64,000 nucleotides of DNA from the NCBI GenBank assembly GCA_963723105.1, contig CAVRPK010000002.1, positions 121,098-185,097 of the forward strand, in the 5' to 3' direction. The first letter of the stretch is position 1, and each line of letters opens with the position of its first letter. Source of the stretch: an uncultured Candidatus Micrarchaeota archaeon. GTDB lineage: Archaea; Micrarchaeota; Micrarchaeia; Anstonellales; Bilamarchaeaceae. Below the pieces are notes generated by a model. The model was not told where the DNA came from and did no database searches. It worked only from the letters and a program-made list of their open reading frames with translations. Shown one piece after another: positions 1-64,000 of this stretch. The translations under genes were made by a program, and so were the position numbers.

Positions 1-1080
1 ACGTCCGCTAATAGTTACATTGCCTTTGTAGAGACTAAGATGTACTACTCCATCAATCAACTCCTGACTTTTGTTTATTGCAGCAGTCAAAAATTCCATC
101 TCAGGACTAAACCAAAATCCATAGTAGACAATTTCAGCAAATTTTGGGCTGAGCATATCTCTAAGTCTCATTACTTCACGATCCATTGCAATTGATTCAA
201 TATCCATATGAGCTTCTCGAAGAATTGTTGCAGCAGGTGTTTCATAAATTCCTCTTGATTTTATCCCAACAAATCTATTTTCAACAATATCAATTCTGCC
301 AATTCCATTTTCTGCTCCAAGTTCATTGAGGTATTGGTAAAGCTCAAGCGGATCTGTTTTTTCAGTTTTATCATCCTTGTTTACTACTTTTATTGGCAGT
401 CCATCTTTGAAATGAATTTCAATTGATGTTTCTTTATCCGGAGCATCCTGCGGGGATTTTGTCCATTTAAAAATATCTGGACTTGGACCTTTTAGTGGAT
501 CTTCCAGAACTCCTGATTCATAGCTAATATGCATAATGTTCTCATCCATACTGTATGGCTTTGCATGGGTTGCAGTCACTGGAATTTCTTTTTCCTTTGC
601 ATAATTGAGAAGGTCTGTTCTTCCTTTGAATTTGGCTAAAAATACCTCGTCTTTCCATGGTGCATAAACCTTGATTTTAGGGTTTAGTGCATAGTATGTC
701 AGCTCAAACCTTACCTGGTCATTTCCCTTACCTGTTGCACCATGAGAAACGTATTCTGCTCCTTCCATTTCTGCAATTTCAATTTGTCTCTTTGCAATAA
801 CTGGTCTTGCAAGTCCTGTTCCAAGAAGATATCTTCCCTCATAGATAGCATTAGCCTTGATTGCCGGAAAAATGAAATCAGTAACAAACTCCTTTTTCAG
901 ATCTTCAACATATACTTTTGATGCCCCAATTTCAAGTGCCTTTTTCTTAGCAGCTTCAAAATCATCGTCCTGACCAACATCTGCCATGTATGCAATTACT
1001 TCAAAGCCTTCTTCTACTAAATATTTCAAAATACAGGAAGTATCGAGTCCTCCTGAATATGCCAGTATTATTTTTTTCAT
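1..1080 (-). CDS. argG: argininosuccinate synthase, partial (C-terminal end outside the window); ATG at 1078-1080
   Basis: Reverse-strand translation from 1080 downward gives [21 protein letters not shown]...[16 protein letters not shown]..., i.e. the PP-loop SGGLDTS and the ArgG signature motifs. No stop occurs before position 1, so the ORF runs off the window and is absent from the ORF track. Confidence 0.85.
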
Positions 1081-1157
1081 AGTTTTCACCTTAATCTAAT
1101 TGAACAAGTTAATATTCTTCTTGCTACCTTTAATGCTTATAAATATTTTGTAAGATT

Positions 1158-1194
1158 TGTTACATTTATATACACTTATGTTGCAAATGTAACA
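1158..1194 (+). promoter_or_regulatory. 10-bp perfect inverted repeat (TGTTACATTT ... AAATGTAACA) flanking a TTTATATA box immediately upstream of the 1196 start codon; candidate operator/promoter
   Basis: Read directly from the sequence. The arms sit at 1158-1167 and 1185-1194, the TATA-like octamer lies between them, and the ATG is at 1196. A 10-bp inverted repeat of this kind is not rare by chance in 64 kb; its position over the core promoter is what makes it worth noting. Confidence 0.25.
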
Positions 1195-1195
1195 T

Positions 1196-1789
1196 ATGGA
1201 GAATATATCTAACCTCGTATGGCTCTATGTAAAGAGACGTCCATTTCTCAAAGAAGTGATGCGGGAGAATGTTGTAAACTACTCAGCCCTTGCTCGGAAA
1301 ATATCAATCGAAGCATTTGGAGATGTTAAATACGAGAACACAGTTAAGATGGCTTTAATTCGGCTATCAAAAAAAATTGAAAAACTTGAATCGGATCTGG
1401 AGGGAAAGATTCTCTTCATTCTCAAAAATAGTTCCATGGTCATCAAAAGCAAGGTGGCAGTTGTGATCTCATCAAAATCCATTGATGCGATCCATCCTCT
1501 CTCCTTTGCAAAATCCGGTCGCAATATTACGTATATACTTGAACAGCGCGAGCTTGATAATCTTCCAAAAAAACCATCACGTTGTGAGGAAAACCTCAAT
1601 CTAATTACAATAGAAAGTCCACCTGAGCTTGAGGATGTTCCAGGAGTTATCTCTTATATTCTTGGAGCTCTTGCATCTGAGGGAATAAATGTCGTTGAAT
1701 TTATTTCTTGTTATACTGATACTATTTTAGTAATCAAGCAAGCAGATACAGAAAAAGCATTTCGGATTCTATCCAGTATTATGGAATAA
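1196..1789 (+). CDS. ACT-domain-containing protein (putative small-molecule-binding regulator)
   Basis: 197-aa ORF. The C-terminal segment GVISYILGALASEGINVVEFISCYTDTILVIKQADTEKAFRIL has the beta-alpha-beta-beta-alpha-beta pattern typical of ACT domains. It lies next to argG. Confidence 0.45.
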   Translation: MENISNLVWLYVKRRPFLKEVMRENVVNYSALARKISIEAFGDVKYENTVKMALIRLSKKIEKLESDLEGKILFILKNSSMVIKSKVAVVISSKSIDAIHPLSFAKSGRNITYILEQRELDNLPKKPSRCEENLNLITIESPPELEDVPGVISYILGALASEGINVVEFISCYTDTILVIKQADTEKAFRILSSIME

Positions 1790-1800
1790 TAAAACAAGTA

Positions 1801-1924
1801 CGGGCCCGGGGGGATTTGAACCCCCGGCCTACGCCTTTCTCCTGTTTTTATTAGGAGAGCGCCGCTAAAGACTCGAAATAGTTTTATCTACTACTTCGAT
1901 CTATCCAAGCTGAGCTACGGGCCC
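1801..1924 (-). tRNA. intron-containing tRNA, 124 nt, candidate tRNA-Arg(CCU) with two introns: a 34-nt hairpin intron in the D-arm and a 15-nt intron at canonical position 37/38
   Basis: Reverse complement reads GGGCCCG-TA-GCTC-AGCTTGGATAGA|intron 1 (approx 1866-1899)|GC-G-GCGCT-CTCCTA|intron 2 ATAAAAACAGGAGAA (approx 1837-1851)|A-GGCGT-AGGCC-GGGGG-TTCAAAT-CCCCC-CGGGCCC-G. The acceptor stem is a perfect 7 bp, the T-arm is GGGGG/TTCAAAT/CCCCC, and the D-stem GAGC forms across the first splice junction. Intron 2 carries AGGAG complementary to the CTCCT anticodon region, which is bulge-helix-bulge-like. The spliced length is 75 nt with anticodon CCU. CCA is not encoded. Confidence 0.6.
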
Positions 1925-1986
1925 ACAATTAAATAAGATTCTTGCCTCGGTTATTTTAAAAGAGTTCACTACAAATCGTTTATTCT

Positions 1987-2751
1987 ATGATTCTAGAATT
2001 ATCTTCACTTCTATCCAGCGCAGTTGAAAAAACGCTTGAGGATAATGTTGCAATTTCATTTTCTGGTGGACTTGATTCGACTTTAATTGCTACTATAGCA
2101 AAAAAACATGCTAATGTGGACCTTTATGCAGCTGGTGCTCTGGGCAGTCCTGATCTTGAATATGCAGAAAAAACAGCAGAAGAACTCGGTCTTCCGCTTC
2201 ACAAAATCATAATCGATGAAAAACTTGCAATGGAAACATATGAAAAAACCTACAAGATACTTCCTCTTGATTTTCTAAAAGTTGAAATTTTAGTTCCTGT
2301 TTACCTAATTGCGAAGGCAGCAAAAGAAGCTGGGCATAGCGTTCTTCTCTTTGGCTCTGGAGCAGAGGAGCTTTTTGTTGGATATGAGAGATATTATGAT
2401 TACGCTGAAGAAGGAAAAGACCTAGATAAAATTCTCAAAGACGAATTCAAAACCCTCCCAAAGCGAGATATTGGATGGATAAAAAAGATCTGCCGAAAAC
2501 AAGGAATAGAAGCTCGCTGTCCTTTTTGCAATACTGATGTTGCAAATCTTTTATTCTCTGTTCCGCTTGAAGAGAGGATGGCAGAGCGGGAACTAAAAAA
2601 AGGAATTCTTAGAGAAGCTGGAAAAATTCTAGGCGTTCCAAAACTTGCTCTTCTTCGGAGAAAAAAAGCAATGCAATATGGCTCTGGAGTCCACAAAATC
2701 TTTATGAAAAAAGCAGATGAAATCAATGCTCATTTTCCAGCTGTCATCTGA
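1987..2751 (+). CDS. PP-loop (adenine nucleotide alpha-hydrolase superfamily) ATPase, AsnB-C-terminal/QueC-like
   Basis: 254 aa with the PP-loop motif ISFSGGLDSTLIA near the N-terminus and a CPFC pair near the C-terminus. The exact family cannot be resolved by eye. Its 3' end overlaps the convergent folD by about 22 nt. Confidence 0.5.
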   Translation: MILELSSLLSSAVEKTLEDNVAISFSGGLDSTLIATIAKKHANVDLYAAGALGSPDLEYAEKTAEELGLPLHKIIIDEKLAMETYEKTYKILPLDFLKVEILVPVYLIAKAAKEAGHSVLLFGSGAEELFVGYERYYDYAEEGKDLDKILKDEFKTLPKRDIGWIKKICRKQGIEARCPFCNTDVANLLFSVPLEERMAERELKKGILREAGKILGVPKLALLRRKKAMQYGSGVHKIFMKKADEINAHFPAVI

Positions 2752-3566
2752 GCTGCTATTACCACATTTGAAATAAGAACTGCTACTGTCATAGGTCCTG
2801 CTCCACCTGGAACTGGGCTGCAATTGGCCTTTTTTATTACTTCTTCAAATAGTACATCTCCTTTGATTTTGCCATCAACCCTTGTTGTACCAACATCAAT
2901 TACATAAGCCCCTTCTTTGATCATATCTCCAGTAATCAGTCCAGGTTTTCCAACAGCAGCAACTACAACGTCTGCATTTTTTGTATGAACTGAAAGGTCT
3001 TTTGTTCTGGAATGACAAACTGTTACTGTTGCATTTTTCTTCAGAAGCATGAGTGCAAGAGGCTTTCCAACAACATTGGATCTTCCAATTACAGTTACAT
3101 TTTTACCATTCAAGTCAACCTCATAATACTCAAGCATTTTCATAACTCCAAGAGGAGTTGCTGGCATAAGAGCTGGAAGTCCGACAAACATTCTTCCCAT
3201 GTTTGCAGATGTCCATCCATCCACATCTTTTTCTGGTTTAATCATTTCTACAATCTTTGTAAAATCAACTTGTTTTGGAAGTGGCGCTTGTACAATAAAT
3301 CCATCTACTTCTGGATCATCATTCAATTGTTCAACAATCTTCAGGACATTTTCTTCACTAGTATCCTCATCCATCTTCTTCAAAGTTGCTTTAACTCCTA
3401 TGGCTTCTGCTTTTTGCAGTTTTTTCTTTACATAAACTTCTGAAGCAGGATCATTTCCAACAAGGACTATTGCAAGATGCGGCTTTCTTTCCATTTGCTC
3501 TACTATGACTCTTGTTTCTTCGAGCATGCTATCCGCGACTTCTTTTCCTTTGAGAGTGCGATACAT
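2730..3566 (-). CDS. folD: bifunctional methylenetetrahydrofolate dehydrogenase / methenyl-THF cyclohydrolase
   Basis: 278 aa. Motifs PHLAIVLVGNDPASEVYVKKK, GKNVTVIGRSNVVGKPLALMLL and SPVPGGAGPMTVAVL are characteristic of FolD. Confidence 0.9.
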   Translation of the reverse strand: MYRTLKGKEVADSMLEETRVIVEQMERKPHLAIVLVGNDPASEVYVKKKLQKAEAIGVKATLKKMDEDTSEENVLKIVEQLNDDPEVDGFIVQAPLPKQVDFTKIVEMIKPEKDVDGWTSANMGRMFVGLPALMPATPLGVMKMLEYYEVDLNGKNVTVIGRSNVVGKPLALMLLKKNATVTVCHSRTKDLSVHTKNADVVVAAVGKPGLITGDMIKEGAYVIDVGTTRVDGKIKGDVLFEEVIKKANCSPVPGGAGPMTVAVLISNVVIAAQMTAGK

Positions 3567-3625
3567 ATATCCTCTTCTAACAGGTAAGGGTTTTAAAAAG
3601 ACTTTTTGGCTTAATCTGCCTTGAT

Positions 3626-3831
3626 GGGCCTGTAGCTCAGTCTGAAACTTTTAGGGAAAAACACTAGAGGTTTCCTGAAATGGTTAGAGCGCCGGTCTTA
3701 TATGACACGTTCTAGTACAATCCGATGTGGATTGGCTGACCTAGGAAAGCCGAAGGTCCCGAGTTCAAATGTACCTTTTAAGTGCTAATATCCAATGCGC
3801 TAAATTGATACTGGATGTCTCGGCAGGCCCA
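3626..3831 (+). tRNA. tRNA with three introns (206-nt gene, 75-nt predicted mature form), candidate tRNA-Ile(UAU); introns in the D-loop, at canonical 37/38, and between the T-loop and T-stem
   Basis: The ends pair perfectly: GGGCCTG (3626-3632) with CAGGCCC (3824-3830), discriminator A at 3831. Exon 1 GGGCCTGTAGCTCAGTCTG is followed by intron 1 at approx 3645-3681. Exon 2 is GGTTAGAGC-G-CCGGT-CTTATA, followed by intron 2 at approx 3703-3747. Exon 3 is A-GCCGA-AGGTC-CCGAG-TTCAAAT, followed by intron 3 at approx 3771-3818 and exon 4 CTCGG-CAGGCCC-A. The mature form GGGCCTGTAGCTCAGTCTGGTTAGAGCGCCGGTCTTATAAGCCGAAGGTCCCGAGTTCAAATCTCGGCAGGCCCA is a canonical class I cloverleaf. The anticodon-stem strands CCGGT/GCCGA pair at four of five positions, with 31-39 a U-G wobble and 27-43 a mismatch. 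The anticodon is UAU if intron 2 sits at the canonical site, and the intron boundaries are accurate to within 2 nt. Confidence 0.6.
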
Positions 3832-3875
3832 TCTTTTAAACACAAATATAAATCTATCCACACTAATTCTATTTT

Positions 3876-4676
3876 ATGAAAAATCTAAGGAAGAGAGAAA
3901 CAGCTTCGCAGTCCAATCCTGTTATGCGGCAGGCTGTGAAAGTTTTTGCAGCAGCACTAACCTCAGCTACTATCCTTGGATGCGGGGCAATACACCGAGA
4001 GCCTCTTCGAATTGATAATGCGCAGATTGTAAGTGCAGAAGAACTTGGATTTCAAAGAGGCAAAACTAAATTTACTGATGCTCACAGTCTTATGAAAAGA
4101 AGAAGAATGACTGGTATTGTGGCAGAATCAAACATCAGCGTTTCTGGAAAAAGATTAGATCTTCTTGCAGCTGATTATCAAACTGAAATGTTTCTATTTG
4201 AAGAAGGCACATTCAGGCAGAGTTTGAAGTTGCATACATCTGATATCCTTCCATATGGTTTTGCTCTTCGAATTGCAAACTCCAAAAATCGTGATGTAAT
4301 TCTTGCACTTTATCGCGATCCTCTTGAGATGGTCAGTTCTGTTGATCATGGAATGAGGGTCAAAGCTCCACGGATAGAGATTTTCGTTGAGTCAAATGGA
4401 ACTTTTGCTCGAAATGGAATCCTTCATCTATCAAAATTATCAAAAACCCATGGAGGTCTTACTGATCCGCTTTTTGTTGGGCATGATCTTGATATTAATC
4501 TGATGCTCATTGCACGAGGACTCAACGGAGTTGTTTGGAATAAGGCCTACTTTCTTGGCTTTCAGGAAGCCCGAGGTCAGGTACGATTAGCAGTAACAAA
4601 GTCAGTTCCTCTTTCAGAAGCTGCCAAGTGCTCCTGTGTTCATGACTATCTGTATGGGGAGTCAAACCCCAAGTAG
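3876..4676 (+). CDS. hypothetical secreted protein or lipoprotein (signal peptide with LGCG lipobox-like motif)
   Basis: 266 aa. The N-terminus MKNLRKRETASQSNPVMRQAVKVFAAALTSATILGCGAI has a hydrophobic core followed by a Cys-containing lipobox-like motif. No recognisable family. The downstream LysE gene overlaps its 3' end on the opposite strand. Confidence 0.4.
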   Translation: MKNLRKRETASQSNPVMRQAVKVFAAALTSATILGCGAIHREPLRIDNAQIVSAEELGFQRGKTKFTDAHSLMKRRRMTGIVAESNISVSGKRLDLLAADYQTEMFLFEEGTFRQSLKLHTSDILPYGFALRIANSKNRDVILALYRDPLEMVSSVDHGMRVKAPRIEIFVESNGTFARNGILHLSKLSKTHGGLTDPLFVGHDLDINLMLIARGLNGVVWNKAYFLGFQEARGQVRLAVTKSVPLSEAAKCSCVHDYLYGESNPK

Positions 4677-5285
4677 AATCTTGATGAATTCAAATCCAAA
4701 TTTTACTGCAAAATAAGTTAGCAATATCGCCGAAGCCAGAGCAACCCATTTGAATGTATTTTTATTCAATTTTTCTCTAAACTTTTGAACTACTGCAATA
4801 AGAGAGCAGAAGAAAAGGCAAACTCCAACCAGAACCCCACTACTTATCATCAGCCCCTGCTCGATATTGGCACTACAAGTAGCAAGTTCTGCCCCCATTA
4901 TCCCGGTCCACATAACAAGAACTGCCGGGTTTGAAATTGTCAAAACCATTCCAGGAATAAAATTCTGCTTGTTTTCAATTTCATTAAAATGATATATCCT
5001 GCCTGTTCCAATATAATCTTCATATGAGCTATATGCTAGATAAAAAAGTACTATTGATCCAACAAAAAGCAGGGCATTGCTTATTATCCCGGGTTGCAAC
5101 AAGAATGAGAGCCCCAAAATAGCCAGAGCAAGGTAAGCAATAAGTGCCGTCAGAGCACCAAGAAAGAAGATAAAAGCTGACTTCCAGCCATATTTCGAGC
5201 TTCTACGGATAATCTCAATACTTGTCGGACCAATGGGCGCAGATATTGATAACCCTAGCAATATGCCTTCAATCACAATGTTCAT
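4662..5285 (-). CDS. LysE/RhtB-type amino-acid exporter family membrane protein
   Basis: 207 aa, about six transmembrane segments. The N-terminal MNIVIEGILLGLSISAPIGPTSI motif is typical of LysE-type translocators. Confidence 0.6.
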   Translation of the reverse strand: MNIVIEGILLGLSISAPIGPTSIEIIRRSSKYGWKSAFIFFLGALTALIAYLALAILGLSFLLQPGIISNALLFVGSIVLFYLAYSSYEDYIGTGRIYHFNEIENKQNFIPGMVLTISNPAVLVMWTGIMGAELATCSANIEQGLMISSGVLVGVCLFFCSLIAVVQKFREKLNKNTFKWVALASAILLTYFAVKFGFEFIKILLGV

Positions 5286-5395
5286 TGCCTTACCTTCATC
5301 TTGATCTATAATATATTTTTTCTATGGATATATTTATCCTTTCTCTATACTAAATTGGTATTTATACTATTTTTTCCTCAATATTTTGTTACTTA

Positions 5396-7585
5396 TTACA
5401 TCTTCTTCGTGATGAGGGTTCCAAAACCTCTTTTGATTTTGTAATATCCCACAATTAATCCTGGAAGAAGTATAACTGAATAGAAAAATGCAAATAAAAT
5501 ACCGAATGCTAGCGTTATCCCAAGGTCCTGGAGGAAACTAAGATTAGCAACTTGAAGTGCCAAAAATCCGAGAACTGTTGTGAGGGAGGTTAGGAACAAA
5601 AGCTTTGCAAGATGCACATGTGTTGCCTCAACTGCTCCAATATAAGATGCTCCACGTTCCAGTTCTCTTCTCATTTCAGAACCTGCATGGATCGAGAAAT
5701 CCATCCCAATTCCTATTATGATTCCGAAAATAGATGAGGTTATTTGCGAAAATGGTACATTTGCCCACCCGTCCATTCCCATTGTGGAGAGTATTGCAAG
5801 TCCAATTGGAAGCAGCATCATAATCCCAACAGTTATTGATCTGAAATACAAAATAAGTAAGACAAAAATCAATGCAAAAGATACTAGTGTGACCATCTGT
5901 GATCCTGAGCTATTCACTTCATTTTGCCTTGCATCATATGCCACTTGTCCAGAATAATATGTCTCAACTTTCTCAGGAAAAGCCTCTGTGATTTTTGGAA
6001 TGAACTTTTGGAAGAAAAGATCATTGTCCCATACTACTTGTCCTCCATATCCCACCGTGATCCTCATCATTTTGTAGTCGTTTCCAATATCAGGGTGATC
6101 TATTCTCGTATCAGTTTCTGGTATCTGTCCTCCATTTTCCCTTTTAATGTCATCCACTGGGGATCTGACAGATTCTATAAATTCAATGCTACGAAGCTTT
6201 TTTTCAAAATTATCCACCTCTTTGAGAACCTCATATGAGCGAACATCATCTGCTTCTACAATGATTATCATGGCGCTTGTTGTTCCTGGAAAAGCATCTC
6301 CCTGCTCAACCAGATCAATGATTATTGGGTTATCTGCAGGAATAAATCCTGAATAATCCATTTCAGTATTGACCATAGTGATTCCAAAGATGACAATGAA
6401 GGCAAATGCCAAAACCCCTCCAAGAAACGAGAATGTTCTCTTTCCAATAATATTTCCAAGATCCATCATTCTCTCATGCAGAAATCCAGAAATCTCTGAA
6501 AAATTATTCGTTGAACTTTTTGGTTTTCCAGATCCGAAAATAAGAAAGATAATTGGCGTGAGGCTCATATTGAAGAAAAATACGAATAGTATTCCAACAG
6601 AAGTTGCGATGGCAAGAGTTTCCATAACTCTTGATCCAGCGAAAAAGAGTGAAAAGAAACCAATCAAAGTTGTCATAAAAGCAAGGGATAGTGGAGGTCC
6701 GATTTTTTGAAGAGTTGAAGTTACAATATATCTTCTTCTTCCTTCTCCTTTTACAAATCCATTTTGAAGGTGCAGAGTATAGTCAACACCAATGCCTATT
6801 GTTAAAACAGCAATAAGTGCAGTTGCAATGTTCAGAGGAACTCCAAGCATTTTCATTGCACCAAAAATACATATCATAACGCACGAGAGGACAAAAATAT
6901 TGACTATTGTCATCACATTGCTCCCATAAAATATTCTAATGCAAATCGCAATAATAATCATACTAAGTAGTCCTGTTACAATAAGGTCACTGAACAACAA
7001 ACGGGATACTTCTGAAAAGATAACTGGGCTTCCTCCAACGCTTGTTTTTATCCCAGTTGGTTTTTTAGTCTGCTTAACTATCTCTTCTATCTGTGTTTTT
7101 CTGTCCTTTAGTTGGCTGTCGCCAGATCCCATATCCATATACACAAGAAGAAGAGCACTGGTTCCGCTTTCGCTAAATAAATATGAGCTTTCGAGTGGTG
7201 AAAAGACATAATCAACAAAGCTCTTTTCAGATATTTTTTTCTGAAGTGTCTCTACATACTCTATTATCTGCGGGTCATGAACAGATTCTATCCTATCAAA
7301 ATCAGCCGAGGTTCCATCAATGCGGATAAATACGGTCATTGCATCGGCCGAATTAAAATTGGCATCAACAAGATCGTTTTTTAGTTTGACTGGATCGTTT
7401 TCATAGAAAAATGAGTCCTGACCAGAATCTACTTCTATGTTGATTGCAAATGTCCCCATAAAAGCAATGAAAATAATTAGAAGGCCTAGAAGTGGCCATT
7501 TCTCATTATCAAGAAATTCAACATAGTTTGGGATCGATTTCTGATATCTATCTCCAACTCCTGAGATGATTCCCATTTTATTCAC
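5396..7585 (-). CDS. RND-superfamily exporter (MMPL/SSD-like, two 6-TM bundles with large extracytoplasmic loops)
   Basis: 729 aa. Two repeated hydrophobic bundles each follow a large hydrophilic loop, and the GxxxD-containing TM helices are MMPL-like. The start overlaps the upstream gene by 8 nt, indicating an operon. Confidence 0.65.
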   Translation of the reverse strand: MNKMGIISGVGDRYQKSIPNYVEFLDNEKWPLLGLLIIFIAFMGTFAINIEVDSGQDSFFYENDPVKLKNDLVDANFNSADAMTVFIRIDGTSADFDRIESVHDPQIIEYVETLQKKISEKSFVDYVFSPLESSYLFSESGTSALLLVYMDMGSGDSQLKDRKTQIEEIVKQTKKPTGIKTSVGGSPVIFSEVSRLLFSDLIVTGLLSMIIIAICIRIFYGSNVMTIVNIFVLSCVMICIFGAMKMLGVPLNIATALIAVLTIGIGVDYTLHLQNGFVKGEGRRRYIVTSTLQKIGPPLSLAFMTTLIGFFSLFFAGSRVMETLAIATSVGILFVFFFNMSLTPIIFLIFGSGKPKSSTNNFSEISGFLHERMMDLGNIIGKRTFSFLGGVLAFAFIVIFGITMVNTEMDYSGFIPADNPIIIDLVEQGDAFPGTTSAMIIIVEADDVRSYEVLKEVDNFEKKLRSIEFIESVRSPVDDIKRENGGQIPETDTRIDHPDIGNDYKMMRITVGYGGQVVWDNDLFFQKFIPKITEAFPEKVETYYSGQVAYDARQNEVNSSGSQMVTLVSFALIFVLLILYFRSITVGIMMLLPIGLAILSTMGMDGWANVPFSQITSSIFGIIIGIGMDFSIHAGSEMRRELERGASYIGAVEATHVHLAKLLFLTSLTTVLGFLALQVANLSFLQDLGITLAFGILFAFFYSVILLPGLIVGYYKIKRGFGTLITKKM

Positions 7586-9071
7586 TTTTCTGTTTCTTTG
7601 CTGTGAAAAAATGACGTCCTATCATGAACATAAGAATCAGGATAAATGCTGCAGCAAGTATTACTGGAAGAATATTCTCTTCTTTTCCTTTGCTCAGAAC
7701 ATATATCTCCTCTTCCTGCACTATCGGCTCTTCATTGTATATGCATCTTATTCTTATCGGAACTCCATATTCCTTTGCACTTGCAAGTTCATTGAAAGTG
7801 AGCTCAAGCTTGAATTCTTTAGTCTCGTCTTCATCAAGTTTGGCGGCTTTATCAGAATCCTGTTTCCAGCTGATTGGAAGGTTCTTTGTAAGTCCAGTAA
7901 TTTCAACACTACTACATTCATCGCCTAGATTAGTTACTGTAAATGAAATCTCATTATTCGTGTTTCTTTCATTGCTTGACTGGTTAACTAAGAAATACGG
8001 TAGTTTTTGCACATTTACCTGCATTGGGAAGCTCTTGTTTTTCTCTTCTCCAAGATGATAATACTTCAGATATATTGTTCCATTATATGTTCCTGATTTT
8101 ACCTGATCCGCAATATCGAACTTGAACGTTGCTGCGCTTCTATTCTTTGAATCTACAGTTCCAAGAAAATCTACGTTAGACTGGAAAAATGTTGGTTCAA
8201 ACCCACCAGATTCAATAGCAAGGCTTGCCTCTACATTTTCAATTTCATCTTTTCCTTGGTTGGCAATTTCTACTTCTATTATGTTGTTTTTGGTATCCCT
8301 TTTGAGGCTTTGGGGTGAGCTTGATACTTTTCCAAGGGCTACTTTATCCGGAAATTCTAGTTTTATCGGAAGGTAGCTTACTGATGAATATTTGTTGTTG
8401 TATGCATCATTTGCAGTAGTATTGATCATGATCTGGTATATCTGCGACTCAGCACTGTTGTCAATATCCATTGTTATTGGAATTGATTCTTTTCCACTGA
8501 TAAATGGAATAATCTTTATGTTGTCATCGTCTTGGATTTGCATTGGAAGTTCTGAGAGTCCAAATTCAATATGTACATTATAGAAATCTTCTGAAGGATC
8601 AACAATAAGGTTGTATTCTATTTCATCTTCTCCATTTACTGAGAAGTTTTCCATTGCAATGTCTATGTATTTTTGCTCCAGTGTTCCAGTTACAAATACT
8701 GTTTTTACTGCAGCTGCATTGTCCTCTTTAATCACGATTTTAAGCGGATTTTCTGCAAGAACAAGATCTTTTGCATAAACAAGAATCTCGTAATTTACTG
8801 ATTCTCCTGGCTCTAAAATTATCTCACTATACTCGATTGTGCCTGGGCCTATGTGCGAAAAAAGGCTCGAAGTTACAACTGTAAATGAAATATCATGTTT
8901 TTCATTTCCATCATTTGTAAAAACCAAATATGCTATGAATTCAGTTTCATCTGCAACAACTGATGGGCTTGTTTTTATCAAATCTACTTTTATGTCCTTA
9001 TGCAGCTCACTGTCAGTAACTGCAAATGCAACTGAGCTTAGCAATAACATTAACAAGAAAATATTTTTCAT
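7578..9071 (-). CDS. surface or cell-envelope protein (signal peptide plus C-terminal TM anchor), co-transcribed with the RND exporter
   Basis: 497 aa. It has an N-terminal signal peptide (MKNIFLLMLLLSSVAFA), a long beta-rich ectodomain and a C-terminal hydrophobic anchor (ILPVILAAAFILILMFMIG) followed by basic residues. It overlaps the RND gene by 8 nt. Confidence 0.5.
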   Translation of the reverse strand: MKNIFLLMLLLSSVAFAVTDSELHKDIKVDLIKTSPSVVADETEFIAYLVFTNDGNEKHDISFTVVTSSLFSHIGPGTIEYSEIILEPGESVNYEILVYAKDLVLAENPLKIVIKEDNAAAVKTVFVTGTLEQKYIDIAMENFSVNGEDEIEYNLIVDPSEDFYNVHIEFGLSELPMQIQDDDNIKIIPFISGKESIPITMDIDNSAESQIYQIMINTTANDAYNNKYSSVSYLPIKLEFPDKVALGKVSSSPQSLKRDTKNNIIEVEIANQGKDEIENVEASLAIESGGFEPTFFQSNVDFLGTVDSKNRSAATFKFDIADQVKSGTYNGTIYLKYYHLGEEKNKSFPMQVNVQKLPYFLVNQSSNERNTNNEISFTVTNLGDECSSVEITGLTKNLPISWKQDSDKAAKLDEDETKEFKLELTFNELASAKEYGVPIRIRCIYNEEPIVQEEEIYVLSKGKEENILPVILAAAFILILMFMIGRHFFTAKKQKSE

Positions 9072-9094
9072 ATTACTACCTCTATCTATATGTC

Positions 9095-9116
9095 AAATTC
9101 ATATATGTATGAATTT
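9095..9116 (-). promoter_or_regulatory. 9-bp inverted repeat AAATTCATA-tatg-TATGAATTT 24-45 nt upstream of the 7578-9071 gene start; candidate operator overlapping the promoter
   Basis: Seen directly in the sequence. It is AT-rich and could arise by chance; its position immediately upstream of the start codon is the reason for listing it. Confidence 0.2.
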
Positions 9117-9177
9117 ATACATATAAGGATATTTAAACATTCTGTTCTTCTGTATTTCAACGTCTACACTACTGAAA

Positions 9178-10218
9178 TCACTGCCTCAGTTTTTTTCTAT
9201 ATTTTACATATGTAGAATAATCGATGTACTTTGTTTTTGCAATATAATCTTTGGTTAAAGGTGCCTTATCTCTCCTCTCGTCTATTTTGTCTGTAACTGT
9301 GATCGCAAAAGAATCGCTTCCAGCTCCAGAACCATAAGAAGTTACAAGAATAGTATCTCCTGCCTTGGCCTCATCAAGAACAGCAGAAAGTCCAAGTACT
9401 GAAGCTCCAGAGTAAGTATTTCCAATAACTGGAGTTAGGAGTCCTGTTTTGATCTGTTCTGTTGTTGCTCCAAGTTTTTTTGCAGCTTCAACAGGGAACC
9501 TTCCGTTTGGCTGGTGGAATACTACATGTGTATAATCGCTGATTTTTGTTCCTGTTTTTTCAAGTAGTCTATTTGTTGCTCCAATAACATGCCTGAAATA
9601 TGCTGGTTTTCCAGTGAATCTTCCTCCATGGGTTGGATATTCTGCATGTTGCCTTCTCCAAAAGTCTGGAGTATCTGTAGTAAACGAGCATGTGCTTTCA
9701 ATAATTGCAATTGATTCGGAATTTGGTCCAACTAAGAAGGCAGCTCCTCCTGATGCTGCAGAGTATTCTAGTGCATCTCCTGGCCTTCCCTGAGCAGTAT
9801 CTGCACCAATCGCCATTCCATAATCGATCATCTTTGAATCTACCATGCCCATTGTGATCTGTAAGGCCGCAGTTCCTGCTTTGCATGCAAATTCAAGATC
9901 AGCAACAGTCAAATTTGGAGTTGCTCCAATTGCCTCGGCAACAATTGTGCCAGTTGGCTTAACTGCATATGGATGCGATTCAGAGCCAACATAAAGTGCT
10001 CCTATCATCTGTGGATCAGTGCCAGAGCGAAGCAGGGCGTTTCTTGCAGCTTCAACCGATATTGTAGAAGTGTCCTCATCAACTCCTCCCACTGCCTTTT
10101 CTTTGATTCCAAGGCCTTTTTCGATTCTTACTGTGTCCTCTCCCCATACCTTTGCTATTTCTGCACTTTTTATCCTGTATACTGGAACATATGCTCCATA
10201 ACCTACAATACCACTCAT
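9178..10218 (-). CDS. hydroxymethylglutaryl-CoA synthase (archaeal mevalonate pathway)
   Basis: 346 aa. [16 protein letters not shown]..., the catalytic-Cys context [15 protein letters not shown] and HQPNGRFP match archaeal HMG-CoA synthases. Confidence 0.85.
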
Positions 10219-10312
10219 AATATGACCTCTGATAATAACTAAAGAAATGAAAATATAGGTGTCAATTTCGCTTTATAATCCTATTGAAATTTCGAAATTG
10301 CACCATTTTTGT

Positions 10313-11068
10313 CTATTTTTTTGATTTAGACTTTTTTGTCTTCTTTTTTACAGCTGGTTTTGATTTGAAGAATGAATATGCCAATCCTCCAAGAACAATT
10401 ACTGCTGCAATTATGACTAGGTATCCCATGTTTAATTCGCTGTTCTTGACTACTATTGGCTGTGATTCTTCCATAAGATCCACAATATCAAAAGTAGCTG
10501 TTGAACCATCCACAACACCAGAAACATTGCCAGCGCGAGCCTCATCAATGGCAGTTGGCACAGTTATCTGATAACTTAGATTAACCTTGAATCTTCGAAG
10601 AAACCCTGCATTTTCCTTATTCTCTTCTTCATTATAAAGATCAATCGCATCTGCAGATCCTTCAACTCCTCCTTCAATTACTCCTGCTTTTCGAAGTAAC
10701 CTATCAAGAGAAACACTGAAAACATCTGTTGGTATCTTTTTTTGTGTTAGAGTGTATGTGATAAACGGAATTCCATAGTTTACTTGGAAATTATAGTGTT
10801 CTCCAGCGGAGAAACTTTCAGTTATTGTGATAACCTTCCCATCAACACTGCACCGAAGCTCTGGATCTACTGAACAAAGATCTGACACCTTTTCCATTGA
10901 TCCATCTTCAAAATCTGTCATAAAAGCTGAGATATCCATAGTTTTGGTTATCTCCGAATTTCCTTCGCGATCAACAATGTGGATGTATGACTGATCCAAA
11001 CCTGCACTAACAAGTGTGCACATAAGCAGAATTACTAATATCTCCCGTCTCATGTAATCGAACTCCAT
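10313..11068 (-). CDS. hypothetical membrane-anchored protein (signal peptide, C-terminal TM helix, Lys-rich tail)
   Basis: 251 aa. Signal-like N-terminus, C-terminal VIIAAVIVLGGLAYSFF followed by KSKPAVKKKTKKSKSKK. Confidence 0.35.
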   Translation of the reverse strand: MEFDYMRREILVILLMCTLVSAGLDQSYIHIVDREGNSEITKTMDISAFMTDFEDGSMEKVSDLCSVDPELRCSVDGKVITITESFSAGEHYNFQVNYGIPFITYTLTQKKIPTDVFSVSLDRLLRKAGVIEGGVEGSADAIDLYNEEENKENAGFLRRFKVNLSYQITVPTAIDEARAGNVSGVVDGSTATFDIVDLMEESQPIVVKNSELNMGYLVIIAAVIVLGGLAYSFFKSKPAVKKKTKKSKSKK

Positions 11069-11069
11069 G

Positions 11070-11978
11070 TTAACTTTTAATACGCTTTCTATATCTCTGA
11101 ACCATCTGGGAAATGCCTTTTTTTATTGAAATTGGAGAAAAACCAATTTCTTGCCTTGCTTTGCTACAGTTAAATTCACGATCACTGGAAAGTACTGCAA
11201 TATCTTCAGGAATGAATTTTGCACTTCCTCCAAAATGAGTTGATCTGAAAAGTTCATATTGTGCAAATATCTTTGCAAGGAAAACTGATGTGTGTTTTGC
11301 TGGAGCCTCTACTCCAAGTTCATTTGCTGCAATTTCAAATATTTCTTTTTGAGCTTTGCATTCTCCAACAAGAACATATTTTCCAATTCCTTTTTCTATT
11401 GAATTTATGATGGCATCTGCAACATCGTCAACGTGGACAAATGGGATTCTGTTTTTCCCATCTCCTATAATTTTCATCTTCCTCTTTTCAATTAACCCTA
11501 GAATCTTGAAGTATTCTTCAAATCCCGGGCCATAAATAGGTCCAATTCTGAGAATAGCATGATTTGGATGTTTTTCAACAAGTTTTTCTGCTTCTATTTT
11601 TGTTTTTGAATACGGAGTATCTGGATGAAGCGAAGAGTTCTCATCAGCAGGTATCTCTGCAAGTTTTTTTCCATATACTGAAATTGAACTGCTGAAAATA
11701 ATCTTTGCTGCCCTTGGCGATGCATGTACAATTTTTCTGCTCAGCTCTACATTTCCTTCCCATGCCTTTTTCTGATCAAGAAAGTCTCTTGAGCCTGCAA
11801 GATGAATTATGGCATCTGCATCCTTGAGAATTTTTTCTAAGTTTGCTATTGAAAAATCGCTTAGAATCTCATCTTTAAGGCCACTCTTCGCTCTAACAAT
11901 CGGAATTGCATCACATTTGCTTAGAATCACTCTGCCAAGCCTTCCACTTGCGCCAGTAATGTAGACCTTATTTGCCAT
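11070..11978 (-). CDS. NAD-dependent epimerase/dehydratase (extended SDR family)
   Basis: 302 aa. Rossmann motif YITGASGRLG at the N-terminus and a YxxxK-like catalytic region. Confidence 0.7.
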   Translation of the reverse strand: MANKVYITGASGRLGRVILSKCDAIPIVRAKSGLKDEILSDFSIANLEKILKDADAIIHLAGSRDFLDQKKAWEGNVELSRKIVHASPRAAKIIFSSSISVYGKKLAEIPADENSSLHPDTPYSKTKIEAEKLVEKHPNHAILRIGPIYGPGFEEYFKILGLIEKRKMKIIGDGKNRIPFVHVDDVADAIINSIEKGIGKYVLVGECKAQKEIFEIAANELGVEAPAKHTSVFLAKIFAQYELFRSTHFGGSAKFIPEDIAVLSSDREFNCSKARQEIGFSPISIKKGISQMVQRYRKRIKS

Positions 11979-13572
11979 ATTTTTTGTTCAGCTCTTCCAT
12001 TTTTTTATCAAGCTTTTTCTCAGCTTCAAGCCTTTCAAGTCCATACTCTTGCATGTCCATATATTTCATTCCAGCAGCAAGGTTTGGATGAACTTTCTCA
12101 ATTTCTCTAAACATGTTTTGAGCAACTCTCCTATAATCAATATGCCCTTGCATTGCACTTCGAAGTTCAAGCAAATGGTATGCTTCTCTAATGTTGTATG
12201 TCATATACCAGCGAATATTATATGCAAGTGGGATAACATACTGTGCTTCTTTTTTGAATTTTTTTGAGATCTGTTCATATGTGTTTTTTGCTTCTTCCAT
12301 TACATTTGTAAATTCATTTTGATATCCAGAATCAACTAATTCTGCTGGTAGTTTGTATCCAAGATGAGGTCCTAGCAGCTGTCTTTCCTGAGTTAAAATT
12401 CTATGTCTGTGAATGTCTCGATATGCACCGTAGTTTGCAACTACATCAAAAGTATAGTATGCATGCTCAAATCCTCTTCCTGGTTTTTGTCTTCTGTTTC
12501 CTCTTTCATTGATGTATTTGCTGATTACTGTTTGTTTTTCCTCATCGCTCATCTGATCAACAATTCTTGAAATTTCTTCCATGGATTGTTCAAGATAAGG
12601 ATAAAGTGCAGCAATAATGATTTTTCTCTCTGCATCATTATCGTATTCAATCAATTTTACTCCTTCTTCACCACCAGAGCCTGGATATTTGCCTGCAAGC
12701 TCTCCCATGTCAGATCTAACTTTTTTGAGATAATCCTGCATTGCAATTCCATATTTGTTGTTTGCCCGTTTGACAAATGAAGGAATTACTTTTGCAAGCT
12801 CCCCCTGCATATTGCCCGCAAGATCACGAATTTCAGCAAGATCATCTCCATACATTTTTGTAATCAGGTACTCGTATGCTCTTCCATCCCCGAAGAATCC
12901 CATGTTTGTTAATGTGGATGCTGGAAGAAGTCCCCTTAGAATATCGCATGTTTTTGCCCTCACAGTTGATCTGTATGCCCTATCGCTTGTCTCTTCATCC
13001 TTTGGTTCTTTTTCCATGATGTATCCTGAGACTTTTGGAACTAGATCGGAATATGTCTGGAAGCACAAATCACATGTTTTGGTGTATATGTCTGCAAATT
13101 CAGAATTCATGATGGTTTTTTCTTTGAGGTATGGCCAAGAGCCATCATCTCTTTTTTTATCAAAATAAACATATCGCGTTGATTTTTCAAGAGGTGAGAG
13201 GCCAATTCTTGCATCTTCAACAATTTTTGTTGCAATTATTGAGATCTCTTCAAGAGCGATATGCGCGCCTGCCAGCTCGGCAACAGAATCATCCCCATAA
13301 CCAACGAGTATCCTGTCGTAAAATTCTTCTGCTTTTTTTGTTTTGACAAGACTATCTCTTCCAAGGCTTTGAAATCCTTCAATTCCAAGTTCTTCTGATT
13401 GCATAAATTCTTTGAGCAAGACTTTTCGAAGACTGTTTGCACTTCTACTATATCTTGAAAACAAGGCCCCTTTGACAACCTCTGGAAGGTTTGTTAAGAC
13501 GAACACGGATTTATCCATGTTTGTTACAAATGGCTCTAATAATTTCCTCTCTTCTTCACTAAACTCGTCCAT
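11968..13572 (-). CDS. ThyX-like (flavin-dependent thymidylate synthase family) protein with an apparent tandem or duplicated domain; tentative
   Basis: 534 aa, about twice the usual ThyX length. The first half carries an S-RY-like motif (ALFSRYSRSANSLRK) and the second half an RHR motif (YRDIHRHRILTQERQ), as though the canonical ThyX RHRx7S..RY signature were split across two fused pseudo-repeats. The genome context (Tmk and FolD present, no ThyA seen) fits a thymidylate synthase role. Confidence 0.4.
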   Translation of the reverse strand: MDEFSEEERKLLEPFVTNMDKSVFVLTNLPEVVKGALFSRYSRSANSLRKVLLKEFMQSEELGIEGFQSLGRDSLVKTKKAEEFYDRILVGYGDDSVAELAGAHIALEEISIIATKIVEDARIGLSPLEKSTRYVYFDKKRDDGSWPYLKEKTIMNSEFADIYTKTCDLCFQTYSDLVPKVSGYIMEKEPKDEETSDRAYRSTVRAKTCDILRGLLPASTLTNMGFFGDGRAYEYLITKMYGDDLAEIRDLAGNMQGELAKVIPSFVKRANNKYGIAMQDYLKKVRSDMGELAGKYPGSGGEEGVKLIEYDNDAERKIIIAALYPYLEQSMEEISRIVDQMSDEEKQTVISKYINERGNRRQKPGRGFEHAYYTFDVVANYGAYRDIHRHRILTQERQLLGPHLGYKLPAELVDSGYQNEFTNVMEEAKNTYEQISKKFKKEAQYVIPLAYNIRWYMTYNIREAYHLLELRSAMQGHIDYRRVAQNMFREIEKVHPNLAAGMKYMDMQEYGLERLEAEKKLDKKMEELNKKYGK

Positions 13573-13600
13573 GGATTTTTCTTTCTCAAAAACCCTTTTT

Positions 13601-13728
13601 ATTGTATTGTAAAATTAACAGATTTCCATTGACAGTGCTATGTGCTGTCAATTTTTGAAAACTTGAATAGTTCTCAATCCAATGATGACAACTATTTTAG
13701 CAAATTTGTCATTGTATTGTAAAATTAA
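13601..13728. repeat. 18-bp direct repeat ATTGTATTGTAAAATTAA (13601-13618 and 13711-13728) bracketing a 7-bp-arm palindrome TTGACAG-N9-CTGTCAA (13629-13651), in the intergenic region between the GGR stop and the ThyX-like start
   Basis: Exact 18-mer duplication 110 nt apart within a single 160-nt spacer. An exact 18-mer repeat is unlikely by chance in 64 kb (expected fewer than 0.1). Confidence 0.4.
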
Positions 13729-13731
13729 AAA

Positions 13732-14961
13732 TTAAGATTTGCCTGGAAGAAGGGCACTGAGCACTCCAAGCATCTGCGGCCTTGTTGCCACAACTTTTGC
13801 AACTACTCCAGCAAAGTTACCATCCATAATATGCATAAGGTCGGTATCATTTATGCAATTGAATATGTGGTTGAAATCATCATCACTGATCTTTTCAGTA
13901 ACTTTTCGAAGAAGAAGCCTCTTATCAACTGTTGAGCCCGGTTCAACTCTCCACTGCTTTTCATATTCAAAGAGAGTTTCCTTGCTGTAATCTTTCTTTT
14001 CCTTTGCCTTAATTGCGACCTTTGCAGCCATGATCCCAGTTTGCATTGCAAGTCCTATTCCTCCGCCGTGAATTGGGTCAACTTGTTTTGCTGCAGTTCC
14101 AATAACCATACAACTGTCCTTTACAAATTCGTTGATTGGAGCTCCGACTGAAATAACTCCGCCAAAATCAAGAAGACTGCTTGAATCTTTTAGCTGATCA
14201 TGATCTTGAATAAATCTATCGAGGTACTCTTTTGGAGTTGCACCTTTCATTCCGCCTCTTTTTTCACCACTTTCAAGCTGCCCACCAATGCCAATACCAA
14301 CATTTGCTTTTCGATCTGATTTTGGGAAAATCCAAACATAGCCTCGTGGGGCAATTGCATTTCCAAAGTATAATTCAATCAGGTTCTCATGGTCATATGG
14401 CTTCATTTCATACTGGTAGCATGTATCAACATCATAGAGCTGATGCACTGTTTTGAATCCCATATCTCTTGCCATAAATGATTCCATACCCTCGGCAGAA
14501 ACGATTAATGGAGCATGAACTTCATATGGATCTCTTCCACCATGACTAAGCTTTACTCCGTTTGGTTTTCCATGTTCGTCTTTGAGAACTTCAGTTGCTC
14601 TGGTGTATGTTTTTACCTTTGCTCCTTTGTTGATTGCAAGTTCACAAAGCCATTTGTCAAATATCTTTCTCTCAAGAACATACCCCTTGGTATCCTCAGT
14701 TTTCCAGACTATTGATTTTCCGTTTGGAGCAATAACTTTAGCCCCGTCAACTGGCGTGGAATAGCATTCTCTTGGAATATCAAGTCCTTCTTTGATCAAA
14801 TCTCCGACTCCAAGTCCTTCTCCGCATCTTACCGGAACTCCAATTTCCTTTCTCTTGTCAACTACAAGAACGTCTAGTCCAGCACCTGCTGCAATTCTGG
14901 CAAAACTGCTTCCAGCTGGTCCCCCTCCAATAACAATTACGTCGTGATCCATGTTAATCAT
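13732..14961 (-). CDS. geranylgeranyl reductase family (digeranylgeranylglycerophospholipid reductase-like), FAD-dependent
   Basis: Contains VIVIGGGPAGSS (FAD dinucleotide-binding), GxGxxG..D and the GDAAG-like region. The ORF track extends the start to 15048, but that extension overlaps the ferredoxin gene in another frame. The likely true start is ATG at approx 14961 (MINMDHD) or 14952. Confidence 0.8.
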   Translation of the reverse strand: MINMDHDVIVIGGGPAGSSFARIAAGAGLDVLVVDKRKEIGVPVRCGEGLGVGDLIKEGLDIPRECYSTPVDGAKVIAPNGKSIVWKTEDTKGYVLERKIFDKWLCELAINKGAKVKTYTRATEVLKDEHGKPNGVKLSHGGRDPYEVHAPLIVSAEGMESFMARDMGFKTVHQLYDVDTCYQYEMKPYDHENLIELYFGNAIAPRGYVWIFPKSDRKANVGIGIGGQLESGEKRGGMKGATPKEYLDRFIQDHDQLKDSSSLLDFGGVISVGAPINEFVKDSCMVIGTAAKQVDPIHGGGIGLAMQTGIMAAKVAIKAKEKKDYSKETLFEYEKQWRVEPGSTVDKRLLLRKVTEKISDDDFNHIFNCINDTDLMHIMDGNFAGVVAKVVATRPQMLGVLSALLPGKS

Positions 14962-15163
14962 CCTTTGGCAAGTCTGCGCATTTTTTGATGCCTTTGTGTA
15001 GGCAAATAACATTTGCAGGACAAACCCGTACACACAATCCACAGTCAATACATTTCTCTGGATAATGCTTTATTCTAGTTCCAACTGCTTCAAGTGCATT
15101 CACTGGACATACTGATGAACATCCAACACAAAAGATACAGCCTTCATGCTTAATAGTAATCAT
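14954..15163 (-). CDS. 2x[4Fe-4S] ferredoxin, translationally coupled to the geranylgeranyl reductase
   Basis: 69 aa with two CxxCxxCxxxCP motifs (CIFCVGCSSVCP and CIDCGLCVRVCP). Its stop codon overlaps the GGR start region. Confidence 0.75.
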   Translation of the reverse strand: MITIKHEGCIFCVGCSSVCPVNALEAVGTRIKHYPEKCIDCGLCVRVCPANVICLHKGIKKCADLPKDD

Positions 15164-15195
15164 AGAACTTCCTCTATTAACAAAATAATTAAAAT

Positions 15196-15711
15196 CTAAT
15201 CTTTGAGCATTTTGATGATTTCATTTGCAAAATTGCCTGCGCTTTGTGGACTATCGCCTGTAATTATATTTCCGCTAACAATTACTGCTTCTGCCTTGTA
15301 GAGAGCTCCTCCGACTCTAAGTGCATCTAATCCATTTTTACTTGGGTAAACTGTTGCTACTTTTTCAGACAAAATTCCTGCCTTGGCAAGCGTCATTGGC
15401 CCAAGACATATTGCTGCAATGATCTTTCCAGCTTTGTATGCATTTGCAATAAGTTCAACAACTTCTTTTGTTTCTGCCAGTTTTGGGGATCCCGGACCTC
15501 CAATAACCACGTAACAATCAAAGTACTCTGGGTTTGCTTCAAAAAATGCCATATCAGGCAGAATGGTTGCTCCCATTGATCCTGTTGCTTTTGATCTGCT
15601 TGAGCTTGCAACCTTAACAACATGCCCTTCTTTCTCTAGCATTTCCTTTGGGACTAACAGCTCTTCGTCTCTAAAGCCCTCTTGAGCGACAATCATAAGC
15701 ACTTTTGACAT
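15196..15711 (-). CDS. DJ-1/PfpI family protein (intracellular protease / class I glutamine amidotransferase-like)
   Basis: 171 aa. The nucleophile-elbow context AAICLGPMTLAKAGIL and the overall PfpI pattern are present. Confidence 0.8.
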   Translation of the reverse strand: MSKVLMIVAQEGFRDEELLVPKEMLEKEGHVVKVASSSRSKATGSMGATILPDMAFFEANPEYFDCYVVIGGPGSPKLAETKEVVELIANAYKAGKIIAAICLGPMTLAKAGILSEKVATVYPSKNGLDALRVGGALYKAEAVIVSGNIITGDSPQSAGNFANEIIKMLKD

Positions 15712-15761
15712 AAATACATTTCGAATCCAACATTTATATTGATTTTCTCCATATCCTTATC

Positions 15762-16601
15762 ATGAACCTAGTCAGTCCAAATTTCTCAGATCTAATGGAA
15801 TCCAATATCGAGTTCAAAAACTTCCCAGATGGCGACAGCTATATCCGAATTGAAAACCTATCCAGCTGCCAGGGCGAAGAAGTCAACCTGTTTCACAGAT
15901 TATACCCTGATCAAAACAACAGTATCTTTCATGCAATCCTTCTGCTCGATACTCTAAAGAGGGTAGGGGCAAGAGCAACCTTAGTTACTCCATATCTCCC
16001 ATACTCTCGTCAGGATAAAACATTTAAGGAAGGAGAAGCTCTCAGTGCCCAGGTTCTCTGTTCCATGTTAGCTCATGCGGGTGCCCAAAGGCTCATTACT
16101 CTTGACTGCCACTTTTTGAAAAAAGAGGGCGAGTTTGAATATGGCGGACTCAAAATCAAAAACATCAGCGCAAACAAGTTGCTAATTGAACATGCAAAGA
16201 AACTTCTTGGAGAAGATGAACTTGAAATTATTTCTCCAGATCAGGGGGCAAACTATCTTGTAACTGAATTTGGAGGCAAGAGCATGACCAAAGTCCGCGG
16301 CGAATACCAGGAAGGAAATGAAGCTTATAGGACAATTGACAAAGTCGAGGGAAACTTTGATGTCGAAGGCAAAAATGTTCTGATTATTGATGATATGATT
16401 TCAACCGGAGGAACAATGGTTCGTGCAGTTGGCAATGTCAGAAATGGAAAGGCAAAAAAAGTTCTTTGTGCTGCAACTCACGGATTCTTTCTCAAGGGAT
16501 CTCTTGAGAAATTGCTGGATGTTTCTGATGGTGTTTTCACTACCAATTCAATTCCAAATGAAGCTGCCAAAGTGGATGTAATGCAATTGCTTAAGTTGTA
16601 A
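15762..16601 (+). CDS. prs: ribose-phosphate pyrophosphokinase (PRPP synthetase)
   Basis: 279 aa. LVTPYLPYSRQDK, RLITLDCH and the PRPP-binding loop VLIIDDMISTGGTM are present. Confidence 0.85.
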   Translation: MNLVSPNFSDLMESNIEFKNFPDGDSYIRIENLSSCQGEEVNLFHRLYPDQNNSIFHAILLLDTLKRVGARATLVTPYLPYSRQDKTFKEGEALSAQVLCSMLAHAGAQRLITLDCHFLKKEGEFEYGGLKIKNISANKLLIEHAKKLLGEDELEIISPDQGANYLVTEFGGKSMTKVRGEYQEGNEAYRTIDKVEGNFDVEGKNVLIIDDMISTGGTMVRAVGNVRNGKAKKVLCAATHGFFLKGSLEKLLDVSDGVFTTNSIPNEAAKVDVMQLLKL

Positions 16602-16612
16602 CTGTAGAATCA

Positions 16613-17905
16613 TTATTTTATTATTTTTTCATATTCAGCAACTAGTTTTTCTGCTTCTTCTATTGTTTTTGCCTCAGCAAAAACTCTGACATAATCTTCA
16701 GTTCCAGAAGCGCGAACAATTACCCATGCGCCCTCAAGATTAATACGAACTCCATCAACATCAAGATAATTGAGGTTGTTTGCTTTTGCATGCTCAAGAA
16801 CTTTTGCAACTATCTGTTTTTTCTCTTCTGCATTTGCCTTGATTTTATGCTTTACATTATGGTATTCAGGAATTTCCTCAAGCCATTTGCTGAGTTTTTT
16901 TTCAGAGAGTTTTTTTAGTAGAACTGCTCCGGTCATAAAGCCGTCTTTTGCAAGGCAAAGCTCTGGCCATATAACTCCGCCAACCTCTTCTCCTCCCATT
17001 ACTGCTTCTTTTTTGACCATCTCCTCACAGAGATACGGAGCTCCTATTGCAGTGTATCTGACATTTTCTGAAATATCTTCAATTGCTTTGCTGGTTGCAA
17101 CTGTAGTAACAACATCTCCCTTTTTTTCATTCCAAAGAATAGAGAGTGCAAATACTTTATCTCCAATAACATATTCTCCAGTCTCATCAACAAAAATTAC
17201 CCGATCTCCATCAGCATCCCATGCAATTCCAGCATCTGCATTTGTTGATTTTACTGTTATTATCAATTCTTTTACATTGTCTTTGGTTGGCTCAGATGGC
17301 CTTCCAGGAAACTTTCCATCGAGGTGTGAGTTTAGCGTAACAATTTCTGCTCCAAGTTCTTTGAAAAGTGCTGGTGCAATCACTGCTGCAGTTCCATTTC
17401 CGCAATCCAGTACGATTTTCTTTTTTTCAACTGCTCCAACTAGCTTTTTAATTGCATTAATGTGATCCTTTGTTGCATTTTCATAGCGTGTTATTCTCCC
17501 AACTTTATCCCATGATGCGAGATCTCCGTCCATCAATTCTTCGATTTTTTCTCCACGCTCTTTTGAAATGGCAATCCCATTTCCATCAACTACTTTTATT
17601 GCATTCCACTCCGGAGGATTATGGGATGCGGTAATAATTACGCATCCATCTGCTTTGAGCTTTTTTATCATAAATTCGGCTGTTGGTGAGCTTACTATCC
17701 CAAGATCTATTACATCACACCCAACACTTGCAAGTCCTGAAACAACACTTGCCTTGAGAGTTCCGCCTGTTAATCTGCAATCACGTGCAACAATTATTTT
17801 TCCTTTTAAGTATCGTCCTATTGCTTGTGCTATTTTCATGGCAAGAGCAGGATCAAGTTCATTGAAAAGTCCCCTCACGCCGTTTGTTCCGAAATATTTC
17901 GCCAT
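16613..17905 (-). CDS. phosphohexomutase (phosphoglucosamine mutase / phosphomannomutase family)
   Basis: 430 aa. Active-site Ser loop ITASHNPPEWNAIK, metal-binding DADGDR and the sugar-binding GEE..G region are present. Confidence 0.85.
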   Translation of the reverse strand: MAKYFGTNGVRGLFNELDPALAMKIAQAIGRYLKGKIIVARDCRLTGGTLKASVVSGLASVGCDVIDLGIVSSPTAEFMIKKLKADGCVIITASHNPPEWNAIKVVDGNGIAISKERGEKIEELMDGDLASWDKVGRITRYENATKDHINAIKKLVGAVEKKKIVLDCGNGTAAVIAPALFKELGAEIVTLNSHLDGKFPGRPSEPTKDNVKELIITVKSTNADAGIAWDADGDRVIFVDETGEYVIGDKVFALSILWNEKKGDVVTTVATSKAIEDISENVRYTAIGAPYLCEEMVKKEAVMGGEEVGGVIWPELCLAKDGFMTGAVLLKKLSEKKLSKWLEEIPEYHNVKHKIKANAEEKKQIVAKVLEHAKANNLNYLDVDGVRINLEGAWVIVRASGTEDYVRVFAEAKTIEEAEKLVAEYEKIIK

Positions 17906-18037
17906 ATGTTAGATTTAGTTTCGAGGTTTAAAATGCTTCCGAAGCAGTTATTTCAGCTTTATTTTGATCAAGAAATGCAAAAATGAAACCTTTTAACTGT
18001 TAACTCAAAGTCTTCATACGGTGATACTATAGGTATT

Positions 18038-18334
18038 ATGTCTGAATTCAAGGATTTTTTGAAAGAATATAAGGTAGCGGGTCTTGCTGTTGCATTCATT
18101 ATGGGTGTTGCTACAACAGCTCTTGTGAAGTCCCTTGTCGATAATATTATCATGCCATTCATTGCTGTAGCTCTTCCAGATGGATCATGGCAGGAAGCAA
18201 CTGCTCAAATAGGACCGGCAATAATTGGCTGGGGTCCATTCTTGGCTGAACTTATAAATTTCCTGATAATAGCATTAGTTGTCTTCATGATTGCTAAACT
18301 TGTGCTCAAGGAACAAAAAGTCACAAAGAAATAA
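18038..18334 (+). CDS. mscL: large-conductance mechanosensitive channel
   Basis: 98 aa. EFKDFLKEYKVAGLAVAFIMGVA...IIMPFIA and the second TM helix followed by a basic C-terminus match MscL topology and motifs. Confidence 0.75.
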   Translation: MSEFKDFLKEYKVAGLAVAFIMGVATTALVKSLVDNIIMPFIAVALPDGSWQEATAQIGPAIIGWGPFLAELINFLIIALVVFMIAKLVLKEQKVTKK

Positions 18335-18365
18335 CTTTTTCTTTTTTATCCTTTATTCTATAATC

Positions 18366-18884
18366 ATGGAAATTCATATTCTTCGTCTTGGTCACAGGCT
18401 TCCTCGTGATGAGAGGATCTCAACACATGTTGCACTTGTAGCTCGCGCTTTTGGAGCTGGGAAAATTACCTATTGCGGTCAGCATGATTCTGGCCTTGAG
18501 GATAGTATTTCCAGAATTTGCGAGAGGTGGGGCGGAGACTTTACAATTGAGTATTCTTCTAGCTATAAGAAAGTTATTTCTCAGTATAAAAAGCACGGTT
18601 ATTCTCTGGTTCATCTTACAATGTATGGTCTTCCGGTTCAGGATATCCTCTCAAAACTCAAGCTTGAAGAAAAGATTCTTCTGATTGTTGGTTCTGAAGC
18701 AGTTCCAGGAGATGTTTATGAGTCATCTAATTACAATGTCTCTGTCACTAACCAACCGCACAGTGAAGTAGCTGCACTTGCAATAACTCTTGATAGAATC
18801 TGCTCTGGAGCAGAACTTGAAGGCATTGATTTTGGCGGAAAGATTAAGATAAAACCCTCAGCAAAAGGGAAAGAATTTGTTTAG
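18366..18884 (+). CDS. tRNA (cytidine56-2'-O)-methyltransferase aTrm56 (SPOUT family)
   Basis: Starting from the internal ATG (MEIHILRLGHRLPRDERISTHVALVARAFGAG...HLTMYG...NQPHSEVAALAITLDR), the product aligns along its full length, from memory, with Pyrococcus aTrm56. The ORF-track start at 18291 is an upstream extension. Confidence 0.85.
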   Translation: MEIHILRLGHRLPRDERISTHVALVARAFGAGKITYCGQHDSGLEDSISRICERWGGDFTIEYSSSYKKVISQYKKHGYSLVHLTMYGLPVQDILSKLKLEEKILLIVGSEAVPGDVYESSNYNVSVTNQPHSEVAALAITLDRICSGAELEGIDFGGKIKIKPSAKGKEFV

Positions 18885-18977
18885 CGATTTCAAATTTTAT
18901 TTTTATTGTATTTTTTCCAAAATTCCTCAAACAGAAAACTTTATATTTGATGCCTAATTGTATCTCTCGGGATTAAT

Positions 18978-19409
18978 ATGATGAAACTTATGGGTCTTGT
19001 TTTAACCGGAGCAGATGTGAAAAAGGCAACTAGCAGCATTCCAAAGAGTGTTAATGTTGATCTTGCAGTCACTAAAATCACAAAAAAAGATGCAACAACA
19101 ATTACTCTTGATTTTGCATATATAATTGATTATCTGCCAAAAATCGCAAGAGTAAGGTTGACTGGCCATGCATATTGTCAGGATAGCGCTCCTAACATCA
19201 GAAAAGCACTTTTAACCTATAAGAAAACCAAAAAACTTCCATTTGAAATTGCCGGCGAAGTTTTGAATATGATCAATGCCAATGCTGGAATGAATGCAAT
19301 TTTCTTAATTAGGCCATTTAATTTGCTTCCACCATTTATGCCTCCTTTAATTACTTCGGAGTCACTTGAGCCAAAACGAGTTAAAATGAAATCAAAGAAG
19401 AAAAAATAA
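18978..19409 (+). CDS. hypothetical protein
   Basis: 143-aa ORF of host-like composition (Lys-rich) with no recognisable motif. Confidence 0.3.
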   Translation: MMKLMGLVLTGADVKKATSSIPKSVNVDLAVTKITKKDATTITLDFAYIIDYLPKIARVRLTGHAYCQDSAPNIRKALLTYKKTKKLPFEIAGEVLNMINANAGMNAIFLIRPFNLLPPFMPPLITSESLEPKRVKMKSKKKK

Positions 19410-19443
19410 TTTTTTTCTTGCTATTTTTTTAAAAAATAAAAAA
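19410..19443. terminator. bidirectional oligo-T tract between convergent genes (archaeal-type terminator signal) just downstream of the 2873-aa gene stop
   Basis: The 34-nt spacer is T-run-rich on both strands (TTTTTTTCTTGCTATTTTTTT / TTTTTTATTTTTT). Confidence 0.35.
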
Positions 19444-22400
19444 TTACCACATTACTCTAGCAGTACCCATGATTCCCCATCCCATAGGAGCATTCATAAT
19501 TCCAGTAACGCTTTCTTCTTGTCCTGCCCATGGACTGAGTTGTTCTGGGGATGTAACTGAACCTGGTGTTGTTGGCCAGCTTCCTGAGTATCCCATAATA
19601 TGGCCAGATATTATTGTTCCTGGGTCACTACTTCCTGGATCTTGCCTTTCATAGGTTACTCCAAGGCCTCCTCTTAGAACTGGATATGTTTCGTATTCTG
19701 CTGCTGGATGGAGAGATCCCTCTGGTTCTGGACTTGTGGATGCATCTTCAAGCATTCTCCTTCTCTCAGCTCCTCCTTCAAAGAAGAAGTGGAGACTAAG
19801 AGATTCACCAGTAGTGATGTTTGTTCTTGCCCATGTGAGTCCAACTCCTGCAGTGGTTCTTTGAAGTTCATTTAGGTCTGAACACTCCCCTCCGCTTAGC
19901 TGTGAACAAACCTGTGCCATTTCATCAGCGTTTTCAAAGACATCATCACTTGCAAATACTACTTGTCTCGTTGTCTGATTGAAGAATACATATGAGTATA
20001 GCTGTTCGTTTACTCTCTCAGTATTAAGCATTGTAATGCGATGACTTAATCCAACCTGCCAATTGGTCCATTGCTCGTTTCCATATGTTCTCTGGCCATA
20101 TAATACACCTGCAAGAAGATCTTGTCTGTGGTCTTGTAATAATTGTGCAAGTGCGCCTATTGTCCAATTGCCACCTGGGCTATATTGTTCATGACCTGCT
20201 TCGGTAAGAGGTATTGTTAGTCCTCCCATGAGCCTAAATGCTGTCAGTGTTCGAAGTCTTCGATCTCCTGAGAATGTAAATTCGTAATCCTCGCCTTCTG
20301 TTGAAATGTCAAGTCTGCTAACTCCATGTCCAATGTAGTTGCCAGATTCTTCCCATTCATCAAGGTCTTCCTGAGTTCCAATCATGATAGAACCTCTTGA
20401 ATTTGGACCTGTTCCAATTCGGGTTACCATGACGAAATATCTATTTCTTCTCTCTGGACTATCCCCTTCCATTTCTGCATTGAGATGGCTTCCATAGATA
20501 ACATCATATCGTTCTGCCTGCTGTCTTCCATGCGAGTTCAATGCTGCTGCAAGGCAAGGTCTTATGTTCTGTTCAATTATTCTTCGAACTTCAGCTCCAG
20601 TTAATTCTGCTCTTGCTGGTGGCTGCCTGATATTGACTTCAGATAAACTTGCTTCAACGCTTCCGCTTGTTCCTGCTCTTCGTACAAACTCAGTTTCTAC
20701 TTCTTCAGGAGTTTTCAATACCCATCCAAGAGAATGAACATTGTTTTCAATGAGCTGTACTAGTTCTTCTCCATATTCAGTAGCAATGCGTTCTCGGTTT
20801 GGATTAACTCTTCTAAGTTCTCTATATATGTCTACAATTGCTTCTGCAGTTTCACTGCTTCTTCTTGAAGAAATTAACATTGCAAGTGGATCTTCATCCT
20901 CATCAATCATTCTTGCAAGCTCAGTTCTCACTTGTGCAACAGGTCGAATCATCCACTCAAGACCATTTCCTCTCTGTGCATGAACAATATCTGCAAATCC
21001 TTGGCCATAAATTCTTTCCATTCTGTCATGGCTGTATGCAACACTTCCAAGCCTGATGTATGCATCGCGTGCAGCTGCCGAATGATCTGAGGTTCTATGA
21101 AGCGTAACATTGCGCTCATACCTTGACAGTTCAATTGCAGGCCAATCAAGAACTCCAAAGCCCATATATGCATCAATATACGGATTTGCCCTCTCACTTC
21201 TTTGTACTTGGAACCCTCCTGTTGAATCAGGGTCTTCTACAATCATTACTGATGAATGGGTGTATCCATGACCAAGGAGGTCTATGTATGCACGAGCCGG
21301 TCTTCCAAATATAAACATTCCATAAAGATTTGCATATGCTGTTTCATCATCTGTCCATTGTCCTGTTGCAATTGTGTAAATTCTTAATCGCTCTCCATCA
21401 TATCCATAACCAAGTGCAAATCTCCAAATATCACTTGTAAAGTCATTTTGAAGGGAACTTGATAATCCTTGTAGAATCTGTTCTTCGTTTGTTGGATTTT
21501 GCTGAATGTCTAACATTGCCTGGTCTATCCGGTCATACAATCTACTAAATCCAGGAACTCTTTGCACTCCAGCAAGAATTCCATGCCTCCTGGCCCAGTA
21601 TGCCATAAGTAAACTTGCATAATGTTCGTTTGGTGCTTCTGGCTGATCCTCTGCTTCTCCTTGCCAGCCCTCCATTCTTCCATACATGTATGTTCCAGCT
21701 ACTAACCATCCAGTGTCACGAGCCTCGTCTTCTCCCCAACCATACATATTGACAAGAACATTTCTCATTGTTGCAAAAACTTCATCTGATTCCTGATCCA
21801 CTGCTCTGAATTCGCGCAGCAAATCTACTTCAGTATATCCACCAGTAAGTCCATGCCCATATGATCTGTGCGCGCCTGTCTGCCTTTCATATCTCCATCT
21901 GGCACCAGCTGTTAGTGGATATCCACCAACTGCACGGAATTCCATTGATGCTTGTCTTGGAGCAATTGCCATTCTTCTCCACATGAATTCTCCAGAACCT
22001 TCTGCCCAATGTGATCCATCTATACTTGTAGAATCCTCAGGATTCATTTCAAGAATCTGTGCTCCTCTGTAAAATCCTGCATAAATATCCCGAGCTCGTC
22101 CATCTTCAAGAATGTGGGTTACTGCTTGTCCCATGGCCTCCTCAGCATGTTGCGGAGTCATAGTTCCCATATCTCGAACAACTTGTCCAAGTGCAAGAGT
22201 AGTTGAAGTATCCCCTCTAGTAGTTGGAATTGTAAAGCCTACTGCAGCACCATCAAATCCAGCAAGAGCAGATTCTCCGTTAATCTCATTCCAAACTCCC
22301 TGCTCGCGCGCAAGCCTTTCAATTTCATCTGCGCCGGTTTGAGCTTGCTGCTCTGCATTTAGTCCAAGATGTCTTTCTATTAATCTAGTTCTCTCTGCAC

Positions 22401-25400
22401 CTGAAAGTGCTGGTGCAACTGCACTATTTCTTCCTGCAAATCTAAGGCCTGCCAGAATATTTCTGGTATCTGTACTTCCATATAAATAATTGAGTATCTG
22501 TGCGTGCGTATCAATTCCATATGCAAGATCATATGCATTTCCAGTTGATCCATCAATGTAGAAAAGTCTTGTTCTAAGCTGGCTTCTCTCATCCTGCAAT
22601 ACTGCTCCAACTGTGCCAGGAGCAGCTCCTTCTGGAACTGGCGCGCGAAGCTCTGGTGCATGTTCTCCGCCGACTACAACAAGCATATCTCCTCCAGAGT
22701 CTCTTGCAATTCTGGAATATGTTTCAAGAAGTCCACTGTATCTTTCTCTACTTTGCACCTCTCCAGTTTCTTCAGTTGTTTGGTCCGCACCTTCATAATT
22801 GAATCGTATATTCCCTCTTTGCAATCCTACTCCTTCTCCAAATGCAACTGGAATAACTCCAGCAACCCCCACTGGAAGTCCTGCTGCCTGAGCTTCAATA
22901 TCAACATCAGTTTCAGCTGTTTCACTATCTCCAGCCTCTTCTGATTCTACTGCTGTTCTTCTATGAGTTACAACCCCCCGGCCTCGAACTCCCCCAGTAA
23001 TTGCCCTTCCTTGCCCAACTCCTCCAACTGCTGCTACATCTGTTGAAGTTGTATCTGAGTCTGTTGCAGTTGGGATAGTTCCCTCATGACCGTAATAGCC
23101 ACCAACTTCCCAATCATGGCGAAGCCAATAGCTACTATAGTCTATTGGCATCTCACCAAATAATCTTGTTATCTCTCTGATAATTGTGGAAGCTCCAAGG
23201 GCTCCGATTCTATATCTTTGCGGAATTCCGTGTATCATATGTCTTCCAAGTGTTGGGTGCAGCATGTCATACATTCTTGAGAAATATTCAGTTGCACCAG
23301 AATCAAGTCCAAATCTGCTTGGAGGCTCAATCAAACTTCTTGGCATTGTTGGAGATGGGATTAAATTCCAAGGTTGTGCTGCTTGTCCATAAAGTTGTGG
23401 AAGTGGTTCCATTCCTTCCATTTGCAGGAAGTGGGGTCTGTACCTATATCCTTGAGGATTCCATGGACTTTCCATAAGTTGCCTTTCAGGAACTCTTCTA
23501 AGTTCATCCTCCATTCTATTGTGATCATATGTTGCAGTAACTTCTGGAAGTCTCTGTCCAATTCTGGCAAACACTTCAAGGAAGTATTCCCTGTTCCTAT
23601 GTGTGCTGTAAGAAAGAGTAGCTCCTGCTGTTGAGTACATCCTGCTGAATACTGTATTGAACGTTTCAATTCCGGCAACAAGTGTTCTTTCATCCTGTGC
23701 AACACTGATTATTGCTGGAAGAACCTGCAGGATGAATGGACCAACTAAGTATGGGTCTCTTTGACTAATCAATAACAGCGAATTCATTGTTGCCCGCGCG
23801 GCACTTGTTCCGAATTCTGAGCCCAGGCTTCCAATTCTGCCAAGTCCAACTCCAAGGTAAAGCGCATCAATAATCGAGAGTTGGTTTCTAAGGTTTGTTG
23901 CTTCTGCTTCAGTAAATCCTCGTGCATCTTCTGCATCAGAAGCTATTCCACTATCCCGTCTTCCCTGGAGGTATGTGCTCTCAAGCTGGCCATAGAATGT
24001 TCTTCCTGCAGTAATCAAATCTCTTCCTGATTCACTGCTAAGGAAACGTGCAAGGTCTTCTGGAGTTTGAAGTCCGCTTTCTGCAGTTCCTGGCGGAAGA
24101 CTGATACTGTATCTTCTTGCAAGTGTTTGCAGTTGTGAATTTAGAAGGTCCAGATTAATGAAATTTCTAAATAGATAATCATTTGATCCAAACTGGTCTC
24201 TGTAATGGTTAATTGCAAGAGTTAAGTTCGCACCAAGATCATCAGTTGCATTTGCAAAAACAAGAACTCCTTGAAGTCTTGAATAAACTCCTGGAAGAAC
24301 TTCAGCAACATGCCTGAAGTTTTGCATAAATTCTCCACGTGCAACCCCATCTCCTGCTTCAAAGCTTCTGTTTAATTGTTCTAATCGCTCTGCATCAACT
24401 TGTCTTAGGTGCTCAACATCACTAGTACTTAGGTTTTCAAGGAATCTAAGCTGTGCTCGGTTTCTCTCAACCATTTGCACAAATGCTGCTCCATATATTT
24501 GTCTAAGTCCTGCAATTCTTGCAGTTCTCTCTTCTGATGCCGGAGTGTTCAATGCTCCATAAACAGAACCAAGTGCATATAGCAGTTGTTCATCCTGATG
24601 TCTGTATGCTCTGTGAAGAGCAGTAACCACTCTGGTATATGCTTGTGGATATGCGCGGTATAATGATTGTCTTACTGATGCTGGAAGTGCAGTTACTTCT
24701 TCAAGTCCTGCTCTTGCCTCTGCAAGCGGAGCTAAATGCTCTCTTTGTCTTTCCACTGCACTGACAAATCTATCACCATAAAGCTCTACCATCCTCTCTC
24801 TTGTCTCAGTTCCATCAGGACGAGCTATTGCACGATAAACTCTGATCGTTATATTCGCAAACAATACGTTTTGGCCCATTCTCAAATTTTGTTCGCTAGT
24901 GCCAGTTAAATTTTCAAGGAATCCAAGAACTGGTCTGTGATCATTTATCAATCTGACAAATTCAGTTCCATGTCTTCTTTGCACATCCGCTACATTCCCG
25001 CTTCCTCTTGAAATCGCATTGTATGCCGTTCCAAGGTCTCTGCTAAATCCACGGTCTCCCATGCTGGAAATAAATGCTCTAAGCTCTGGATCAGCTCTGC
25101 CAAGTACAGCAAAAATAATATCTCCGATTACTGCTTGCTTGTCTGGATTTGTAACTCCACTGTACCAGGTCATTCCACTTCGAAGCGATCCAACATCGCT
25201 TGAGCTTGCAATTGTTTCTGAAAATCCATCAATACTGCCTGCAGTTCTTGAAAGGTCTCCTCCAGTTTCTGCAAGGTGAATCATTGAAAATGCAAGTTCA
25301 ACTGATCTTCTAAGTTCAGTTCCACTAATCATGCTTTCTTGCAGTGCTCTTTGTTCTGTTAGGAGGGTTTGTATTTCTGCTTGATCAGCACCACCTGCTG

Positions 25401-28065
25401 CAAGCCTTATCCTTCTACTTTCTTCTTCCCACCTATTGATTCTTTCTTCAAGCATTGGACGTGCAGGTGCAAGAATGCTGTGTTCCAGTTGTCTTCTCAT
25501 GCTTTCTAGATCACGTTCAATTGTACTGGAATTTGCTGTGATCTCTCCCCTACTTCCTTCAAGAGCTTCTCCTGATATTCCTCTTGTTCTTGATGCTTCT
25601 CTGCTTGCAACTGGAGTTAAGAAAAATCTTCCAAGCGAATCAATTCCATCCATTCTAGCAAGTCCGCCTCTAGTTAAAGCCTCTCTTCCACTGGCATATG
25701 AAAGAATGAATTGTACTGGAGTAAATGGAAATAGTAATTCTTTTGCTGATCTGGTTATTTGGTCTTGCCCCCGCAAAAGTCGTTGTTCAATACTTGTAAC
25801 ATTTCCGCCTAGCCACTCTAATTGCGCTCTGTTTTGAGTAACAAAATCCACTGCAGCCTGTCCATACTGAGTAACTAATTCTGCTGTAGTTGGACTTGCC
25901 TGTCCATGAGCTGCATAAATTGCATGAAGTGCTCTTGCAAGACCTCCAATTGAATATCCAATTGCTGGTGCTCCTCCTTGAGTAGCCAGTGTATCAGCTT
26001 CACGAACAAACACATCAGATGTTCTTGTTGTCATCTCATGTTCTATTTGTCCTACTGGTCTAACTGCCCAGTGCAATGTATCAAGATTTTGTGAAACATA
26101 ATTCACAAATTCACTACCATATCTTGTAGCAAGCAATTCTCTTGTTTGTCTGAATAATGTAATTTGTGCGTATGCTGCAGATAATGTAGTTCCACCGTCT
26201 TGTGGGAAAAGCGCCTTTAGCTGAACTGCAACCTCATCTGATTCTTCTCCCCTTCCAGGTGCTGATCTTCGATCAAGTTCTGCCTGTACTTCTTCTGGAG
26301 TTCCTGCAAGCCAGGATAGTTCAGCATAATGTTCAGTGATAATTGAGCCTGCTGGAACAGCGCCTATTCCAAGTCGCTCTGTTGCAAGCTGTCCATAAAC
26401 ATCTGCAAGCGCAGCACCTCTGTCAAGTCTTTCTCCGGCTTGCACTCTAATTGTCATTGAAGAAATGCGTCTTGCATGTATGTCTTCTTCGCGTGCTCTA
26501 TCTGTTAATACTCTGTTTAGATCAGTGGCAGTTCTTATCATCCAGGTTGGTCTTCTTGCTGAAACAAGCGCTATTAATTCCGGACTATATGCTGCTCTGA
26601 GTCTGTCCATATCTGGAGGGCTTCTGAGAAGTTCTATGTAAATATCTCTAACTGCGATTGATCTTACGTTTCTTCTGAAATTCATTTCAATACTTGAGAT
26701 TGTAGTATTACCCTGAATTTGCGCTCTATACAATCTTACAAACTCATTGAAGAAAGTATCATTTCTCTCAAGTGGTACTCTGGTGTATGTTCTTGATCCA
26801 ATATCTCCGGTACCCGCAACAAAATTGCCACTATAAATTCTGATAAATTCATCTCTGGCAGTTGTACTTCCAGTTGCAAGCACCTGCTCCATCAAAGTTG
26901 CGCATCTTCTAGCTAGTCCAAGCGAAATAATATCAACAAATCTGTCAACTGTTTCATTTCCATGTGCCTGTCTAAGCGATTGAAGTCTTGAGACATTGCC
27001 TGTGCTTGCAGCTTCATACATTTGCGAAACTGCAGTTGCAAATGCTTCTGGATCTACCTGGTTATTATGGTGAGTATAATATGATCTGTAAACCATGGAA
27101 ATTGGTGATGGCTGTCTATGGCCTTCCTCTCCAACTTGGTCTCTTGTTATGCGCTCCAAAAATAATCTTTGGAATCCTGTCCAGAATTCTCCGGATGTAC
27201 TGTGCGCTCCAAATATTCTTCTAAATTCATCTCTTTGTGCAGTGTCTCCAGTGAGCATAAAGTTTCGAAGAGAATCAACACATCTTGTTGCTTGCTGGTT
27301 TGGTAATTCTCCAGATAAAAGATTAGTTAAATTTTCTCCATGTCGCTCTCTTATCTCAGTAAGCCCTGTTGCTTCGAGTACATGTCTTGCAGCATCTTCT
27401 GCAGTAGCATCTGTATGAGCTCTTCTATATGCTCTGAATCTTCCAATTTCACTTTCTGCTGGAGCCTCTGTTTCTCCTGCTCTCTCTACTCTTTGAACCA
27501 GTGCATCTATCAGTGCCCATGTAGTTGCATTGGCAGCAAGCCTGGTTCTAATCTCACGAACTTTGGTAATAAAATCTTCCATGATAGAAGGTTCCATTCG
27601 AATTCCGATAACGTGATCAAGATCAGCTTCATATGCTTCAAGAATTGGACGAACTTGATCATCTGCTCTCATTGTTGTCATTCTGCTATGAAGCTCATCC
27701 ATAAATTCTCTGTTTTCAGTTACCGGCTGCTCCTGGAATTGACTTGTGATAAGAGCTCTGTATCTTGTATAATCAGCTTCATTTCCTGTTAAAATATAAT
27801 TTTGATATGCGGTTGCAGCATCCCTAGCTCTTTGCTGAAGGCCTGCTACTTCTTCCTGTTCCGCGTGGGTAGCTCCCCTACGTCGAGTTGCCGGTTGTGC
27901 CATAACAGAATTTACTCCGAGATGATTTATATTATTACCGCCTAAGAAAACTGAGACTGCAACTAAAGGCGCAAGCAAATATTTTCCAAAAATAGAACTT
28001 TTTCTGCGGTGCGGTCGCTCTCCATGATCCCCCTTTTGATCATGTTTTATTTTGGATCCAACCAT
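19444..28065 (-). CDS. giant (2873 aa) Lys/Cys-depleted, Arg/Ala/Gly-rich repeat protein with N-terminal signal/anchor; ORFan
   Basis: Uninterrupted 8.6-kb ORF with an ATG start, preceded by GGAGAA 6 nt upstream. The N-terminus has a hydrophobic segment (IFGKYLLAPLVAVSVFLGG...VMAQPATRRR). At least seven diverged tandem modules share the motif YG..FV..V..N...L.WL....P..Q. An Asp/Thr/Gly-rich low-complexity linker lies near residue 1550. There are only a handful of lysines in 2873 residues. Confidence 0.7.
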   Translation of the reverse strand: MVGSKIKHDQKGDHGERPHRRKSSIFGKYLLAPLVAVSVFLGGNNINHLGVNSVMAQPATRRRGATHAEQEEVAGLQQRARDAATAYQNYILTGNEADYTRYRALITSQFQEQPVTENREFMDELHSRMTTMRADDQVRPILEAYEADLDHVIGIRMEPSIMEDFITKVREIRTRLAANATTWALIDALVQRVERAGETEAPAESEIGRFRAYRRAHTDATAEDAARHVLEATGLTEIRERHGENLTNLLSGELPNQQATRCVDSLRNFMLTGDTAQRDEFRRIFGAHSTSGEFWTGFQRLFLERITRDQVGEEGHRQPSPISMVYRSYYTHHNNQVDPEAFATAVSQMYEAASTGNVSRLQSLRQAHGNETVDRFVDIISLGLARRCATLMEQVLATGSTTARDEFIRIYSGNFVAGTGDIGSRTYTRVPLERNDTFFNEFVRLYRAQIQGNTTISSIEMNFRRNVRSIAVRDIYIELLRSPPDMDRLRAAYSPELIALVSARRPTWMIRTATDLNRVLTDRAREEDIHARRISSMTIRVQAGERLDRGAALADVYGQLATERLGIGAVPAGSIITEHYAELSWLAGTPEEVQAELDRRSAPGRGEESDEVAVQLKALFPQDGGTTLSAAYAQITLFRQTRELLATRYGSEFVNYVSQNLDTLHWAVRPVGQIEHEMTTRTSDVFVREADTLATQGGAPAIGYSIGGLARALHAIYAAHGQASPTTAELVTQYGQAAVDFVTQNRAQLEWLGGNVTSIEQRLLRGQDQITRSAKELLFPFTPVQFILSYASGREALTRGGLARMDGIDSLGRFFLTPVASREASRTRGISGEALEGSRGEITANSSTIERDLESMRRQLEHSILAPARPMLEERINRWEEESRRIRLAAGGADQAEIQTLLTEQRALQESMISGTELRRSVELAFSMIHLAETGGDLSRTAGSIDGFSETIASSSDVGSLRSGMTWYSGVTNPDKQAVIGDIIFAVLGRADPELRAFISSMGDRGFSRDLGTAYNAISRGSGNVADVQRRHGTEFVRLINDHRPVLGFLENLTGTSEQNLRMGQNVLFANITIRVYRAIARPDGTETRERMVELYGDRFVSAVERQREHLAPLAEARAGLEEVTALPASVRQSLYRAYPQAYTRVVTALHRAYRHQDEQLLYALGSVYGALNTPASEERTARIAGLRQIYGAAFVQMVERNRAQLRFLENLSTSDVEHLRQVDAERLEQLNRSFEAGDGVARGEFMQNFRHVAEVLPGVYSRLQGVLVFANATDDLGANLTLAINHYRDQFGSNDYLFRNFINLDLLNSQLQTLARRYSISLPPGTAESGLQTPEDLARFLSSESGRDLITAGRTFYGQLESTYLQGRRDSGIASDAEDARGFTEAEATNLRNQLSIIDALYLGVGLGRIGSLGSEFGTSAARATMNSLLLISQRDPYLVGPFILQVLPAIISVAQDERTLVAGIETFNTVFSRMYSTAGATLSYSTHRNREYFLEVFARIGQRLPEVTATYDHNRMEDELRRVPERQLMESPWNPQGYRYRPHFLQMEGMEPLPQLYGQAAQPWNLIPSPTMPRSLIEPPSRFGLDSGATEYFSRMYDMLHPTLGRHMIHGIPQRYRIGALGASTIIREITRLFGEMPIDYSSYWLRHDWEVGGYYGHEGTIPTATDSDTTSTDVAAVGGVGQGRAITGGVRGRGVVTHRRTAVESEEAGDSETAETDVDIEAQAAGLPVGVAGVIPVAFGEGVGLQRGNIRFNYEGADQTTEETGEVQSRERYSGLLETYSRIARDSGGDMLVVVGGEHAPELRAPVPEGAAPGTVGAVLQDERSQLRTRLFYIDGSTGNAYDLAYGIDTHAQILNYLYGSTDTRNILAGLRFAGRNSAVAPALSGAERTRLIERHLGLNAEQQAQTGADEIERLAREQGVWNEINGESALAGFDGAAVGFTIPTTRGDTSTTLALGQVVRDMGTMTPQHAEEAMGQAVTHILEDGRARDIYAGFYRGAQILEMNPEDSTSIDGSHWAEGSGEFMWRRMAIAPRQASMEFRAVGGYPLTAGARWRYERQTGAHRSYGHGLTGGYTEVDLLREFRAVDQESDEVFATMRNVLVNMYGWGEDEARDTGWLVAGTYMYGRMEGWQGEAEDQPEAPNEHYASLLMAYWARRHGILAGVQRVPGFSRLYDRIDQAMLDIQQNPTNEEQILQGLSSSLQNDFTSDIWRFALGYGYDGERLRIYTIATGQWTDDETAYANLYGMFIFGRPARAYIDLLGHGYTHSSVMIVEDPDSTGGFQVQRSERANPYIDAYMGFGVLDWPAIELSRYERNVTLHRTSDHSAAARDAYIRLGSVAYSHDRMERIYGQGFADIVHAQRGNGLEWMIRPVAQVRTELARMIDEDEDPLAMLISSRRSSETAEAIVDIYRELRRVNPNRERIATEYGEELVQLIENNVHSLGWVLKTPEEVETEFVRRAGTSGSVEASLSEVNIRQPPARAELTGAEVRRIIEQNIRPCLAAALNSHGRQQAERYDVIYGSHLNAEMEGDSPERRNRYFVMVTRIGTGPNSRGSIMIGTQEDLDEWEESGNYIGHGVSRLDISTEGEDYEFTFSGDRRLRTLTAFRLMGGLTIPLTEAGHEQYSPGGNWTIGALAQLLQDHRQDLLAGVLYGQRTYGNEQWTNWQVGLSHRITMLNTERVNEQLYSYVFFNQTTRQVVFASDDVFENADEMAQVCSQLSGGECSDLNELQRTTAGVGLTWARTNITTGESLSLHFFFEGGAERRRMLEDASTSPEPEGSLHPAAEYETYPVLRGGLGVTYERQDPGSSDPGTIISGHIMGYSGSWPTTPGSVTSPEQLSPWAGQEESVTGIMNAPMGWGIMGTARVMW

Positions 28066-28178
28066 TTCCTGATTCTCCTATTCGGTTTGCACTTATAGAT
28101 TATCTTTGCCAATATTATTACAATGCTAATTCCAGTTGCCTATACTGATTACAACACATCTAATATTTAACATAGCGT

Positions 28179-28194
28179 ATCCCCCTAAGGGGAT
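28179..28194. promoter_or_regulatory. GC-rich palindrome ATCCCC-CTAA-GGGGAT in the 238-nt spacer between the 806-aa gene and the 2873-aa gene
   Basis: Seen directly. It is the only GC-rich dyad in an otherwise AT-rich spacer that must carry the signals separating or reinitiating the two giant-gene transcripts. Confidence 0.2.
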
Positions 28195-28303
28195 TCACTA
28201 AACTTGTATGGATCGGACTGTAATTATTTTACGATAACTTATCTATACTAGTTGTGTTAAGAAAAATTAAAAAAGGGTTGTTTCAGAAAGTGACTATCAG
28301 AGG

Positions 28304-30724
28304 TTAAAGTCCTCTTAGTACTCTTCGCTGTTGTCTTCTTTCTGGTTGTGCTGGTGCAGTTTGAGCTGGTGCTTGCTGCTCTTCAAGAGTTATTCCCTCA
28401 ATTCCGCGTGCCCAATGTCCTGCTGGCCTTGTTCTATTTCTTTGTCTCCATGAATACACTGCAAGAGCTGTAAGTGCTTGCGCGCTTTCACGTCCATCTG
28501 CTGTTAGTGTATCTGTTGTTCCTGAAAACACTTGTCTATTTAGTATTCTCAAATCTTCTGCAAGTCTTTGATTTGTTTCTCCAGTAAGTCCTGCAACATG
28601 ATTGACAAATGCTACCATTGCTTCAATCATTAGTCTTCGATCTCCAGCAGGTGTAGTTTCGCTGAGCCTGACAGCTGGCCTTGTTACTGGTTGATACCTT
28701 GTTTGTCCTGCTGCCCAAGTGTGAAATGCTCGTCCTACAGGAGTACTTGCATCATGGAAAAGTTCATTGAAGGCTCTATCAAATGCTCTTGAGAGATCAT
28801 CTCTGTTTAGATGCCTCAGTGCTCTTTCAAAGACTGGTGTAGTAGAACTTCCATGAACAGTTGAGGCAACATCAGTAGGAAGCCTTAAGATAGATACAAT
28901 TCCTTCTGGCCTTCCTGTTTGTACTGCCCTAAACAATTCGACCTGGAGGTTTTGCCAATGCCTGTGTGCATGTTCTTCAAGCGGAGTTCGTTGTGGCTGT
29001 GCTGGCTGGGCGGTTCTTGCTACTGCTCTTTGCCAGACTGCCTGCTGAATCAATCTTCCAATTTCATTTCTTCCTCTTAAATTTGGATGAAGGTGATCTC
29101 CACGAGGGCTATCATATTCTGGTCTTAGCGTTGCCGGGGTTCCGGTTCCAAGTGATGAGGACAAGTCAACAAATATAATATCTGTTCTCTGGCGAAGCCA
29201 TGCATCAATTGCATCTGCTCTTCTTTGAGCAGCTACACTCCATCTGGGGTATGTCGCATAAGGCGGGCTTCCCCAAACAACTGGTAACACTCCTGCACTA
29301 TGCGCTCTTGCAATCATTGTCTCTAAATTACCTTGAACTGTTTCAAGTGATCTTCCGTCATTTACAATTACTGCTCCTGATATTACTACTATGTTCGGCT
29401 GTCCACGTCCTCCGATTCTATGGCCATTATATCTTCTTAGAACTCCTGACATTGCCTCTCCTGAAACACCATCAGATTCAACGCGTGCACTTGGAACATC
29501 TCTTCTAAGAAGTCTTTGCAGTTCCCTTCCAACTGCTCCTCCCGCAGTAAGTGAAGCTCCAACAATCAGTACATTTGGATTTGCAAGAGCAGCTGCGTAT
29601 CTGCTCATATCAAGACCAGTTTGAGCCTCTGCAACTCTTGTTGGTGCTGCTGGTTGCGCTTCCGGAATCTCAAGAACTTCAGGAGCTTGCCAGGTTGCAA
29701 TTCTACTTTGTGCTCTTCCGCGTCCGCGTGCTGGATGCTCCTGATACCATCTTCTCATATATAGTGATGAGCTTGTGATCGTATCTGCATCCATTGGACT
29801 GCTAAGGTATGCTCTTTGGAAAACCAATCTCACTTCCTCTCTATCTGCATCTTGCTCTGGAGTTCGAACCAAATCAACATGTGCAAGTCTTCCATGTTCT
29901 GTATCTTGATTAGTTAGAAGCTGGCTTATCTCTTGTCTAAATCTCGTGTTTCCACCATTTGGACGCGCTTCAAAATGCATCAAATAATATCTAATATAGA
30001 AATTAGCAGCTCTAATTACCGGATCACTTGCATCTGCTGCAAGAGTTCCACTACTTGCAGTAATTGCACTTTGAAGCCTTGTGAAATCCGCATTAGTTCC
30101 AGCTTGTGATGAGAGATATAATCTGAATCTTGGAATCTGCAATAATTCATTGAAAACAGAAACTGTTGTTGCTCTTTGATTAGGTGTTCCGGCGGCGCTT
30201 CCTGCTCTTTCTCCTGTAGTTAGGAACTGCTCAATATATCTGGAGTTTGTATGAAGCGCGCTTGCAGCACCTGTAGCTGCTCTGTCCGAGCCTCTGGAAT
30301 TTCTAAGCTGCGTTTCTATCCATTGTGCGGAAATTGTAGGCCTTGGAGCTTCTCGTGGCGGCGGAGTAGGTGGTCTTGCTGCCGGAGTTCTCTCCCGTGG
30401 AGGTCTGCTTCTTGGCGGCCTTGATCTTGGCGGCGGAGTAGTTCTTCTTTCTGTTCCGCCTCCTCCTGTTTCTTCTCTTGCGCCTGGATGCAATTGCCTG
30501 AAGATGCCACTTGCAATACTTCTAGCAGAACCAATCCGTTCAAATGCAGCTGCATCAGCATCAGGAGCTCCTCCTATACCTACATTAATTGCTCTTCTGA
30601 CTTTTCCAGTCAATTGTGGAATTGTGTCCTCTATACTAAAAGTAATTCCAGTAACTCTTCTCCATCCACTTGGCCCAACTACGACCAATGTATTTCCCTG
30701 AAGTTCTACTCTTGCACCTGCCAT
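28304..30724 (-). CDS. 806-aa protein with central SGNH/GDSL-hydrolase-like domain (approx 29047-29578) and N-proximal Pro/Arg-rich linker (approx 30337-30439); Lys-depleted
   Basis: The SGNH hydrolase blocks are recognisable: block I VLIVGASLTAGG (GDS(L)-type nucleophile Ser), block III VIVNDG (GxND), block V DHLHP (DxxH catalytic dyad). The linker reads PPPRSRPPRSRPPRERTPAARPPTPPPREAPRP. Its start ATG overlaps the stop of the 2360-aa gene in a TAATG arrangement. Confidence 0.6.
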   Translation of the reverse strand: MAGARVELQGNTLVVVGPSGWRRVTGITFSIEDTIPQLTGKVRRAINVGIGGAPDADAAAFERIGSARSIASGIFRQLHPGAREETGGGGTERRTTPPPRSRPPRSRPPRERTPAARPPTPPPREAPRPTISAQWIETQLRNSRGSDRAATGAASALHTNSRYIEQFLTTGERAGSAAGTPNQRATTVSVFNELLQIPRFRLYLSSQAGTNADFTRLQSAITASSGTLAADASDPVIRAANFYIRYYLMHFEARPNGGNTRFRQEISQLLTNQDTEHGRLAHVDLVRTPEQDADREEVRLVFQRAYLSSPMDADTITSSSLYMRRWYQEHPARGRGRAQSRIATWQAPEVLEIPEAQPAAPTRVAEAQTGLDMSRYAAALANPNVLIVGASLTAGGAVGRELQRLLRRDVPSARVESDGVSGEAMSGVLRRYNGHRIGGRGQPNIVVISGAVIVNDGRSLETVQGNLETMIARAHSAGVLPVVWGSPPYATYPRWSVAAQRRADAIDAWLRQRTDIIFVDLSSSLGTGTPATLRPEYDSPRGDHLHPNLRGRNEIGRLIQQAVWQRAVARTAQPAQPQRTPLEEHAHRHWQNLQVELFRAVQTGRPEGIVSILRLPTDVASTVHGSSTTPVFERALRHLNRDDLSRAFDRAFNELFHDASTPVGRAFHTWAAGQTRYQPVTRPAVRLSETTPAGDRRLMIEAMVAFVNHVAGLTGETNQRLAEDLRILNRQVFSGTTDTLTADGRESAQALTALAVYSWRQRNRTRPAGHWARGIEGITLEEQQAPAQTAPAQPERRQQRRVLRGL

Positions 30725-33700
30725 TATTGTCGCCTCGATCTATGTGCTCTTGCATATCCATGGATATGATTTCTATATGCAGTTCTAGCTCCTCTTGCGC
30801 TAAATGAAACTGTCATATCAGCTCCTTCTCCTTCAACTGTTATTCCAAGAGATCTCCTCAGTCTAGCTGATCTATCAGATGTTCCAGTTATTATTCTATA
30901 TATATCCGCCTTTATCTCTGTTCGAGCATGTGCTCTATTTGCTTGTTGCGCGCTTTCAATTCCTTCCTGGTCTTCTCCAAATGCTGCTCTCATCACAACA
31001 CCATCACCGCGCCTTCTTGTGCCTTCACCCTCAACATCATTAAACAACGCGTCGATTCTAGCATCAATAAATTCAGCTATTTGAACTCCACCGCGCTCTT
31101 CACTTTGATAAAAGCTTTGGGCCTCTGGACTAAGTCCAACTGTTGGAGCTCTTTCTACTTCTGCAGGCTCTTCGGTTTCTTCATCCTGTTGCTCTGCAGG
31201 CTGCCTTGTTTCAAAGCCTGGCCTTCTTGGATATCTTGGCCTTTCTTCTTCTTCAAGCACTTCTGCGCGCGTTCTACCTGCATCTGTTCTTCTTGGAGTT
31301 GAACTTCTAGCATCTCCTCTGCTTCTTCGTTCTGCTCCACCTGCTCGTTCTCTCATTTCAACTGGGGTTGATCCACTCCACCAGCCTCTTGATCTATAAT
31401 AACCTGATTGCCTATCGAGATACTCGTAGATTGCCTGAGGGGCCATGTCTTGAGTTTGTGCATTTGCTTGAATGTGCCTTAGAATTTCATGTAAATTTTC
31501 GATCTGATGGCCATTATCTGCCATCCACTTCATTACTCCATTTGTAGCTCGTCCTCCGCGCATTTCAGTATGAGTTGTTGCAAATGCAATTGCTTCTGCA
31601 TATTCACTGCCTCGAAGCGCTCCATCCATCTGAGCAAATATCCTAGGTGCAACTTGTCCGCTTTCTCTTGCAGTTGCAAGTGCTGTTCCAGGGTTTTCTG
31701 CAATCAAGGTTGCAAGTGCATTTAAGTCTCCGTAAATCTCTTCACCAAATTCTCCTTCAGTGAGGTTGAATCTGTTGAATGCACGAAGAGCAGCAGTGTT
31801 GCTTTCATATGTTCGAAGTAGTGACTCTAGTGTTGTTCTTACACTCGGATCCGTACAAGCTCTTCGATCAAGATTTCCTAGGAATGAATTCTGTGCAATT
31901 GCCGTTCCAAGATAGAGGTTTTCATCTGTTAAAAGTCCTCGAAGAACTTGCGCTCTTCTTGCAGGAGTAAGAGTGACAAGAGAACTAATGCTTGTTCTGT
32001 TTGCTTCAGAAGAAAGTTCACTAATTACATTATCTAAATATACTACTGGTATATGTCCCTGCTGGACTCCCATCCAGACAAATGCAAATGCGCTCGGGTT
32101 ATTGTGAAGGAATTCAATCATTCTTGCATGTTCTGCATTTGGTCTTCCTGCTTGGATTTCAGCAGGCGTAATTACTCCAGCATCAGCAAGCAGCTGAGTT
32201 GCAGCTCCTTCTGCAAATGACATCACAATTCCTCGCTCTCTCCATTGTGACATTCTAAGATCTGCCATGTCTGTAATGTCAAGATGCTCTTTGCGTTCAC
32301 TTACCAAAGTCGCATCAACCATCTCAAGACTTATTCCCCAGGGCTGAATTATTGCAAGCAATTCACGCTCTGCTTCAGTACGATCTGCACTTCCTTCAGC
32401 AGCAGTTCTTCTGGTATCAAGCAACTCATTGATATCTTCAAGTCGTCCTGTCATCTCTCTGCCATCAGTGAGGAACTCATTCATTCTTCTTGGATTCAGG
32501 TAGTGTCCGCTTCCTTCAAGAAGTGCTGTCAACTGTTCCTGGTTCCCAGGTCTTCTGTCAGTTGATTGTGGAAGGGTATTTGGCAGATGGAAATAGAACT
32601 GCCTTCCTTCTTCAGTGTCTGTTATCCAGAGTGCATTTTCTTCTGAAATGGAAATTCCAAAATCTCTTTGTGCTATTGCAATACCTTGTCTGATTTCATC
32701 TTCATTGGAAAGCATGTCATGAAGCGGACTATAAATAAATCTCCAGCCAAGATATCCTGCTCCTGCCCATGTTGCAATCTGTGGCACCATCCTCACTGAA
32801 TTTGATGGCCTGAGCATTGCATAAGGCACTGATCCTCCAGCTGCTCTTGCTGATTGGATCGCTCTGTAATACTGCATTCCCCCCCAGTGAGTCAATGGAA
32901 AATGTGCTCTTGTTCCAGTTGCCCTATGTCCAAATACCCATCTCCATGCTCCTGTTGCATACTCTCCTACTGTTCCGCGCACTGTATGCGAAGCCTCTCT
33001 TGCAAGTATTCCTGCCTGCTCTGAAATTCCAGGTATAAGCTGTTCCATTCTTGGATTTGATATTCCTATTGCATGGAAGTTTGCACGCATCTCAGCAGTT
33101 CTTACAGATCTGAGCATTCTGGCCAGTGGGGTTCCCATATCAAAGACTACTTCGATATTTCCTCCTTCACCAATTGCCTGCTCGAATATTCTTCTCTGCT
33201 GCGGTCCATAATTCTCCCGGACTGCTCTTCCAACTCTTTCACTTCGAAGGACAGTTGCGATTGCATCATCAAGATTTCCTCCCTGTAGCATTTGCTCTGA
33301 AATCCCTCTTCGAACTGCCTGCGCAACAGGATCTCCTTCTGCAGAAATTCTTCCAATCATGCTTCTTGTTGAATTTCTAAGTGTAAGTCCTTCTGCAATT
33401 ATCACATCTCCGGAAATTGCTCCTCTGCCTTCAAGTTGCAATAATAATGCAGCACGATCTCCGGCACTAAATTCTGTTCCAAGAAGTCTTTCAGTTTGTG
33501 CAAGCGGTCGCAATGCTGCTCTTTGGTCTCTTGTTTGCTGAACCAATTGCTGATTCTGTTCAAATGCTGTTTCATGGGCTGTGTTTGCTCTCTCGTGTGC
33601 TGCTTCAAGTCTAGCTAGTCTTCTTCCTGTTACTCCTCTTGTTCTTGCTGCTTCAAGGTTTACTCTTGCTGTTTCAAGAGCTTGTCCAGTCCTCTGGGCT

Positions 33701-36700
33701 ACTGCTTCAGAAGCTGCAAGGCTACTTTCAATCTCTGCAAGCCTTGCTGCTGCACCACGCTCTGTTGCTTCTACTATTAATGTCACTTCTTCAGTTGTAA
33801 ATGGTCTTGCATCAGTAAGTTCCATATATGCATCTGCAGTTCTACTGCTTCCAGCAGCCTGTCTTATTGATCCTTGTGTTCTTGCAAGTGCTCTTGCAAG
33901 TGCAGGATCACTTCTTGCTGCTGCTTCAAGATGGGGTCTGAGGTTTGGAGACGAATAAAGCTTTCTCAAAACTCCAAGATATCCTTCCCTTGTTCCTCTT
34001 CCTGCGCTTGTTGCCATTCTGTCTATTCTGACAAACAAGTCAATTGATCGCTGCACGCTGTTTCTTGCCATATTTGCAACTTCAGTTGCTTCTGCCCTTG
34101 CCTGCAGTGCTGTACGTTGTGCTGCCTGGACCTCAGCTGCAGGTGCTCCAGCTTCTGTCAGTGTCCTGAAATTTGCTTCTGCTCTTTCTGCTACTCTATT
34201 CGCTCTTCCAATTACAACATTGACTTCTTCCGGAGTCATGGTAATGTCTGAGATTATGTCACTCATTCTTGTCTGAGCATCTTCTATGATCCTGTCTGCA
34301 TTTGGAGGTTCTGCTGGATTTCTTCTTGCTGCTCTTGTTGCCCTCCAATCACGGAGCCTTCCAACTACTCTTCTATATAATAGTGTTCCTCTGCCAATCT
34401 GTCTTGGCTGCTCTCCTGGCCGAAGTATCCCTGATTCTAATGCTTGTGCATTGAGCTCTGCCTGCTGGCTATCTACTGCGCCTGGCTCTCTTACTCCAGT
34501 TGGTTCTCTTGGTGTGCCTCCAGTTCGTCTTTCACCACCACTTACTCTTCTGCTTGCTCCACCTGCCGGTGCTCCAGTTCCAGGAGGAGTTCCTGATGGG
34601 GGAGTACTTGCACTTGCTCGAATTGGTGGCATGGTTGTTTCGCCAGTTATTCTTGGCTGTCCTGGAACTTCAATAACATATTCTGTTCCAGTACCTGTTC
34701 TAATAATCTCAAATTCCATGGTTGCTTCTGCAGCATGTGCTTCAGTAATCACTTCATCCGGAACAGCTCTTCTAAGAGGTCCTGGTGCTTCAGGAGTTCC
34801 GAATTCCCTTAGTATTGCACGAGTTGAGAATGGTGTGTCTATTCCAGTATCAAGCGCATGCCTTACTGCTCTGTTTTGAAGAAGCACATCTATTCTGGCA
34901 GCTGCTTGTGGATGTTCTGCTCTTATTGCTTCAAGCCTTGCACGGGCTGCGATCATACTGCTTGTTCTTGCTTCTGCTGGAGTTGCTTCAAACCCTGCAA
35001 GCTCTCCAAGGAATGATCTGAATCGCTCTGGATTTGAAATAAATGATGCAAGATCGCGAAGTGGTCTCATTCCTCCTCCAGGTCCTCCTGGCGGAGTTGG
35101 GAATTCCAAACCTCTAATTCCGCGCACAAGTGCTGCTTCTGCAAGTTGATTTAATTCCCCTCCGCGAAGTGCTGTTCTTATTGCGCCCTGTCTCATAAGC
35201 TGAGAAATTTGGATTCTAAGTCTTGATGAAAAACCTCCGAAAATTTCAAGTGCAATCGGATTCTGTGCGCGAAGTAGTCTCATGAACCTGAACATTGTAC
35301 TTGGGTTTCCAAGTTCGCGTGCTCCTAATACTTCTGGCGGAGCTTCTCCAAATTCTGCTGCAAATTCTCTTGCATAAATTCTTGCTTGGCCTCTTGCTGA
35401 TCTTATAGCAATTGCCCTTCTAGCAGCAGATCCTCCCATTAGTGCCCATGGGAAAAGTCCAAGTCCGATCATAAGAGCTGCATTTGTAGTATCTCCTCTT
35501 TGATATGCCTGATATCCATGATAGAATGCATATCCTGAGAAGAACGTTGCAATTCCAAGATTCGCAACATTCAATCCAGTTGCAACTCTTGAGAGTCTTA
35601 TTGCATGGGTAGTTGCACCAGCTGCCCGGGCTGCAAGTGCAGCACGACCTACTCTTGCAGCAGCACCCATCATCCCAAGGCTTACTACTACAAGTCCTGC
35701 CATTGCCCAGCTTTCTGCTGATGCATGGCCATGAACTCTGTATTCAGTTACAATTTGTTCAGCTGCCATTCCAAGGAATATTGCTCCTGAAACATATGGA
35801 CCAACTACTGGAATAAATGCAGCTGCAAGTCCAGCGCCAATTAATGCCCACTGAAGTGCCTGCTGATTTCTTTGAACTGTTTGCTGCATTACTGTAAGTA
35901 TTGATTGTGCTCTCTCAAGTGCAGCTGTTGCCACTTCGCCCTGACTTTCGTAAGCATGACGAAGCTGGCTTAGCACTTCACTTTGCGCTCTTGCATAATC
36001 AGTAGTTATCTGAGCTGCTCCGCTTTGAGGAATTGCAAATATTGAAGTTTCAAGAAGAGTTGCAATTTGTCCTCTTCTATTGAGCTCATCATCGCTAAGG
36101 TTTCCAAATAGGATTTGATGGAATGCACTCAAATGCGCAGATCTATAAAATTCAAAACCCTGCATTCTTCGCTGTTCATCATAAGCAGTTCTAACTGCTT
36201 GTCTTCCACCAAGAGCTTGTGCGAGTCCTGGCGCTCTAGCAAACAAAATTTGTGTTGCCATCGGAGAGTTTTCTGCCAGGTATCCCATCAAAGCTTCTTG
36301 TCTGCTTGAGATTGCCTGCATGTAAGCTTGCTCTGCATCTTCAAAATTATTTATCAGCATTGCTCTTCTTGCTGCAATTAATTGATCTTGGCACTGGACT
36401 AATCTTGCTCCAGTTCGCGCAGCTACTTCCCCACTTGTAGTTAGCACAACTTGCCTGTATTGTTCGTTAAGAGCAAGCTGTCCATTTAGAACTGCAAATG
36501 CACGTGCAATTCTCGCTTCCCTGCTAACTTCTCCAAGGAATTCTCCAAGTTGCTGTTCTGGGAATGCTCCGTTTAATCCCTGCAATTGTTCAAAGAAAGC
36601 AAGTGCCTCACCAGCTAGATGCGGCATCACATATGTTGAAGTTGCCTGTAGCGAACTGATATAATGAATGAGGGCAGTTCTTCTTGCTTCAAGTCTTGTT

Positions 36701-37806
36701 ATTGCAGCTCGCCTTGGTGCAAGATCTCTTGCTGATGGTGCAGCTACTCCTTCTGGAACATTATCATAGAGTCCGCCAATTTCTACAAGCATTCTATTTA
36801 CTTCAAGAAGCCTGTCTCTTGCGCTCTGAAGATTTTGCTGTCTTAGTGTTCCTGCTGTAACATGCCCTAGTCTTGTATTGAATCTGTCAACTACGCGATT
36901 GAACTCTGCCATATTTCCTGTTGTAGCAGCAACTCTAAGTTGTCTTGTGAGTTGCCTTAGGGTTCTCTGTCCGCGAAGCCTTGGATCAGTTCCAGCAAAG
37001 TCTCTTTCGTATCGTCGAACATCAGCAAGAGCAACATATCCTTCATATCTTCCCCCTGTTCTTGTTCCAAGAGGCAATTGCCCTCTGGTATCTGTCTGTC
37101 CGGCAACCCAATCCTGCCTTCCCATGATTCTCTCTTCAAGCTGATGCGCTCTTGTTAGAAGAATTTCGGTATTTGCAATTCTTGCTGAGCCTGAATCAAA
37201 CCTTTCAGCTGCAGCAGTATGTTGTTCCAGTGTTTGTGCATTGACTTCCATTTCAATTGCTTCAAGCATCTCCTGTCTTCCTTGCACATAACCTGGAGTT
37301 CTCTGTCCAAAGCTGGTTGAAAATAATCCATATCTCCATCCTTCTCTTTGTCTGCTTTCTGCAGTTCCATAATAGTCTCTGGCATATTGAAGCAGAATGT
37401 GCGCTCCTTGGAAATCTCCTTGTCTTGCCCTATCTCTTGCTACTGCAAGTGCATCTTGTATCCCATCTTGCCCAATTTCTCTTCCTGCAATTGATCTTTC
37501 AATTCTTCCTGCTTCGCGTCTTACATATGCATTTTGTGCAGCTGCATAACTTTCTACAAATCTCTGTTCAATAGGCTCTCCAGCAAGTGTGAATCTTCCT
37601 CCTCTTGCATATTCAATTATCCGTTCCATTCCCTGAAGGAAGGCTGCATCGGATTCTGCTACTGATGTTATTCTTCCGCTTCTTCGAACTCCAAGTCTTT
37701 CAACTGCTTCGCTATACATTGCAATAAATGTCAAAACTCTTCTTGCTCTTGTAAGGTTTCCCTGTTCAATAAGATCATCAATATGACGCAAGCGTTTCAG
37801 TTGCAA
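30724..37806 (-). CDS. giant (2360 aa) Lys/Cys-depleted protein with internal hydrophobic four-helix core (approx 35409-35859); ORFan
   Basis: Uninterrupted 7.1-kb ORF. The start as called is TTG (the first ATG is 29 codons downstream). Residues approx 650-800 form four hydrophobic helices (LIGAGLAAAFIPVVGPYVSGAIFLGMAA ... AMAGLVVVSLGMMGAAA ... LNVANLGIATFFSGYAFY ... ALMIGLGLFPWALMGG) embedded in an otherwise highly charged Arg/Ala/Glu-rich polypeptide. A Pro/Thr/Gly-rich low-complexity tract lies near residue 1020. Confidence 0.7.
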   Translation of the reverse strand: MQLKRLRHIDDLIEQGNLTRARRVLTFIAMYSEAVERLGVRRSGRITSVAESDAAFLQGMERIIEYARGGRFTLAGEPIEQRFVESYAAAQNAYVRREAGRIERSIAGREIGQDGIQDALAVARDRARQGDFQGAHILLQYARDYYGTAESRQREGWRYGLFSTSFGQRTPGYVQGRQEMLEAIEMEVNAQTLEQHTAAAERFDSGSARIANTEILLTRAHQLEERIMGRQDWVAGQTDTRGQLPLGTRTGGRYEGYVALADVRRYERDFAGTDPRLRGQRTLRQLTRQLRVAATTGNMAEFNRVVDRFNTRLGHVTAGTLRQQNLQSARDRLLEVNRMLVEIGGLYDNVPEGVAAPSARDLAPRRAAITRLEARRTALIHYISSLQATSTYVMPHLAGEALAFFEQLQGLNGAFPEQQLGEFLGEVSREARIARAFAVLNGQLALNEQYRQVVLTTSGEVAARTGARLVQCQDQLIAARRAMLINNFEDAEQAYMQAISSRQEALMGYLAENSPMATQILFARAPGLAQALGGRQAVRTAYDEQRRMQGFEFYRSAHLSAFHQILFGNLSDDELNRRGQIATLLETSIFAIPQSGAAQITTDYARAQSEVLSQLRHAYESQGEVATAALERAQSILTVMQQTVQRNQQALQWALIGAGLAAAFIPVVGPYVSGAIFLGMAAEQIVTEYRVHGHASAESWAMAGLVVVSLGMMGAAARVGRAALAARAAGATTHAIRLSRVATGLNVANLGIATFFSGYAFYHGYQAYQRGDTTNAALMIGLGLFPWALMGGSAARRAIAIRSARGQARIYAREFAAEFGEAPPEVLGARELGNPSTMFRFMRLLRAQNPIALEIFGGFSSRLRIQISQLMRQGAIRTALRGGELNQLAEAALVRGIRGLEFPTPPGGPGGGMRPLRDLASFISNPERFRSFLGELAGFEATPAEARTSSMIAARARLEAIRAEHPQAAARIDVLLQNRAVRHALDTGIDTPFSTRAILREFGTPEAPGPLRRAVPDEVITEAHAAEATMEFEIIRTGTGTEYVIEVPGQPRITGETTMPPIRASASTPPSGTPPGTGAPAGGASRRVSGGERRTGGTPREPTGVREPGAVDSQQAELNAQALESGILRPGEQPRQIGRGTLLYRRVVGRLRDWRATRAARRNPAEPPNADRIIEDAQTRMSDIISDITMTPEEVNVVIGRANRVAERAEANFRTLTEAGAPAAEVQAAQRTALQARAEATEVANMARNSVQRSIDLFVRIDRMATSAGRGTREGYLGVLRKLYSSPNLRPHLEAAARSDPALARALARTQGSIRQAAGSSRTADAYMELTDARPFTTEEVTLIVEATERGAAARLAEIESSLAASEAVAQRTGQALETARVNLEAARTRGVTGRRLARLEAAHERANTAHETAFEQNQQLVQQTRDQRAALRPLAQTERLLGTEFSAGDRAALLLQLEGRGAISGDVIIAEGLTLRNSTRSMIGRISAEGDPVAQAVRRGISEQMLQGGNLDDAIATVLRSERVGRAVRENYGPQQRRIFEQAIGEGGNIEVVFDMGTPLARMLRSVRTAEMRANFHAIGISNPRMEQLIPGISEQAGILAREASHTVRGTVGEYATGAWRWVFGHRATGTRAHFPLTHWGGMQYYRAIQSARAAGGSVPYAMLRPSNSVRMVPQIATWAGAGYLGWRFIYSPLHDMLSNEDEIRQGIAIAQRDFGISISEENALWITDTEEGRQFYFHLPNTLPQSTDRRPGNQEQLTALLEGSGHYLNPRRMNEFLTDGREMTGRLEDINELLDTRRTAAEGSADRTEAERELLAIIQPWGISLEMVDATLVSERKEHLDITDMADLRMSQWRERGIVMSFAEGAATQLLADAGVITPAEIQAGRPNAEHARMIEFLHNNPSAFAFVWMGVQQGHIPVVYLDNVISELSSEANRTSISSLVTLTPARRAQVLRGLLTDENLYLGTAIAQNSFLGNLDRRACTDPSVRTTLESLLRTYESNTAALRAFNRFNLTEGEFGEEIYGDLNALATLIAENPGTALATARESGQVAPRIFAQMDGALRGSEYAEAIAFATTHTEMRGGRATNGVMKWMADNGHQIENLHEILRHIQANAQTQDMAPQAIYEYLDRQSGYYRSRGWWSGSTPVEMRERAGGAERRSRGDARSSTPRRTDAGRTRAEVLEEEERPRYPRRPGFETRQPAEQQDEETEEPAEVERAPTVGLSPEAQSFYQSEERGGVQIAEFIDARIDALFNDVEGEGTRRRGDGVVMRAAFGEDQEGIESAQQANRAHARTEIKADIYRIITGTSDRSARLRRSLGITVEGEGADMTVSFSARGARTAYRNHIHGYARAHRSRRQ

Positions 37807-39013
37807 CTGTTTTCTGTGAAAATCTTCCCCAGGTTCCTATTCTTGTTCTAAGTTCACTTACTGTTGAAGAATATTCATGGCGAAGTGTTCCGTCATGGAA
37901 CTGTTCACTGCTGTCGGTTCCGGTAAGCTCTGCATCAAGTGCTGCTTCCATCTGCTCTGAGCCTGCAAATGCTCTCCATCTTCTCTGCTCACCAATTGTT
38001 GTGTATGCAGTTACCATATCAAACAATCGTTCTGCTCCAGCAACATCCCCACTCAAAAGCCTAACTCTCGCAGCCTGAATTGCTGATCGAATTCTTTCTC
38101 TTTTTGCTGCTGGGCCTCTATTTCTATATCTTGTTTCAAGCGAATCCATATCTGCTCTTAGCGTTGCGATATTGAGCGTGTCCTGGAATCTGTGCGCCAT
38201 TGCTGGCGTGAATGAAATCCTTCCATCAATGATTCTGTTTATCTCTGCATAATTATCGAGATATCGTCTTCCTTGTCCATTTGCAATCTGCTCAAGAAGA
38301 CCCATCATCATTGAAAGTCTTGCAATCTGAACCTCACTAGAATCAAGTGCATCAAGTGCTCTTTGAGCATACCATGCCGGGCTATGTTCTGCCGGAGCTC
38401 TTCTTGAAGTTCCCCTAAGCGCAACTGCCCTTTCCCTCAAATCTTCTACTTGTTCCGTTTCAGTTCTTGGCTGCACTGTTCCGCTTAATATATGGTATCT
38501 CTGAATCAGTCCTCGAGCCTGCTGAAGATCAACTGTCCTATCTCTCCCAAGTCTTGCTAAAAAAGTATCCATCTCCTGCTGAAGGCTTTGGATGGCAGCT
38601 GCCCGTATTCTATCTTGTGCAACATCTGCAGAAATTAATTCAAGTTGCTGCCTGTAGTGTGTGAGTGTTGCTATTGTTTCAGTTCTAATTGCAGATTGTG
38701 CTGTCCTTAAATCCTCAGTAAATTGTCCAATAAACTGCCTATCTGCTATTGCATCTTCTTCTGAATATATCACTCCCTCTCTGGCATCTTCGCCTCTCTC
38801 AATAATAAATCTGTATCCTCTATCTCTGATAATTGATGCCTGGGATCCTTCTATCCTGCTAAGCTGAGGAAGTCTTGCAAGCAATCTCCCAACTGCTAAA
38901 ATATTAATTCCTCTTTGGTTGTTACGTGTTCCAATATCAATAAGCGCTGATTCAAGTCCGTTGCAATACTTCATCTGGAATGTCCTCACTTTCAATTCCA
39001 GAAATTTGTACAT
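37778..39013 (-). CDS. hypothetical 411-aa protein of the giant-gene cluster (Lys-depleted, Arg-rich, predicted helical)
   Basis: ATG start. It overlaps the upstream 175-aa gene by about 60 nt and the downstream giant gene by up to 29 nt. After the first 15 residues there are no further Lys. Confidence 0.5.
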   Translation of the reverse strand: MYKFLELKVRTFQMKYCNGLESALIDIGTRNNQRGINILAVGRLLARLPQLSRIEGSQASIIRDRGYRFIIERGEDAREGVIYSEEDAIADRQFIGQFTEDLRTAQSAIRTETIATLTHYRQQLELISADVAQDRIRAAAIQSLQQEMDTFLARLGRDRTVDLQQARGLIQRYHILSGTVQPRTETEQVEDLRERAVALRGTSRRAPAEHSPAWYAQRALDALDSSEVQIARLSMMMGLLEQIANGQGRRYLDNYAEINRIIDGRISFTPAMAHRFQDTLNIATLRADMDSLETRYRNRGPAAKRERIRSAIQAARVRLLSGDVAGAERLFDMVTAYTTIGEQRRWRAFAGSEQMEAALDAELTGTDSSEQFHDGTLRHEYSSTVSELRTRIGTWGRFSQKTVATETLASY

Positions 39014-39479
39014 TTGTTGGAGTTCCTGCGAGAAGCAATCTCATTCCAATATCATAAACTTCTCCGATTCTTACAATCTTATCTCTTGCCTCTGCAAGTG
39101 ACCTAACTGCATTTCCAAGTCTTCCTTCATTTGCTTCGGTTACTGATCTTTCAATTACTGCTTCTATCATTTCAAGTTCGTTTGTGTATCTTTGCCCAAG
39201 AATCGGAACAGATGTAAGATGCATTCTTGTAACTGTTCTTCGAAGCATATCTGCATCCCTTTGAACTCCTTCTGAGGTCCTTGCTCCAGGACTTACTCTT
39301 ATTTCTCCTGCGTATTCGAGCAGTTCACTGATCTGTGCTTGCACTCTTGTAAGTCCTTCTCTAAGTTCCTGTTCTTGTCCTGGACTTACTACTGTTCTGA
39401 TTGGTACAATAGAAATTGGAAGGTGACTTTCTTCTCTTGTTTCCGGTCTTCTTCTTTGACGTTCTGCCATAATCTTCAC
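38952..39479 (-). CDS. hypothetical 175-aa protein of the giant-gene cluster (Arg-rich)
   Basis: Start GTG at 39479 or ATG at 39470; abuts the stop of the 106-aa gene. Composition matches the cluster. Confidence 0.45.
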   Translation of the reverse strand: MKIMAERQRRRPETREESHLPISIVPIRTVVSPGQEQELREGLTRVQAQISELLEYAGEIRVSPGARTSEGVQRDADMLRRTVTRMHLTSVPILGQRYTNELEMIEAVIERSVTEANEGRLGNAVRSLAEARDKIVRIGEVYDIGMRLLLAGTPTNVQISGIESEDIPDEVLQRT

Positions 39480-39800
39480 CTATGAATATGTTTGACAAAT
39501 TAGAACAAAGTCACGCAGTCTATCCATGCGAGCTTTCTCATCTTCTTTTCCTTTTGCTCTTAGTGCTTCTCTCTGCCAGCTTTCAAGAGCGCCGTGGAAA
39601 TTCCTTATTTTTACAACCTGCGGAAAAATATTGTCTGGTTTTGTTGGTGCAGCATCCCATTTTGCAAGGAAACTCTCCAGGGAATTGAGTGTTCGCCCTA
39701 CACGTTTCATTGTTTCATCTTCAACAGAATTAACATCCAGTTTTTTTGGGATTTTTGTTACTTTTGATTTACGTGAAGGTTTCTTTTTAGACATAGACAC
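39480..39800 (-). CDS. hypothetical 106-aa protein with strongly basic Lys-rich N-terminus (possible nucleic-acid-binding or chaperone-like)
   Basis: MSMSKKKPSRKSKVTKIPKK... followed by a predicted helical domain. It is preceded by a TTTATAAA box about 40 nt upstream (39828-39835, minus strand). Confidence 0.45.
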   Translation of the reverse strand: MSMSKKKPSRKSKVTKIPKKLDVNSVEDETMKRVGRTLNSLESFLAKWDAAPTKPDNIFPQVVKIRNFHGALESWQREALRAKGKEDEKARMDRLRDFVLICQTYS

Positions 39801-39916
39801 ACCTATAAAAAAGTATGCCGAAGCAACTTTATAAATGTGGCTTTGATCCTATTGAGTATTATTAGTATGGATTATGGCAGTAAAATTAGAAAAATAAATT
39901 AGAAAAAAGAAAAAAT
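39801..39916 (-). promoter_or_regulatory. intra-cluster spacer with oligo-T tract directly after the 1253-aa gene stop and TTTATAAA / TTTTTATA boxes upstream of the 106-aa gene; candidate terminator plus internal promoter
   Basis: On the minus strand, TTTTTTCTTTTTTCT follows the stop. The TATA-like octamers lie at -44 and -19 relative to the next ATG. Confidence 0.3.
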
Positions 39917-42900
39917 TTATTCTGCATTTCTATTTGCACGAGCAAAAGTCATGATGTGTGATGAGAGTCCTTTTCGAGCGCGCCTTGCATCAAATGTAAC
40001 CTCAGTTATCTCTTCGCGTTCTTCTTCTCCCTCAGGTACATCTACCTTTGTTTTTACTATTTTCACTCCCCAGCCTTTTCTTAGCTGTGCGCTTCTTTTG
40101 CTGGTTCCCTCAAGCACTCTTAGAACTTCTCCTTTAACTGCAGTTTCAGCTCTAGCTCGATCTCCGCCATATAACTTTTGCAGGGATTCTTGGTCTCCAT
40201 AAAGTCTTTCAAATGTTATATCCACGAATTCTGTCCATTCTGTGAATCTCTCATCAGCATAGAACTGGCTTGCTGCCTTGGTTTGCTCTGCTTTTGTTGG
40301 GCCTGCTCTTGTCTCAGTAGATCTCATATCCTCTGCATTGAATATGTATCCTGCATTAATTGCACCCTGAGCGCTTTTTCCTCGTGGCTCTGTAAACGGA
40401 TCATAATCACTTACTGATCCTCCAGATTCCTTATGCCTTACAAGAAGCTGTACAAACTGATCTGATCTTCCAGTGTTTATCTTGTACAGTGCGCCGTTTT
40501 TGACGAACTTTTCAAGAAGTTCTCGAACATCTGGCTGAGCAACAAACGCATCTTTTGAAGGTTGCAGTTGTAAGTTGAGCTGGGATATTGCTTTTTCTGC
40601 TTGATTCAGTCTATACTCGGTTGTGCAGTCCTCATCCCATCCGCTTTCTCCTGCCTTTGTCATAACCTTGGCAAATGTGCTTCTCATGGTTTCTTCTGGA
40701 ACTTCATCTGAAAGTGGATTTGGAGTGCCTTCACCTGAAGATATTTCGCTTCTCCAAGCTGCCAGGAATTCTTCTCTATGTTCGGTCTTTACAAATCTTT
40801 CTGCTTCGCCACGATTTACAAGTGGAAGCATAAGTGTTGTTACCATTGCTTTCTGTGCAACTGCAAAGTCAACATTTTCATCTCCACTGATTCCGAATCT
40901 TTCCATAGCCTCATCCTGCTGTTCAGTGATAAGGAATCTTCGCTCGTTCCAGGTAATCATGTTCTTGGTATCTCTAAGGAATGCGCCATCTATTTTTGCG
41001 CCTCCTTCTTCACCTTCTTCTCCCTGCTGAGTTCTAAGATAATTGACAAATTCATCTGACTTTTGTTTGTTAAGCTTTAGTCCATCTGTAATTTGTTCAG
41101 TATCCATTTCAAGTAAACAACATACTGGCATTGCTTTGTTTGGCAGCCATCCCTCATCAGTAACAAGGTCTGGTGCTTCAAATGCCGCAACATCATCATC
41201 ATTTTCAAAACTGAATGGGGCAGCTTTGCAGCTTTCTGGAATATGTACCTTTTTCGTGCTGCATGTTTCAGGTGTATCAACTGGAAGTTCTCTTGGCTCA
41301 CTCTTTACTCTGATAAGTGATCTTCTCTCCTGGAAGAATCTCAGAACTTCTGGATTTTCAGCAACCCACTCGAGATTTTCTTCGCCTCGAACTCCATAAT
41401 TGTCCCTGTAAAATTGTTCTCCCCGACCAGCTAGTTTGGTGTAATCATCCTTACTGTCATTGATGAGTCTTCTATGAGTTTGTGGTGTGTCAACTGAAGT
41501 TACCCATGTCCATGGCTGATAAAGTCTGCTGTGTCCATCCAATGCAAATTTGGTATTTTGGGGAACACTTGCAGTGTAATGCTGCCATAAACTTGGAGAT
41601 GCATTATATCCATAAATTCCAGTTCCAACTATGTATCCCAATGTGATTGCATGTATAATTCCAACATGCCATCTTTTGAGGTTGAACCATCCAAACATTT
41701 TGTATGTTTTTTTATTGTCATTTCCAATTCTTGGAATAACCTGTCTTCTTTCTTTAATTAAATTCTTTACGAGTGTTCTAAGTGTTGTGATGGTATATAC
41801 TTTACCTGCTATCCATCCAACTACATCAAGAGTAAAGAATGTTCTATAGAACCCATGTGCGATTCTATCAAATAGCCCTTCAATTTCCATCGGCAGTGCT
41901 TCAACCTTTTCCCCAGTCTTTTCCCAAATAGTTTTTGCAATAACCCACTGTGTTTCACTGATCTCTCCGATCTCCATGATGGAACCATCTTCAAGTTTCT
42001 TAATTGCAAGTTTAGCTGCTTCCCGAGCTGGGTATGCATACTTGTTCTTGAATTTTATGCATTTTCCATCAACATATCCTTTTGGAAGGCTCATGTTTCT
42101 TGTTGCTTCAACTATTTTTTGAAGTTCTTTTTTTACTTCTTCAGGTAATTCTGAACCTTTAACATCTTCTGCAAGCTTGTTGATTTTTGCATTAAATTCT
42201 TCCCATTCCTTTTCGAAAGATTCTTTTGCAACCTGCTCAATTGTTTTTGCAAATCCTCCAGTTTCTTTGATTTGTGGCCCTCTTTCATTTGCAAGTGCTT
42301 GCATCAACGACTCTTTTTCTGAAAGAGCTTCTTCAACATCATCTAATAGCAATGTGATTTTTGGATATTCTGCCCATTTCATTGTTTCAGGCATTTCTTT
42401 CAAAAGTCCAGCATCATTTGCTTCAAGAAGTTTTCTTCTAAATGCTGTTTCAAATTCTGTAAGTTTTTCTCCAAAGAATTTTCTCTTATCAGAGGCTTCT
42501 TTGTATACTGTCATCATTCCTTGTAACAGGCCGGTAAGATGTGTAACATCTTGTTCTGCAGCTTCAACTTCTCGGTTAAGACCTTCCTCGAGTTGTCTCA
42601 CCTGCTCTACTTTATCCCCAACAATCTCTCCTTTATCTCTTGCCTGCTGGATCCTTTCAGATGCTTCTGATCTTTTTTGTTTTGCAGCTTGCAGTACTGC
42701 TTTAGCTTCTTCTACTTTTGGCGCTAACTGATTCACCGGTTCTGCTGCCTGTTCAACTGTTTCTTTGCTGATCTGCTCAAGTCCAAGGCCTGGAACTCCT
42801 GTTTCTGCATGAATTTCATTTGAAGGAGTTTGCATAATCTCCCGAACCACTTTTCTAAACTCATCAACTGTTCTCTCTATTGGTTCATTTGATTTTTGCT

Positions 42901-43678
42901 CTAGATAAGTATCTACGTAATTAGGGTCAATAAGTCCTCTTTGAACTCTTAATTTTGCATCTGTAGTGAGTGACTTTCTCTCAGATAGCTGTTTGAGGAC
43001 ACTACCAATGTATTCCCCCTCTTTACCTTGGCTCTCCGTTTTGGCAACATTTTCCAAAAATGCGAAAAATGCTTCTGGTGGCGACGGACAGTCTGCTCCC
43101 CATCTTCCCCAAAATTCTCCAATATTTGTTGTTTTCAATCCTATTAATGTAACATATAATATATCAAGGTCATCTGCTGATAACTCCTCGACAGTACGTT
43201 TCTCAAGCATTCCAGCAAGCCTTTTTCTTACCTTAACCATTTGTTCTTTGTATTTTGGACTTGCTTCCTCCAGCGGAGTTGGAAGCTGGTCCTGGTTTCT
43301 TACAATTGCAATGAACTGATCCTGGCACATTACAGTTCGAATCAAATCGTCTGAAGTATCAAATCCTTCTGCTCTGACGTTTCCTCTTCGAAGTGCGTTA
43401 ATGAGTATTTTGTTAAATCCATGAAGCCCTGCATTTGCAACATCTGAGCTGTCTGATCCTTTTGTTGCTCTTCCTTGTTTTTCTTCTTCATGTTCATCTC
43501 GAGCAGCAAGTCTTGCTTTCTCCTCATCTGCGGCAATTAGGGTTTTTCTAGACCTTGAAAATGGTCTTGCTGCCCAACCTTTTTTTACTGTTCCCCCTAC
43601 TGCTCCAGCGGCTCTTCTAAATTTGCCTACTGCTGGATCTCTCGTCTGTGCTTGTTTCATACCTGTGCTATCCGCCAT
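39917..43678 (-). CDS. hypothetical 1253-aa protein, first gene of the cluster; acidic, Lys-containing, with one internal hydrophobic segment and coiled-coil-like regions
   Basis: ATG start preceded by an AT-rich promoter-like spacer (43679-43885). The hydrophobic stretch is WHVGIIHAITLGYIVGTGIYGY. Long heptad-like Glu/Lys/Gln-rich segments are present. Unlike the five downstream genes it has normal Lys content. Confidence 0.6.
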   Translation of the reverse strand: MADSTGMKQAQTRDPAVGKFRRAAGAVGGTVKKGWAARPFSRSRKTLIAADEEKARLAARDEHEEEKQGRATKGSDSSDVANAGLHGFNKILINALRRGNVRAEGFDTSDDLIRTVMCQDQFIAIVRNQDQLPTPLEEASPKYKEQMVKVRKRLAGMLEKRTVEELSADDLDILYVTLIGLKTTNIGEFWGRWGADCPSPPEAFFAFLENVAKTESQGKEGEYIGSVLKQLSERKSLTTDAKLRVQRGLIDPNYVDTYLEQKSNEPIERTVDEFRKVVREIMQTPSNEIHAETGVPGLGLEQISKETVEQAAEPVNQLAPKVEEAKAVLQAAKQKRSEASERIQQARDKGEIVGDKVEQVRQLEEGLNREVEAAEQDVTHLTGLLQGMMTVYKEASDKRKFFGEKLTEFETAFRRKLLEANDAGLLKEMPETMKWAEYPKITLLLDDVEEALSEKESLMQALANERGPQIKETGGFAKTIEQVAKESFEKEWEEFNAKINKLAEDVKGSELPEEVKKELQKIVEATRNMSLPKGYVDGKCIKFKNKYAYPAREAAKLAIKKLEDGSIMEIGEISETQWVIAKTIWEKTGEKVEALPMEIEGLFDRIAHGFYRTFFTLDVVGWIAGKVYTITTLRTLVKNLIKERRQVIPRIGNDNKKTYKMFGWFNLKRWHVGIIHAITLGYIVGTGIYGYNASPSLWQHYTASVPQNTKFALDGHSRLYQPWTWVTSVDTPQTHRRLINDSKDDYTKLAGRGEQFYRDNYGVRGEENLEWVAENPEVLRFFQERRSLIRVKSEPRELPVDTPETCSTKKVHIPESCKAAPFSFENDDDVAAFEAPDLVTDEGWLPNKAMPVCCLLEMDTEQITDGLKLNKQKSDEFVNYLRTQQGEEGEEGGAKIDGAFLRDTKNMITWNERRFLITEQQDEAMERFGISGDENVDFAVAQKAMVTTLMLPLVNRGEAERFVKTEHREEFLAAWRSEISSGEGTPNPLSDEVPEETMRSTFAKVMTKAGESGWDEDCTTEYRLNQAEKAISQLNLQLQPSKDAFVAQPDVRELLEKFVKNGALYKINTGRSDQFVQLLVRHKESGGSVSDYDPFTEPRGKSAQGAINAGYIFNAEDMRSTETRAGPTKAEQTKAASQFYADERFTEWTEFVDITFERLYGDQESLQKLYGGDRARAETAVKGEVLRVLEGTSKRSAQLRKGWGVKIVKTKVDVPEGEEEREEITEVTFDARRARKGLSSHIMTFARANRNAE

Positions 43679-43885
43679 ATTTACACCTGATTATCATTAT
43701 ATTTCAATTATACTCAGTAGTATAATGTGTCTCCTATTCTTTTTAAATGTATTTATTTGTGGGGTTTCGTGCAAAGTCCAAATCCGCAGATTTCCACATG
43801 CCTATTTGATCGTAAATAGAAGAATATCTGGTGGAACTCTCCACCTGTCAAAATACAACTGTGGGCCTACTGAGCATTTTGACAA

Positions 43886-45361
43886 TCAGACAATCCTATC
43901 AATTATTTTCTTTGCATCAAAAGGTTCAAGATCTGTATACTGTTGTCCCATTCCAACATAAATAATAGGGATTCCTGTTGCTTTGTTTATTGAAAGCATA
44001 GTTCCTCCTTTAGGATCGCAATCTAGTTTTGTGAGAATTACTCCATCTATTCCAATTTCTTTGTTAAATGAAGAAATCTGTTCAATTATTGCATTTCCTG
44101 CAATGCTCTCTCCAATATAAATTGTTAGATCAGGTTCAATTACTCTTGTCATTTTTTTCATTTCATTGATCAGGCTGATGTTTGTATCCTGCCGTCCTGC
44201 AGTATCAATTAAAACAGCATTAATTCCATGTGCTTTTGCATAATTGGCAGCATCATACGCAACAGAAGTAGGATCACTCCCATATTCTCTTTTTATCATC
44301 TTGACATTTAGTCTGTCTGCGTGCACTTGCATCTGTTCAATTGCAGCTGCTCTAAAAGTATCTGCTGCAGCAAAAACAACCTTTTGATCATTGTCAAGAA
44401 GTAATTTTGCAACCTTTGCAATAGTTGTTGTTTTTCCAGCGCCATTAATCCCAAGAAATATTATTTTTACTGGTTCGCTAGATGATTTGACACGCTCAAG
44501 AATGTCAAATATATCCTCATTTTCAAGCATATCAACCAATGTTTCTTTCATTGTCTGATTGATAAAAGAATGAAGATCATCTTTTTTGATTTTACTTCCA
44601 ATCAATTTTTCGCTAAGCTCAGCGCGTATTGCTTCTGCAACAGACATTTCAACATCTGCCTCGAGCAATTCCAGCTCAAATTCTTCAAGAAGGTTTTCTA
44701 CATCCTTTGAACTTATTTCAACTTCTCTGGTGATAAAACTTTTAATTGCACCAAGAGCCCCAACTTTTATCCTTTCCTTTGGTTTTTCTTCAACAATTTT
44801 TTCAGGCTCTTTTTCCGGACTTTTTTCTTCTACAATCCTTGCAGGTTCTTCTTTTGGAAGAACTATATCTTCAGGCTCTTCAATTTTTGGCGTGGTGGTT
44901 TCTTCTTCAGGCCCATCCATTTCAACAGGTTCTTCAATAACTTCTTCTGGCTGAGAAATTTCATTTGCCTCTTCAATTATTTCTTCAGATTGAATAACCT
45001 CTTCTTCATCAGTTATTTCTTGTTCTGGCGAAATAACATCAACAGGTTCTTCAATTATTTCCTTAGTTGGCTCTTCCTTGATAATTGGTTTTTCTTGAGG
45101 AGTAGGTTTTTCAATTTTCTTTTTTGGAGTTGTTTTAACTGGTTCTGGTTTTTTCTCTGTTTTGACTTTTGGTTTTTTTTCAATAACTGCCTTTGGCTTC
45201 TCTACAGGTTTGGTTTTTTTCTCTTGTTTTTTTACAGGTTTACTTTCTTTCTTCTTTTCAACCTGGACTTTTTTCTTTTCTGGTTTTGGTTCTTTCTCTT
45301 CTTCGGTTTTAGTGAGTTTGTCAACAAACCCTCCGATTTTTTTCTTTAAGAAGTCAAACAT
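43886..45361 (-). CDS. ftsY: signal recognition particle receptor FtsY with long Lys/Glu/Pro-rich N-terminal extension
   Basis: C-terminal NG domain with GINGAGKTTTIAKVA (G1), DTAGR (G3) and TKLD (G4). The N-terminal approx 250 residues are KEKP-type low complexity. Confidence 0.9.
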   Translation of the reverse strand: MFDFLKKKIGGFVDKLTKTEEEKEPKPEKKKVQVEKKKESKPVKKQEKKTKPVEKPKAVIEKKPKVKTEKKPEPVKTTPKKKIEKPTPQEKPIIKEEPTKEIIEEPVDVISPEQEITDEEEVIQSEEIIEEANEISQPEEVIEEPVEMDGPEEETTTPKIEEPEDIVLPKEEPARIVEEKSPEKEPEKIVEEKPKERIKVGALGAIKSFITREVEISSKDVENLLEEFELELLEADVEMSVAEAIRAELSEKLIGSKIKKDDLHSFINQTMKETLVDMLENEDIFDILERVKSSSEPVKIIFLGINGAGKTTTIAKVAKLLLDNDQKVVFAAADTFRAAAIEQMQVHADRLNVKMIKREYGSDPTSVAYDAANYAKAHGINAVLIDTAGRQDTNISLINEMKKMTRVIEPDLTIYIGESIAGNAIIEQISSFNKEIGIDGVILTKLDCDPKGGTMLSINKATGIPIIYVGMGQQYTDLEPFDAKKIIDRIV

Positions 45362-45401
45362 TTTTCAAAACCCTTTTTTAAATAATTAAAAGGTTAAAAA
45401 A

Positions 45402-45848
45402 TTAGATATAATCCTCTCTAATATTATCATCTACTCTCTGACTAAGTCTGTTTTGCTGTTCCATTGATTGAAGCTGTCCTGATGCGTCTTTGAGTTTAGT
45501 TGCAATTTTGTTGAATTCTTCAGTCAATTTTGTAACTGCGTTTTTAGTTGCTTCAATTCTTTTTTCAAGCTCAAGTTTTGCATTTTCCTTTTTCATTTCC
45601 ATTAAGTATTGAGCTCCAATTGGAATAAGTACATGTTCTCCCTCAAGTGATCCTCTAACAAGGGCGCCTCCGCCAATTGGAACAAGGGCCTTTTCATCTT
45701 TCAATCCTTCAACTGCTTTGAGTGCATTTGTTAAATCTACAGTAGTGAGGCTGATTCGCTCAGTTTCACGTTTAATCATTTGGATTTGTTCTTTGTAAAC
45801 TGCAAGCTCATAATTAATCTGCATTCTGTTTTGTTCTGCTGTAGTCAT
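45402..45848 (-). CDS. pfdA: prefoldin alpha subunit
   Basis: About 150 aa: coiled coil, two beta-hairpin segments (VPIGGGALVRGSL and VLIPIGAQYLMEM), coiled coil. The ORF track starts at a TTG (45857); the ATG at approx 45848 is the more likely start. Confidence 0.75.
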   Translation of the reverse strand: MTTAEQNRMQINYELAVYKEQIQMIKRETERISLTTVDLTNALKAVEGLKDEKALVPIGGGALVRGSLEGEHVLIPIGAQYLMEMKKENAKLELEKRIEATKNAVTKLTEEFNKIATKLKDASGQLQSMEQQNRLSQRVDDNIREDYI

Positions 45849-45858
45849 ACAAATCAAC

Positions 45859-46032
45859 TTATGCTTTTTCTACCTTTTCAATGATTATTCTATTTCTCTT
45901 GACACCATTGTGTGATCCAAATAACCCATATGCCTTATCCCGTGCTGCATTTTCAGTTGGTGCTTCAATTGTTTTTGAAAATGGTCTCTTTTCTTTTCCG
46001 AGCATTATAGTTCCACTAATATTGAATTCCAT
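45859..46032 (-). CDS. ribosomal protein LX (L18Ae family), 57 aa; missing from the ORF track (<60 aa)
   Basis: Minus-strand translation gives MEFNISGTIMLGKEKRPFSKTIEAPTENAARDKAYGLFGSHNGVKRNRIIIEKVEKA, matching the archaeal LX consensus (MEF.V.G...LGKEKR.FSK.IEA...A.EK.YSLIGS.HGVKRN.I.I..VE) recalled from memory. GGAGGG lies 6 nt upstream. It sits in the canonical position between aIF6 and pfdA. Confidence 0.75.
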   Translation of the reverse strand: MEFNISGTIMLGKEKRPFSKTIEAPTENAARDKAYGLFGSHNGVKRNRIIIEKVEKA

Positions 46033-46049
46033 GATGAACCCTCCAACTA

Positions 46050-46712
46050 TTATTTTATTAAACCAAGTGCCTCTTCGACACGTCCAAGTTCGAATGCAGT
46101 TGTTGCTTCTCCAGCTACATAACCGTGGCTGTTAACAACAACTCCATAACTAACATATCCTGTTCCAGTATTAATTGTTCCTTTATTGCCACGTACTTTT
46201 AGTATATCTTTCAATTGCTCCATTTCATCACTGCTTGTTTTGAAATGAGCTAAGAATCCATTGTTGGTTGCTATACAAGTACTTCCAACTGTACTGTGTC
46301 CTGCAATCATCATAGGAACAAGTTCAACGTCAAGTGCATCTTCCATTTTTTTTACTTCTTTTTTATCAAGATGCGGATTTACTATCCCTGCCTTGTCGTT
46401 TGCTGCAATGTTGTTACCATTTGCATTTTGACTGTCCTTTGAAACATAAACATTGAGACCGCTTTTTTTGATTTTGTCTGTCTCTTCTTGAGCTATGACA
46501 TTTGGAAGAATTATTCCATTTGAATTCATAGCAAGATAGACTCCAAGAAGATTTGAATCAGAGATCCCAACCTTGATGATTTCTGTTTTTAGAGTTTCTT
46601 CAACAATTGTCTCAAGTTTTTTCATGCTGTCAATCGGCAGCATGGTAAACTCATCATTTGTTTTAATGAACATCCCTATCCAGGGATTTCCAAAGTATGT
46701 GGTTTTTATCAT
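46050..46712 (-). CDS. translation initiation factor 6 (aIF6/eIF6)
   Basis: 220 aa with the five-fold pseudo-repeat and conserved ...NSNGIILPN... and GTINTGTGYVSYGVVVNSHG segments. Confidence 0.9.
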   Translation of the reverse strand: MIKTTYFGNPWIGMFIKTNDEFTMLPIDSMKKLETIVEETLKTEIIKVGISDSNLLGVYLAMNSNGIILPNVIAQEETDKIKKSGLNVYVSKDSQNANGNNIAANDKAGIVNPHLDKKEVKKMEDALDVELVPMMIAGHSTVGSTCIATNNGFLAHFKTSSDEMEQLKDILKVRGNKGTINTGTGYVSYGVVVNSHGYVAGEATTAFELGRVEEALGLIK

Positions 46713-47161
46713 TTTGTCTCAGCTTTAGCCTCTTTCTTTGGGTCTTCTTTTGCTGGCTTTTCTGTAGCTTCTGTCTTTTCATCTTTTTTAGCTACTTCTT
46801 TGGATTCTTTCTTTGGTTCTTCTTCGAGCTTTTTCACTGGAACTTTCTTTTCATCCTTCTTTGGTTCCTCTACTTTCTTTGGCTCTTCGATTTTTTCATC
46901 TGCCAAGTAGACTCTCGTATAATCTTTGCTTTTAATTGCCCGAATCTTTATCCTTCTTGGAGGCTTCTGAATGCTTCTTTGCCAAATAAAGCTGTTTAGT
47001 GAATTGCTAAGAACAACTCCGCTTTCTTCTTCTTTCATGTGTTTTGAGATAAATGATCGAAGTATTTTGACTGCTTTTGGAGCTCTCTTGTTTCTAACTG
47101 CCTTATAAGCATCTCCAAGAGGAATAGTGTAAATTCTTTCTAAATCTGCCATAATAATCAC
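46709..47161 (-). CDS. ribosomal protein L31e with Lys/Glu-rich C-terminal extension
   Basis: The N-terminal approx 90 aa (ERIYTIPLGDAYKAVRNKRAPKAVKILRSFISKHMK...) match L31e. The start may be ATG at approx 47152 rather than GTG at 47161. Confidence 0.85.
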   Translation of the reverse strand: MIIMADLERIYTIPLGDAYKAVRNKRAPKAVKILRSFISKHMKEEESGVVLSNSLNSFIWQRSIQKPPRRIKIRAIKSKDYTRVYLADEKIEEPKKVEEPKKDEKKVPVKKLEEEPKKESKEVAKKDEKTEATEKPAKEDPKKEAKAETK

Positions 47162-47313
47162 TCTATCCTAAGTTTGTCGGTTCTCCAGTCTCTTCTATTT
47201 CTGTTCTGGGTGACCTTTCTCTCAGTTCTAATCATAACAAACGCGGGTATCCGCTTGATCTTTCTCTTTGCTTTTGAAAGCCTCATCTTTTTTCCTAACT
47301 CTTTGCTTCCCAT
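47158..47313 (-). CDS. ribosomal protein L39e, 51 aa; missing from the ORF track (<60 aa)
   Basis: Minus-strand translation gives MGSKELGKKMRLSKAKRKIKRIPAFVMIRTERKVTQNRNRRDWRTDKLRIE. Its stop overlaps the L31e start region. Confidence 0.8.
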   Translation of the reverse strand: MGSKELGKKMRLSKAKRKIKRIPAFVMIRTERKVTQNRNRRDWRTDKLRIE

Positions 47314-47323
47314 AAATATCAAC

Positions 47324-47605
47324 CTATTTTTTATGAAACGTGATTTTTGTTTCTTTTTCTGTTTGACCTTTTATTGCTCGAAGAAGAGAGAGCAATTCAA
47401 CATCACCAATTCTTCTTCCCATACGCTTATACAGCATAAGGGCGTTTTTTGCTGCCATCAAATACATATCATTGTTGGCAACAGATACATTCATCATACG
47501 ATCATAAGCATCTTCAGTCAAAGCAGCTCTCAATGCTGATTTGAGTTGTTCCTGAATCTTTTTTGTTTCTTGACGCTTTTTTTTGATCTCTTCTTCTTCA
47601 TTCAT
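47324..47605 (-). CDS. PDCD5/TFAR19-like DNA-binding protein (COG2118 family)
   Basis: About 93 aa from ATG 47605 (MNEEEEIKKKRQETKKIQEQLKSALRAALTEDAYDRMMNV...). The ORF-track start at 47656 overlaps rps19e and is probably an extension. Confidence 0.6.
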   Translation of the reverse strand: MNEEEEIKKKRQETKKIQEQLKSALRAALTEDAYDRMMNVSVANNDMYLMAAKNALMLYKRMGRRIGDVELLSLLRAIKGQTEKETKITFHKK

Positions 47606-47606
47606 T

Positions 47607-48014
47607 TCAGACGCACTCTTTGGCAATACTATCCATGAATGCTCTTCCTTTTGCACTGAGCACTCTTCCTTGTTTTTCTTTTACAAGGAGTCCTGCCTTT
47701 TCTAGCTGTTGCATTGCCTTTCTAATTGTAGATCCGCCTGCATCAACGTGTTTTTCGGGTCGTACTCCCCTTCTCTTTCTTCCACCATAATGCTTTCGGA
47801 GCTTTTGAACTCCAACAGAATTGTGGACATATATTTGTCTGAGAACGGATGCGCATCGAACATACCAGAAATTATCATCCTCTGGTGGTCTTTCTGCATG
47901 AGCCCCACTCTTAACAATGCCAACGAATGTTGGCTTCTCTATCTTCATCTCTTTCAATTTCAAAGCTGCATTTTCAATGAGCTTATTTGCTTCTACGTCA
48001 AATACTGTGACCAT
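47607..48014 (-). CDS. ribosomal protein S19e
   Basis: 135 aa. KPTFVGIVKSGAHAERPPEDDNFWYVRCASVLRQIY... matches S19e. Confidence 0.9.
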   Translation of the reverse strand: MVTVFDVEANKLIENAALKLKEMKIEKPTFVGIVKSGAHAERPPEDDNFWYVRCASVLRQIYVHNSVGVQKLRKHYGGRKRRGVRPEKHVDAGGSTIRKAMQQLEKAGLLVKEKQGRVLSAKGRAFMDSIAKECV

Positions 48015-48156
48015 GTATACACCTTACCTTGTTGAAACCCATGGTTTTAAATGTAAAATTTGGATGCAACGGTATCACTTTGGTATATACAATACTATTA
48101 AAAGCTATCTTTCGGGCCATCTGGGGTTTAAAACTCTTCTTTTGAAAGAAACTTGT

Positions 48157-48807
48157 ATGTCTTATTATGGGGTTTATATTATTGGCAGATCATTTGCTAC
48201 TATAAATGCAGAGCCTGGAAAAAAGGTCTACGGTGAGAAGCTGAGCAAAAAGGATGGGAAAGAATTTCGCCAATGGGATGCATTTCGAAGCAAACTCTGC
48301 GGTGCAATGAAAAAAGGCCTCAAAACCTTTCCATTTACAAGCGGAAGCAAAATTCTTTATCTGGGAGCATCTACAGGAACTACTATCTCTCATCTTTCTG
48401 ATATTGTAGGCGCGGAAGGCGAAATTTACTCAGTTGAGATAGCCCACCAGTGCATGAAACTTTTTCTAAAAAATATGGAGAATCGTGAAAATGTCATTCC
48501 AATTCATGCCAATGCCAAAAAACCTGAGGAGTATGAAGAGGTTGGGCAGGTTGAGATTATTTATCAGGATGTTGCGCAGCCTGATCAGGATGATATCCTA
48601 ATTCGAAATGCCAAAATGTTTCTGAAGCCTGGAGGAATTGCAATGTTTTGCATCAAAAGCCAAAGTATTGATGTAACAAAACCTCCAGATGTTGTGTTTT
48701 CCGAGGTTATAGCAAAACTTGAGGAGCATTTCGAGGTTTTGGAAAAAATGAAACTTGAGCCCTATGATAAGGACCATCTTTTTGTGGTTCTCAAGTATAA
48801 AGGCTAG
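48157..48807 (+). CDS. flpA: fibrillarin-like rRNA/tRNA 2'-O-methyltransferase
   Basis: 216 aa from ATG 48157. FRQWDAFRSKLCGAM, SAM-binding KILYLGASTGTTISHLSDIVG and VDVIYQDVAQPDQ are present. The ORF-track start at 47917 overlaps rps19e and is rejected. No Nop5 gene is adjacent. Confidence 0.85.
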   Translation: MSYYGVYIIGRSFATINAEPGKKVYGEKLSKKDGKEFRQWDAFRSKLCGAMKKGLKTFPFTSGSKILYLGASTGTTISHLSDIVGAEGEIYSVEIAHQCMKLFLKNMENRENVIPIHANAKKPEEYEEVGQVEIIYQDVAQPDQDDILIRNAKMFLKPGGIAMFCIKSQSIDVTKPPDVVFSEVIAKLEEHFEVLEKMKLEPYDKDHLFVVLKYKG

Positions 48808-48838
48808 ATTTATATTATTTAACTGGGTAATTTTATAC

Positions 48839-48940
48839 GGGGCAGACTGTCGGAAAGTGATACTTTCGCACATAGACCTTTGGTCTTGGTGGCAAAATTT
48901 GTGTGTAGCTTTTCGTACAGCGCTTCGGCGATGCTGCCCC
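48839..48940. ncRNA. GC-rich 102-nt element with paired ends (GGGGCAG...CUGCCCC) and three internal hairpins (one closed by a UUCG tetraloop) between convergent flpA and the DUF296 gene; candidate small structured RNA or terminator structure
   Basis: Read directly: GGGGCAGAC-...GAAAGT-GAT-ACTTTC...AGACC-TTT-GGTCT...CGC-TTCG-GCG...CTGCCCC. It is about 50% GC against a 30% background. No C/D or H/ACA boxes were found. Confidence 0.2.
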
Positions 48941-48944
48941 TATT

Positions 48945-49376
48945 TTAAAATTTTGTTAGCATCAGCCCTGTTTTTTTATCTTTTTCTCTTTTGATCTGAG
49001 TTTCAAGAGGAAGCAATATTATCTCGCAGGTAGGCCCTACAATTCCACTAACTAGATGCCCTCCTACTGTGGAAAAGTCAGACTTTCCAAGAACTATGTG
49101 GATATGTGCTATGTGTTTGTCTTCTGCCGTCGAAATATTGCCAGTCATGGAAGCAATCTCAAACATACCCTCAAACATTCCAGAGCCATATTTTGCATAT
49201 ACAGTATCATAATGGGCAATTTCCGCATTTTTCAGCGAACCAATGCCAGATATATATGCACTTTTGATATTTTCTGCTTTGCAAACTTCTATTACTGATT
49301 TTTGGATTTCTTCTCCTTTATCTAGCCTTATTACAACTTCATATTCTCCTTTTTTCCACTGCATATATCGTTTCAC
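48945..49376 (-). CDS. PPC/DUF296-domain protein (predicted DNA-binding)
   Basis: 143-aa ORF provisionally assigned to the PPC/DUF296 domain family from its length and predicted beta-rich pattern; no specific motif was matched, so the call is tentative. Confidence 0.3.
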   Translation of the reverse strand: MKRYMQWKKGEYEVVIRLDKGEEIQKSVIEVCKAENIKSAYISGIGSLKNAEIAHYDTVYAKYGSGMFEGMFEIASMTGNISTAEDKHIAHIHIVLGKSDFSTVGGHLVSGIVGPTCEIILLPLETQIKREKDKKTGLMLTKF

Positions 49377-49381
49377 CTTAA

Positions 49382-49813
49382 CTATACTAATTCTTCTGCC
49401 TTGAAAATCCTCTCACAGTAATAACATCTGTAGCTTTCACTTTCTTTTTTGAATTTGTTGTTTGACTTTTCGCTATTTGTTATGCAGTTAGGGTTTGGGC
49501 ACTTTCCAGCATTTTCAAGTTCATCTGGAAGTTCTACCTTGAATTTATCAGCGACTTTTTCTCCTTTGATGATATTGATTGTAGAGCCTGGAGAAATCAA
49601 TGCAATAATGTCTGCAGAACTCTTGTCTACTATTTTTCCCTCGATTTTTACAATATCTTTTGTTCCTCCTTGTTTGCTTGGAACATGCATCATCAAAGCA
49701 ACTCTGTGAGGATAATCCTCAACAATGTTTAGAATCTCAAGAACCTTGTATCCTTTTCCTGGTTTAATGTGGTCAACTACTGTTCCCATTTCAATTGTAT
49801 CTACTTTGAGCAT
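49382..49813 (-). CDS. pyrI: aspartate carbamoyltransferase regulatory subunit
   Basis: 143 aa. N-terminal allosteric domain (VDHIKPGKGYKVLEIL) and C-terminal Zn-binding CPNPNC...CYYCE. Confidence 0.85.
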   Translation of the reverse strand: MLKVDTIEMGTVVDHIKPGKGYKVLEILNIVEDYPHRVALMMHVPSKQGGTKDIVKIEGKIVDKSSADIIALISPGSTINIIKGEKVADKFKVELPDELENAGKCPNPNCITNSEKSNNKFKKESESYRCYYCERIFKAEELV

Positions 49814-49818
49814 TCATA

Positions 49819-50706
49819 TCACCTTAGAATATAATCAAGAACTGCTTGCCTTAGCGGAATTCCGTAATGCGCCTGTTCGAAATATTTTGCCTGTGGCATC
49901 TCATCAATCGAGCTTTCAATTTCATTTATCTTTGGAAGTGGATGCAAAATTACCAAATCTTCCTTTGCATCTTTCAAATCTGCTTTCTTTATTCTGAACT
50001 TTTCCTGAACGCTTTGTGCTTCATAAGGATCTGCAAATCGCTCTGCCTGAATCCTACAAACATAAAGAACATCGGCATTTGAGTAATCTGGTTTGTTATC
50101 TACCTTTACATCAAGTCCGAATTTGTCATTTACTTCTTTAAGGTATTTCTTGTCCATCTCAAGACCAGAAGGAGAAACTAGGGTAACATTTGCACCAAAC
50201 ATTCCAAGTCCATAAACAAGAGATCTCATTGTTCTCGCATGTTTCAGGTCTCCAAGAAGAGTGATGTTCAAATCTTTTATTCTTCCTTTTGTTCTTTTTA
50301 TTGAAAATAAGTCAATCAGTGTTTGGGTTGGATGTTGGTTTCCACCGTCTCCGCCATTTACTACTGGTTTTTTTATTACAGTCGATGCAAGCCTTACAGC
50401 CCCCTCTTTTGGATGTCTGATTGCAAGTGCATCTGCATACCCCTCGACTGTTTTCAAAGTGTCTGCAAAACTTTCTCCTTTTTTGAGAGAACTAGTTCCT
50501 GGTGAAAAATCCAGCACTTCCATTCCGCATCTCATTGCTGCTGACTGGAATGATAATTTGGTTCTTGTCGATGGTTCAAAGAACATCGTTGCAAGTATTT
50601 TCCCGCCAAGATCAACCTTTGCTTCGCCGTTATCAATTTTTTCAGCGTGATCTAAAATCCCTTCAATGTCTTTACTGTCTATGTCTCTGATAGAAATCAG
50701 GTTCAT
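49819..50706 (-). CDS. pyrB: aspartate carbamoyltransferase catalytic subunit
   Basis: 295 aa. STRTKLSFQSA (carbamoyl-phosphate binding), HPTQTL and the HPLP motif are present. Confidence 0.9.
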   Translation of the reverse strand: MNLISIRDIDSKDIEGILDHAEKIDNGEAKVDLGGKILATMFFEPSTRTKLSFQSAAMRCGMEVLDFSPGTSSLKKGESFADTLKTVEGYADALAIRHPKEGAVRLASTVIKKPVVNGGDGGNQHPTQTLIDLFSIKRTKGRIKDLNITLLGDLKHARTMRSLVYGLGMFGANVTLVSPSGLEMDKKYLKEVNDKFGLDVKVDNKPDYSNADVLYVCRIQAERFADPYEAQSVQEKFRIKKADLKDAKEDLVILHPLPKINEIESSIDEMPQAKYFEQAHYGIPLRQAVLDYILR

Positions 50707-50839
50707 TTATTGCACCATAACCTATAGATAAATTAAGTTTAAAAAATAGGCTAACGCTGCTCCTATTTTTTCATGTTGGGCAGACAATCCAAAACAGTAG
50801 CTTTTTCTTCTTTTTCTTTTTAACTATCAAAAGAATCAT

Positions 50840-51403
50840 ATGCTAATCGTATTTGAAGGTGTGGATGGCTCTGGAAAAGGAACACAGGTAAAGCTTCTTG
50901 CAAAAAAACTGGATGCAGTTGTTTTCAAATATCCAACATCCAAATTTCAAATGCTCAATGATTTTCTCGAGAAAAAAAGAACAATTGATCCAAAATCCCT
51001 TTTTCTGCTATTCCTGGCAGATATTGCAGAAGATCAGGAAAATGTGAAGAAGGCACTTGATGATGGAAAAAACGTGATTCTTGATCGATACATCTTTTCA
51101 ACAATCTCATACGAAGTAAATAGTATTGATCATGAGCGTGGAAAGAGAATCGTTGAAGGAATTAATTTCATCAAACCAGATATTGTGATTCTTCTTGATA
51201 TTGATTCTAAAACATCTCAAGGCAGAAAAACTGCACAAAAGAAGCTCGACCGCTACGAAGAAGATGCGGTTTATCTTAATAGAGTTCGGACAAATTTCCA
51301 AAGGCTTGCAGAAGAAAGGTTTTTAACACCTAATTGGCACATGATTGATTCTACTAAGGATATCAACACTATTCATGCTGAAATTGTGAAACTTTTATCT
51401 TAA
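50840..51403 (+). CDS. tmk: thymidylate kinase
   Basis: 187 aa. P-loop FEGVDGSGKGTQ, DRY motif (LDRYIFSTISY) and LID region are present. Confidence 0.85.
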   Translation: MLIVFEGVDGSGKGTQVKLLAKKLDAVVFKYPTSKFQMLNDFLEKKRTIDPKSLFLLFLADIAEDQENVKKALDDGKNVILDRYIFSTISYEVNSIDHERGKRIVEGINFIKPDIVILLDIDSKTSQGRKTAQKKLDRYEEDAVYLNRVRTNFQRLAEERFLTPNWHMIDSTKDINTIHAEIVKLLS

Positions 51404-51478
51404 GCTGCGTTCGTCTAGTCCGGTCAAGGATTGTGGACTTTCACTCCATCGACCTGGGTTCGAATCCCAGACGCAGCA
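51404..51478 (+). tRNA. tRNA-Glu(UUC), intron-less, begins immediately after the tmk stop codon
   Basis: GCTGCGT-TC-GTCT-AGTCCGGTCA-AGGAT-GTGGA-CTTTCAC-TCCAT-CGAC-CTGGG-TTCGAAT-CCCAG-ACGCAGC-A. The acceptor stem is 7 bp, the anticodon stem GTGGA/TCCAT encloses loop CTTTCAC, and the T-arm is canonical. Confidence 0.85.
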
Positions 51479-51512
51479 ATTTATTCTTCAATAGCCTCAT
51501 TACTGTCTAATC

Positions 51513-52556
51513 TTATTTATTCCAAATCGCGTCAATGCTGCTATTACTCGTATCAGAAGCATCCTGGAGAATTTGATTAAATCTGATCATAGCATCATCC
51601 ATGGTTCTTCTATGTAGTTTGCTAAGTGAATCTCGTAGTAGATCGTTCTCTCCAGTATAATCAATCGTCTCACTGACATTGGAGAGAAGGGTATCTGACG
51701 AGCTTCCGTCAAGCTCTGAAATGTCTGCACTTAAAACTGCCTCTCTTATTTCAGGATCAAGATTCTCAAGAGCTGCAATTGTGTCTTCCCCAGAAAAGTT
51801 TTCATTAGCAAAAATCCTGCTTTGCATATGCGTGAGCATCAGATCTATCATGCTTAGTGGAAGCCTTTCCATAATCAGCGCAGCATCAATATTTCCATCT
51901 AAAATCTCATCTACAATTCTCATCATTCCCCTTGCCATTGCAAGAGTTGCTTCTCCAAGAAGCCTTAGGCATTCTGCATCATAGCTCTCATTATCATTCA
52001 AATTTCTTAGGTAATTCAGAACAAGCGGGGAAAACCCTTCACTATTTTCTCTCATCACTCCAGCATCTGCAAGCATTTCAAGTGCGCGCATAACTCCTTC
52101 AATGTCAGAGCTTTCCATAAGCTCAAGAAGTCTATAATCTGGTGAATGGGAATCTGGAATGTCGTTTTCAGGATTCTGCAATCCTTTTGATGAAACTGGA
52201 TTAAAATAATCAAGATATCCATTTACTGAATAGTCTGCAGGCTCTCCTATTTTTTCACATGATATCTCTCTGCCATCTGGAAAATCTCTGGAAATTCTTT
52301 TCAGTAGTGGTCTTGCTTTTTCTTCACTTCTCACCCTTACTCTAACTCTTATTTTCTGTTCTGTTTCATTATTTTCTGGCTCTGCAATTTGATGTACTGT
52401 AGGTGGCCTTACAGTTATTTCTGGCTCTCTTGGTCTGTCGCACATATTATACATTAATCCTGCAACTATCAGTGTTGCTGATGCTGCAGCAAATGCACAT
52501 ACTTTCTTAGAAATGCCTTTTGTATCTCCTCTATGGGACTTCAAATGTCTAACCAT
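51513..52556 (-). CDS. hypothetical membrane-anchored protein
   Basis: 347 aa with one N-proximal TM helix (VCAFAAASATLIVAGLMY) and an acidic, Asp/Glu/Leu-rich soluble domain. Confidence 0.4.
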   Translation of the reverse strand: MVRHLKSHRGDTKGISKKVCAFAAASATLIVAGLMYNMCDRPREPEITVRPPTVHQIAEPENNETEQKIRVRVRVRSEEKARPLLKRISRDFPDGREISCEKIGEPADYSVNGYLDYFNPVSSKGLQNPENDIPDSHSPDYRLLELMESSDIEGVMRALEMLADAGVMRENSEGFSPLVLNYLRNLNDNESYDAECLRLLGEATLAMARGMMRIVDEILDGNIDAALIMERLPLSMIDLMLTHMQSRIFANENFSGEDTIAALENLDPEIREAVLSADISELDGSSSDTLLSNVSETIDYTGENDLLRDSLSKLHRRTMDDAMIRFNQILQDASDTSNSSIDAIWNK

Positions 52557-52649
52557 AATATGTCACTTTTGACCAATTATCCTTATATTACTATCTGTGT
52601 TAAACAAGGTATTTTAAAGGCAATTATCAATCAATTAATTGATACTTTT

Positions 52650-53261
52650 ATGTCTAGACTTTCTACTGTTCCAGGAGTTTTCAATTTTGCTGATGCCTTG
52701 GCACAAGAAAAAAAAGGGAAAAGGCTTATACCAAACAGTCTTGTTTCAAAAGTTATTGCTGAAGGCATTCAGGACTCTAGTCCAGGCAGCAAGGTCTGGA
52801 CAAGAACAATCATTGCATTTCCTGCTCCTGGTCTTGCTTTTGGCTATGAAGTTTGTTTTACAAATCGTCCCTATTCTTTTGTTCTTGATACAAGTCAATT
52901 TAGCAAAGAGAAAAATGTTGCCTTGGTATTTGATGATTTTTCTATTCATAGGGATGGACGAAGAGTAGAATTCATTCCAAGAAGCATTGATGTTATAACT
53001 GACTTTCCGCAGGAGAGTGGCTGGTGCGGTTCGAGCAAAAACGGGATCCCTCAGCATAACTCCAAATATGATCTTTATCTGTGGAGATGGGCATGTGAGA
53101 TGATTGTTCCTATAGTTCGCTTCCCCGCAAGCACAGGGTCTTTTGGACCAAAAGACTTTTTCCTAAACCATCGCCATTCTGATCGTTTTGGTGTTTTACT
53201 CTCATCTGATGAACTTGTGAAAGATCAGGTTGTTCCGATTCGCCTCGTCCAATCAGTTTAA
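52650..53261 (+). CDS. hypothetical protein
   Basis: About 204 aa from the first non-overlapping ATG (MSRLSTVPGV...). The ORF-track start at 52533 overlaps the upstream gene and is rejected. Confidence 0.35.
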   Translation: MSRLSTVPGVFNFADALAQEKKGKRLIPNSLVSKVIAEGIQDSSPGSKVWTRTIIAFPAPGLAFGYEVCFTNRPYSFVLDTSQFSKEKNVALVFDDFSIHRDGRRVEFIPRSIDVITDFPQESGWCGSSKNGIPQHNSKYDLYLWRWACEMIVPIVRFPASTGSFGPKDFFLNHRHSDRFGVLLSSDELVKDQVVPIRLVQSV

Positions 53262-53285
53262 TTTCTTTTTTATCTGAATTAACCC

Positions 53286-54221
53286 ATGCGGATTCTGTTA
53301 TTTCTGTTTCTTCTCTCTGCTTTTTCATTTTCACTAAATGTAACCCATTTTCTTAATCTTGAAAATGAAATGGTCTGTCCGGATAATGATCTTGTTATGA
53401 CTGCAATTTCCTCAGATGGATCTCCAGGCTCAGCAGTAGAGCTTCGTGTTGTTCTACATCATCCTTACCAGGGTCTTCGTGCTGTCAAAACAACTGACAA
53501 GAATGGCATTGCTGTTGCAGAATTAACCAAGACTGGACTATATCGAATTTACATAAACACAGAATTTTACAATCATGATGATTTTGTTGAATTTAATTAT
53601 TCAGAACTTTGTCCAGCCCCGCCGCCAAAACAATTCAATGTTTCTGTTACTCCTCTTTGCAACCAAAGCAGGTTGATGGTTCAGGTTTCAGATGGTGATG
53701 ATCCTTTGCAGGATGTTTTTGTCAGAACTCTCAACTGGTCCTCAACAACAAACAACTATGGACAGGTTATTTTTCCTCTTGATGAAGGGTATGTGTACAT
53801 AGTTGCAAACACGTCTGGATTCCTAAGACAGGAATTTTGGATTGACATAAACTGTACACCAGCACCACCTCCTCCACCACCAGAATGTTTACAAAATCTA
53901 GATTGCGCCTTCAATCAGATTTGTGAAAATGAAACATGCCTGAATATTTCAGGAACGTGCGGATATGCAGAAAACCATAGCTGGATAAACTATGAATGTT
54001 GCGAGGATAATGACTGCGGCTACAAGATGATCTGCACAAATAACAGCTGCATAATCAAACCTGACCACAAGCCAAACATCACAGAAAACACTTCTTTGAA
54101 CGAGTCAAGCCCATCAACTTTGGCTGAAGATGAGGGCCCTTCACAAATCCAACTTGGTATTATTGTTGCTATTCTCATTTTGCTAATTATTACTGGATAT
54201 TTTGTTCTAAAGAAAAAATAA
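53286..54221 (+). CDS. Cys-rich secreted/surface protein with signal peptide, poly-Pro hinge and C-terminal TM anchor
   Basis: 311 aa. Signal peptide MRILLFLFLLSAFSFS, PAPPPPPPECLQNLDC, repeated Cys-rich modules (CxxNxC... CCEDNDCGYKMICTNNSC) and C-terminal LGIIVAILILLIITGYFVL followed by KKK. Confidence 0.5.
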   Translation: MRILLFLFLLSAFSFSLNVTHFLNLENEMVCPDNDLVMTAISSDGSPGSAVELRVVLHHPYQGLRAVKTTDKNGIAVAELTKTGLYRIYINTEFYNHDDFVEFNYSELCPAPPPKQFNVSVTPLCNQSRLMVQVSDGDDPLQDVFVRTLNWSSTTNNYGQVIFPLDEGYVYIVANTSGFLRQEFWIDINCTPAPPPPPPECLQNLDCAFNQICENETCLNISGTCGYAENHSWINYECCEDNDCGYKMICTNNSCIIKPDHKPNITENTSLNESSPSTLAEDEGPSQIQLGIIVAILILLIITGYFVLKKK

Positions 54222-54718
54222 GAGGGCTTCAGCTTGAAAGCTGCACTTTCAAGATTGCACAAACCTCTTGAGATTCGCAGCAGGTAATCAATGAACAAAA
54301 ACAGAGTTGTGGGCTTCCCGGTTAGCTTTTAGCAAACATACAAGGAGCCAACCCAATCCACTCAATCCTGGATCTTACAAGCATGGAATAAAATGTTTAG
54401 GGCTGCTTCTTTCGATCTGACCCGATTCACACAGTATCCCACCATATAAGGCAGGACGTCAACGCTTCAAGAGGCTGGGCATGTATATTCACCAAAACGC
54501 CCCGGGCATTCGAGTCACCTAAGGGGATTTGTGATGCCGGGACCCCTAGCCCCGCTCTAGCCCATTAATATAATGCAATTGGCGCTTTTAAATTATGCTG
54601 ATATGATCAAACATCACTTCCAAAGACAAAATATTGCATTTTTCATACCTACCTTATTCTTTTACTACTATTCACCACAAAAAGCAACTTTATAAACACT
54701 TTTACGTTAAATAATACT
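54222..54718. ncRNA. unusually long (about 500 nt) GC-rich intergenic region (core about 54300-54560); candidate structured ncRNA or long structured 5' leader of unknown class
   Basis: GC is about 50% against about 30% in other spacers, the usual sign of a structural RNA in an AT-rich genome. It begins with a strong hairpin CTTGAAAG-CTGCA-CTTTCAAG (54233-54253). I found no tRNA cloverleaf, SRP RNA GGAAGG/AGCAGC motifs, or RNase P P4 motifs. Confidence 0.25.
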
Positions 54719-55423
54719 ATGGACCAGCCTCTAATTGCAAAAATAGAGTACAATCACAATTGCATTTGCTCAGATATCCCAGAACGTTTTCCAGATACAA
54801 ACATCAGATATATCGCTGAGCTTGGTCAGAAAAATAATACCATATCTCATTTGTTTAATGTATCAAATGGGGAGATCTCACGATTTTTGAATTGCTGGAA
54901 GGCTCATCCAACTATGAAGGGACTTCAGGTCATTAGAAAAACAAATGATTCTGCCGATGTCATCACAATAACTGAGGAAGATGCTTCAACAGCACATGCT
55001 CTACATGATGCAAACTGTGCATTCATTTCAAATCCTATCTATGATTCTGGTGTTGAGCGTATCAAAGTCTTTGCACCCTCATTTGATTCGCTGCGAGGAT
55101 TTCTTGATTCATTGAAAAACAGCTACAACATAACAGTCAAATCAAAACATTATCTCAAACCCGCAGAAAAGATCTGCCCAGAAAATCCTCTTAGCAGTGG
55201 TTATTCTGATTTGGTATCTGCAACTGATCTTCTTTCAAAAAGGCAAATACGTGCATTTAGCCTCGCAAGTAACTATGGCTATTATGACATGCCAAAGAGA
55301 TGTACTCTAGCTAAAATCGCGAAAGAGATGGGCATTAGCGATGCTGCTGCAGGAGAACTTTTGAGGAAGGTTGAAAAGAAACTTCTTCCAACATTAGCAA
55401 AAATTATCGAGAGCAGAAACTAG
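54719..55423 (+). CDS. putative transcriptional regulator with C-terminal helix-turn-helix (HTH_10/Bat-like)
   Basis: 234 aa. The C-terminal LSKRQIRAFSLASNYGYYDMPKRCTLAKIAKEMGISDAAAGELLRKVEKKLL has the HTH_10-type pattern. It lies upstream of, and is co-oriented with, the radical-SAM gene. Confidence 0.5.
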   Translation: MDQPLIAKIEYNHNCICSDIPERFPDTNIRYIAELGQKNNTISHLFNVSNGEISRFLNCWKAHPTMKGLQVIRKTNDSADVITITEEDASTAHALHDANCAFISNPIYDSGVERIKVFAPSFDSLRGFLDSLKNSYNITVKSKHYLKPAEKICPENPLSSGYSDLVSATDLLSKRQIRAFSLASNYGYYDMPKRCTLAKIAKEMGISDAAAGELLRKVEKKLLPTLAKIIESRN

Positions 55424-55489
55424 TTTTTATTAGAGTGCTTGCGTACACAAGCACCAGACTAATATCCTACTTAAACCACTATTTGTCTT

Positions 55490-56659
55490 ATGAAGACACA
55501 AAAACAATTGATGTTTCCAAACATCTCAAAAAAGTTCAAAGGAAGGTTTCCAAAAGGTTTTGTAAATGATTGCCATGGTTGGAATTTTTCAAAAGCAGAA
55601 CTCATTGCTGCAAAGAAATCTGGTAAAATGCTTACTATGGATCTTGATATGTCTGGTAAGCCAAGTTGCAGTCTTCGCTGCGGCCACTGCTTTAATTCTG
55701 TTCTAAAGCTCATGGAAAATAAAGGGGATTTACTTACTGAAGGCGAAATAAAATCAATTCTTATGGAGGCAAAACAGCTTGGGCTTCGGTCAGTAAAGAT
55801 CATAGGCCCAGGTGAGCCTCTTGAAGAGAGAACACTGATTCCTTTTCTTGAGTTCATGATAGAAAATGGAATCAAACCATTGATTTTTACCAAAGCAACT
55901 GCGCTTGGAAATCCTAAGCTGTCACTTGGAATTCATGGTATGGCTCCTGATGAGCTTGCAAGGCGTCTTCGGGAGGATTTTGATGTTACTATCTGCTTTG
56001 GTGCAAACTCTTTCAATCCAGGATTACAATCATCAATTGTTGGAAGAGCATGGTATCCAGAAACCCGCAATCGCGCACTTGAAATTCTAGCAGATCATGG
56101 TTTCAATGAATTTGTACCTGGAAAACCAACAAGACTTACATTGATCATGAATCCGATTCTGGTGAGTAATCTTGATGAAGTTTTTGATGTTTATGTCTGG
56201 TCAAAAGTTCGCAATATAGGAGTCATATCCTCACCCACAATGGTTTCAGGCTCTTGTGCAAACCCTGAGGTATATTCCAAAATAACTCCATCTAGAGAAG
56301 AGCTCATTTCTCTTTATGTCAAAATCAACAAATGGTCAATTGAACATGGACTATACTCTCTTGATGAAGTGGAGCGTGATGGAATTGCATCTTATGTTGG
56401 CTCCCGCCCTTGCCAGCAGGTTGGTCTTGGAATGTTTTTGAGGCGTGATGGTCTTGCACTTCGCTGTCCTGGTGATGATGTTTCTATACAAGGGCATCTT
56501 CGTCAAAATAGTTTGACAGAAATCTGGAGCCAAAGCGAGAACCTTCATGAACATAGCGGCAAAATCAATGTTGGCTGCCCTCCAAAGATCGGAAAGTCAA
56601 TTCCAGAAGGTTTCTTCCAGGAAGTTTTGGAAAAACTAAAACAGGTCGTGCAATCTTAG
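55490..56659 (+). CDS. radical SAM domain protein
   Basis: 389 aa. CSLRCGHC (Cx3Cx2C cluster-binding motif) near residue 65, GPGEPL SAM-binding glycine-rich motif, and additional C-terminal Cys (CPGDD, GCPPK) that may bind an auxiliary cluster. Confidence 0.7.
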   Translation: MKTQKQLMFPNISKKFKGRFPKGFVNDCHGWNFSKAELIAAKKSGKMLTMDLDMSGKPSCSLRCGHCFNSVLKLMENKGDLLTEGEIKSILMEAKQLGLRSVKIIGPGEPLEERTLIPFLEFMIENGIKPLIFTKATALGNPKLSLGIHGMAPDELARRLREDFDVTICFGANSFNPGLQSSIVGRAWYPETRNRALEILADHGFNEFVPGKPTRLTLIMNPILVSNLDEVFDVYVWSKVRNIGVISSPTMVSGSCANPEVYSKITPSREELISLYVKINKWSIEHGLYSLDEVERDGIASYVGSRPCQQVGLGMFLRRDGLALRCPGDDVSIQGHLRQNSLTEIWSQSENLHEHSGKINVGCPPKIGKSIPEGFFQEVLEKLKQVVQS

Positions 56660-57210
56660 ATTGCATACCTGACTCTTTTTTCTACTTTTGCAACTCTCTT
56701 TAGAACTGGCTCTGCTTTAGAATAAGTTTTGTATCCGGCTATGAATGCATCCTTTTCTGATATTGCACGAAGCATGGTAAAAACATCAACTGCCTTATCT
56801 TCAATATCTGTTGAAATAAAACCAAGGCCAAAATCAATGATATAAATCCCGTCAGAATTTTCAATAAGATTTGCAGGAGTATAATCCCCATGTATAATAT
56901 CAGCGCTATGAAGCTTTGCCAAAATCTCTCCAGCAATTCTAGATTCTTCACTATTCATTTCAGGTCTTTCTCCATCCAGAAAGCTCATAAAAATTTCGAA
57001 TTCGTTAACTTGCAGAACTGTTGGGCATTTTACCCCAACCAGCTTAGCCTTGTGAAGAAGCCTTGCTTCGCTTCTTGTTCTCTCTCTTCTTAGTTTTTCA
57101 TCAATCTCTTTGAGCCTGTAGCTTTTTGCAATTCGCCTTTTCACAATTGCATTATTTCCAATAACCTCAGTTTTTGAAAGAACTGCTTCTGCTCCTCTCA
57201 ATTCATTCAC
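56656..57210 (-). CDS. Bud32/PRPK-type RIO-like kinase (KEOPS complex subunit)
   Basis: 184 aa. Catalytic HGDYTPANL and DFGLGF motifs in a small atypical kinase. Confidence 0.8.
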   Translation of the reverse strand: MNELRGAEAVLSKTEVIGNNAIVKRRIAKSYRLKEIDEKLRRERTRSEARLLHKAKLVGVKCPTVLQVNEFEIFMSFLDGERPEMNSEESRIAGEILAKLHSADIIHGDYTPANLIENSDGIYIIDFGLGFISTDIEDKAVDVFTMLRAISEKDAFIAGYKTYSKAEPVLKRVAKVEKRVRYAI

Positions 57211-57935
57211 CCAAAGAGTAATTTTGAGAATACTATTATTATGACAAACATTATCACAAAGTTTATCATTATCGCAGGACCAATTATCATTCCTCCAACA
57301 AAAAGCAAAAATCCAACACTAAGCAGCCAGATCATTCTTTTCCAGGCATATACCTTGCTTCCATCAAGCGGGAATGCCGGAATCATGTTGAACAGAGCGA
57401 GAATCAAATTCATTGCAGCTCCAAATTGCCATACATTTAGTATTCCGTATGCAATTCCAAATCCTGCAAATCCACCTTCAAACTTTGCTAGAAATGAATA
57501 ATATTGTTCTATTGGGGCAATTGAATTCAGGGCAACAAAGAAAGCAACTAATATGATGTTTAGTGCAGGCCCTGCTAGAGAAATAATCCCATTTTCTTTT
57601 CTTGTGATGTGTCTTGCTTCAATATATACCGCACCTGGAGCTGCAAATAAAACTCCCAAAATGGAAGTTGCGAGCATGAATATTAGTCCCTGAGTCCACA
57701 TTCTGAATCTTGCATGCGCGCCATAATATATTGCAACTAATTTGTGTGCCATTTCATGGAGTATGAATCCGCTTCCAACTGTCACAAACAGCGGTGCTAG
57801 AAATACTAAAAATTCTGTTGGTGAATCAAGTATTCCTTCTGGCCTTGCAAATACTATCCCAAGTGCAACTGAAATAGCAACAACACTAATCGCAATCTGT
57901 ATTATTTCGTCTTTTTCTAGATATAACCTGTACAA
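57207..57935 (-). CDS. site-2 protease family (M50) membrane zinc metalloprotease
   Basis: 242 aa polytopic membrane protein with HEMAHKL (HExxH) in a TM helix and a downstream LDG-type motif (PAFPLDGSKV). Confidence 0.7.
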   Translation of the reverse strand: MYRLYLEKDEIIQIAISVVAISVALGIVFARPEGILDSPTEFLVFLAPLFVTVGSGFILHEMAHKLVAIYYGAHARFRMWTQGLIFMLATSILGVLFAAPGAVYIEARHITRKENGIISLAGPALNIILVAFFVALNSIAPIEQYYSFLAKFEGGFAGFGIAYGILNVWQFGAAMNLILALFNMIPAFPLDGSKVYAWKRMIWLLSVGFLLFVGGMIIGPAIMINFVIMFVIIIVFSKLLFG

Positions 57936-57939
57936 TCAT

Positions 57940-60087
57940 TCACCTATACATAGTCGTAGCTGAGCTTTTGAATCGTTGAACACTATCCAAATCCTCCTTC
58001 TTAATACTTGGTACAATCGAATTAAATGACTGATCAAAATGGCTGTTTGTAACTTTTTTGGCATCATCTCGTATGGCTGCCATTCCAGCTTCCCGGATAA
58101 GGTTCTCAATATCAGCCCCAGTAAAACCATCAGTGATCCTAGCCAGATCCTTTAGGTTCACTGATTTATCCATAGGCATTTTCTTTGTTAAAATCTTGAA
58201 AATTTCCACTCTTTCTGCTTCTCCTGGAGCTGGAATTTCTATCAATCTATCAAATCTGCCAGACCTCATCAAGGCTGGATCTAAAATATCCGGCCTATTA
58301 GTTGCACCAATTACAACTACATTCTTCAAACTTCGAAGACCATCCATTTCAGTAAGTAAGGTATCAACGATACGTTCTGTAACCATTGTTCCACCTTCTC
58401 CTCTTCCTGTTCTCTTTAATGCAATTGCATCAATCTCATCAATAAATAAAACACATGGAGCAGCAGTTCTTGCTTTTCTGAACAATTCTCTAACTGTTTT
58501 TTCTGATTCTCCAACATATTTTGTTAGAACCTGCGCGCCACCAATTGAAATAAAATTTGCTTCACATTCTGTTGCAACTGCCTTTGCAAGCAGTGTTTTT
58601 CCTGTTCCTGGTGGGCCATATAATAAAATTCCCTTTATTGGCCTAATGCCCATTTGTTCAAATATCTCTGGTTTTTTGAGTGGAAGCTCTACTGCCTCCT
58701 GAATCTCTCTTTTAATTTCAAGAAGTCCTCCAATATCTTTCCATTTGACATTTGGACGCTCGATATAAACTTCTCGAAGTGCTGATGGCTGAATCTCATG
58801 CATGGCATTATAGAAATCTTCCCTCGTTACTTCCAATTTTTCCAGAAGTTCTGGTGATAATGTATCCTCATCCAGATTCAGCTTAGGAAGAATTCTTCGA
58901 AGTGCTTTTATCGCAGCTTCCTTTGTAAGAAGGGCAAGATCAGCACCAGTATATCCATGAGTTACCTTTGCAAATTCTCCAATTCTTACATTCCTTCCAA
59001 GCGGCATGCATCTAACATGGATATTCAAAATTTCCTTTCTGCCTTCAATATCAGGAACAGTAATCTCAATCTCACGGTCAAATCTGCCGGGTCTTCTAAG
59101 TGCAGGATCTATAGAGTCTGGTCTGTTGGTTGCCCCAATGACAATAACCTCTCCTCTTGCCTTTAGTCCATCCATGATTGTCAGAAGCTGTGATACCATC
59201 CTCTTTTCCACTTCTCCGGTAACCTCTTCTCTCTTTGGAGCAATAGCATCGATTTCGTCAATAAATATAATTGATGGTGCGTTTTCCTGAGCCTCAGCAA
59301 ATAATTTTCTAAGTCTCTCTTCACTTTCCCCGACATATTTGCTGATGATTTCTGGCCCTCCAACATAATAGAAATTAGCATCGCTTTCATTTGCAACTGC
59401 TTTTGCAAGCAGTGTTTTTCCTGTTCCAGGAGCTCCATACAGAAGAACTCCTTTTGGTGGATCGATCCCAAGCCTTTCAAAAATTTCTGGATGTCTTAGT
59501 GGAAGTTCAATCATCTCACGGACTTTCTTGATCGTTTCCTTAATGCCTCCAACATCGTCGTATGTGATGTTTGGAACATTCTTCATTTCTTTCATTGGCT
59601 CTTTCTTAATTTGTACTTGCGTCTCCTCACTGATCATAACAGGCCCTTGTGGCACTACTTGAGCTACAACCAACGGAATCGAGGTTCCGAAAATTCCAAC
59701 TGGCAGGAGATTTCCTTTGAGAACTGGTTTTCCTATCAGTCTCTTTTTTACATATTGTTCAAAACCAACAGAGTAGCGGACAGCCTCTTGAGGAGCTAAA
59801 ACTATTTTTTTTGCAACTTTTGTATTTACTGTTTCTACCTGGACTTTTTCTCCAAGACCAACTCCTACATTTTGTCTTAGGATACCATCCATTCTAACCA
59901 TGTCAAGCCCCTCATCATCCTGATGGGCTTGCCATACAATCGCAAGTGCTGATTTTTTCCCTGATAATTTTATGATATCTCCAGTTGAGACTCCAAGTTT
60001 TGCTTTTGCCTTTGAATCTATTCTGGCAATTCCCCTTCCTATATCATTTTGGAATGCTTCCGCAACCTTCAAATTTAATGCAGGCAT
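57940..60087 (-). CDS. CDC48/VCP-like AAA+ ATPase (two AAA domains)
   Basis: 715 aa. Two Walker A motifs (GAPGTGKT and GPPGTGKT), two Walker B/SRH regions and an N-terminal double-psi barrel-like domain. Confidence 0.9.
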
Positions 60088-61028
60088 CTTTTCACCTCGC
60101 CGGATTCCACCTTGAGCGCTATTCTATTATTTAATAACTCATCTTTTTTAAGCGTGACAACTGTCGAGAGCAAAATATCATCTGAAATTTCAACTCCAAG
60201 AAGCCGAAGCGCATTTCTCCTCTCCAGCGTTAGTTCCCGCTCTCCAACCATGGCAACTAAAACGTCTCCGTCACACTCCAGTTTTGTAAGGTTTCCAATT
60301 ACCATATTTCTTCGTGCTAAGATCCTGGCATCAGAGCTTAGATCAATATTGTCATTGTTGACAAGGCCATCTTCTATCAGAACCTCATCTCCTTCTTTGA
60401 GAAGCTCTCCACGCTCTGCAATTTCCCATATTACAACTCTACGCTCTGCTGCTTCCTCCTTAATCATAAACGAGAATGCCTTGGAAGTATTTGTTCCATG
60501 CACAAAAGAATCAAAACCTTCTATCTTGCTAATCTTTCCTCGGACATGTACATTATCGCCATTTTTTAGCTCGTTCAATTTCGTAAATGGAGCTGTTTCT
60601 GTTACCTTTAATTTTCCACTATAACTGAAGTTCAATTCTCCATTGCGTTCATATGCTCCCTTTACTTCTAACTGATCCTTTGATCGAAGTCCTTTTGCAA
60701 GTTTCACATCGTCATTCCAAAGAATCAGTGGTTTTGAACCTGTATCATCTTCAACTTCAATAACTCGTGACTGTTTTCCTGAAGAGTATGTTGCAACTGG
60801 CCAGATTTTCTTTACCTTTGCCGTAAAAGCAATCTTTTTTTCTCCTTTTGGAATTTCAGAAAGTTTGTATATTTTTTCTTTTTCTTTTAGAAGTCCGTTT
60901 TCTTTTGCAATGAGGCGAAGCGCTACATCCCGCGTTAAAAATCCATGAAATGATAAGATTTTTTGCTTGATCTGAATCTCAAGATCATCACTGCTAATAA
61001 TCTCAAGTAGTTTCGCCTCTATGTCCAT
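60075..61028 (-). CDS. hypothetical protein with predicted tandem OB-fold-like domains (possible ssDNA/RNA-binding, RPA-like)
   Basis: 317-aa ORF. The RPA-like assignment is a guess from its length and predicted beta-rich tandem segments; no defining motif was identified. Confidence 0.35.
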   Translation of the reverse strand: MDIEAKLLEIISSDDLEIQIKQKILSFHGFLTRDVALRLIAKENGLLKEKEKIYKLSEIPKGEKKIAFTAKVKKIWPVATYSSGKQSRVIEVEDDTGSKPLILWNDDVKLAKGLRSKDQLEVKGAYERNGELNFSYSGKLKVTETAPFTKLNELKNGDNVHVRGKISKIEGFDSFVHGTNTSKAFSFMIKEEAAERRVVIWEIAERGELLKEGDEVLIEDGLVNNDNIDLSSDARILARRNMVIGNLTKLECDGDVLVAMVGERELTLERRNALRLLGVEISDDILLSTVVTLKKDELLNNRIALKVESGEVKRCLH

Positions 61029-61401
61029 TACTTCCTTTCACAGCGAACCGATTTAAACTTGTTTTTTAATTGGATTGCAACTTCGAATGCTTTGCATTCT
61101 CATTACAATGCGCACAAATTTTTACAAATTTATGTAAGTATCAGCATTGGAATTTTTTTTACAAAAATTTGGTGACAATGGAACATCGTCTTTTTTTGAG
61201 GCTTTAGCCAATGCCGATACTTAAGAAATGCTTGGCATGCTTTTTTTCTAGGGGTAGAAGATACGGCACACCAAGTCACTTCCTTGTATTATTTAACACA
61301 GGACTAGTTAATTAAAGTTATTCCTGACTTTTATTCAAAACATGAAAAAAAGAAGAAGAATTGCCTGTTTTTGGCAATTTACAGACAAAAGAAAATTATT
61401 C

Positions 61402-62535
61402 CTAACGTATCAGAACAACTGATCTTGTTGCACCATACTCATGCACTGTGTCAAATGGAGAATTTCTTACTCTTGCTGACTGAGAAAGGTTTCCTACAAA
61501 TGGACCATTTAATTCCGGAACCAAGCCTCCTGCTTCAAGCTGATAGAGAACATTTTCAGCTCTTACTCTGCCATCACTTTCAACTATTGGCGAAAATTCT
61601 CTTGTCTGCGAAGGTCTGGTGTTATTTCCATAAACCCTGACAACGAAGTCTCCAGTAGTGCCATCAGTAAGTGTAACATTCCTCATGACCATTCCAGTGT
61701 ATCTTGGCTGGCTTGTTTCTGTATATCCTGGATTTAGAAGATATTGATTATTTCCCATGGTCTGATAGTGAAGCCACAGGTATGTGCTTTCTCCAGTTAC
61801 ATTTGCAGATATTCTGAGCATCCTCTCCCCATCTACTGAAACTCGCTCATGGTCGATCTGAACCTGTCCTCCGGATTCTACTCCTGATTGAAGTACTGCT
61901 ATTGCAGCAGTTCCACGAAGGGAAATATTCTGGATCATTTCAAAATTGCTGTAGCTTGCTCTCACATCCTCTGTTCCGATAAATCTTACCCTGATCATTC
62001 CTGGCGCCAGGTTTGAAATATCACATTCATTTTCCCTGACCAGCCCCATTGAATTTAATGACTCCCATTCGCCGGTTTCCCTGTTATAATATTCGAATTC
62101 CAAGGTAGGGTTTTCCAGTTGTCTTGTTCCAGTTCGTGCTACCTGTTCAATTGCCCTATCGTTTATGCACTCCTGTAAACTTCCGGAATCCCTGCAACTT
62201 TCTACTATTCCTTCCATGACCTCTCTAATATCTTCTCCACCTATGCTGGAAGCTGGTTCAAATACAATGACTTCTGCACTCAATGTCCTGCCATCAGAAC
62301 TTGGAGCAAGTACGACCTGGCTCTCAAGAAGCGCTTCTCTTCCAATTAGTGTTGCGCCGGATGATTGCTCTATTCTACTTGATGTTGCCATCTTGGCACC
62401 ACAAGCGCCCAGAGTTCCAATCATTCCCAAAATAAGAAGTCCTTCACCAATCATTTTTGGAATTTTAGGAAATCGTTTTTTTGATTTCTCTGCATTATCA
62501 TTCCTTCTACTTTGTTCTAGTTCTCTTCTACCCAT
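61402..62535 (-). CDS. Lys-free, Arg/Glu/Gly-rich putative secreted lipoprotein (signal peptide with LGACG lipobox-like motif); compositionally matches the giant-gene cluster
   Basis: 377 aa. After the N-terminal basic signal segment (MGRRELEQSRRNDNAEKSKKRFPKIPKMIGEGLLILGMIGTLGACGA) the roughly 330-residue mature part contains no lysine at all, in a proteome that is otherwise Lys-rich. Confidence 0.45.
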   Translation of the reverse strand: MGRRELEQSRRNDNAEKSKKRFPKIPKMIGEGLLILGMIGTLGACGAKMATSSRIEQSSGATLIGREALLESQVVLAPSSDGRTLSAEVIVFEPASSIGGEDIREVMEGIVESCRDSGSLQECINDRAIEQVARTGTRQLENPTLEFEYYNRETGEWESLNSMGLVRENECDISNLAPGMIRVRFIGTEDVRASYSNFEMIQNISLRGTAAIAVLQSGVESGGQVQIDHERVSVDGERMLRISANVTGESTYLWLHYQTMGNNQYLLNPGYTETSQPRYTGMVMRNVTLTDGTTGDFVVRVYGNNTRPSQTREFSPIVESDGRVRAENVLYQLEAGGLVPELNGPFVGNLSQSARVRNSPFDTVHEYGATRSVVLIR

Positions 62536-62684
62536 AATATTCCCTCTCTCTTTTGTACATTATCTATAACCTAACTCTTATTTAAAGGTCTGTTTCCCAC
62601 CAGTGGGTTACAGAGCATACCATATTTCTGGTTTCTCCCTGACTTTTCGCAAATCTTAAAACAAGCAACATTCATCTTTACATC

Positions 62685-63656
62685 ATGCACAAGATGACAA
62701 ACCTTGAATATTCATTCATTACTTCTGAACTTTCAGCCCTAATAGTCGGAAAACATTTTTCCAGGATCAGAAAAGTTGCCGATGGTATTTATCGAATGAA
62801 ACTAGGAACCTTCGAAATTCTTTGCGAGCTTGGAGTTCGCCTTCATACTACTAAATACATGGAAGATCCACAGCCTCATGACAAGTTTGTTCAAAAACTG
62901 GAAAAAGAACTTGATAATGCCAAGCTTCTTGAAATAAAACAAATCAACAATGACAGAATAATTTCATTCAATTTTGATCGTGCAAGTTTAGTGTTTGAAA
63001 TGTTTGGAAAGGGCAATATTATTCTCGTTAAAGAAGGAACAACTGTTGCTGCATTCAAGTATGAAAGCTGGTCTGATCGTGAAATCAAAGTTGGCAGCCC
63101 ATACAAGTCTCCAAGCAATGTTCCAATGGAAAAACTAGTTCCATCTGATAAGTACATTATTGTATCGCTAATGAAGCTTCCTCTTGGAAAGGAATATGTT
63201 CAGGAAGCTCTTCTTCGATCTAGTATTGAAGAGAAAACCCCCGGATCCAAACTTACTCCAGAGCAACTAACAGAGCTTGAGAAACAACTTGAGATTATAA
63301 AATCTTCAACTTCTCCTCATCTTTACAAAAGTGGAGAAAAACCAATTGCATTTTCATTGACTAGTATATCACCTCTCTCTGAATTTACTTGCGAAGAAAC
63401 AAACTCTCTGAGCGAGGCTGCAGATGAATATTATAAGAATGTGGATGCTCCAAATCTAGATCTTGAAAAACTACAAAAGCGCCTTGAAAAACAAAAAGAA
63501 AGATCTGAACTTCTAAAGCAGGAAGAGATTGCCTATAAAGAAAAAGGAGATTACATATATGCTCATTATATGGAAGTCCAGCAAGTGCTCGAAGAAGCTA
63601 AAGCTGGAAAAGGAGAATTAAATAAAAAAGAAAAATCAGTTGAAGCAGAAATCTAA
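62685..63656 (+). CDS. NFACT-N domain protein (FbpA/Rqc2-Tae2-like N-terminal region plus coiled coil), apparently lacking the C-terminal NFACT-R/DUF814 part
   Basis: 323 aa. The N-terminus MHKMTNLEYSFITSELSALIVGKHFSRIRKV...KGNIILV matches the NFACT-N fold pattern, followed by a Lys/Glu coiled coil. It ends at a TAA and the next gene is on the opposite strand. Confidence 0.55.
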   Translation: MHKMTNLEYSFITSELSALIVGKHFSRIRKVADGIYRMKLGTFEILCELGVRLHTTKYMEDPQPHDKFVQKLEKELDNAKLLEIKQINNDRIISFNFDRASLVFEMFGKGNIILVKEGTTVAAFKYESWSDREIKVGSPYKSPSNVPMEKLVPSDKYIIVSLMKLPLGKEYVQEALLRSSIEEKTPGSKLTPEQLTELEKQLEIIKSSTSPHLYKSGEKPIAFSLTSISPLSEFTCEETNSLSEAADEYYKNVDAPNLDLEKLQKRLEKQKERSELLKQEEIAYKEKGDYIYAHYMEVQQVLEEAKAGKGELNKKEKSVEAEI

Positions 63657-64000
63657 TATGCTTCATTAGTAACTAGTTTCTCAGCAAGAATAGTGGATGC
63701 TCTCTTTGGTTTATCAACTTTTAATGAAACAAGAGCATGCTTGTCATCTTTTGCAATAGTTTTTGAAGTCTCAACTGTAACTCCATCATGAGCAAGCTTT
63801 TCAAGCAACCCGCCCATTTCTGCAAGATTAAGTTTCACAATTAAGCTATGCAGTTCAATCTCATATCCAGCAGCAGTAAGAACTTTCTTGCTTTTTTCTG
63901 GGTCTGATACCTCAATGCAGATTACTGCTTTGTTTGATACTACTGCAACATTGATCGAATCAATGTTTATCTTTGATTTAGCAAGAACATATGATATGTC
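63653..64000 (-). CDS. ACT-domain protein, partial (N-terminus outside window)
   Basis: Minus-strand translation runs continuously from the window end: ...INIDSINVAVVSNKAVICIEVSDPEKSKKVLTAAGYEIELHSLIVKLNLAEMGGLLEKLAHDGVTVETSKTIAKDDKHALVSLKVDKPKRASTILAEKLVTNEAY*, two ACT-like beta-alpha-beta-beta-alpha-beta units. The 61-aa track ORF 63653-63838 is its C-terminal fragment. Confidence 0.55.
   Translation of the reverse strand, partial: DISYVLAKSKINIDSINVAVVSNKAVICIEVSDPEKSKKVLTAAGYEIELHSLIVKLNLAEMGGLLEKLAHDGVTVETSKTIAKDDKHALVSLKVDKPKRASTILAEKLVTNEAY

Follow-up and report, generated by a model that had tools for sequence, protein, structure and literature searches.

A lysine-depleted three-gene module of Micrarchaeota, a candidate cell-surface or cell-contact apparatus

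The A chains of ER-translocating AB toxins, such as ricin A and cholera toxin A1, are single catalytic chains of roughly 200-270 aa. In these chains Arg is kept and Lys is almost gone, which has been explained as escape from ubiquitination after cell entry (PMC4030972, PMC6471375). Lysine deserts, by definition Lys-free regions that span 150 aa or more, or 50% or more of a protein (PMC10665810), are known in ubiquitin-proteasome components and in the proteomes of pupylating Actinobacteria (PMC10169902, PMC10665810). Here we report on three genes, A, M and B, in a 64-kb stretch of Micrarchaeota DNA (hereafter the window, meaning the whole stretch that was analysed). Like lysine deserts, which are read as avoiding Lys-directed tagging, their products contain long, conserved Lys-free stretches, and as in the toxin chains their basic residues are Arg and Lys is near-absent. 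They differ from lysine deserts in that the depletion covers whole, putatively exported proteins 800-2,900 aa long, encoded by an archaeon with an 8% Lys proteome and 38% GC, and in that the three genes switch together between Lys states while the replacement of Lys by Arg conserves charge. They differ from the toxin chains, which act in the eukaryotic cytosol, in comprising ~6,600 residues of predicted structural, membrane and enzyme proteins of an archaeal symbiont.

DPANN archaea rely on physical contact with a host, and the molecules of this contact are barely known. The giant surface proteins of Nanohaloarchaeota, also DPANN, resemble the module in their very large genes, few or no known domains, origin in genome-reduced symbionts and presumed host contact; no domains shared with the module were detected, and the portion of the literature retrieved reports no compositional purge for them (PMC10266531). 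In the literature searched we found no prior description of the module or of its Lys purge. The module is conserved, and its three genes occupy about 20 kb of a very small genome.

Composition of the lysine-poor block

A sequence-only reading of this DNA had pointed to extreme avoidance of Lys and Cys in five consecutive proteins. The Lys depletion is confirmed and is greater than first described, but the genes number three, as the ORFs of 175, 411 and 2360 aa (38952-39479, 37778-39013 and 30724-37806, respectively) all belong to gene B.

30724..39479, minus strand: gene B, ~2,917 aa, one gene appearing as three ORFs
38963..38963, minus strand: first extra base (+1) in B relative to the intact orthologue L004, outside a homopolymer
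37786..37806, minus strand: interval holding the second extra base (+1) in B
28304..30724, minus strand: gene M, 806 aa, with 1 K, 100 R and 0 C; a linker rich in Pro and Arg lies at aa ~95-130
19444..28065, minus strand: gene A, 2,873-aa giant protein, predicted to be secreted; 10 K (5 in the signal peptide), 278 R, 5 C

Counted as five minus-strand ORFs (19444-39479), the block has 23 K, 727 R and 8 C in 6,625 aa; with corrected frames, B, M and A have 19 K, 723 R and 7 C in 6,596 aa, where the flank frequencies predict 552 K (log10 P = -214) and 67 C (log10 P = -20). The flanks are Lys-rich, as had been proposed, with 8.4% K, 4.6% R and 1.0% C in the 40 other ORFs of the window. K/(K+R) is 0.01-0.035 in the three proteins, against a flank mean of 0.66 (sd 0.15), while Arg is enriched 2.4-fold and K+R stays at 10-12%, the bias of toxins and effectors that keep Arg and lose Lys. 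The longest Lys-free runs, 1,474 aa in A (51% of the protein), 1,282 aa in B (44%) and 765 aa in M (95%), lie far above the 150 aa that define a lysine desert. The statement that the remaining Lys fall mostly within the first 15 residues was overstated (8 of the 23) and is partly an artefact of ORF calling, with K3, K8 and K15 of the 411-aa ORF, as well as its C17, belonging to an out-of-frame extension. Cys avoidance holds by the counts above; it is separate from the Lys signal, as poverty in Cys is family-wide and equally strong in homologues of normal Lys content.

Reconstructed B has 8 K, 345 R and 2 C, with conserved Lys at positions 459, 1839, 2396 and 2856, and in the relatives P0010, P0011 and P0013 it is intact, a single protein of 2,825-2,924 aa. 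Programmed frameshifting was considered, but the two sites are neither slippery nor homopolymeric; for this reason, and because gene A of another MAG (L009) is also broken, into four ORFs, the interruptions of B more likely reflect assembly error or recent pseudogenisation. A check for frame errors thus found two, which do not generate the Lys-poor composition.

Could the composition have no biology behind it and stem from mutational bias, misread frames or horizontal acquisition from a GC-rich source? GC is locally higher and the frame of B is disrupted twice. However, GC is raised only at codon positions 1 and 2 (0.58 and 0.50 in the module, 0.52 and 0.36 in the flanks), while GC3 (0.24 versus 0.29) and GC at four-fold sites are below those of the flanks and synonymous preferences are the same. 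The proposal that the GC elevation follows from amino-acid composition and not from foreign DNA is therefore sustained. In this AT-rich genome 80% of the module's Arg codons are AGA or AGG, one transition away from Lys codons, and this native codon usage, with GC3 under the flank level, excludes a foreign origin. Further, Lys codons are freely used over the first ~55 codons of gene A, and the proteins are conserved, include one Pfam domain and have a confidently predicted fold. The three non-biological sources are accordingly refuted by the codon statistics, the homologue comparison and the Lys of the signal peptide. A viral or mobile origin was ruled out by conserved synteny, the module keeping a fixed chromosomal position next to Trm56 and FtsY, and by the absence of relatives in viral contigs. 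Nutritional economy of Lys was dismissed because housekeeping proteins are Lys-rich, and avoidance of AAA/AAG at the mRNA level because the signal-peptide codons of gene A themselves include Lys codons.

Predicted architecture of A, M and B

Searches of A, M, B and two upstream neighbours (gene U and a 106-aa protein, below) against Pfam, NCBIfam, PHROGs, PADLOC and PDB sequences, with single sequences and with profiles, returned only an SGNH domain in M. Two weak matches were set aside, LegC2/C7 at 18 bits (cutoff 350) and one PHROG of unknown function. Homologues of gene A were found in 58 cluster representatives, and its features are as follows.

27898..28065, minus strand: putative signal peptide of A (aa 1-56), with a Lys/Arg-rich n-region, a hydrophobic core and 5 K
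25138..25140, minus strand: codon of A Lys976 (NPDKQAV)
21100..22251, minus strand: A aa 1939-2322, first strand block of the predicted outer-membrane-type barrel, with about 20 antiparallel beta-strands, all long
20539..21084, minus strand: A aa 2328-2509, helical insert of 'YGxxFV...NR..L.WL' repeat modules
19447..20328, minus strand: A aa 2580-2873, second block, about 12 long beta-strands, ending in an amphipathic strand with a terminal Trp

By inspection and hydropathy, the N-terminus of A has the features of a Sec signal peptide, with a basic stretch (aa 1-28) and a hydrophobic one (aa 23-44) followed by the conserved cleavage motif NINNLG.N.(A/V)MA|QP, a site of the A-x-A type. The 'YGxxFV...NR..L.WL' module occurs in at least 8 copies along the protein. 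A is read as Sec-secreted, with a cleavable signal peptide and a ~1,900-aa helical-repeat region; an AF2 prediction from a 50-sequence alignment suggests a C-terminal outer-membrane-type beta-barrel of ~970 aa. The C-terminus, ...GWGIMGTARVMW in the window, forms an amphipathic strand with a final aromatic residue, as in a beta-signal, and the last residue is W or F in most complete homologues. A had no match to outer-membrane protein families in Pfam, NCBIfam, PHROG, PADLOC or PDB sequences. Unlike the bacterial outer-membrane barrels (the SprA T9SS translocon, LptD, SusC/TonB-dependent transporters, the exporters PelB, PgaA and BcsC, and Omp85/FhaC), with which it has no sequence similarity and global TM-scores of only 0.1-0.2, A comes from an archaeon in which neither an outer membrane nor BAM machinery is known, and its predicted barrel is fused to the 1,900-aa helical region. 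No BamA-type insertase or other outer-membrane machinery is encoded within the 64-kb window, and we know of no machinery for inserting such barrels in archaea.

One domain is recognised in M.

29072..29563, minus strand: SGNH/GDSL hydrolase domain of M (aa 388-551), Pfam PF13472

The match to PF13472 scores 40.3 bits against a cutoff of 32.9, and there are weak SGNH matches in PDB sequences. Catalytic blocks I (GAS), III (VND) and V (DHLH) are represented by GASLTAG, VIVNDG and GDHLHPN in the window and by GDS, GxN and DxLH in orthologues, from which M is predicted to be an SGNH esterase. M shares the domain and its catalytic blocks with this family; it differs in setting the domain inside an 806-aa protein with uncharacterised N- and C-terminal domains, a Pro/Arg-rich linker and a single Lys.

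Two regions of B stand out, and the second of them recurs in gene U.

35422..35862, minus strand: central hydrophobic cluster of B (aa ~1206-1352), 3-4 Gly/Ala-rich putative membrane segments
30727..31182, minus strand: C-terminal domain of B, with a homologue at the C-terminal end of U; a single K in 148 aa
39480..39800, minus strand: small conserved protein of 106 aa, rich in Lys (14% K), directly upstream of B
39917..43678, minus strand: gene U, 1,253 aa, Lys-normal (8.0% K), upstream of the module

The Gly/Ala-rich segments are conserved in P0010, P0013 and the L006 paralogue, and no signal peptide or recognisable export signal was found in either B or M. The C-terminal ~136 aa of U, with 10 K, are a paralogue of the C-terminal domain of B and provide an internal control; in B that domain has one Lys, K2856 (codon 30910-30912), and U also has a Lys at the aligned position. 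U is taken to be cytoplasm-type. The 106-aa protein has an orthologue in the same place in L006.

Distribution of the lysine state and its candidate causes

The module was found in Micrarchaeota only, at its conserved position beside Trm56 and FtsY; a pattern-based scan, which may overlook it, did not detect it in cultured acidophilic Micrarchaeota. The call to look for the same bias in homologues was answered: A is Lys-free in 17 of the 21 species representatives and Lys-normal in four, and wherever M and B were captured they share the state of A. As in lysine deserts, the Lys-free state is conserved, extending to homologues of ~30% identity, and has been lost in some lineages. It holds across genome GC of 0.39-0.65 and identities of 30-97%, and genes next to a Lys-free module remain Lys-rich. 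In a tree of full-length A, P0026, at 4.6% K, and P0023, at 0.2% K, are sisters (bootstrap 100), and monophyly of all Lys-free members appears in 0 of 100 replicates, so that the Lys state switched several times among lineages. A tree of a 209-column region was poorly resolved and was set aside for clades, and the P0026 locus is too short to include neighbours.

Among homologues 40-50% identical, R stands opposite K in only 0.4-1.0% of positions; together with the constant K+R this upholds the view that the R-for-K swap is not neutral. Lys-free and Lys-normal members have a few conserved Lys in common, namely K459, K1839, K2396 and K2856 of B and K976 of A, the latter invariant in an 8-sequence alignment and found in 15 of 16 full-length homologues (the exception being P0031). 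In A the depletion has a topological boundary, with 4.6% K in the signal peptide and 0.25% in the mature chain, and the notion that these proteins work in a compartment different from that of the rest of the proteome thus appears to be right. The secreted proteins at 7578-9071 and 53286-54221, which had been suggested for comparison as not Lys-depleted, indeed have 7.6% and 3.2% K.

Tentatively, and as a possibility short of probable, we read B, M and A as a single module, inherited with the chromosome, for an exported apparatus of the cell surface or of cell contact, for which Lys is a liability at or inside a partner cell. It would comprise secreted A, the esterase M and B, a ~2,900-aa protein with its central cluster of Gly/Ala-rich membrane segments. 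In most lineages, strong purifying selection would act against Lys itself in the exported portions of A, M and B, with Arg or Gln taking its place, total basic charge maintained and only functionally essential Lys kept. Acting at or inside the host cell, the module would expose its epsilon-amino groups to Lys-directed attack, for which ubiquitin-like (SAMP/Urm1-type) tagging with proteasomal degradation, or Lys-specific cleavage or modification, are candidates; with a partner lacking such attack, a lineage would drift back to normal Lys content. Among the causes raised by the sequence-only reading, ubiquitin-type tagging is favoured by elimination only. To our knowledge, archaea have no established defence that works by tagging foreign proteins with SAMP/Urm1, and no Lys-directed enzyme was identified in the 64-kb window.

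A more specific form, which we consider improbable, is that A inserts its barrel into the partner membrane or the symbiont envelope as a contact-dependent translocon, that B and M act with it or pass through it, and that the coordinated purge, gained and lost repeatedly, was left by an arms race against a host defence aimed at Lys. If true, the translocon would count as the first membrane beta-barrel machine to have arisen in archaea, and the arms race the first evidence of anti-symbiont immunity by ubiquitin-like tagging and the proteasome in archaea. The module carries two independent unusual signatures, a predicted bacterial-type membrane beta-barrel in an archaeon and a Lys purge of the whole module, under selection and switching between lineages. 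Being binary and specific to lineages, the purge gives comparative work a rare way in to what attacks lysines: contrasting Lys-free with Lys-normal genomes and their co-occurring hosts could expose the attacker and make the host-symbiont interface testable. The module also extends lysine deserts beyond intracellular proteostasis components and GC-rich bacteria.

The conserved Lys allow a different account, a 'single-lysine' design in which a covalent cross-link, or the transfer of an acyl or other group with the help of an associated enzyme, takes place at a conserved Lys and the others are removed against off-target reaction. SGNH hydrolases, the family of the M domain, act via an acyl-enzyme intermediate, and K976 of A and the four Lys of B are strictly conserved while others are purged. 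This seems unlikely, as Lys-normal lineages have the same conserved Lys and an intact M, so that the chemistry would need to be lineage-specific, and transglutaminase, sortase and ligase genes are absent from the locus.

Very unlikely, in our view, is escape from the symbiont's own cytoplasmic quality control, by which giant, slowly exported, partly unfolded chains would evade SAMP tagging, the proteasome and Cdc48 until they are exported. No signal peptide was found in M or B, which must therefore pass time in the cytoplasm, and the window encodes an AAA ATPase of the Cdc48 type; yet the cytoplasm-facing n-region of the A signal peptide retains its 4.6% Lys and the 1,253-aa U is Lys-normal. 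Much the same low standing belongs to a positive need for Arg, whose guanidinium group might bind host lipid phosphates or acidic glycans, or aid membrane penetration, better than Lys. The 2.4-fold rise in Arg at conserved basic charge is consistent with it, and a preprint describes Arg-rich peptides as stronger than Lys-rich ones in binding and bending membranes (bioRxiv 10.1101/2025.04.14.648709). However, it leaves unexplained why nearly every Lys that is not essential has gone from about 300 variable surface positions in each protein. At sites with K in Lys-normal homologues, Lys-free ones carry R in just 29% of cases, the rest being E, Q, A, T or S.

Finally, extracellular chemistry, abiotic or of the community (high pH, reactive aldehydes and glycation, or Lys-specific proteases, all of which Arg resists), would fit a purge limited to the exported, mature part and the rarity of Cys, the other strong nucleophile. 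It would also fit an unlinked protein elsewhere in the window.

61402..62535, minus strand: putative lipoprotein, 377 aa, lipobox-like LGAC with Cys45

This protein, without a Pfam, PHROG or PADLOC match and with 8.8% R overall, has K17, 19, 20, 24, 27 and 48 at or before the anchor and no Lys in aa 49-377, its putative ectodomain. We nevertheless hold this chemistry to be an unlikely cause. A surface protein of the window with a signal peptide and a C-terminal anchor has 7.6% K and only 1.2% R. Lys-normal homologues are just as poor in Cys, and Lys-free lineages come from sources as different as marine mats, a deep mine, soils and groundwater. Both states moreover occur within one isolate-naming series (Lys-free MAG003 versus Lys-normal MAG016 and MAG195), possibly from the same study.

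Gene content and lysine census

The window is a piece of a Micrarchaeota (DPANN) chromosome with archaeal housekeeping genes (FtsY, prefoldin, eIF6, L31e, S19e, fibrillarin, Trm56, ThyX, Cdc48). The ORF finder reported five ORFs at 19444-39479 on the minus strand (2873, 806, 2360, 411 and 175 aa), whose 6,625 residues include 23 Lys, 727 Arg and 8 Cys; in the remaining 40 ORFs, Lys makes up 8.4% on average, Arg 4.6% and Cys 1.0%. The scarcity of Lys and Cys noticed in the sequence-only reading is thus correct by count. Its five genes are, in fact, three, as the 2360-, 411- and 175-aa ORFs are pieces of gene B, matching a single protein of 2,825-2,924 aa in the homologues P0010 and P0011 (83-86% identity) and P0013 (33%).

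Genes of the module
19444-28065, minus strand: gene A, giant secreted protein
28304-30724, minus strand: gene M, SGNH esterase
30724-39479, minus strand: gene B, protein of about 2,917 aa

The nearest public species representative, the MAG 'Modern_marine.mb.41', is 97% identical across the C-terminal third of A. By tblastn, B switches frame twice relative to its homologues, and DNA alignment to the intact orthologue in locus L004 revealed one surplus base per junction, at 38963 and at 37786-37806, neither site being homopolymeric or slippery. Without bases 38963 and ~37786, B encodes a 2,917-aa protein with 8 Lys, 345 Arg and 2 Cys, and three Lys and one Cys counted early in the 411-aa ORF drop out as out-of-frame artefacts. 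The insertions could be assembly errors or mark a recent pseudogene. The deposited annotation likewise splits B (P0009, 2,355 aa), and in another MAG (L009) A is broken into four ORFs. After frame correction the three genes encode 6,596 aa with 19 Lys, 723 Arg and 7 Cys, where flank frequencies predict 552 Lys (log10 P = -214) and 67 Cys (log10 P = -20); their longest runs without Lys span 1,474, 1,282 and 765 aa.

Selection on lysine across lineages

AGA and AGG, one transition from AAA and AAG, account for 80% of the 727 module Arg codons. The GC elevation of the module is restricted to codon positions 1 and 2, which bears out the proposal that it is a composition effect without foreign origin. 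GC3 (0.24 vs 0.29) and four-fold-site GC (0.16 vs 0.21) are lower in the module than in the flanks and synonymous preferences are equal, ruling out a foreign or mutational origin; no module relatives were found in a viral contig collection. As mutation pressure runs toward Lys, its absence must be kept by selection, and we give artefact, horizontal transfer or drift next to no chance of explaining it.

Lys does not exceed 0.35% in any of the eight close A homologues (40-86% identity). Arg residues of the window A align to Arg in 58% of cases and to Lys in only 1.0%, and those of B meet Lys at 0.4% of positions. Arg and Lys are ordinarily among the commonest exchanges in substitution matrices, and the swap is, as had been argued, not neutral. 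In L006, a relative with 60% GC, A, M and two B paralogues have 0.1-0.4% Lys, vs 5-17% in neighbouring ribosomal and housekeeping genes. The position of the module between FtsY and Trm56/PGM is kept in distant relatives.

An exhaustive HMMER search with the C-terminal 974 aa of A matched 58 cluster representatives, whose Lys content is bimodal, about 0.1-0.8% (one at 1.35%) or 3-10.7%. Cys is below 0.35% in all long representatives, so Cys poverty is a family property separate from the Lys purge, and the two cannot be read as one signal. Scanning a single genome for each GTDB species yielded 21 loci, nearly all in MAGs titled Micrarchaeota or Micrarchaeia (a few titled only 'archaeon', one 'Candidatus ainarchaeum sp.'), sampled in marine mats, a deep mine, soils and groundwater. 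The bias sought in homologues was present in 17 loci, where A is Lys-free, adjoining M and B are likewise so wherever captured (0-0.7%), and other ORFs have 3.3-10.4% Lys. In the other four A is Lys-normal (4.4-7.3%), as are captured M (4.6-10.7%) and B (7.2-8.3%). Total Lys plus Arg is 10-12% in both states; of the sites that hold Lys in Lys-normal proteins, 29% are Arg in Lys-free ones, and Glu, Gln, Ala, Thr or Ser fill the rest. In a full-length tree (2,682 columns, Lys and Arg recoded to one state), the Lys-normal P0026 was sister to the Lys-free P0023 with bootstrap 100, and Lys-free sequences formed a single clade in 0/100 replicates; a wider but short alignment gave at least three changes of state in 200/200 replicates. 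The purge is therefore module-wide, lineage-specific and labile, by gain or loss. One selective regime on lysine itself is common to A, M and B, independent of genome composition and present in most lineages but not all.

Retained lysines, predicted folds and possible causes

A begins with a predicted Sec-type signal peptide (basic n-region, hydrophobic core, conserved NINNLG.N.(A/V)MA|QP), which in the window holds 5 of the 10 Lys within 56 aa. Among six Lys-free A homologues in which the motif was matched, Lys is 4.6% before the cleavage site vs 0.25% in the mature chain; the regime thus hits the exported part of A, in keeping with the suggestion of a different compartment. K976 of A is invariant and occurs also in nearly all Lys-normal members. 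In B, K2856 is invariant and K459, K1839 and K2396 are conserved for the most part; B lacks an N-terminal signal, and 3-4 hydrophobic, Gly/Ala-rich segments form a conserved cluster at its centre. U, the gene upstream (39917-43678, minus strand; 1,253 aa, 8% Lys), shares with B a C-terminal domain of ~140 aa at ~29% identity (in B at 30727-31182, minus strand), with 10 Lys in U vs 1 in B, the latter aligned to a U Lys. In L006, U and a Lys-rich protein of 106 aa are likewise kept upstream of B.

A, B and U had no family match in Pfam, NCBIfam, PHROG, PADLOC or PDB sequences. M lacks a signal peptide and has an SGNH/GDSL hydrolase domain, in which blocks I, III and V of the catalytic site are all intact. 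The N-terminal ~1,900 aa of A are helical, with a repeated 'YGxxFV...NR..L.WL' module of ~80 aa that is absent from Pfam; its signature, (R/E)xYGxxFVxxVxxNRxxLxWL, occurs in at least 8 copies within 20539-27000, minus strand (e.g., aa 411, 493, 649, 734, 1096, 1191, 2353, 2431). AlphaFold2 with a 50-sequence alignment modelled the last 974 aa confidently (pLDDT 88, pTM 0.72) as ~20 long antiparallel strands, a helical insert and ~12 strands, the last amphipathic with a terminal Trp. The best PDB matches by Foldseek were SprA (T9SS translocon), SusC, LptD and TonB-dependent transporters, with E-values to 9e-7 but TM-scores of only 0.1-0.2; the dyad pattern expected of such strands is present, without a strongly hydrophobic face. 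The C-terminal third (19447-22251, minus strand) is thus predicted to be a bacterial outer-membrane-type beta-barrel of ~32 strands with an aromatic end, unexpected in an archaeon; the prediction concerns the fold and does not make A a member of a known barrel family. For another DPANN archaeon, imaging of the envelope showed a large, unidentified barrel-shaped complex (PMC11329633), and we claim no link to A.

Neither of the two secreted proteins proposed for comparison is Lys-depleted: 7578-9071 (signal peptide, CARDB-like domains, C-terminal anchor) has 7.6% Lys and 1.2% Arg, and 53286-54221 (plus strand; C-terminally anchored, poly-Pro linkers, weak match only to DUF7107) has 3.2% Lys and 14 Cys (4.5%). 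Being outside the cell is therefore not in itself a bar to Lys or Cys. Habitat chemistry or proteases as the agent seem unlikely, since other surface proteins of the cell are Lys-rich, sister lineages differ in state and very different habitats harbour Lys-free lineages; these switches and habitats make a biotic, partner-specific agent more likely than an abiotic one. All non-essential Lys were removed at hundreds of variable sites against mutation pressure, suggesting that each Lys is harmful and not just inferior to Arg, which makes a positive need for Arg improbable. With Lys kept in the signal peptide and in other surface proteins, the harm would arise once the proteins are exported, in a location or company specific to the module. 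For its source, self-protection or site-specific Lys chemistry has a small chance, and evasion of quality control within the symbiont itself a smaller one still. The best-fitting reading, which we hold tentatively, is that the module acts at or inside a partner cell, and that Lys would leave it open there to tagging, cleavage or modification aimed at this residue. ER-translocating toxin A chains also favour arginine over lysine (PMC4030972, PMC6471375), and there, as with lysine deserts (PMC10665810), the same logic has been put forward. The purge falls within this known kind, and differs in being archaeal, exported, module-wide and switchable, in a giant-protein module without prior characterisation and with a predicted membrane-type beta-barrel.

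Nearby and additional lysine-poor proteins

An unlinked 377-aa putative lipoprotein (61402-62535, minus strand; lipobox-like LGAC) has a similar Lys pattern, with Lys only before or at the anchor, five in the cytoplasmic tail and none in the 329-aa ectodomain (aa 49-377); the pattern is kept in homologues of at least 77% identity but not in the more distant P0020 (7% Lys). A 347-aa N-terminally anchored protein without Pfam match (51513-52556, minus strand; 3.2% Lys, 7.8% Arg) may show this bias in intermediate form. Large Lys-poor ORFs (0.2-1.8%) adjoin the module elsewhere in Micrarchaeota (L010 3-3575; L022 1-3957; L011 13993-19098 and L018 12833-17191, both minus strand); they have no BLAST match to A, B, M or U and may be additional or replacement components. 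Downstream of A, on the opposite strand, lies a 143-aa Lys-rich protein (18978-19409, plus strand; 14% Lys) without Pfam match, which directly adjoins A in the majority of the loci compared, whether Lys-free or Lys-normal (L002, L007, L008, L009, L017, L021, L026). The SRP RNA (54309-54565, minus strand) was matched by the Rfam model 'Bacteria_large_SRP' (66.8 bits), not an archaeal one. A 534-aa protein at 11968-13572, minus strand, has two ThyX (Thy1) stretches, a duplicated or fused flavin-dependent thymidylate synthase that is conserved in the relative L002.

Follow-up and report, generated by a model that had tools for sequence, protein, structure and literature searches.

An optional, exchangeable SGNH/GDSL hydrolase module in a helical scaffold protein encoded between two giant proteins of Micrarchaeota

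Introduction

What is a predicted esterase doing between two giant proteins in which no known domain can be recognised? The question is raised by an 806-aa protein of a Micrarchaeota archaeon, hereafter the middle protein, whose gene lies at 28304..30724 on the minus strand of the window, that is, the whole stretch of 64,000 nucleotides that was analysed. An initial annotation had placed an SGNH/GDSL-type esterase domain directly behind a Pro/Arg linker within a cluster of giant genes. The setting matters, because the SGNH domain is the sole handle on a cluster that takes up ~24 kb of a very small genome. Hardly any candidate molecular machines have been described for the contact of DPANN archaea with their hosts or for host exploitation. 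Literature searches on Micrarchaeota or DPANN proteins that are giant, large, or poor in lysine yielded no description of this cluster, and a comparative-genomics paper on Micrarchaeota from 2025 mentions neither esterases and GDSL enzymes nor giant proteins.

Results

A conserved five-gene cluster

The middle protein belongs to a conserved and previously undescribed five-gene cluster of Micrarchaeota (DPANN), which encodes proteins of ~1,250 aa and ~105 aa, giant A, the middle protein, and giant B. All of these genes lie on the minus strand of the window. The two conserved upstream genes (39483..43678) encode a 1,253-aa protein with a normal Lys content (39917-43678) and a protein of ~104 aa (39483-39794). 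Giant A (30724..39479) is Lys-poor and contains conserved hydrophobic segments in the middle of the protein. Giant B (19444..28065; 2,873 aa) is also Lys-poor, has no known domain, and begins with a signal/anchor-like segment; this N-terminus is conserved, and the protein measures ~2,800-3,100 aa across loci. The order of giant A, middle protein, and giant B was found at all 15 loci examined, where the end of giant A and the start of the middle gene overlap or lie side by side. In the window, the ATG of the middle gene and the stop codon of giant A share 1 nt. The Micrarchaeota that carry the cluster come from sediment, soil, and marine habitats.

An orthologue of giant A is a single ORF of ~2,900 aa; in the window, the gene is split across three frames (39479-38964, 38995-37790, and 37821-30727). 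The two frameshifts may reflect an error in the assembly, or they may leave this genome with an impaired apparatus.

A foreign origin of the cluster by horizontal transfer was considered, as its GC content is 0.42-0.47 compared to ~0.38. This origin was rejected, since the GC3 of the cluster (0.23-0.24) equals that of the rest of the window; the GC excess stems from the content of Arg, Ala, and Gly. Archaeal genes in the window include those for eIF-6, fibrillarin, CDC48, and geranylgeranyl reductase.

Giants A and B of the window and 19 orthologues had no match in Pfam, PHROG, PADLOC, or PDB sequences, which bears out the earlier view of the SGNH domain as the only recognisable one in the cluster. 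No adhesion, pore-forming, or other host-interaction domain was detectable in the 19 giant orthologues. A ULP1 match to the giants, obtained in phmmer and profile searches of PDB sequences, reached E 0.099 with no stretch passing alone, and was dismissed. An LXG/WXG polymorphic toxin was likewise rejected: the LXG match in the 1,253-aa neighbour scored 17.7 bits against a Pfam cut-off of 26.5, again with no stretch passing alone. A phage or defence system was discarded after PADLOC returned 0 matches in the cluster proteins and no fold match was found in BFVD. The only PHROGs match among the cluster proteins was a weak one to ‘lipase’, located in the SGNH segment (E 1.9e-4).

Lysine is nearly excluded from three of the five proteins. 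In giant A, the middle protein, and giant B, the ratio K/(K+R) stays at 0.00-0.05 over GC3 values from 0.24 to 0.90, and the Lys content of the three co-varies. One lineage has returned to normal Lys content. Mutational bias was rejected as the cause, because Lys-poverty holds throughout this GC3 range and the Lys-normal locus L018 has a GC3 of 0.79. The Arg-richness noted earlier is real, as the middle protein contains 100 Arg and 1 Lys and has a pI of 11.0.

Domain organisation of the middle protein

The AF2 model of the middle protein was built from 12 sequences, and a 12-sequence alignment served to scan genomes. The protein starts with a beta/alpha domain of three strands and three helices (aa 1-80; 30485..30724; pLDDT 83-97; all coordinates in this section are on the minus strand). 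Linker 1 (aa 83-126; 30347..30478) is disordered and Pro/Arg-rich, with a PPPRSRPP stretch. It is followed by helN, a helical scaffold domain (aa 133-330; 29735..30328), and by linker 2 (aa 333-369; 29618..29728), a disordered tether upstream of the SGNH module (aa 373-567; 29024..29608). A second helical scaffold domain, helC (aa 581-762; 28439..28984; pLDDT ~88-98), precedes a disordered C-terminal tail (aa 763-806; 28304..28438), which ends with a conserved RR-V-L-x-x-x at the extreme C-terminus. The best-conserved part of the protein is helN, with 22% invariant columns and the motifs FRLYLSS, MDADT, and YxRRW. No relatives were detected for the N-terminal domain, helN, or helC, and a search of BFVD with the scaffold fold gave no match at E 0.001 or better. 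Neither a signal peptide nor a transmembrane segment was found in the middle protein.

This organisation corrects one point of the initial annotation. Its segment, 29047..30439, translates in frame to aa 96-559 and thus begins in the Pro/Arg stretch and ends shortly after DHLHP, with helN (~200 aa) and linker 2 intervening, so that the esterase domain does not directly follow the Pro/Arg linker. The proposed ‘PRSRPP repeat’ amounts to two adjacent copies within a low-complexity spacer, and TRF found no DNA tandem repeat in it. Both the length and the sequence of linker 1 differ among homologues, and it is rich in Lys, Pro, and Glu in the Lys-normal ones.

Fold and catalytic blocks of the SGNH module

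The SGNH/GDSL esterase domain of the middle protein is real and probably active. The domain itself, as first proposed, is confirmed by profile and structure searches alike, at scores that chance could not explain. PF13472 (Lipase_GDSL_2) matched at E 6.3e-10 with 40.3 bits, above its gathering cut-off of 32.9, over profile positions 2-175 of 178; PF00657 was also matched by deeper homologues. A family profile searched against the PDB matched 4ppy at E 1.3e-20 across the whole domain, and such matches were limited to the SGNH module. In the AF2 model, strands and helices alternate over aa 373-567, in keeping with a three-layer alpha/beta/alpha fold around a parallel sheet, and Foldseek related the model to more than 40 solved SGNH enzymes with a probability of 1.00 and a target TM of 0.6-0.81. 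This assignment is ordinary, and it is already present in NCBI naming, where an orthologue 91% identical to the middle protein is called ‘SGNH/GDSL hydrolase family protein’.

The catalytic blocks can be located individually, all on the minus strand. Block I is G389-A-S391-L-T393 (29546..29560), in which Ser391 (codon 29552-29554) is the predicted nucleophile. Block II, which the initial annotation left out, is GVSGE at aa 419-423 (29456..29470), and its Gly422 is predicted to provide an oxyanion-hole backbone NH; this residue aligns with the block II Gly of 7c2d and 7c2a. An extended block III spans S449-G450-A-V-I-V-N455-D456-G457 (29354..29380). The DxxH block V, D543-H-L-H546-P (29084..29098), would supply the acid and base of the triad, and D543-H-L-H546 aligns with the DxxH of 4ppy and 7c2d. 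The motifs first read from the sequence are therefore in place (GASLT at 389-393, VIVNDG at 452-457, and DHLHP at 543-547); the full consensus is not, since block I has Ala and block III reads S-G-x4-N-D. The pLDDT of the 12-sequence AF2 model is only 50-67 near blocks III and V.

Conservation of the predicted catalytic residues extends to the family modules, which keep the Ser in 36 of 36 cases, the His in 35, the Asp in 32, and the block II Gly in 28. Block I contains A-S in 11 family modules, including that of the window, and D-S in 21-22. In block III of the window, the Asn is displaced by 2-3 residues, giving S-G450-x4-N455-D rather than G-x-N-D. This S-G-x4-N pattern is conserved in 9-10 modules, which form subtype B, and in one stand-alone protein (P0059). 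Subtype B, defined by G-A-S together with S-G-x4-N-[D/E], also occurs in P0017, P0019, P0024, P0040, and P0041, each less than 40% identical to the window protein, and this recurrence implies that Asn455 is constrained. In the window clade, the SGNH module has a dN/dS of 0.13-0.20 and is under purifying selection. A decaying pseudo-enzyme was rejected on the basis of this ratio and the conservation of residues; the G-A-S/S-G-x4-N form is a conserved second subtype.

Loss, doubling, and exchange of the module

The middle protein is a new helical scaffold protein in which the SGNH module is an insert that may be absent or exchanged. According to HMM architectures, the module is missing from ~17 of ~47 full-length family representatives, and P0041 carries two modules. 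Members that lack it occur at no fewer than eight separate places on the scaffold tree, and one of them, P0011, lies between the same two giants. A comparison of loci L008 and L002 revealed the exchange of a cassette: their nucleotides are 95-98% identical on both flanks and 50-60% identical across the SGNH module only, and at the amino acid level the scaffold is 97% identical compared to 66% for the module. Linker 2 is the zone in which recombination breakpoints fall in relatives. The module also evolves faster than the scaffold, with a dN of 0.18 versus 0.08 between the window protein and P0002.

Discussion

A proposed scaffold with a slot for an accessory esterase

Taken as a whole, these data are best explained by a scaffold-like middle subunit with an SGNH slot, which would place an accessory acetyl-ester esterase on a giant-protein apparatus; we consider this reading probable. 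The N-terminal beta/alpha domain, helN, and helC form the constant part, and the disordered linker between helN and helC acts as a slot for zero, one, or two SGNH modules of two subtypes. The slot of the window protein contains a single module of subtype B between linkers of ~37 and ~12 residues. Ser391 is expected to attack the ester carbonyl, with His546 as the general base, oriented by Asp543. Ser391 and Gly422, each through its backbone NH, and Asn455, through its side chain, would stabilise the oxyanion; Asn455 may lie on a loop that exceeds the usual length by two residues. Hydrolysis of the acyl-enzyme, or transfer of its acyl group, could then follow.

The solved SGNH members nearest to the module are the Bacteroides ‘putative acylhydrolases’ 4ppy, 4iyj, 4hf7, and 3p94; polyvinyl-alcohol (acetate) esterase (9kr0/9kr1) and acetylxylan esterase PbeAcXE (7tog/7toh) are also near. 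The module resembles these enzymes in its alpha/beta/alpha fold, the order of blocks I, II, III, and V, the triad positions, and its length of ~190 aa. It differs in its block I (G-A-S) and block III (S-G-x4-N-D) and in its position on two flexible linkers within an 806-aa protein that is without known relatives over its other ~600 residues. The closest structures lean towards esterases of acetyl esters on glycans or polymers, although an identity of 20-23% does not fix specificity. The likeliest substrates would be glycans or polymers that carry short acyl (acetyl) esters, and not acyl lipids. Archaeal membrane lipids are ether-linked, including those of the presumed archaeal host, which weakens a lipase or phospholipase reading; the initial annotation was made without knowledge that the organism is an archaeon. 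The lipobox-type export signals of the nearest stand-alone relatives also favour this substrate class of glycan or polymer esters. Lacking a signal peptide and transmembrane helix, the middle protein could expose its module to the cytoplasm, where a glycan ester is a less obvious substrate.

The scaffold most likely serves to dock the enzyme onto the giants, and we infer such a complex from synteny, gene overlap, and shared composition. In that case, a membrane-associated apparatus would have the esterase not as its core but as an accessory activity that varies among lineages. Since about a third of the representatives do without the SGNH module at the same place between the giants, the core of the system must lie in an activity other than the esterase, whose dispensability argues for an accessory role.

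Alternative explanations

A more aggressive role can be envisaged, in line with the suggestion of the initial annotation that the system remodels or breaches a target envelope. An episymbiont would build a surface, contact, or penetration apparatus from the giants and arm its tip with the SGNH cassette as a host-specific enzyme. The cassette would then de-O-acylate glycans or lipids of the host envelope for attachment or breaching, and its swaps and losses would track host range. Repeated loss, gain, and recombination of a variable module are the pattern expected of an arms race or of specificity, and the faster evolution of the module fits as well, as do the anchor-like N-terminus of giant B, the hydrophobic segments of giant A, and the lipobox-type export signals on the nearest stand-alone SGNH relatives. 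A role in attachment or invasion has also been proposed for very large proteins of another DPANN lineage (PMC6642349). However, the middle protein has no export signal, the giant orthologues contain no detectable adhesion, pore-forming, or host-interaction domain, and a third of the family lacks the module, so that we regard this host-directed role as possible but doubtful. The missing signal peptide and transmembrane segment would instead suit a cytoplasmic housekeeping or maturation enzyme, for example a TesA-like thioesterase, a lysophospholipase, a protease I-like enzyme, or one that processes or de-acylates the giants during assembly. Translational coupling to giant A is consistent with such an enzyme, and so are the weak resemblance to TesA/lysophospholipase L1 that NCBIfam shows for family members and stand-alone relatives, and the name ‘lysophospholipase L1-like esterase’ given by JGI to some homologues. 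E. coli TesA (thioesterase I/protease I/lysophospholipase L1) indeed shares the superfamily and the catalytic blocks, with a Foldseek target TM of 0.64-0.73. Nevertheless, relatives score only 20-38 bits against the TesA equivalog NF007819, far under its cut-off of 270 bits, and the window protein has no match in NCBIfam. Unlike the middle protein, TesA is small, periplasmic, and made of a single domain. Among solved structures, TesA is not the closest; acetyl-ester or unassigned acylhydrolases are, and housekeeping leaves cassette exchange, two subtypes, and repeated loss unexplained. A cytoplasmic enzyme of this kind therefore seems unlikely.

The G-A-S motif and the displaced Asn could also mark a catalytically dead module that is kept for ligand binding or spacing. 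The Ala in place of the Asp of G-D-S and the non-canonical spacing of block III in the window clade speak for this, together with the dispensability of SGNH in many lineages. Yet the Asp of GDS is established to be a non-catalytic residue in SGNH enzymes, and Ser, His, and Asp are kept in essentially all modules, subtype B included. Asn455 is conserved over deep divergences within subtype B, and the low dN/dS also opposes this reading, which appears very improbable.

Comparison with modular systems

Conserved scaffolds that carry an exchangeable enzymatic module are known from polymorphic toxins and similar systems. The middle protein resembles them in that its recombination breakpoints lie at the module borders. 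In contrast to polymorphic toxins, its SGNH module is internal rather than C-terminal, homologous SGNH alleles are exchanged instead of unrelated toxin domains, and no immunity gene is evident. Another comparison is offered by the SPEARE proteins of Nanohaloarchaeota, which are very large, carry both a membrane anchor and a hydrolytic domain, and have been proposed to act in host attachment or invasion (PMC6642349). A SPEARE protein is one polypeptide with laminin-G/adhesion, serine protease, and restriction-endonuclease domains (PMC6642349), whereas the cluster distributes its parts over three separate proteins and its giants have no recognisable domain. The likeness is only an analogy of lifestyle, and no homology to SPEARE proteins was seen.

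Implications for DPANN biology

The cluster is experimentally tractable. It offers a clonable domain of ~200 aa whose predicted catalytic residues can be mutated, natural controls in the form of variants with absent, doubled, or swapped SGNH modules, and a sharp compositional signature in three proteins. A bolder and rather speculative model, which we would not favour at present, is a five-gene apparatus in which two giants are joined by a scaffold with an exchangeable, host- or substrate-matched esterase, under strong selection for a lysine exclusion that is independent of GC. This exclusion might, for example, provide an escape from Lys-directed attack by the host or environment, such as ubiquitin-like tagging, Lys-specific proteolysis, or cross-linking, and the cluster is possibly shared with related DPANN lineages beyond Micrarchaeota. 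If this model is true, the lysine-excluded apparatus would be a machine of a new kind at the interface of symbiont and host, and its evasion signature would be built in.

SGNH module of the middle protein

The ORF of the 806-aa middle protein occupies minus-strand positions 28304..30724, and the interval of the initial annotation, 29047-30439, translates in frame as its residues 96-559. The SGNH fold proposed there is backed by profile and structure searches. Pfam profile PF13472 matches residues 388-551 over nearly its full length at 40.3 bits (gathering score 32.9). In the AlphaFold2 model, residues 373-567 form an alternating strand/helix domain, with which Foldseek retrieved dozens of solved SGNH hydrolases at a probability of 1.00 and a target TM of up to 0.81. 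A profile built from 43 family members matched PDB 4ppy at an E-value of 1.3e-20, and 60/60 of its PDB matches lay inside the SGNH segment.

The motifs are G389-A-S391-L-T (block I), G-V-S-G422-E (block II), S449-G450-A-V-I-V-N455-D-G (block III), and D543-H-L-H546-P (block V). The initial reading of blocks I, III, and V as consensus stands in substance, but Ala replaces the Asp of G-D-S in block I, and the Gly-to-Asn spacing of block III is 2-3 residues longer than in G-x-N-D. Across the family, the catalytic Ser and His are conserved in 36/36 and 35/36 modules, respectively, which agrees with the initial annotation; Asp is present in 32/36 and the block II Gly in 28/36. Two kinds of module can be distinguished. 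The canonical G-D-S and Q-G-G-[VI]-N mark subtype A, and G-A-S together with [IV]-S-G-x4-N-[DE] marks subtype B. The window module belongs to subtype B, as do those of homologues P0001-P0004, P0017, P0019, P0024, and P0040; of these, the last four share less than 40% identity with the window protein. Among 83 stand-alone SGNH matches, only P0059 (locus L020, 49-816) shares the extended block III, in the form ISGLTIVN.

In the window clade, the SGNH module is under purifying selection, with a dN/dS of 0.13-0.20; constraint on the helical domains of the protein is somewhat stronger (0.06-0.13). A decayed module is ruled out by this dN/dS, by the recurrence of the subtype B pattern, and by the retained Ser, His, and Asp. 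The non-consensus blocks of the window are a subtype, not decay.

Architecture and gene cluster

The middle protein consists of a small beta/alpha domain (residues 1-80), a disordered Pro/Arg linker (83-126), a helical domain, helN (133-330), a second disordered linker (333-369), the SGNH module (373-567), a second helical domain, helC (581-762), and a disordered tail with a conserved RR-V-L motif at its end. The esterase is thus not fused to the Pro/Arg linker as first described, because helN stands between them. The linker has no detectable DNA-level repeat, and Lys-normal homologues carry Lys/Pro/Glu-rich spacers in its place. At the extreme C-terminus (28304-28330), preceded by a Pro/Gln-rich disordered stretch, the motif [RK]-R-R-[VT]-[IL]-x-x is conserved in nearly all family members and may act as a signal for docking or sorting.

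The order giant A (~2,900 aa), middle protein, giant B (~2,800-3,100 aa) was found at 15/15 loci examined, all with giants homologous to those of the window, and the ATG of the middle gene overlaps the stop of giant A. Where the contig reaches, proteins of ~1,250-1,400 aa and ~105-128 aa are encoded upstream. In the window, these are a ~104-aa gene (39483-39794, minus strand) and a 1,253-aa gene of normal Lys content (39917-43678, minus strand); both hold the same position in loci L001, L002, L004, and L008. The 1,253-aa protein gave a weak, sub-threshold LXG match. Neither the giants nor 19 orthologues matched Pfam, PHROGs, PADLOC, or PDB sequences, and a literature search found no description of this cluster. 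The N-terminus of giant B is conserved and resembles a signal/anchor, and hydrophobic segments are conserved in the middle of giant A; neither feature was found in the middle protein. A motif of ~30 residues, roughly YG-x-E-F-V-x2-V-x2-N-x3-L-x-W-[LV], recurs ~8 times at scattered positions in giant B (19444-28065) and is preserved in the consensus of the orthologues.

In the window, giant A lies in three reading frames (ORFs 38952-39479, 37778-39013, and 30724-37806), whereas its L001 orthologue, 82-92% identical, is one 2,888-aa ORF. Compared with L001, each junction (37790-37821 and 38964-38995) shows 1 inserted nt, which means either genuine frameshifts or errors of assembly.

The window is archaeal, since genes around the cluster encode eIF-6, fibrillarin, CDC48, geranylgeranyl reductase, HMG-CoA synthase, and FtsY. 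The nearest homologues are labelled Candidatus Micrarchaeota, a group of DPANN archaea, as are all genome matches (11/11 MAGs); a single metagenomic family member is labelled Ca. Iainarchaeum. In this otherwise archaeal window, an SRP RNA at 54309-54565 (minus strand) matches Rfam Bacteria_large_SRP at 66.8 bits and no archaeal SRP model. A 534-aa ThyX ORF (PF02511; 11968-13572, minus strand), about twice the usual length with two matched stretches, could be duplicated or fused.

An optional and exchangeable module

A profile search run exhaustively over 1.84 billion representatives recovered ~60 that bear the scaffold, the middle protein minus its SGNH module. By HMM-based architectures, ~17 of ~47 full-length representatives lack the module and join helN directly to helC. 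In a rough NJ tree of the scaffold, these occupy at least 8 separate positions, an approximate count. One of them, P0011, keeps its place between both giants. Conversely, P0041 (901 aa, JGI metagenome) has two tandem modules between the helical domains, one per subtype (G-A-S/S-G-x4-N and G-D-S/G-G-x-N).

Loci L008 and L002 share 95-98% nucleotide identity on either side of the module and 50-60% across the module only, with the breaks located in the flanking linkers; at the amino acid level, the scaffolds are 97% and the modules 66% identical. The L002 module is most similar (72%) to that of P0009, from a different lineage. The difference is recombinational cassette exchange.

Proposed function

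Our analysis shows an SGNH-fold module, with catalytic residues intact and selected, carried on flexible linkers in a conserved scaffold subunit of a giant-protein cluster. Catalysis would employ Ser391, His546, and Asp543, with a putative oxyanion hole formed by the Ser391 NH, Gly422 NH, and Asn455, and the scaffold probably docks to the giants. The substrate is probably a glycan- or polymer-borne ester of the acetyl type: the best relatives of known structure are acetylxylan esterases, polyvinyl-acetate esterases, and unassigned Bacteroides acylhydrolases, and archaeal lipids lack acyl esters.

The nearest stand-alone relatives (P0059, P0056, P0061, P0065, and P0075) each begin with a signal peptide that terminates in a lipobox-like Cys, which hints at a possible extracytoplasmic ancestry of the module; the P0056 contig also carries an archaeal-type PEP carboxylase. 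The initial proposal that the system breaches a target envelope is rather unlikely, weakened by the dispensability of the module and by a middle protein devoid of any export signal. The nearest conceptual comparator of the cluster is the SPEARE proteins of Nanohaloarchaeota, although these are built differently.

Lysine exclusion

Lysine is almost absent from the trio: the middle protein contains a single Lys against 100 Arg, and the Lys content of giants A and B is 0.2-0.35%, compared with 4-14% in other window ORFs, and K/(K+R) is 0.01-0.09 for giant B, the middle protein, and the giant A fragments (19444-39479) and 0.5-0.9 elsewhere. GC3 of the cluster equals the background, and Arg is encoded mostly by AGA, which differs from AAA by a single transition. 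At related loci (L001-L019), the three proteins have a K/(K+R) of 0.00-0.05 over a GC3 range of 0.24-0.90, except at L018 (GC3 0.79), where each of them is Lys-normal. The Lys state flips repeatedly across the family tree; for example, P0025 has no Lys and its sister P0028 has 51. Of the ten lysines in giant B, five fall within its first 28 residues (27982-28065), a positively charged n-region before the hydrophobic signal/anchor, and the following ~2,845 residues hold the other five. Outside the cluster, two minus-strand ORFs are also Lys-poor: 61402-62535 (R 8.8%, K 1.6%) and 51513-52556 (R 7.8%, K 3.2%; no Pfam match).

The bare SGNH observation is ordinary, because this annotation is already in public databases. 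New are the unrecognisable scaffold and giants, the block pattern of subtype B, a slot whose module can be present or absent, duplicated, or swapped, and the lysine exclusion of the cluster. The last points to probable selection against lysine common to giants A and B and the middle protein, in favour of one compartment or complex shared by the three proteins.

Follow-up and report, generated by a model that had tools for sequence, protein, structure and literature searches.

A conserved, predicted membrane-embedded helical block in a lysine-purged giant protein of the Micrarchaeota

We analysed a window, that is, a whole stretch of 64,000 nucleotides, from an uncultured Candidatus Micrarchaeota, a DPANN archaeon. 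The gene under study is among the largest of a ~1-Mb genome and lies within an operon. The relevant features are listed below; residues of the giant are numbered along its 2360-codon reading frame (ORF).

19444-28065, minus strand: second giant, a Lys-free protein of 2873 aa with an N-terminal signal-anchor (aa 25-43)
28304-30724, minus strand: Lys-free partner of 806 aa with a GDSL/SGNH hydrolase domain at aa 388-551 (Pfam PF13472, E 6.3e-10)
30724-37806, minus strand: 3' fragment of the giant gene, 2360 codons
30727-31134, minus strand: C-terminal domain of the giant, ~130 aa, delimited by a tblastn cross-hit and alignment
31363-33507, minus strand: conserved, all-alpha C-module (ORF aa 1434-2148), delimited by pairwise coverage and alignment
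35422-35868, minus strand: hydrophobic block (ORF aa 647-795)
35422-35481, minus strand: apolar stretch He (ORF aa 776-795)
35521-35580, minus strand: apolar stretch Hd (ORF aa 743-762)
35653-35712, minus strand: apolar stretch Hc (ORF aa 699-718)
35761-35802, minus strand: apolar stretch Hb (ORF aa 669-682)
35821-35859, minus strand: apolar stretch Ha (ORF aa 650-662)
37778-39013, minus strand: middle fragment of the giant gene, aligning to aa 169-560 of the family member P0002 (tblastn, three frames)
38952-39479, minus strand: 5' fragment of the giant gene, aligning to aa 1-170 of P0002 (tblastn)
39480-39800, minus strand: upstream neighbour, a small basic Lys-rich protein of 106 aa with the motif FLAKWDA
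39917-43678, minus strand: operon partner of 1253 aa with one weak hydrophobic segment (aa 672-690)

Tblastn showed that the ORFs at 38952-39479, 37778-39013 and 30724-37806 are a single gene of ~2,890 aa distributed over three frames. The 5' fragment carries the conserved N-terminal motif MAERQRRRPE..LPISIVPIR, and the 3' fragment comprises the C-terminal part of an N-module, the hydrophobic block, a low-complexity linker, the C-module and the C-terminal domain. A preliminary description had treated the product as a protein of 2360 aa. The ORF indeed has that length, but it is only the 3' part of the gene; since the gene continues 5' of it through the two upstream fragments, the N-terminal flank of the block is ~1,195 aa, not the ~650 residues assumed at the time. 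The absence of an N-terminal signal peptide, also stated there, holds for this ORF and for the intact orthologues, which begin MAERQRRRPE. The AlphaFold model of the C-module has a mean pLDDT of 83.3, and most of residues 280-715 score higher than 90. The giant and the upstream 1253-aa protein end in homologous domains (tblastn, alignment); that of the giant retains a rare lysine (IKAD, ORF K2299) that is invariant in the alignment. An antisense ORF at 34286-34879 (plus strand) was rejected as a gene, as it lies inside the conserved coding frame.

The break into three frames results from two 1-nt insertions, at ~38963 and ~37791, identified by blastn against the intact genes of the loci L006 and L002; neither insertion falls in a homopolymer. 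The gene is unbroken in relatives, and the L006 orthologue is an intact ORF of 2888 aa. Two independent insertions of this kind, set against two intact relatives, could mean that the copy studied here is a decaying pseudogene whose block no longer functions in this genome, a reading that would concern this copy and not the family. Against this, all three pieces lack internal stop codons and share 83-90% identity with intact orthologues, their composition, lysine purge included (see below), is fully kept, and 1-nt indels are a common type of error in metagenome assemblies. We consider decay of this copy very unlikely.

The giant belongs to an orphan family of 65 clusters at 50% identity (65 relatives, all at E<=1e-10, mostly 1,700-3,600 aa long), and every genome match to the family belongs to the Micrarchaeota. 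In a search of the literature on lysine-free or giant proteins in DPANN archaea and Micrarchaeota, we found no description of it. The C-module and C-terminal domain are common to most members, unrelated C-termini being found only in a minority (P0006, for example). The most conserved part of the family is the hydrophobic block, with the alignment motifs F.P..GP, GAIF..MA.D...TEYR..G..S...W, G.G.GF.GYM and GMALFP.AH. Of 68 sequences, 60 contain it; among the other eight, seven are truncated fragments and one, P0057, is poorly aligned. Orthologues lacking the segment had been named beforehand as evidence that would speak against it: no complete one clearly does, P0057 alone being uncertain.

The hydrophobic core that had been placed at 35409-35859 (residues 650-800) is real. 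Kyte-Doolittle (KD) averages over 19 residues peak at aa 650-678 (1.87-1.89), 701-719 (1.72) and 777-795 (1.51), with a weaker apolar stretch at aa 743-762. Charged residues make up 8.6% of the block vs 24.6% of the remaining protein, and Gly plus Ala 37% vs 22%; the uncharged runs measure 36, 19, 29 and 23 residues. A single hydrophobic 19-mer would be within chance expectation, as KD>1.4 was reached in 961 of 1000 shuffles. Over a 150-aa window, the mean KD is 0.68 vs 0.22 +/- 0.11 in 2000 shuffles, and this window holds 12 charged residues when no shuffle held fewer than 15. The hydrophobic residues are thus clustered beyond chance. Conservation among relatives of only 25-35% identity is stronger evidence than the shuffles.

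AlphaFold modelled the block with confidence (mean pLDDT 89.7, pTM 0.70) as five long helices, at ORF residues 624-662, 669-692, 697-728, 732-769 and 773-811, with four or five apolar stretches. The four Gly/Ala-rich hydrophobic helices originally proposed are therefore recovered in character, but in the model they number five, a conserved P-x-x-G-P/W turn dividing the first apolar stretch into Ha and Hb. Across 47 sequences, the apolar stretches are 1-6% charged vs 28-31% in the flanks, and the net charge alternates between the loops: -1.36 in loop A, +1.70 in hairpin B, -0.49 in loop C and +2.74 after the block. Even at the variable half of the positions in the stretches, apolar or small residues account for 80-95% and charged ones for 2-6%, compared with 43% charged residues at the variable half of an adjacent amphipathic flanking helix used as a control. 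As the helices are apolar on every face, they are not expected to form a buried soluble core, and the helix faces did not point to the soluble core that the preliminary description had named as a refutation. Three features expected of an integral-membrane helical bundle were found together: conserved uncharged stretches of about 20 residues, apolar residues on all faces and alternating loop charge. Conserved, helical and in an apolar environment, the block is most probably a membrane-embedded bundle rather than a buried soluble core, as judged from the alignment and the structural model. The helices are nevertheless only marginally hydrophobic: on the Hessa scale they sum to +2.4 to +4.4, when most helices in four membrane proteins encoded by this genome, MMPL and MscL among them, range from -3.3 to +2.

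The operon around the giant gene is conserved as well. It is located beside ftsY, and its synteny is kept across genomes of 39-66% GC; the flanking genes encode ribosomal proteins, FtsY, prefoldin, eIF6, Trm56, MscL and PGM. The partners of the giant are a single-pass protein of ~1,300 aa, a basic protein of ~105 aa and a protein of 500-830 aa that is an SGNH hydrolase in some lineages. Here, the latter is the 806-aa protein, which has neither a signal peptide nor a TM segment; the start of its gene overlaps the giant-gene stop codon, and synteny identifies it as a conserved downstream partner. The small basic protein is encoded directly upstream of the family member in every locus examined; its 106-aa representative gave no match in a Pfam search and is a candidate chaperone or adaptor. 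The second giant, which joins the operon in this genome, is a surface protein in which we found no known domains. Pfam and NCBIfam searches recognised no ATPase or channel component in the operon. The locus is a vertically inherited chromosomal operon, not a toxin island. A horizontally acquired island was rejected, as GC3 equals that of the neighbours (0.24) and the higher GC content stems from amino-acid composition.

In the giant and its operon neighbours, nearly all Lys residues are replaced by Arg: the five cluster ORFs at 19444-39479 contain 23 Lys in 6,630 codons, vs 609 in 6,462 codons of neighbouring genes. The flanks of the block had been characterised as strongly hydrophilic and Arg-rich; hydrophilic they are, but because K+R amounts to 11.3% in the giant vs 14.1% in housekeeping genes, the Arg richness is really a Lys-to-Arg swap. 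This purge arose repeatedly in evolution. It is not a property of a generally lysine-poor exoproteome, since a CARDB-type surface protein of the same genome (7578-9071) has a normal Lys content. In the single-pass proteins of the operon, the purge follows membrane sidedness and stops at the membrane segment. Indeed, in purged lineages the counterparts of the 1253-aa protein have normal Lys on the N-side and are Lys-depleted on the C-side: the 1309-aa protein of locus L001 has 52 Lys ahead of its single hydrophobic segment and 3 beyond it, and in the L008 counterpart Lys drops from 7.5% before the segment to 1.1% after it. Likewise, the 2873-aa and 377-aa proteins of the window have Lys almost only in the N-terminal tip preceding the signal-anchor (five of about nine Lys of the former are N-terminal to it). 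In the giant, the purge is equal on both flanks of the block. This pattern suggests that the giant is exported and inserted in a membrane at the host interface. As the 806-aa Lys-free partner also lacks an export signal, the equation of Lys-free with outside is drawn by inference from a few single-pass proteins. N-glycosylation sequons were not enriched (observed/expected 0.6-1.0).

The preliminary description had likened the core to pore-forming or membrane-insertion regions of very large delivered toxins and of self-translocating effectors, rather than to a typical polytopic transporter. TcdA and TcdB have internal, moderately hydrophobic segments that are thought to insert in the target membrane. 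The giant is like them in exceeding 2,300 aa, in lacking a signal peptide and in having a moderately hydrophobic internal stretch between hydrophilic flanks. The likeness thus stands for the architecture, conserved helices in a giant hydrophilic protein without signal peptide, but does not extend to kinship. Pfam recognised no family on the whole ORF (E<=0.01), on four pieces of it (E<=1 for the block piece) or on two divergent relatives; NCBIfam gave no match in any part of the gene, the two upstream fragments included; and none of the PHROGs families matched. At E<=1, the pieces gave no Pfam hit to TcdA_TcdB_pore, C80 peptidase, glucosyltransferase, VRP1/TcA, RHS or RtxA repeats. CROP repeats, glucosyltransferase and C80 cysteine protease were not found in any part of the gene with Pfam and NCBIfam, nor were the glycine-rich RtxA-type repeats and CPD of MARTX. 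The Tc toxin domains (VRP1, neuraminidase-like, pore-forming) and an RHS cocoon partner were without Pfam match in the giant and its neighbours. The structure search proposed earlier as a check did not reveal toxin likeness either: with the block as query, Foldseek retrieved no toxin among its PDB matches (best E 0.099, TM<=0.33), and the best E was 0.76 for the C-module against PDB. Distant homology of the block to the delivery or pore region of a large clostridial toxin, Tc toxin or MARTX, for which only the gross layout of a very large protein with an internal apolar region and no signal peptide speaks, is therefore extremely improbable; the giant differs from TcdA and TcdB in sequence, profile and fold, its block forms a compact bundle made up of helices alone, with loops of alternating charge, and it is encoded by an archaeal symbiont in a conserved, chromosomal core operon. 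A polymorphic toxin of the LXG or CdiA type was likewise rejected, because the C-module is conserved and a conserved small immunity-like gene downstream is missing; an LXG match in a neighbour scored 17.7 bits, under the cutoff of 26.5.

PDB sequence (phmmer) and profile searches returned nothing relevant apart from one marginal match to the c-subunit of ATP synthase, which covers 58 residues at E 0.006 with compositional bias and aligns G.A..IGPGVG of the block with G.a.a.iPvvGp of the profile. A subunit c hairpin resembles the block in having a Gly/Ala-rich apolar helix, a polar loop and an apolar helix, but the context in the giant is entirely different. We rejected membership in this family, the giant being a protein of ~2,900 aa with three further helices and subunit c a two-helix proteolipid of ~80 aa whose second helix bears the ion-binding carboxylate; convergence of small-residue packing motifs is the most likely explanation.

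Phage tape measures offer another comparison, as they are very long, all-alpha and Ala/Arg/Glu-rich proteins that contain apolar helices rich in Gly and Ala and are encoded just downstream of a small gene. The giant is alike in each of these respects. Its apolar helices might then lie outside a bilayer, forming the core of a homo-oligomeric rod or tube as tape measures do in the tail tube, with membrane exposure only on triggering, if at all. An oligomer interface could equally explain the apolar helix faces, and the small gene upstream together with the esterase-domain gene downstream loosely recalls chaperone-tape measure-tail tip modules. However, no tape-measure profile of Pfam or PHROGs matched, the few tape-measure entries among the BFVD matches of the block were non-significant (E>=2; best overall 0.61, none at E<=0.001), and a scan of IMG/VR and tblastn of 50,697 phage records (INPHARED) found no relatives. 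Capsid, portal, tube and terminase genes are absent from the locus, which has housekeeping genes on its flanks, is inherited vertically next to ftsY and is syntenic across the phylum, and alternating loop charge is typical of bilayer topology. The rod or tube is accordingly given a small probability.

Other systems share single traits with the giant. T3SS translocators (IpaB/YopB) and T6SS prePAAR effectors (with Eag chaperones) are secreted substrates with TM helices that need small chaperones; the giant has marginally hydrophobic helices, no signal peptide and a small conserved adjoining gene, but these systems are bacterial, none is encoded here, homology is lacking and the giant is five to ten times larger. 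Mitofusin and atlastin resemble it in layout only, with long helical regions around a short apolar hairpin or bundle and flanks that may both lie on one side of the membrane, and unlike them the giant has no GTPase or other recognised domain. The SPEARE proteins of Nanohaloarchaeota are also encoded by giant genes of a genome-reduced episymbiotic archaeon and suspected of a role at the host interface, but are defined by protease, adhesion and restriction-endonuclease domains (PMC6642349). The giant family has no recognisable domain and has a central membrane block.

We tentatively favour, at a probability of about 0.4, that the block is the membrane domain of a Micrarchaeota-specific giant that is exported without a signal peptide and inserted at the symbiont-host interface. 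In this mechanism, the block would consist of four to five Gly/Ala-rich helices packed tightly together within an all-alpha giant. The protein would leave the symbiont cytoplasm by a signal peptide-independent route, possibly chaperoned by the small upstream protein, and the marginally hydrophobic block would then insert in a membrane at the interface, leaving both huge flanks on the same, non-cytoplasmic side. The giant may thus act as a tether, a channel or a bridge component rather than a toxin. We know of no archaeal export route for a protein of 2,900 aa without signal peptide, which, together with the absence of a recognised ATPase or channel in the operon, counts against export. The unenriched sequons, the normal Lys content of the surface protein at 7578-9071, the alternating loop charge, which suits a cytoplasmic position of both flanks, and the two frameshifts in the gene of this genome count against it as well.

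A resident anchor is nearly as likely as export. Here, a four-pass block with both termini inside would be inserted in the symbiont membrane by SRP/Sec/YidC, the flanks would form a cytoplasmic, membrane-attached scaffold, and the cause of the purge would be unrelated to location. The ~1,195-aa N-terminal region without signal peptide is consistent with such an anchor, as are the sequon counts and the equal Lys content of both flanks, which would place them in a single compartment. The positive charges of hairpin B (+1.7) and of the post-block region (+2.7) and the negative loops A and C also conform to the positive-inside rule for an N-in/C-in protein. The IGPGVG-like turn aligns, if weakly, with the continuous helix 1 of subunit c, so Ha and Hb could be one long helix. 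On the other hand, AlphaFold predicts with high confidence that this first stretch is a hairpin, in which case the block would cross the membrane an odd number of times, and the helices fall far short of the hydrophobicity that most helices in the constitutive membrane proteins of the genome have. Moreover, in the single-pass neighbours the purged side is the non-cytoplasmic one, and one of these neighbours has a purged, trans-side C-terminus with which the C-terminal domain of the giant shares homology. Should the anchor reading hold, the outcome would be more modest: a new family of orphan membrane scaffolds whose composition follows a rule that is unexplained.

The export reading could be carried further, to a proposal that we regard as unlikely: the purge would mark those parts of the operon proteins that are released from the symbiont to contact or enter the host, the giant, exported without signal peptide, would contribute to a bridge or translocon by inserting its bundle into the membrane of the host, and the absence of Lys would allow it to escape a lysine-directed host process. 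Ubiquitin-like (SAMP) tagging, a Lys-specific protease and cross-linking are examples of such processes. If true, this would be the first sequence signature of delivered proteins in DPANN archaea.

To our knowledge, no molecular components of host attachment, bridging or uptake have been described for the Micrarchaeota. A family that is phylum-wide, syntenic and among the largest genes, with a conserved membrane domain, is a concrete candidate for this interface machinery, and proteins with a particular extracytoplasmic fate in common could be recognised computationally by the purge. Existing co-cultures of Micrarchaeum and Mancarchaeum make the question of the interface testable.

The segment flagged in the preliminary description corresponds to residues 650-800 of a 2360-residue open reading frame (ORF). 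Hydropathy maxima at residues 650-678, 701-719 and 777-795, a weaker apolar stretch at 743-762, few charged residues (8.6%, vs 24.6% elsewhere in the ORF) and abundant Gly and Ala (37% vs 22%) bore out the reported hydrophobic, Gly/Ala-rich block, as did shuffled sequences. A single hydrophobic 19-mer is the chance expectation for a protein of such length; the clustering of such stretches would not be expected by chance. Mean hydropathy over the 150-residue block window was 0.68, vs 0.22 +/- 0.11 in shuffles, and its 12 charged residues were fewer than in any of 2000 shuffles.

The ORF proved to be a gene fragment. Intact orthologues (2,825-2,924 aa) match three successive ORFs of the window, each in a different frame, and comparison with two intact relatives (loci L006 and L002 of other genomes) revealed exactly two 1-base insertions, near 37791 and 38963, neither in a homopolymer. 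The real protein, hereafter the giant, is therefore ~2,890 residues long and its block starts ~1,195 residues from the N-terminus, not after the ~650 residues originally described. In the present assembly the gene is either freshly disrupted, by recent pseudogenisation, or mis-assembled. The lack of a signal peptide noted for the shorter ORF also holds at the true N-terminus. Many full-length family members open with a run of 10-20 charged residues and then a brief motif, for example P-I-x-I-V-P-x-R, which could be a targeting or docking signal.

Features of the window and equivalents at other loci (all window features on the minus strand)
11968-13572: 534-aa ORF with a ThyX (Thy1) domain
19444-28065: second giant ORF, 2873 aa
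30724-37806: 2360-aa ORF, 3' fragment of the giant gene
30727-31134: C-terminal domain of the giant
39390-39470: example of the N-terminal motif
39480-39800: 106-aa small protein (L001:18639-18965; L004:9675-9992; L005:9591-9893)
39917-40315: C-terminal domain of the 1253-aa partner, homologous to that of the giant
39917-43678: 1253-aa partner (L001:5820-9749; L008:3506-7897)
61402-62535: 377-aa protein outside the cluster

Only six relatives of the giant emerged when 5.8 billion proteins were searched through a word index; exhaustive profile searching across 1.84 billion representatives gave 65, all with E<=1e-10 and mostly of 1,700-3,600 aa. The few homologues bearing names belong to Candidatus Micrarchaeota or Micrarchaeia. 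The block was detected in 60 of 68 family sequences and is the best-conserved region of the family (motifs F.P..GP, GAIF..MA.D...TEYR..G..S...W, G.G.GF.GYM and GMALFP.AH). Seven of the other eight are truncated before it and one aligns poorly; no complete orthologue clearly lacks the segment, an absence that would have spoken against the toxin-translocation reading of the preliminary description. Most members share a C-module (ORF residues ~1434-2148) and a ~130-aa C-terminal domain, and a minority carry unrelated C-termini. The family is also cysteine-poor (0.1-0.2%, vs 0.8% in the window's housekeeping proteins), in lysine-free and lysine-normal lineages alike.

Across 47 relatives, the apolar stretches of the block (Ha to He) are 1-6% charged, compared with 28-31% in the flanks. 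Even the most variable half of block positions is 80-95% apolar or small and 2-6% charged; the variable half of an adjacent amphipathic helix, used as control, is 43% charged. Since a five-helix monomer cannot bury all helix faces, the helices must be surrounded either by lipid or by an extensive oligomeric interface. The loops alternate in net charge (-1.4, +1.7, -0.5, +2.7), a pattern that fits a bilayer topology and, together with the apolar variable positions, argues against a buried soluble core. On the summed Hessa scale, the block helices score +2.4 to +4.4, clearly short of the hydrophobicity of most helices in the constitutive membrane proteins of the same genome (-3.3 to +2). If Ha and Hb form a single long helix, with which a weak c-subunit alignment (E 0.006) is compatible, the block would be a four-pass N-in/C-in anchor obeying the positive-inside rule; if they form the hairpin predicted by AlphaFold, the number of crossings would be odd, or the hairpin re-entrant.

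The operon of the giant keeps its synteny in Micrarchaeota genomes ranging from 39 to 66% GC and invariably lies beside the S19e...prefoldin-ftsY cluster.

Operon organization
Position 1: 1,250-1,460-aa protein with one weak hydrophobic segment
Position 2: ~105-aa basic protein, motif FLAKWDA
Position 3: the giant; two tandem paralogues in L001
Position 4: 500-830-aa protein, with a GDSL/SGNH domain in some lineages

Apart from the GDSL domain, the partners have no recognisable family. At every locus examined, a family member is immediately preceded by the ~105-aa protein, which is lysine-rich and likewise of no known family (extended motif FLAKWDA...RLRDFVLIC). A homologous C-terminal domain is common to the giant and the first operon protein. 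In the giant and the 1253-aa partner it spans the final ~130 residues, shows 30-41% identity among four sequences, includes an invariant lysine (IKAD/IKAE), and in the partner weakly matches phrog_21416 (function unknown; E 6e-4). Flanking genes of the window are archaeal (FtsY, prefoldin, eIF6, L31e, S19e, fibrillarin, aTrm56, geranylgeranyl reductase). The locus is core and vertically inherited, neither a toxin island nor a prophage, and the family is absent from viral collections. Elsewhere in the window, the ThyX domain occupies only residues 306-497 of its ORF, leaving a ~300-aa N-terminal extension. The second giant ORF has an N-terminal signal-anchor and further apolar stretches at residues 1438-1456 and 1723-1748; it matches no Pfam, NCBIfam or PHROG family, and the profile search for the family did not retrieve it. 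The corresponding position in L001 holds a true paralogue of the block-bearing giant.

The follow-up also uncovered a feature outside the original observation, a purge of lysine. Of the 6,630 codons in five consecutive ORFs (19444-39479, minus strand), 23 encode lysine, vs 609 of 6,462 in neighbouring genes (K 0.1-1.2% and R 10-13%, compared with K ~8-10% in the rest of the window). The five ORFs represent three genes, since three of them are pieces of the gene for the giant. Lysine is replaced by arginine, mostly AGA, without a rise in total K+R. Because GC3 matches that of the neighbours, the purge reflects selection acting at the protein level, not a foreign origin of the DNA. Relatives at 33% identity retain it, as do genomes of 62-66% GC, and it recurs in L001, L006, L008 and L010. 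Lysine content in the family is bimodal (K<=0.8% or 3.6-9.3%), and the two states are interleaved on a quick neighbour-joining tree (726 columns, K and R merged, paralogues included), indicating several independent switches. The few retained lysines, among them that of the C-terminal domain, sit in conserved columns.

In single-pass neighbours of the giant, the purge ends at the membrane segment. In the ~1,300-aa partners of L001 and L008 it starts exactly at the single hydrophobic segment (52 lysines before vs 3 after, and 7.5% vs 1.1%, respectively). L010 and the window show a weaker contrast (9.8% vs 5.5% in the L006 copy, which is near-identical to that of the window), and the lysine-normal lineage L005 shows none. 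The 2873-aa and 377-aa proteins carry lysine almost only in the cytoplasmic tip before the signal-anchor. The latter, which lies outside the cluster and has no Pfam family, carries six lysines, none beyond residue 48: five are in the tip and the sixth immediately follows a signal-anchor with a lipobox-like LGAC. Its other 329 residues are lysine-free and make it the second case of a lysine-free ectodomain. Since lysine content is normal in a CARDB-type surface protein encoded by the same genome, the purge is not general to secreted proteins; its link to location is drawn from a handful of proteins. In the giant, lysine is depleted to the same degree on either side of the block.

In layout, the giant resembles large delivered proteins that carry an internal insertion region (large clostridial toxins, tape measures, and secreted translocators assisted by chaperones), and to this extent the toxin-translocation likeness first proposed survives. 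Kinship does not: the giant failed every membership test for the delivered-protein families compared, structural comparison covering PDB and BFVD only (Foldseek). True kinship with clostridial, Tc or MARTX toxins is very improbable, and a tape-measure-like oligomeric core is unlikely.

We favour, at a probability of about 0.4, a model in which the giant would be exported without a signal peptide, possibly with the small upstream protein as chaperone; its marginally hydrophobic bundle would then insert into a membrane at the symbiont-host interface, both flanks ending up on the non-cytoplasmic side. What the data show directly is that the block exists, is conserved, helical and in apolar surroundings, that the operon is real, and that the purge follows membrane sidedness in the neighbouring proteins; export, the choice of membrane and the function are inferred. 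The main alternative, only slightly less probable, is that the block is a conventional four-pass anchor in the symbiont's own membrane, its two flanks both cytoplasmic. This agrees with the loop charges and requires no unknown export route, but leaves the lysine purge unexplained. We found no published description of the family in the literature searched, and the giant is best filed as a new orphan family in a loose class of giant interface proteins of episymbiotic archaea.
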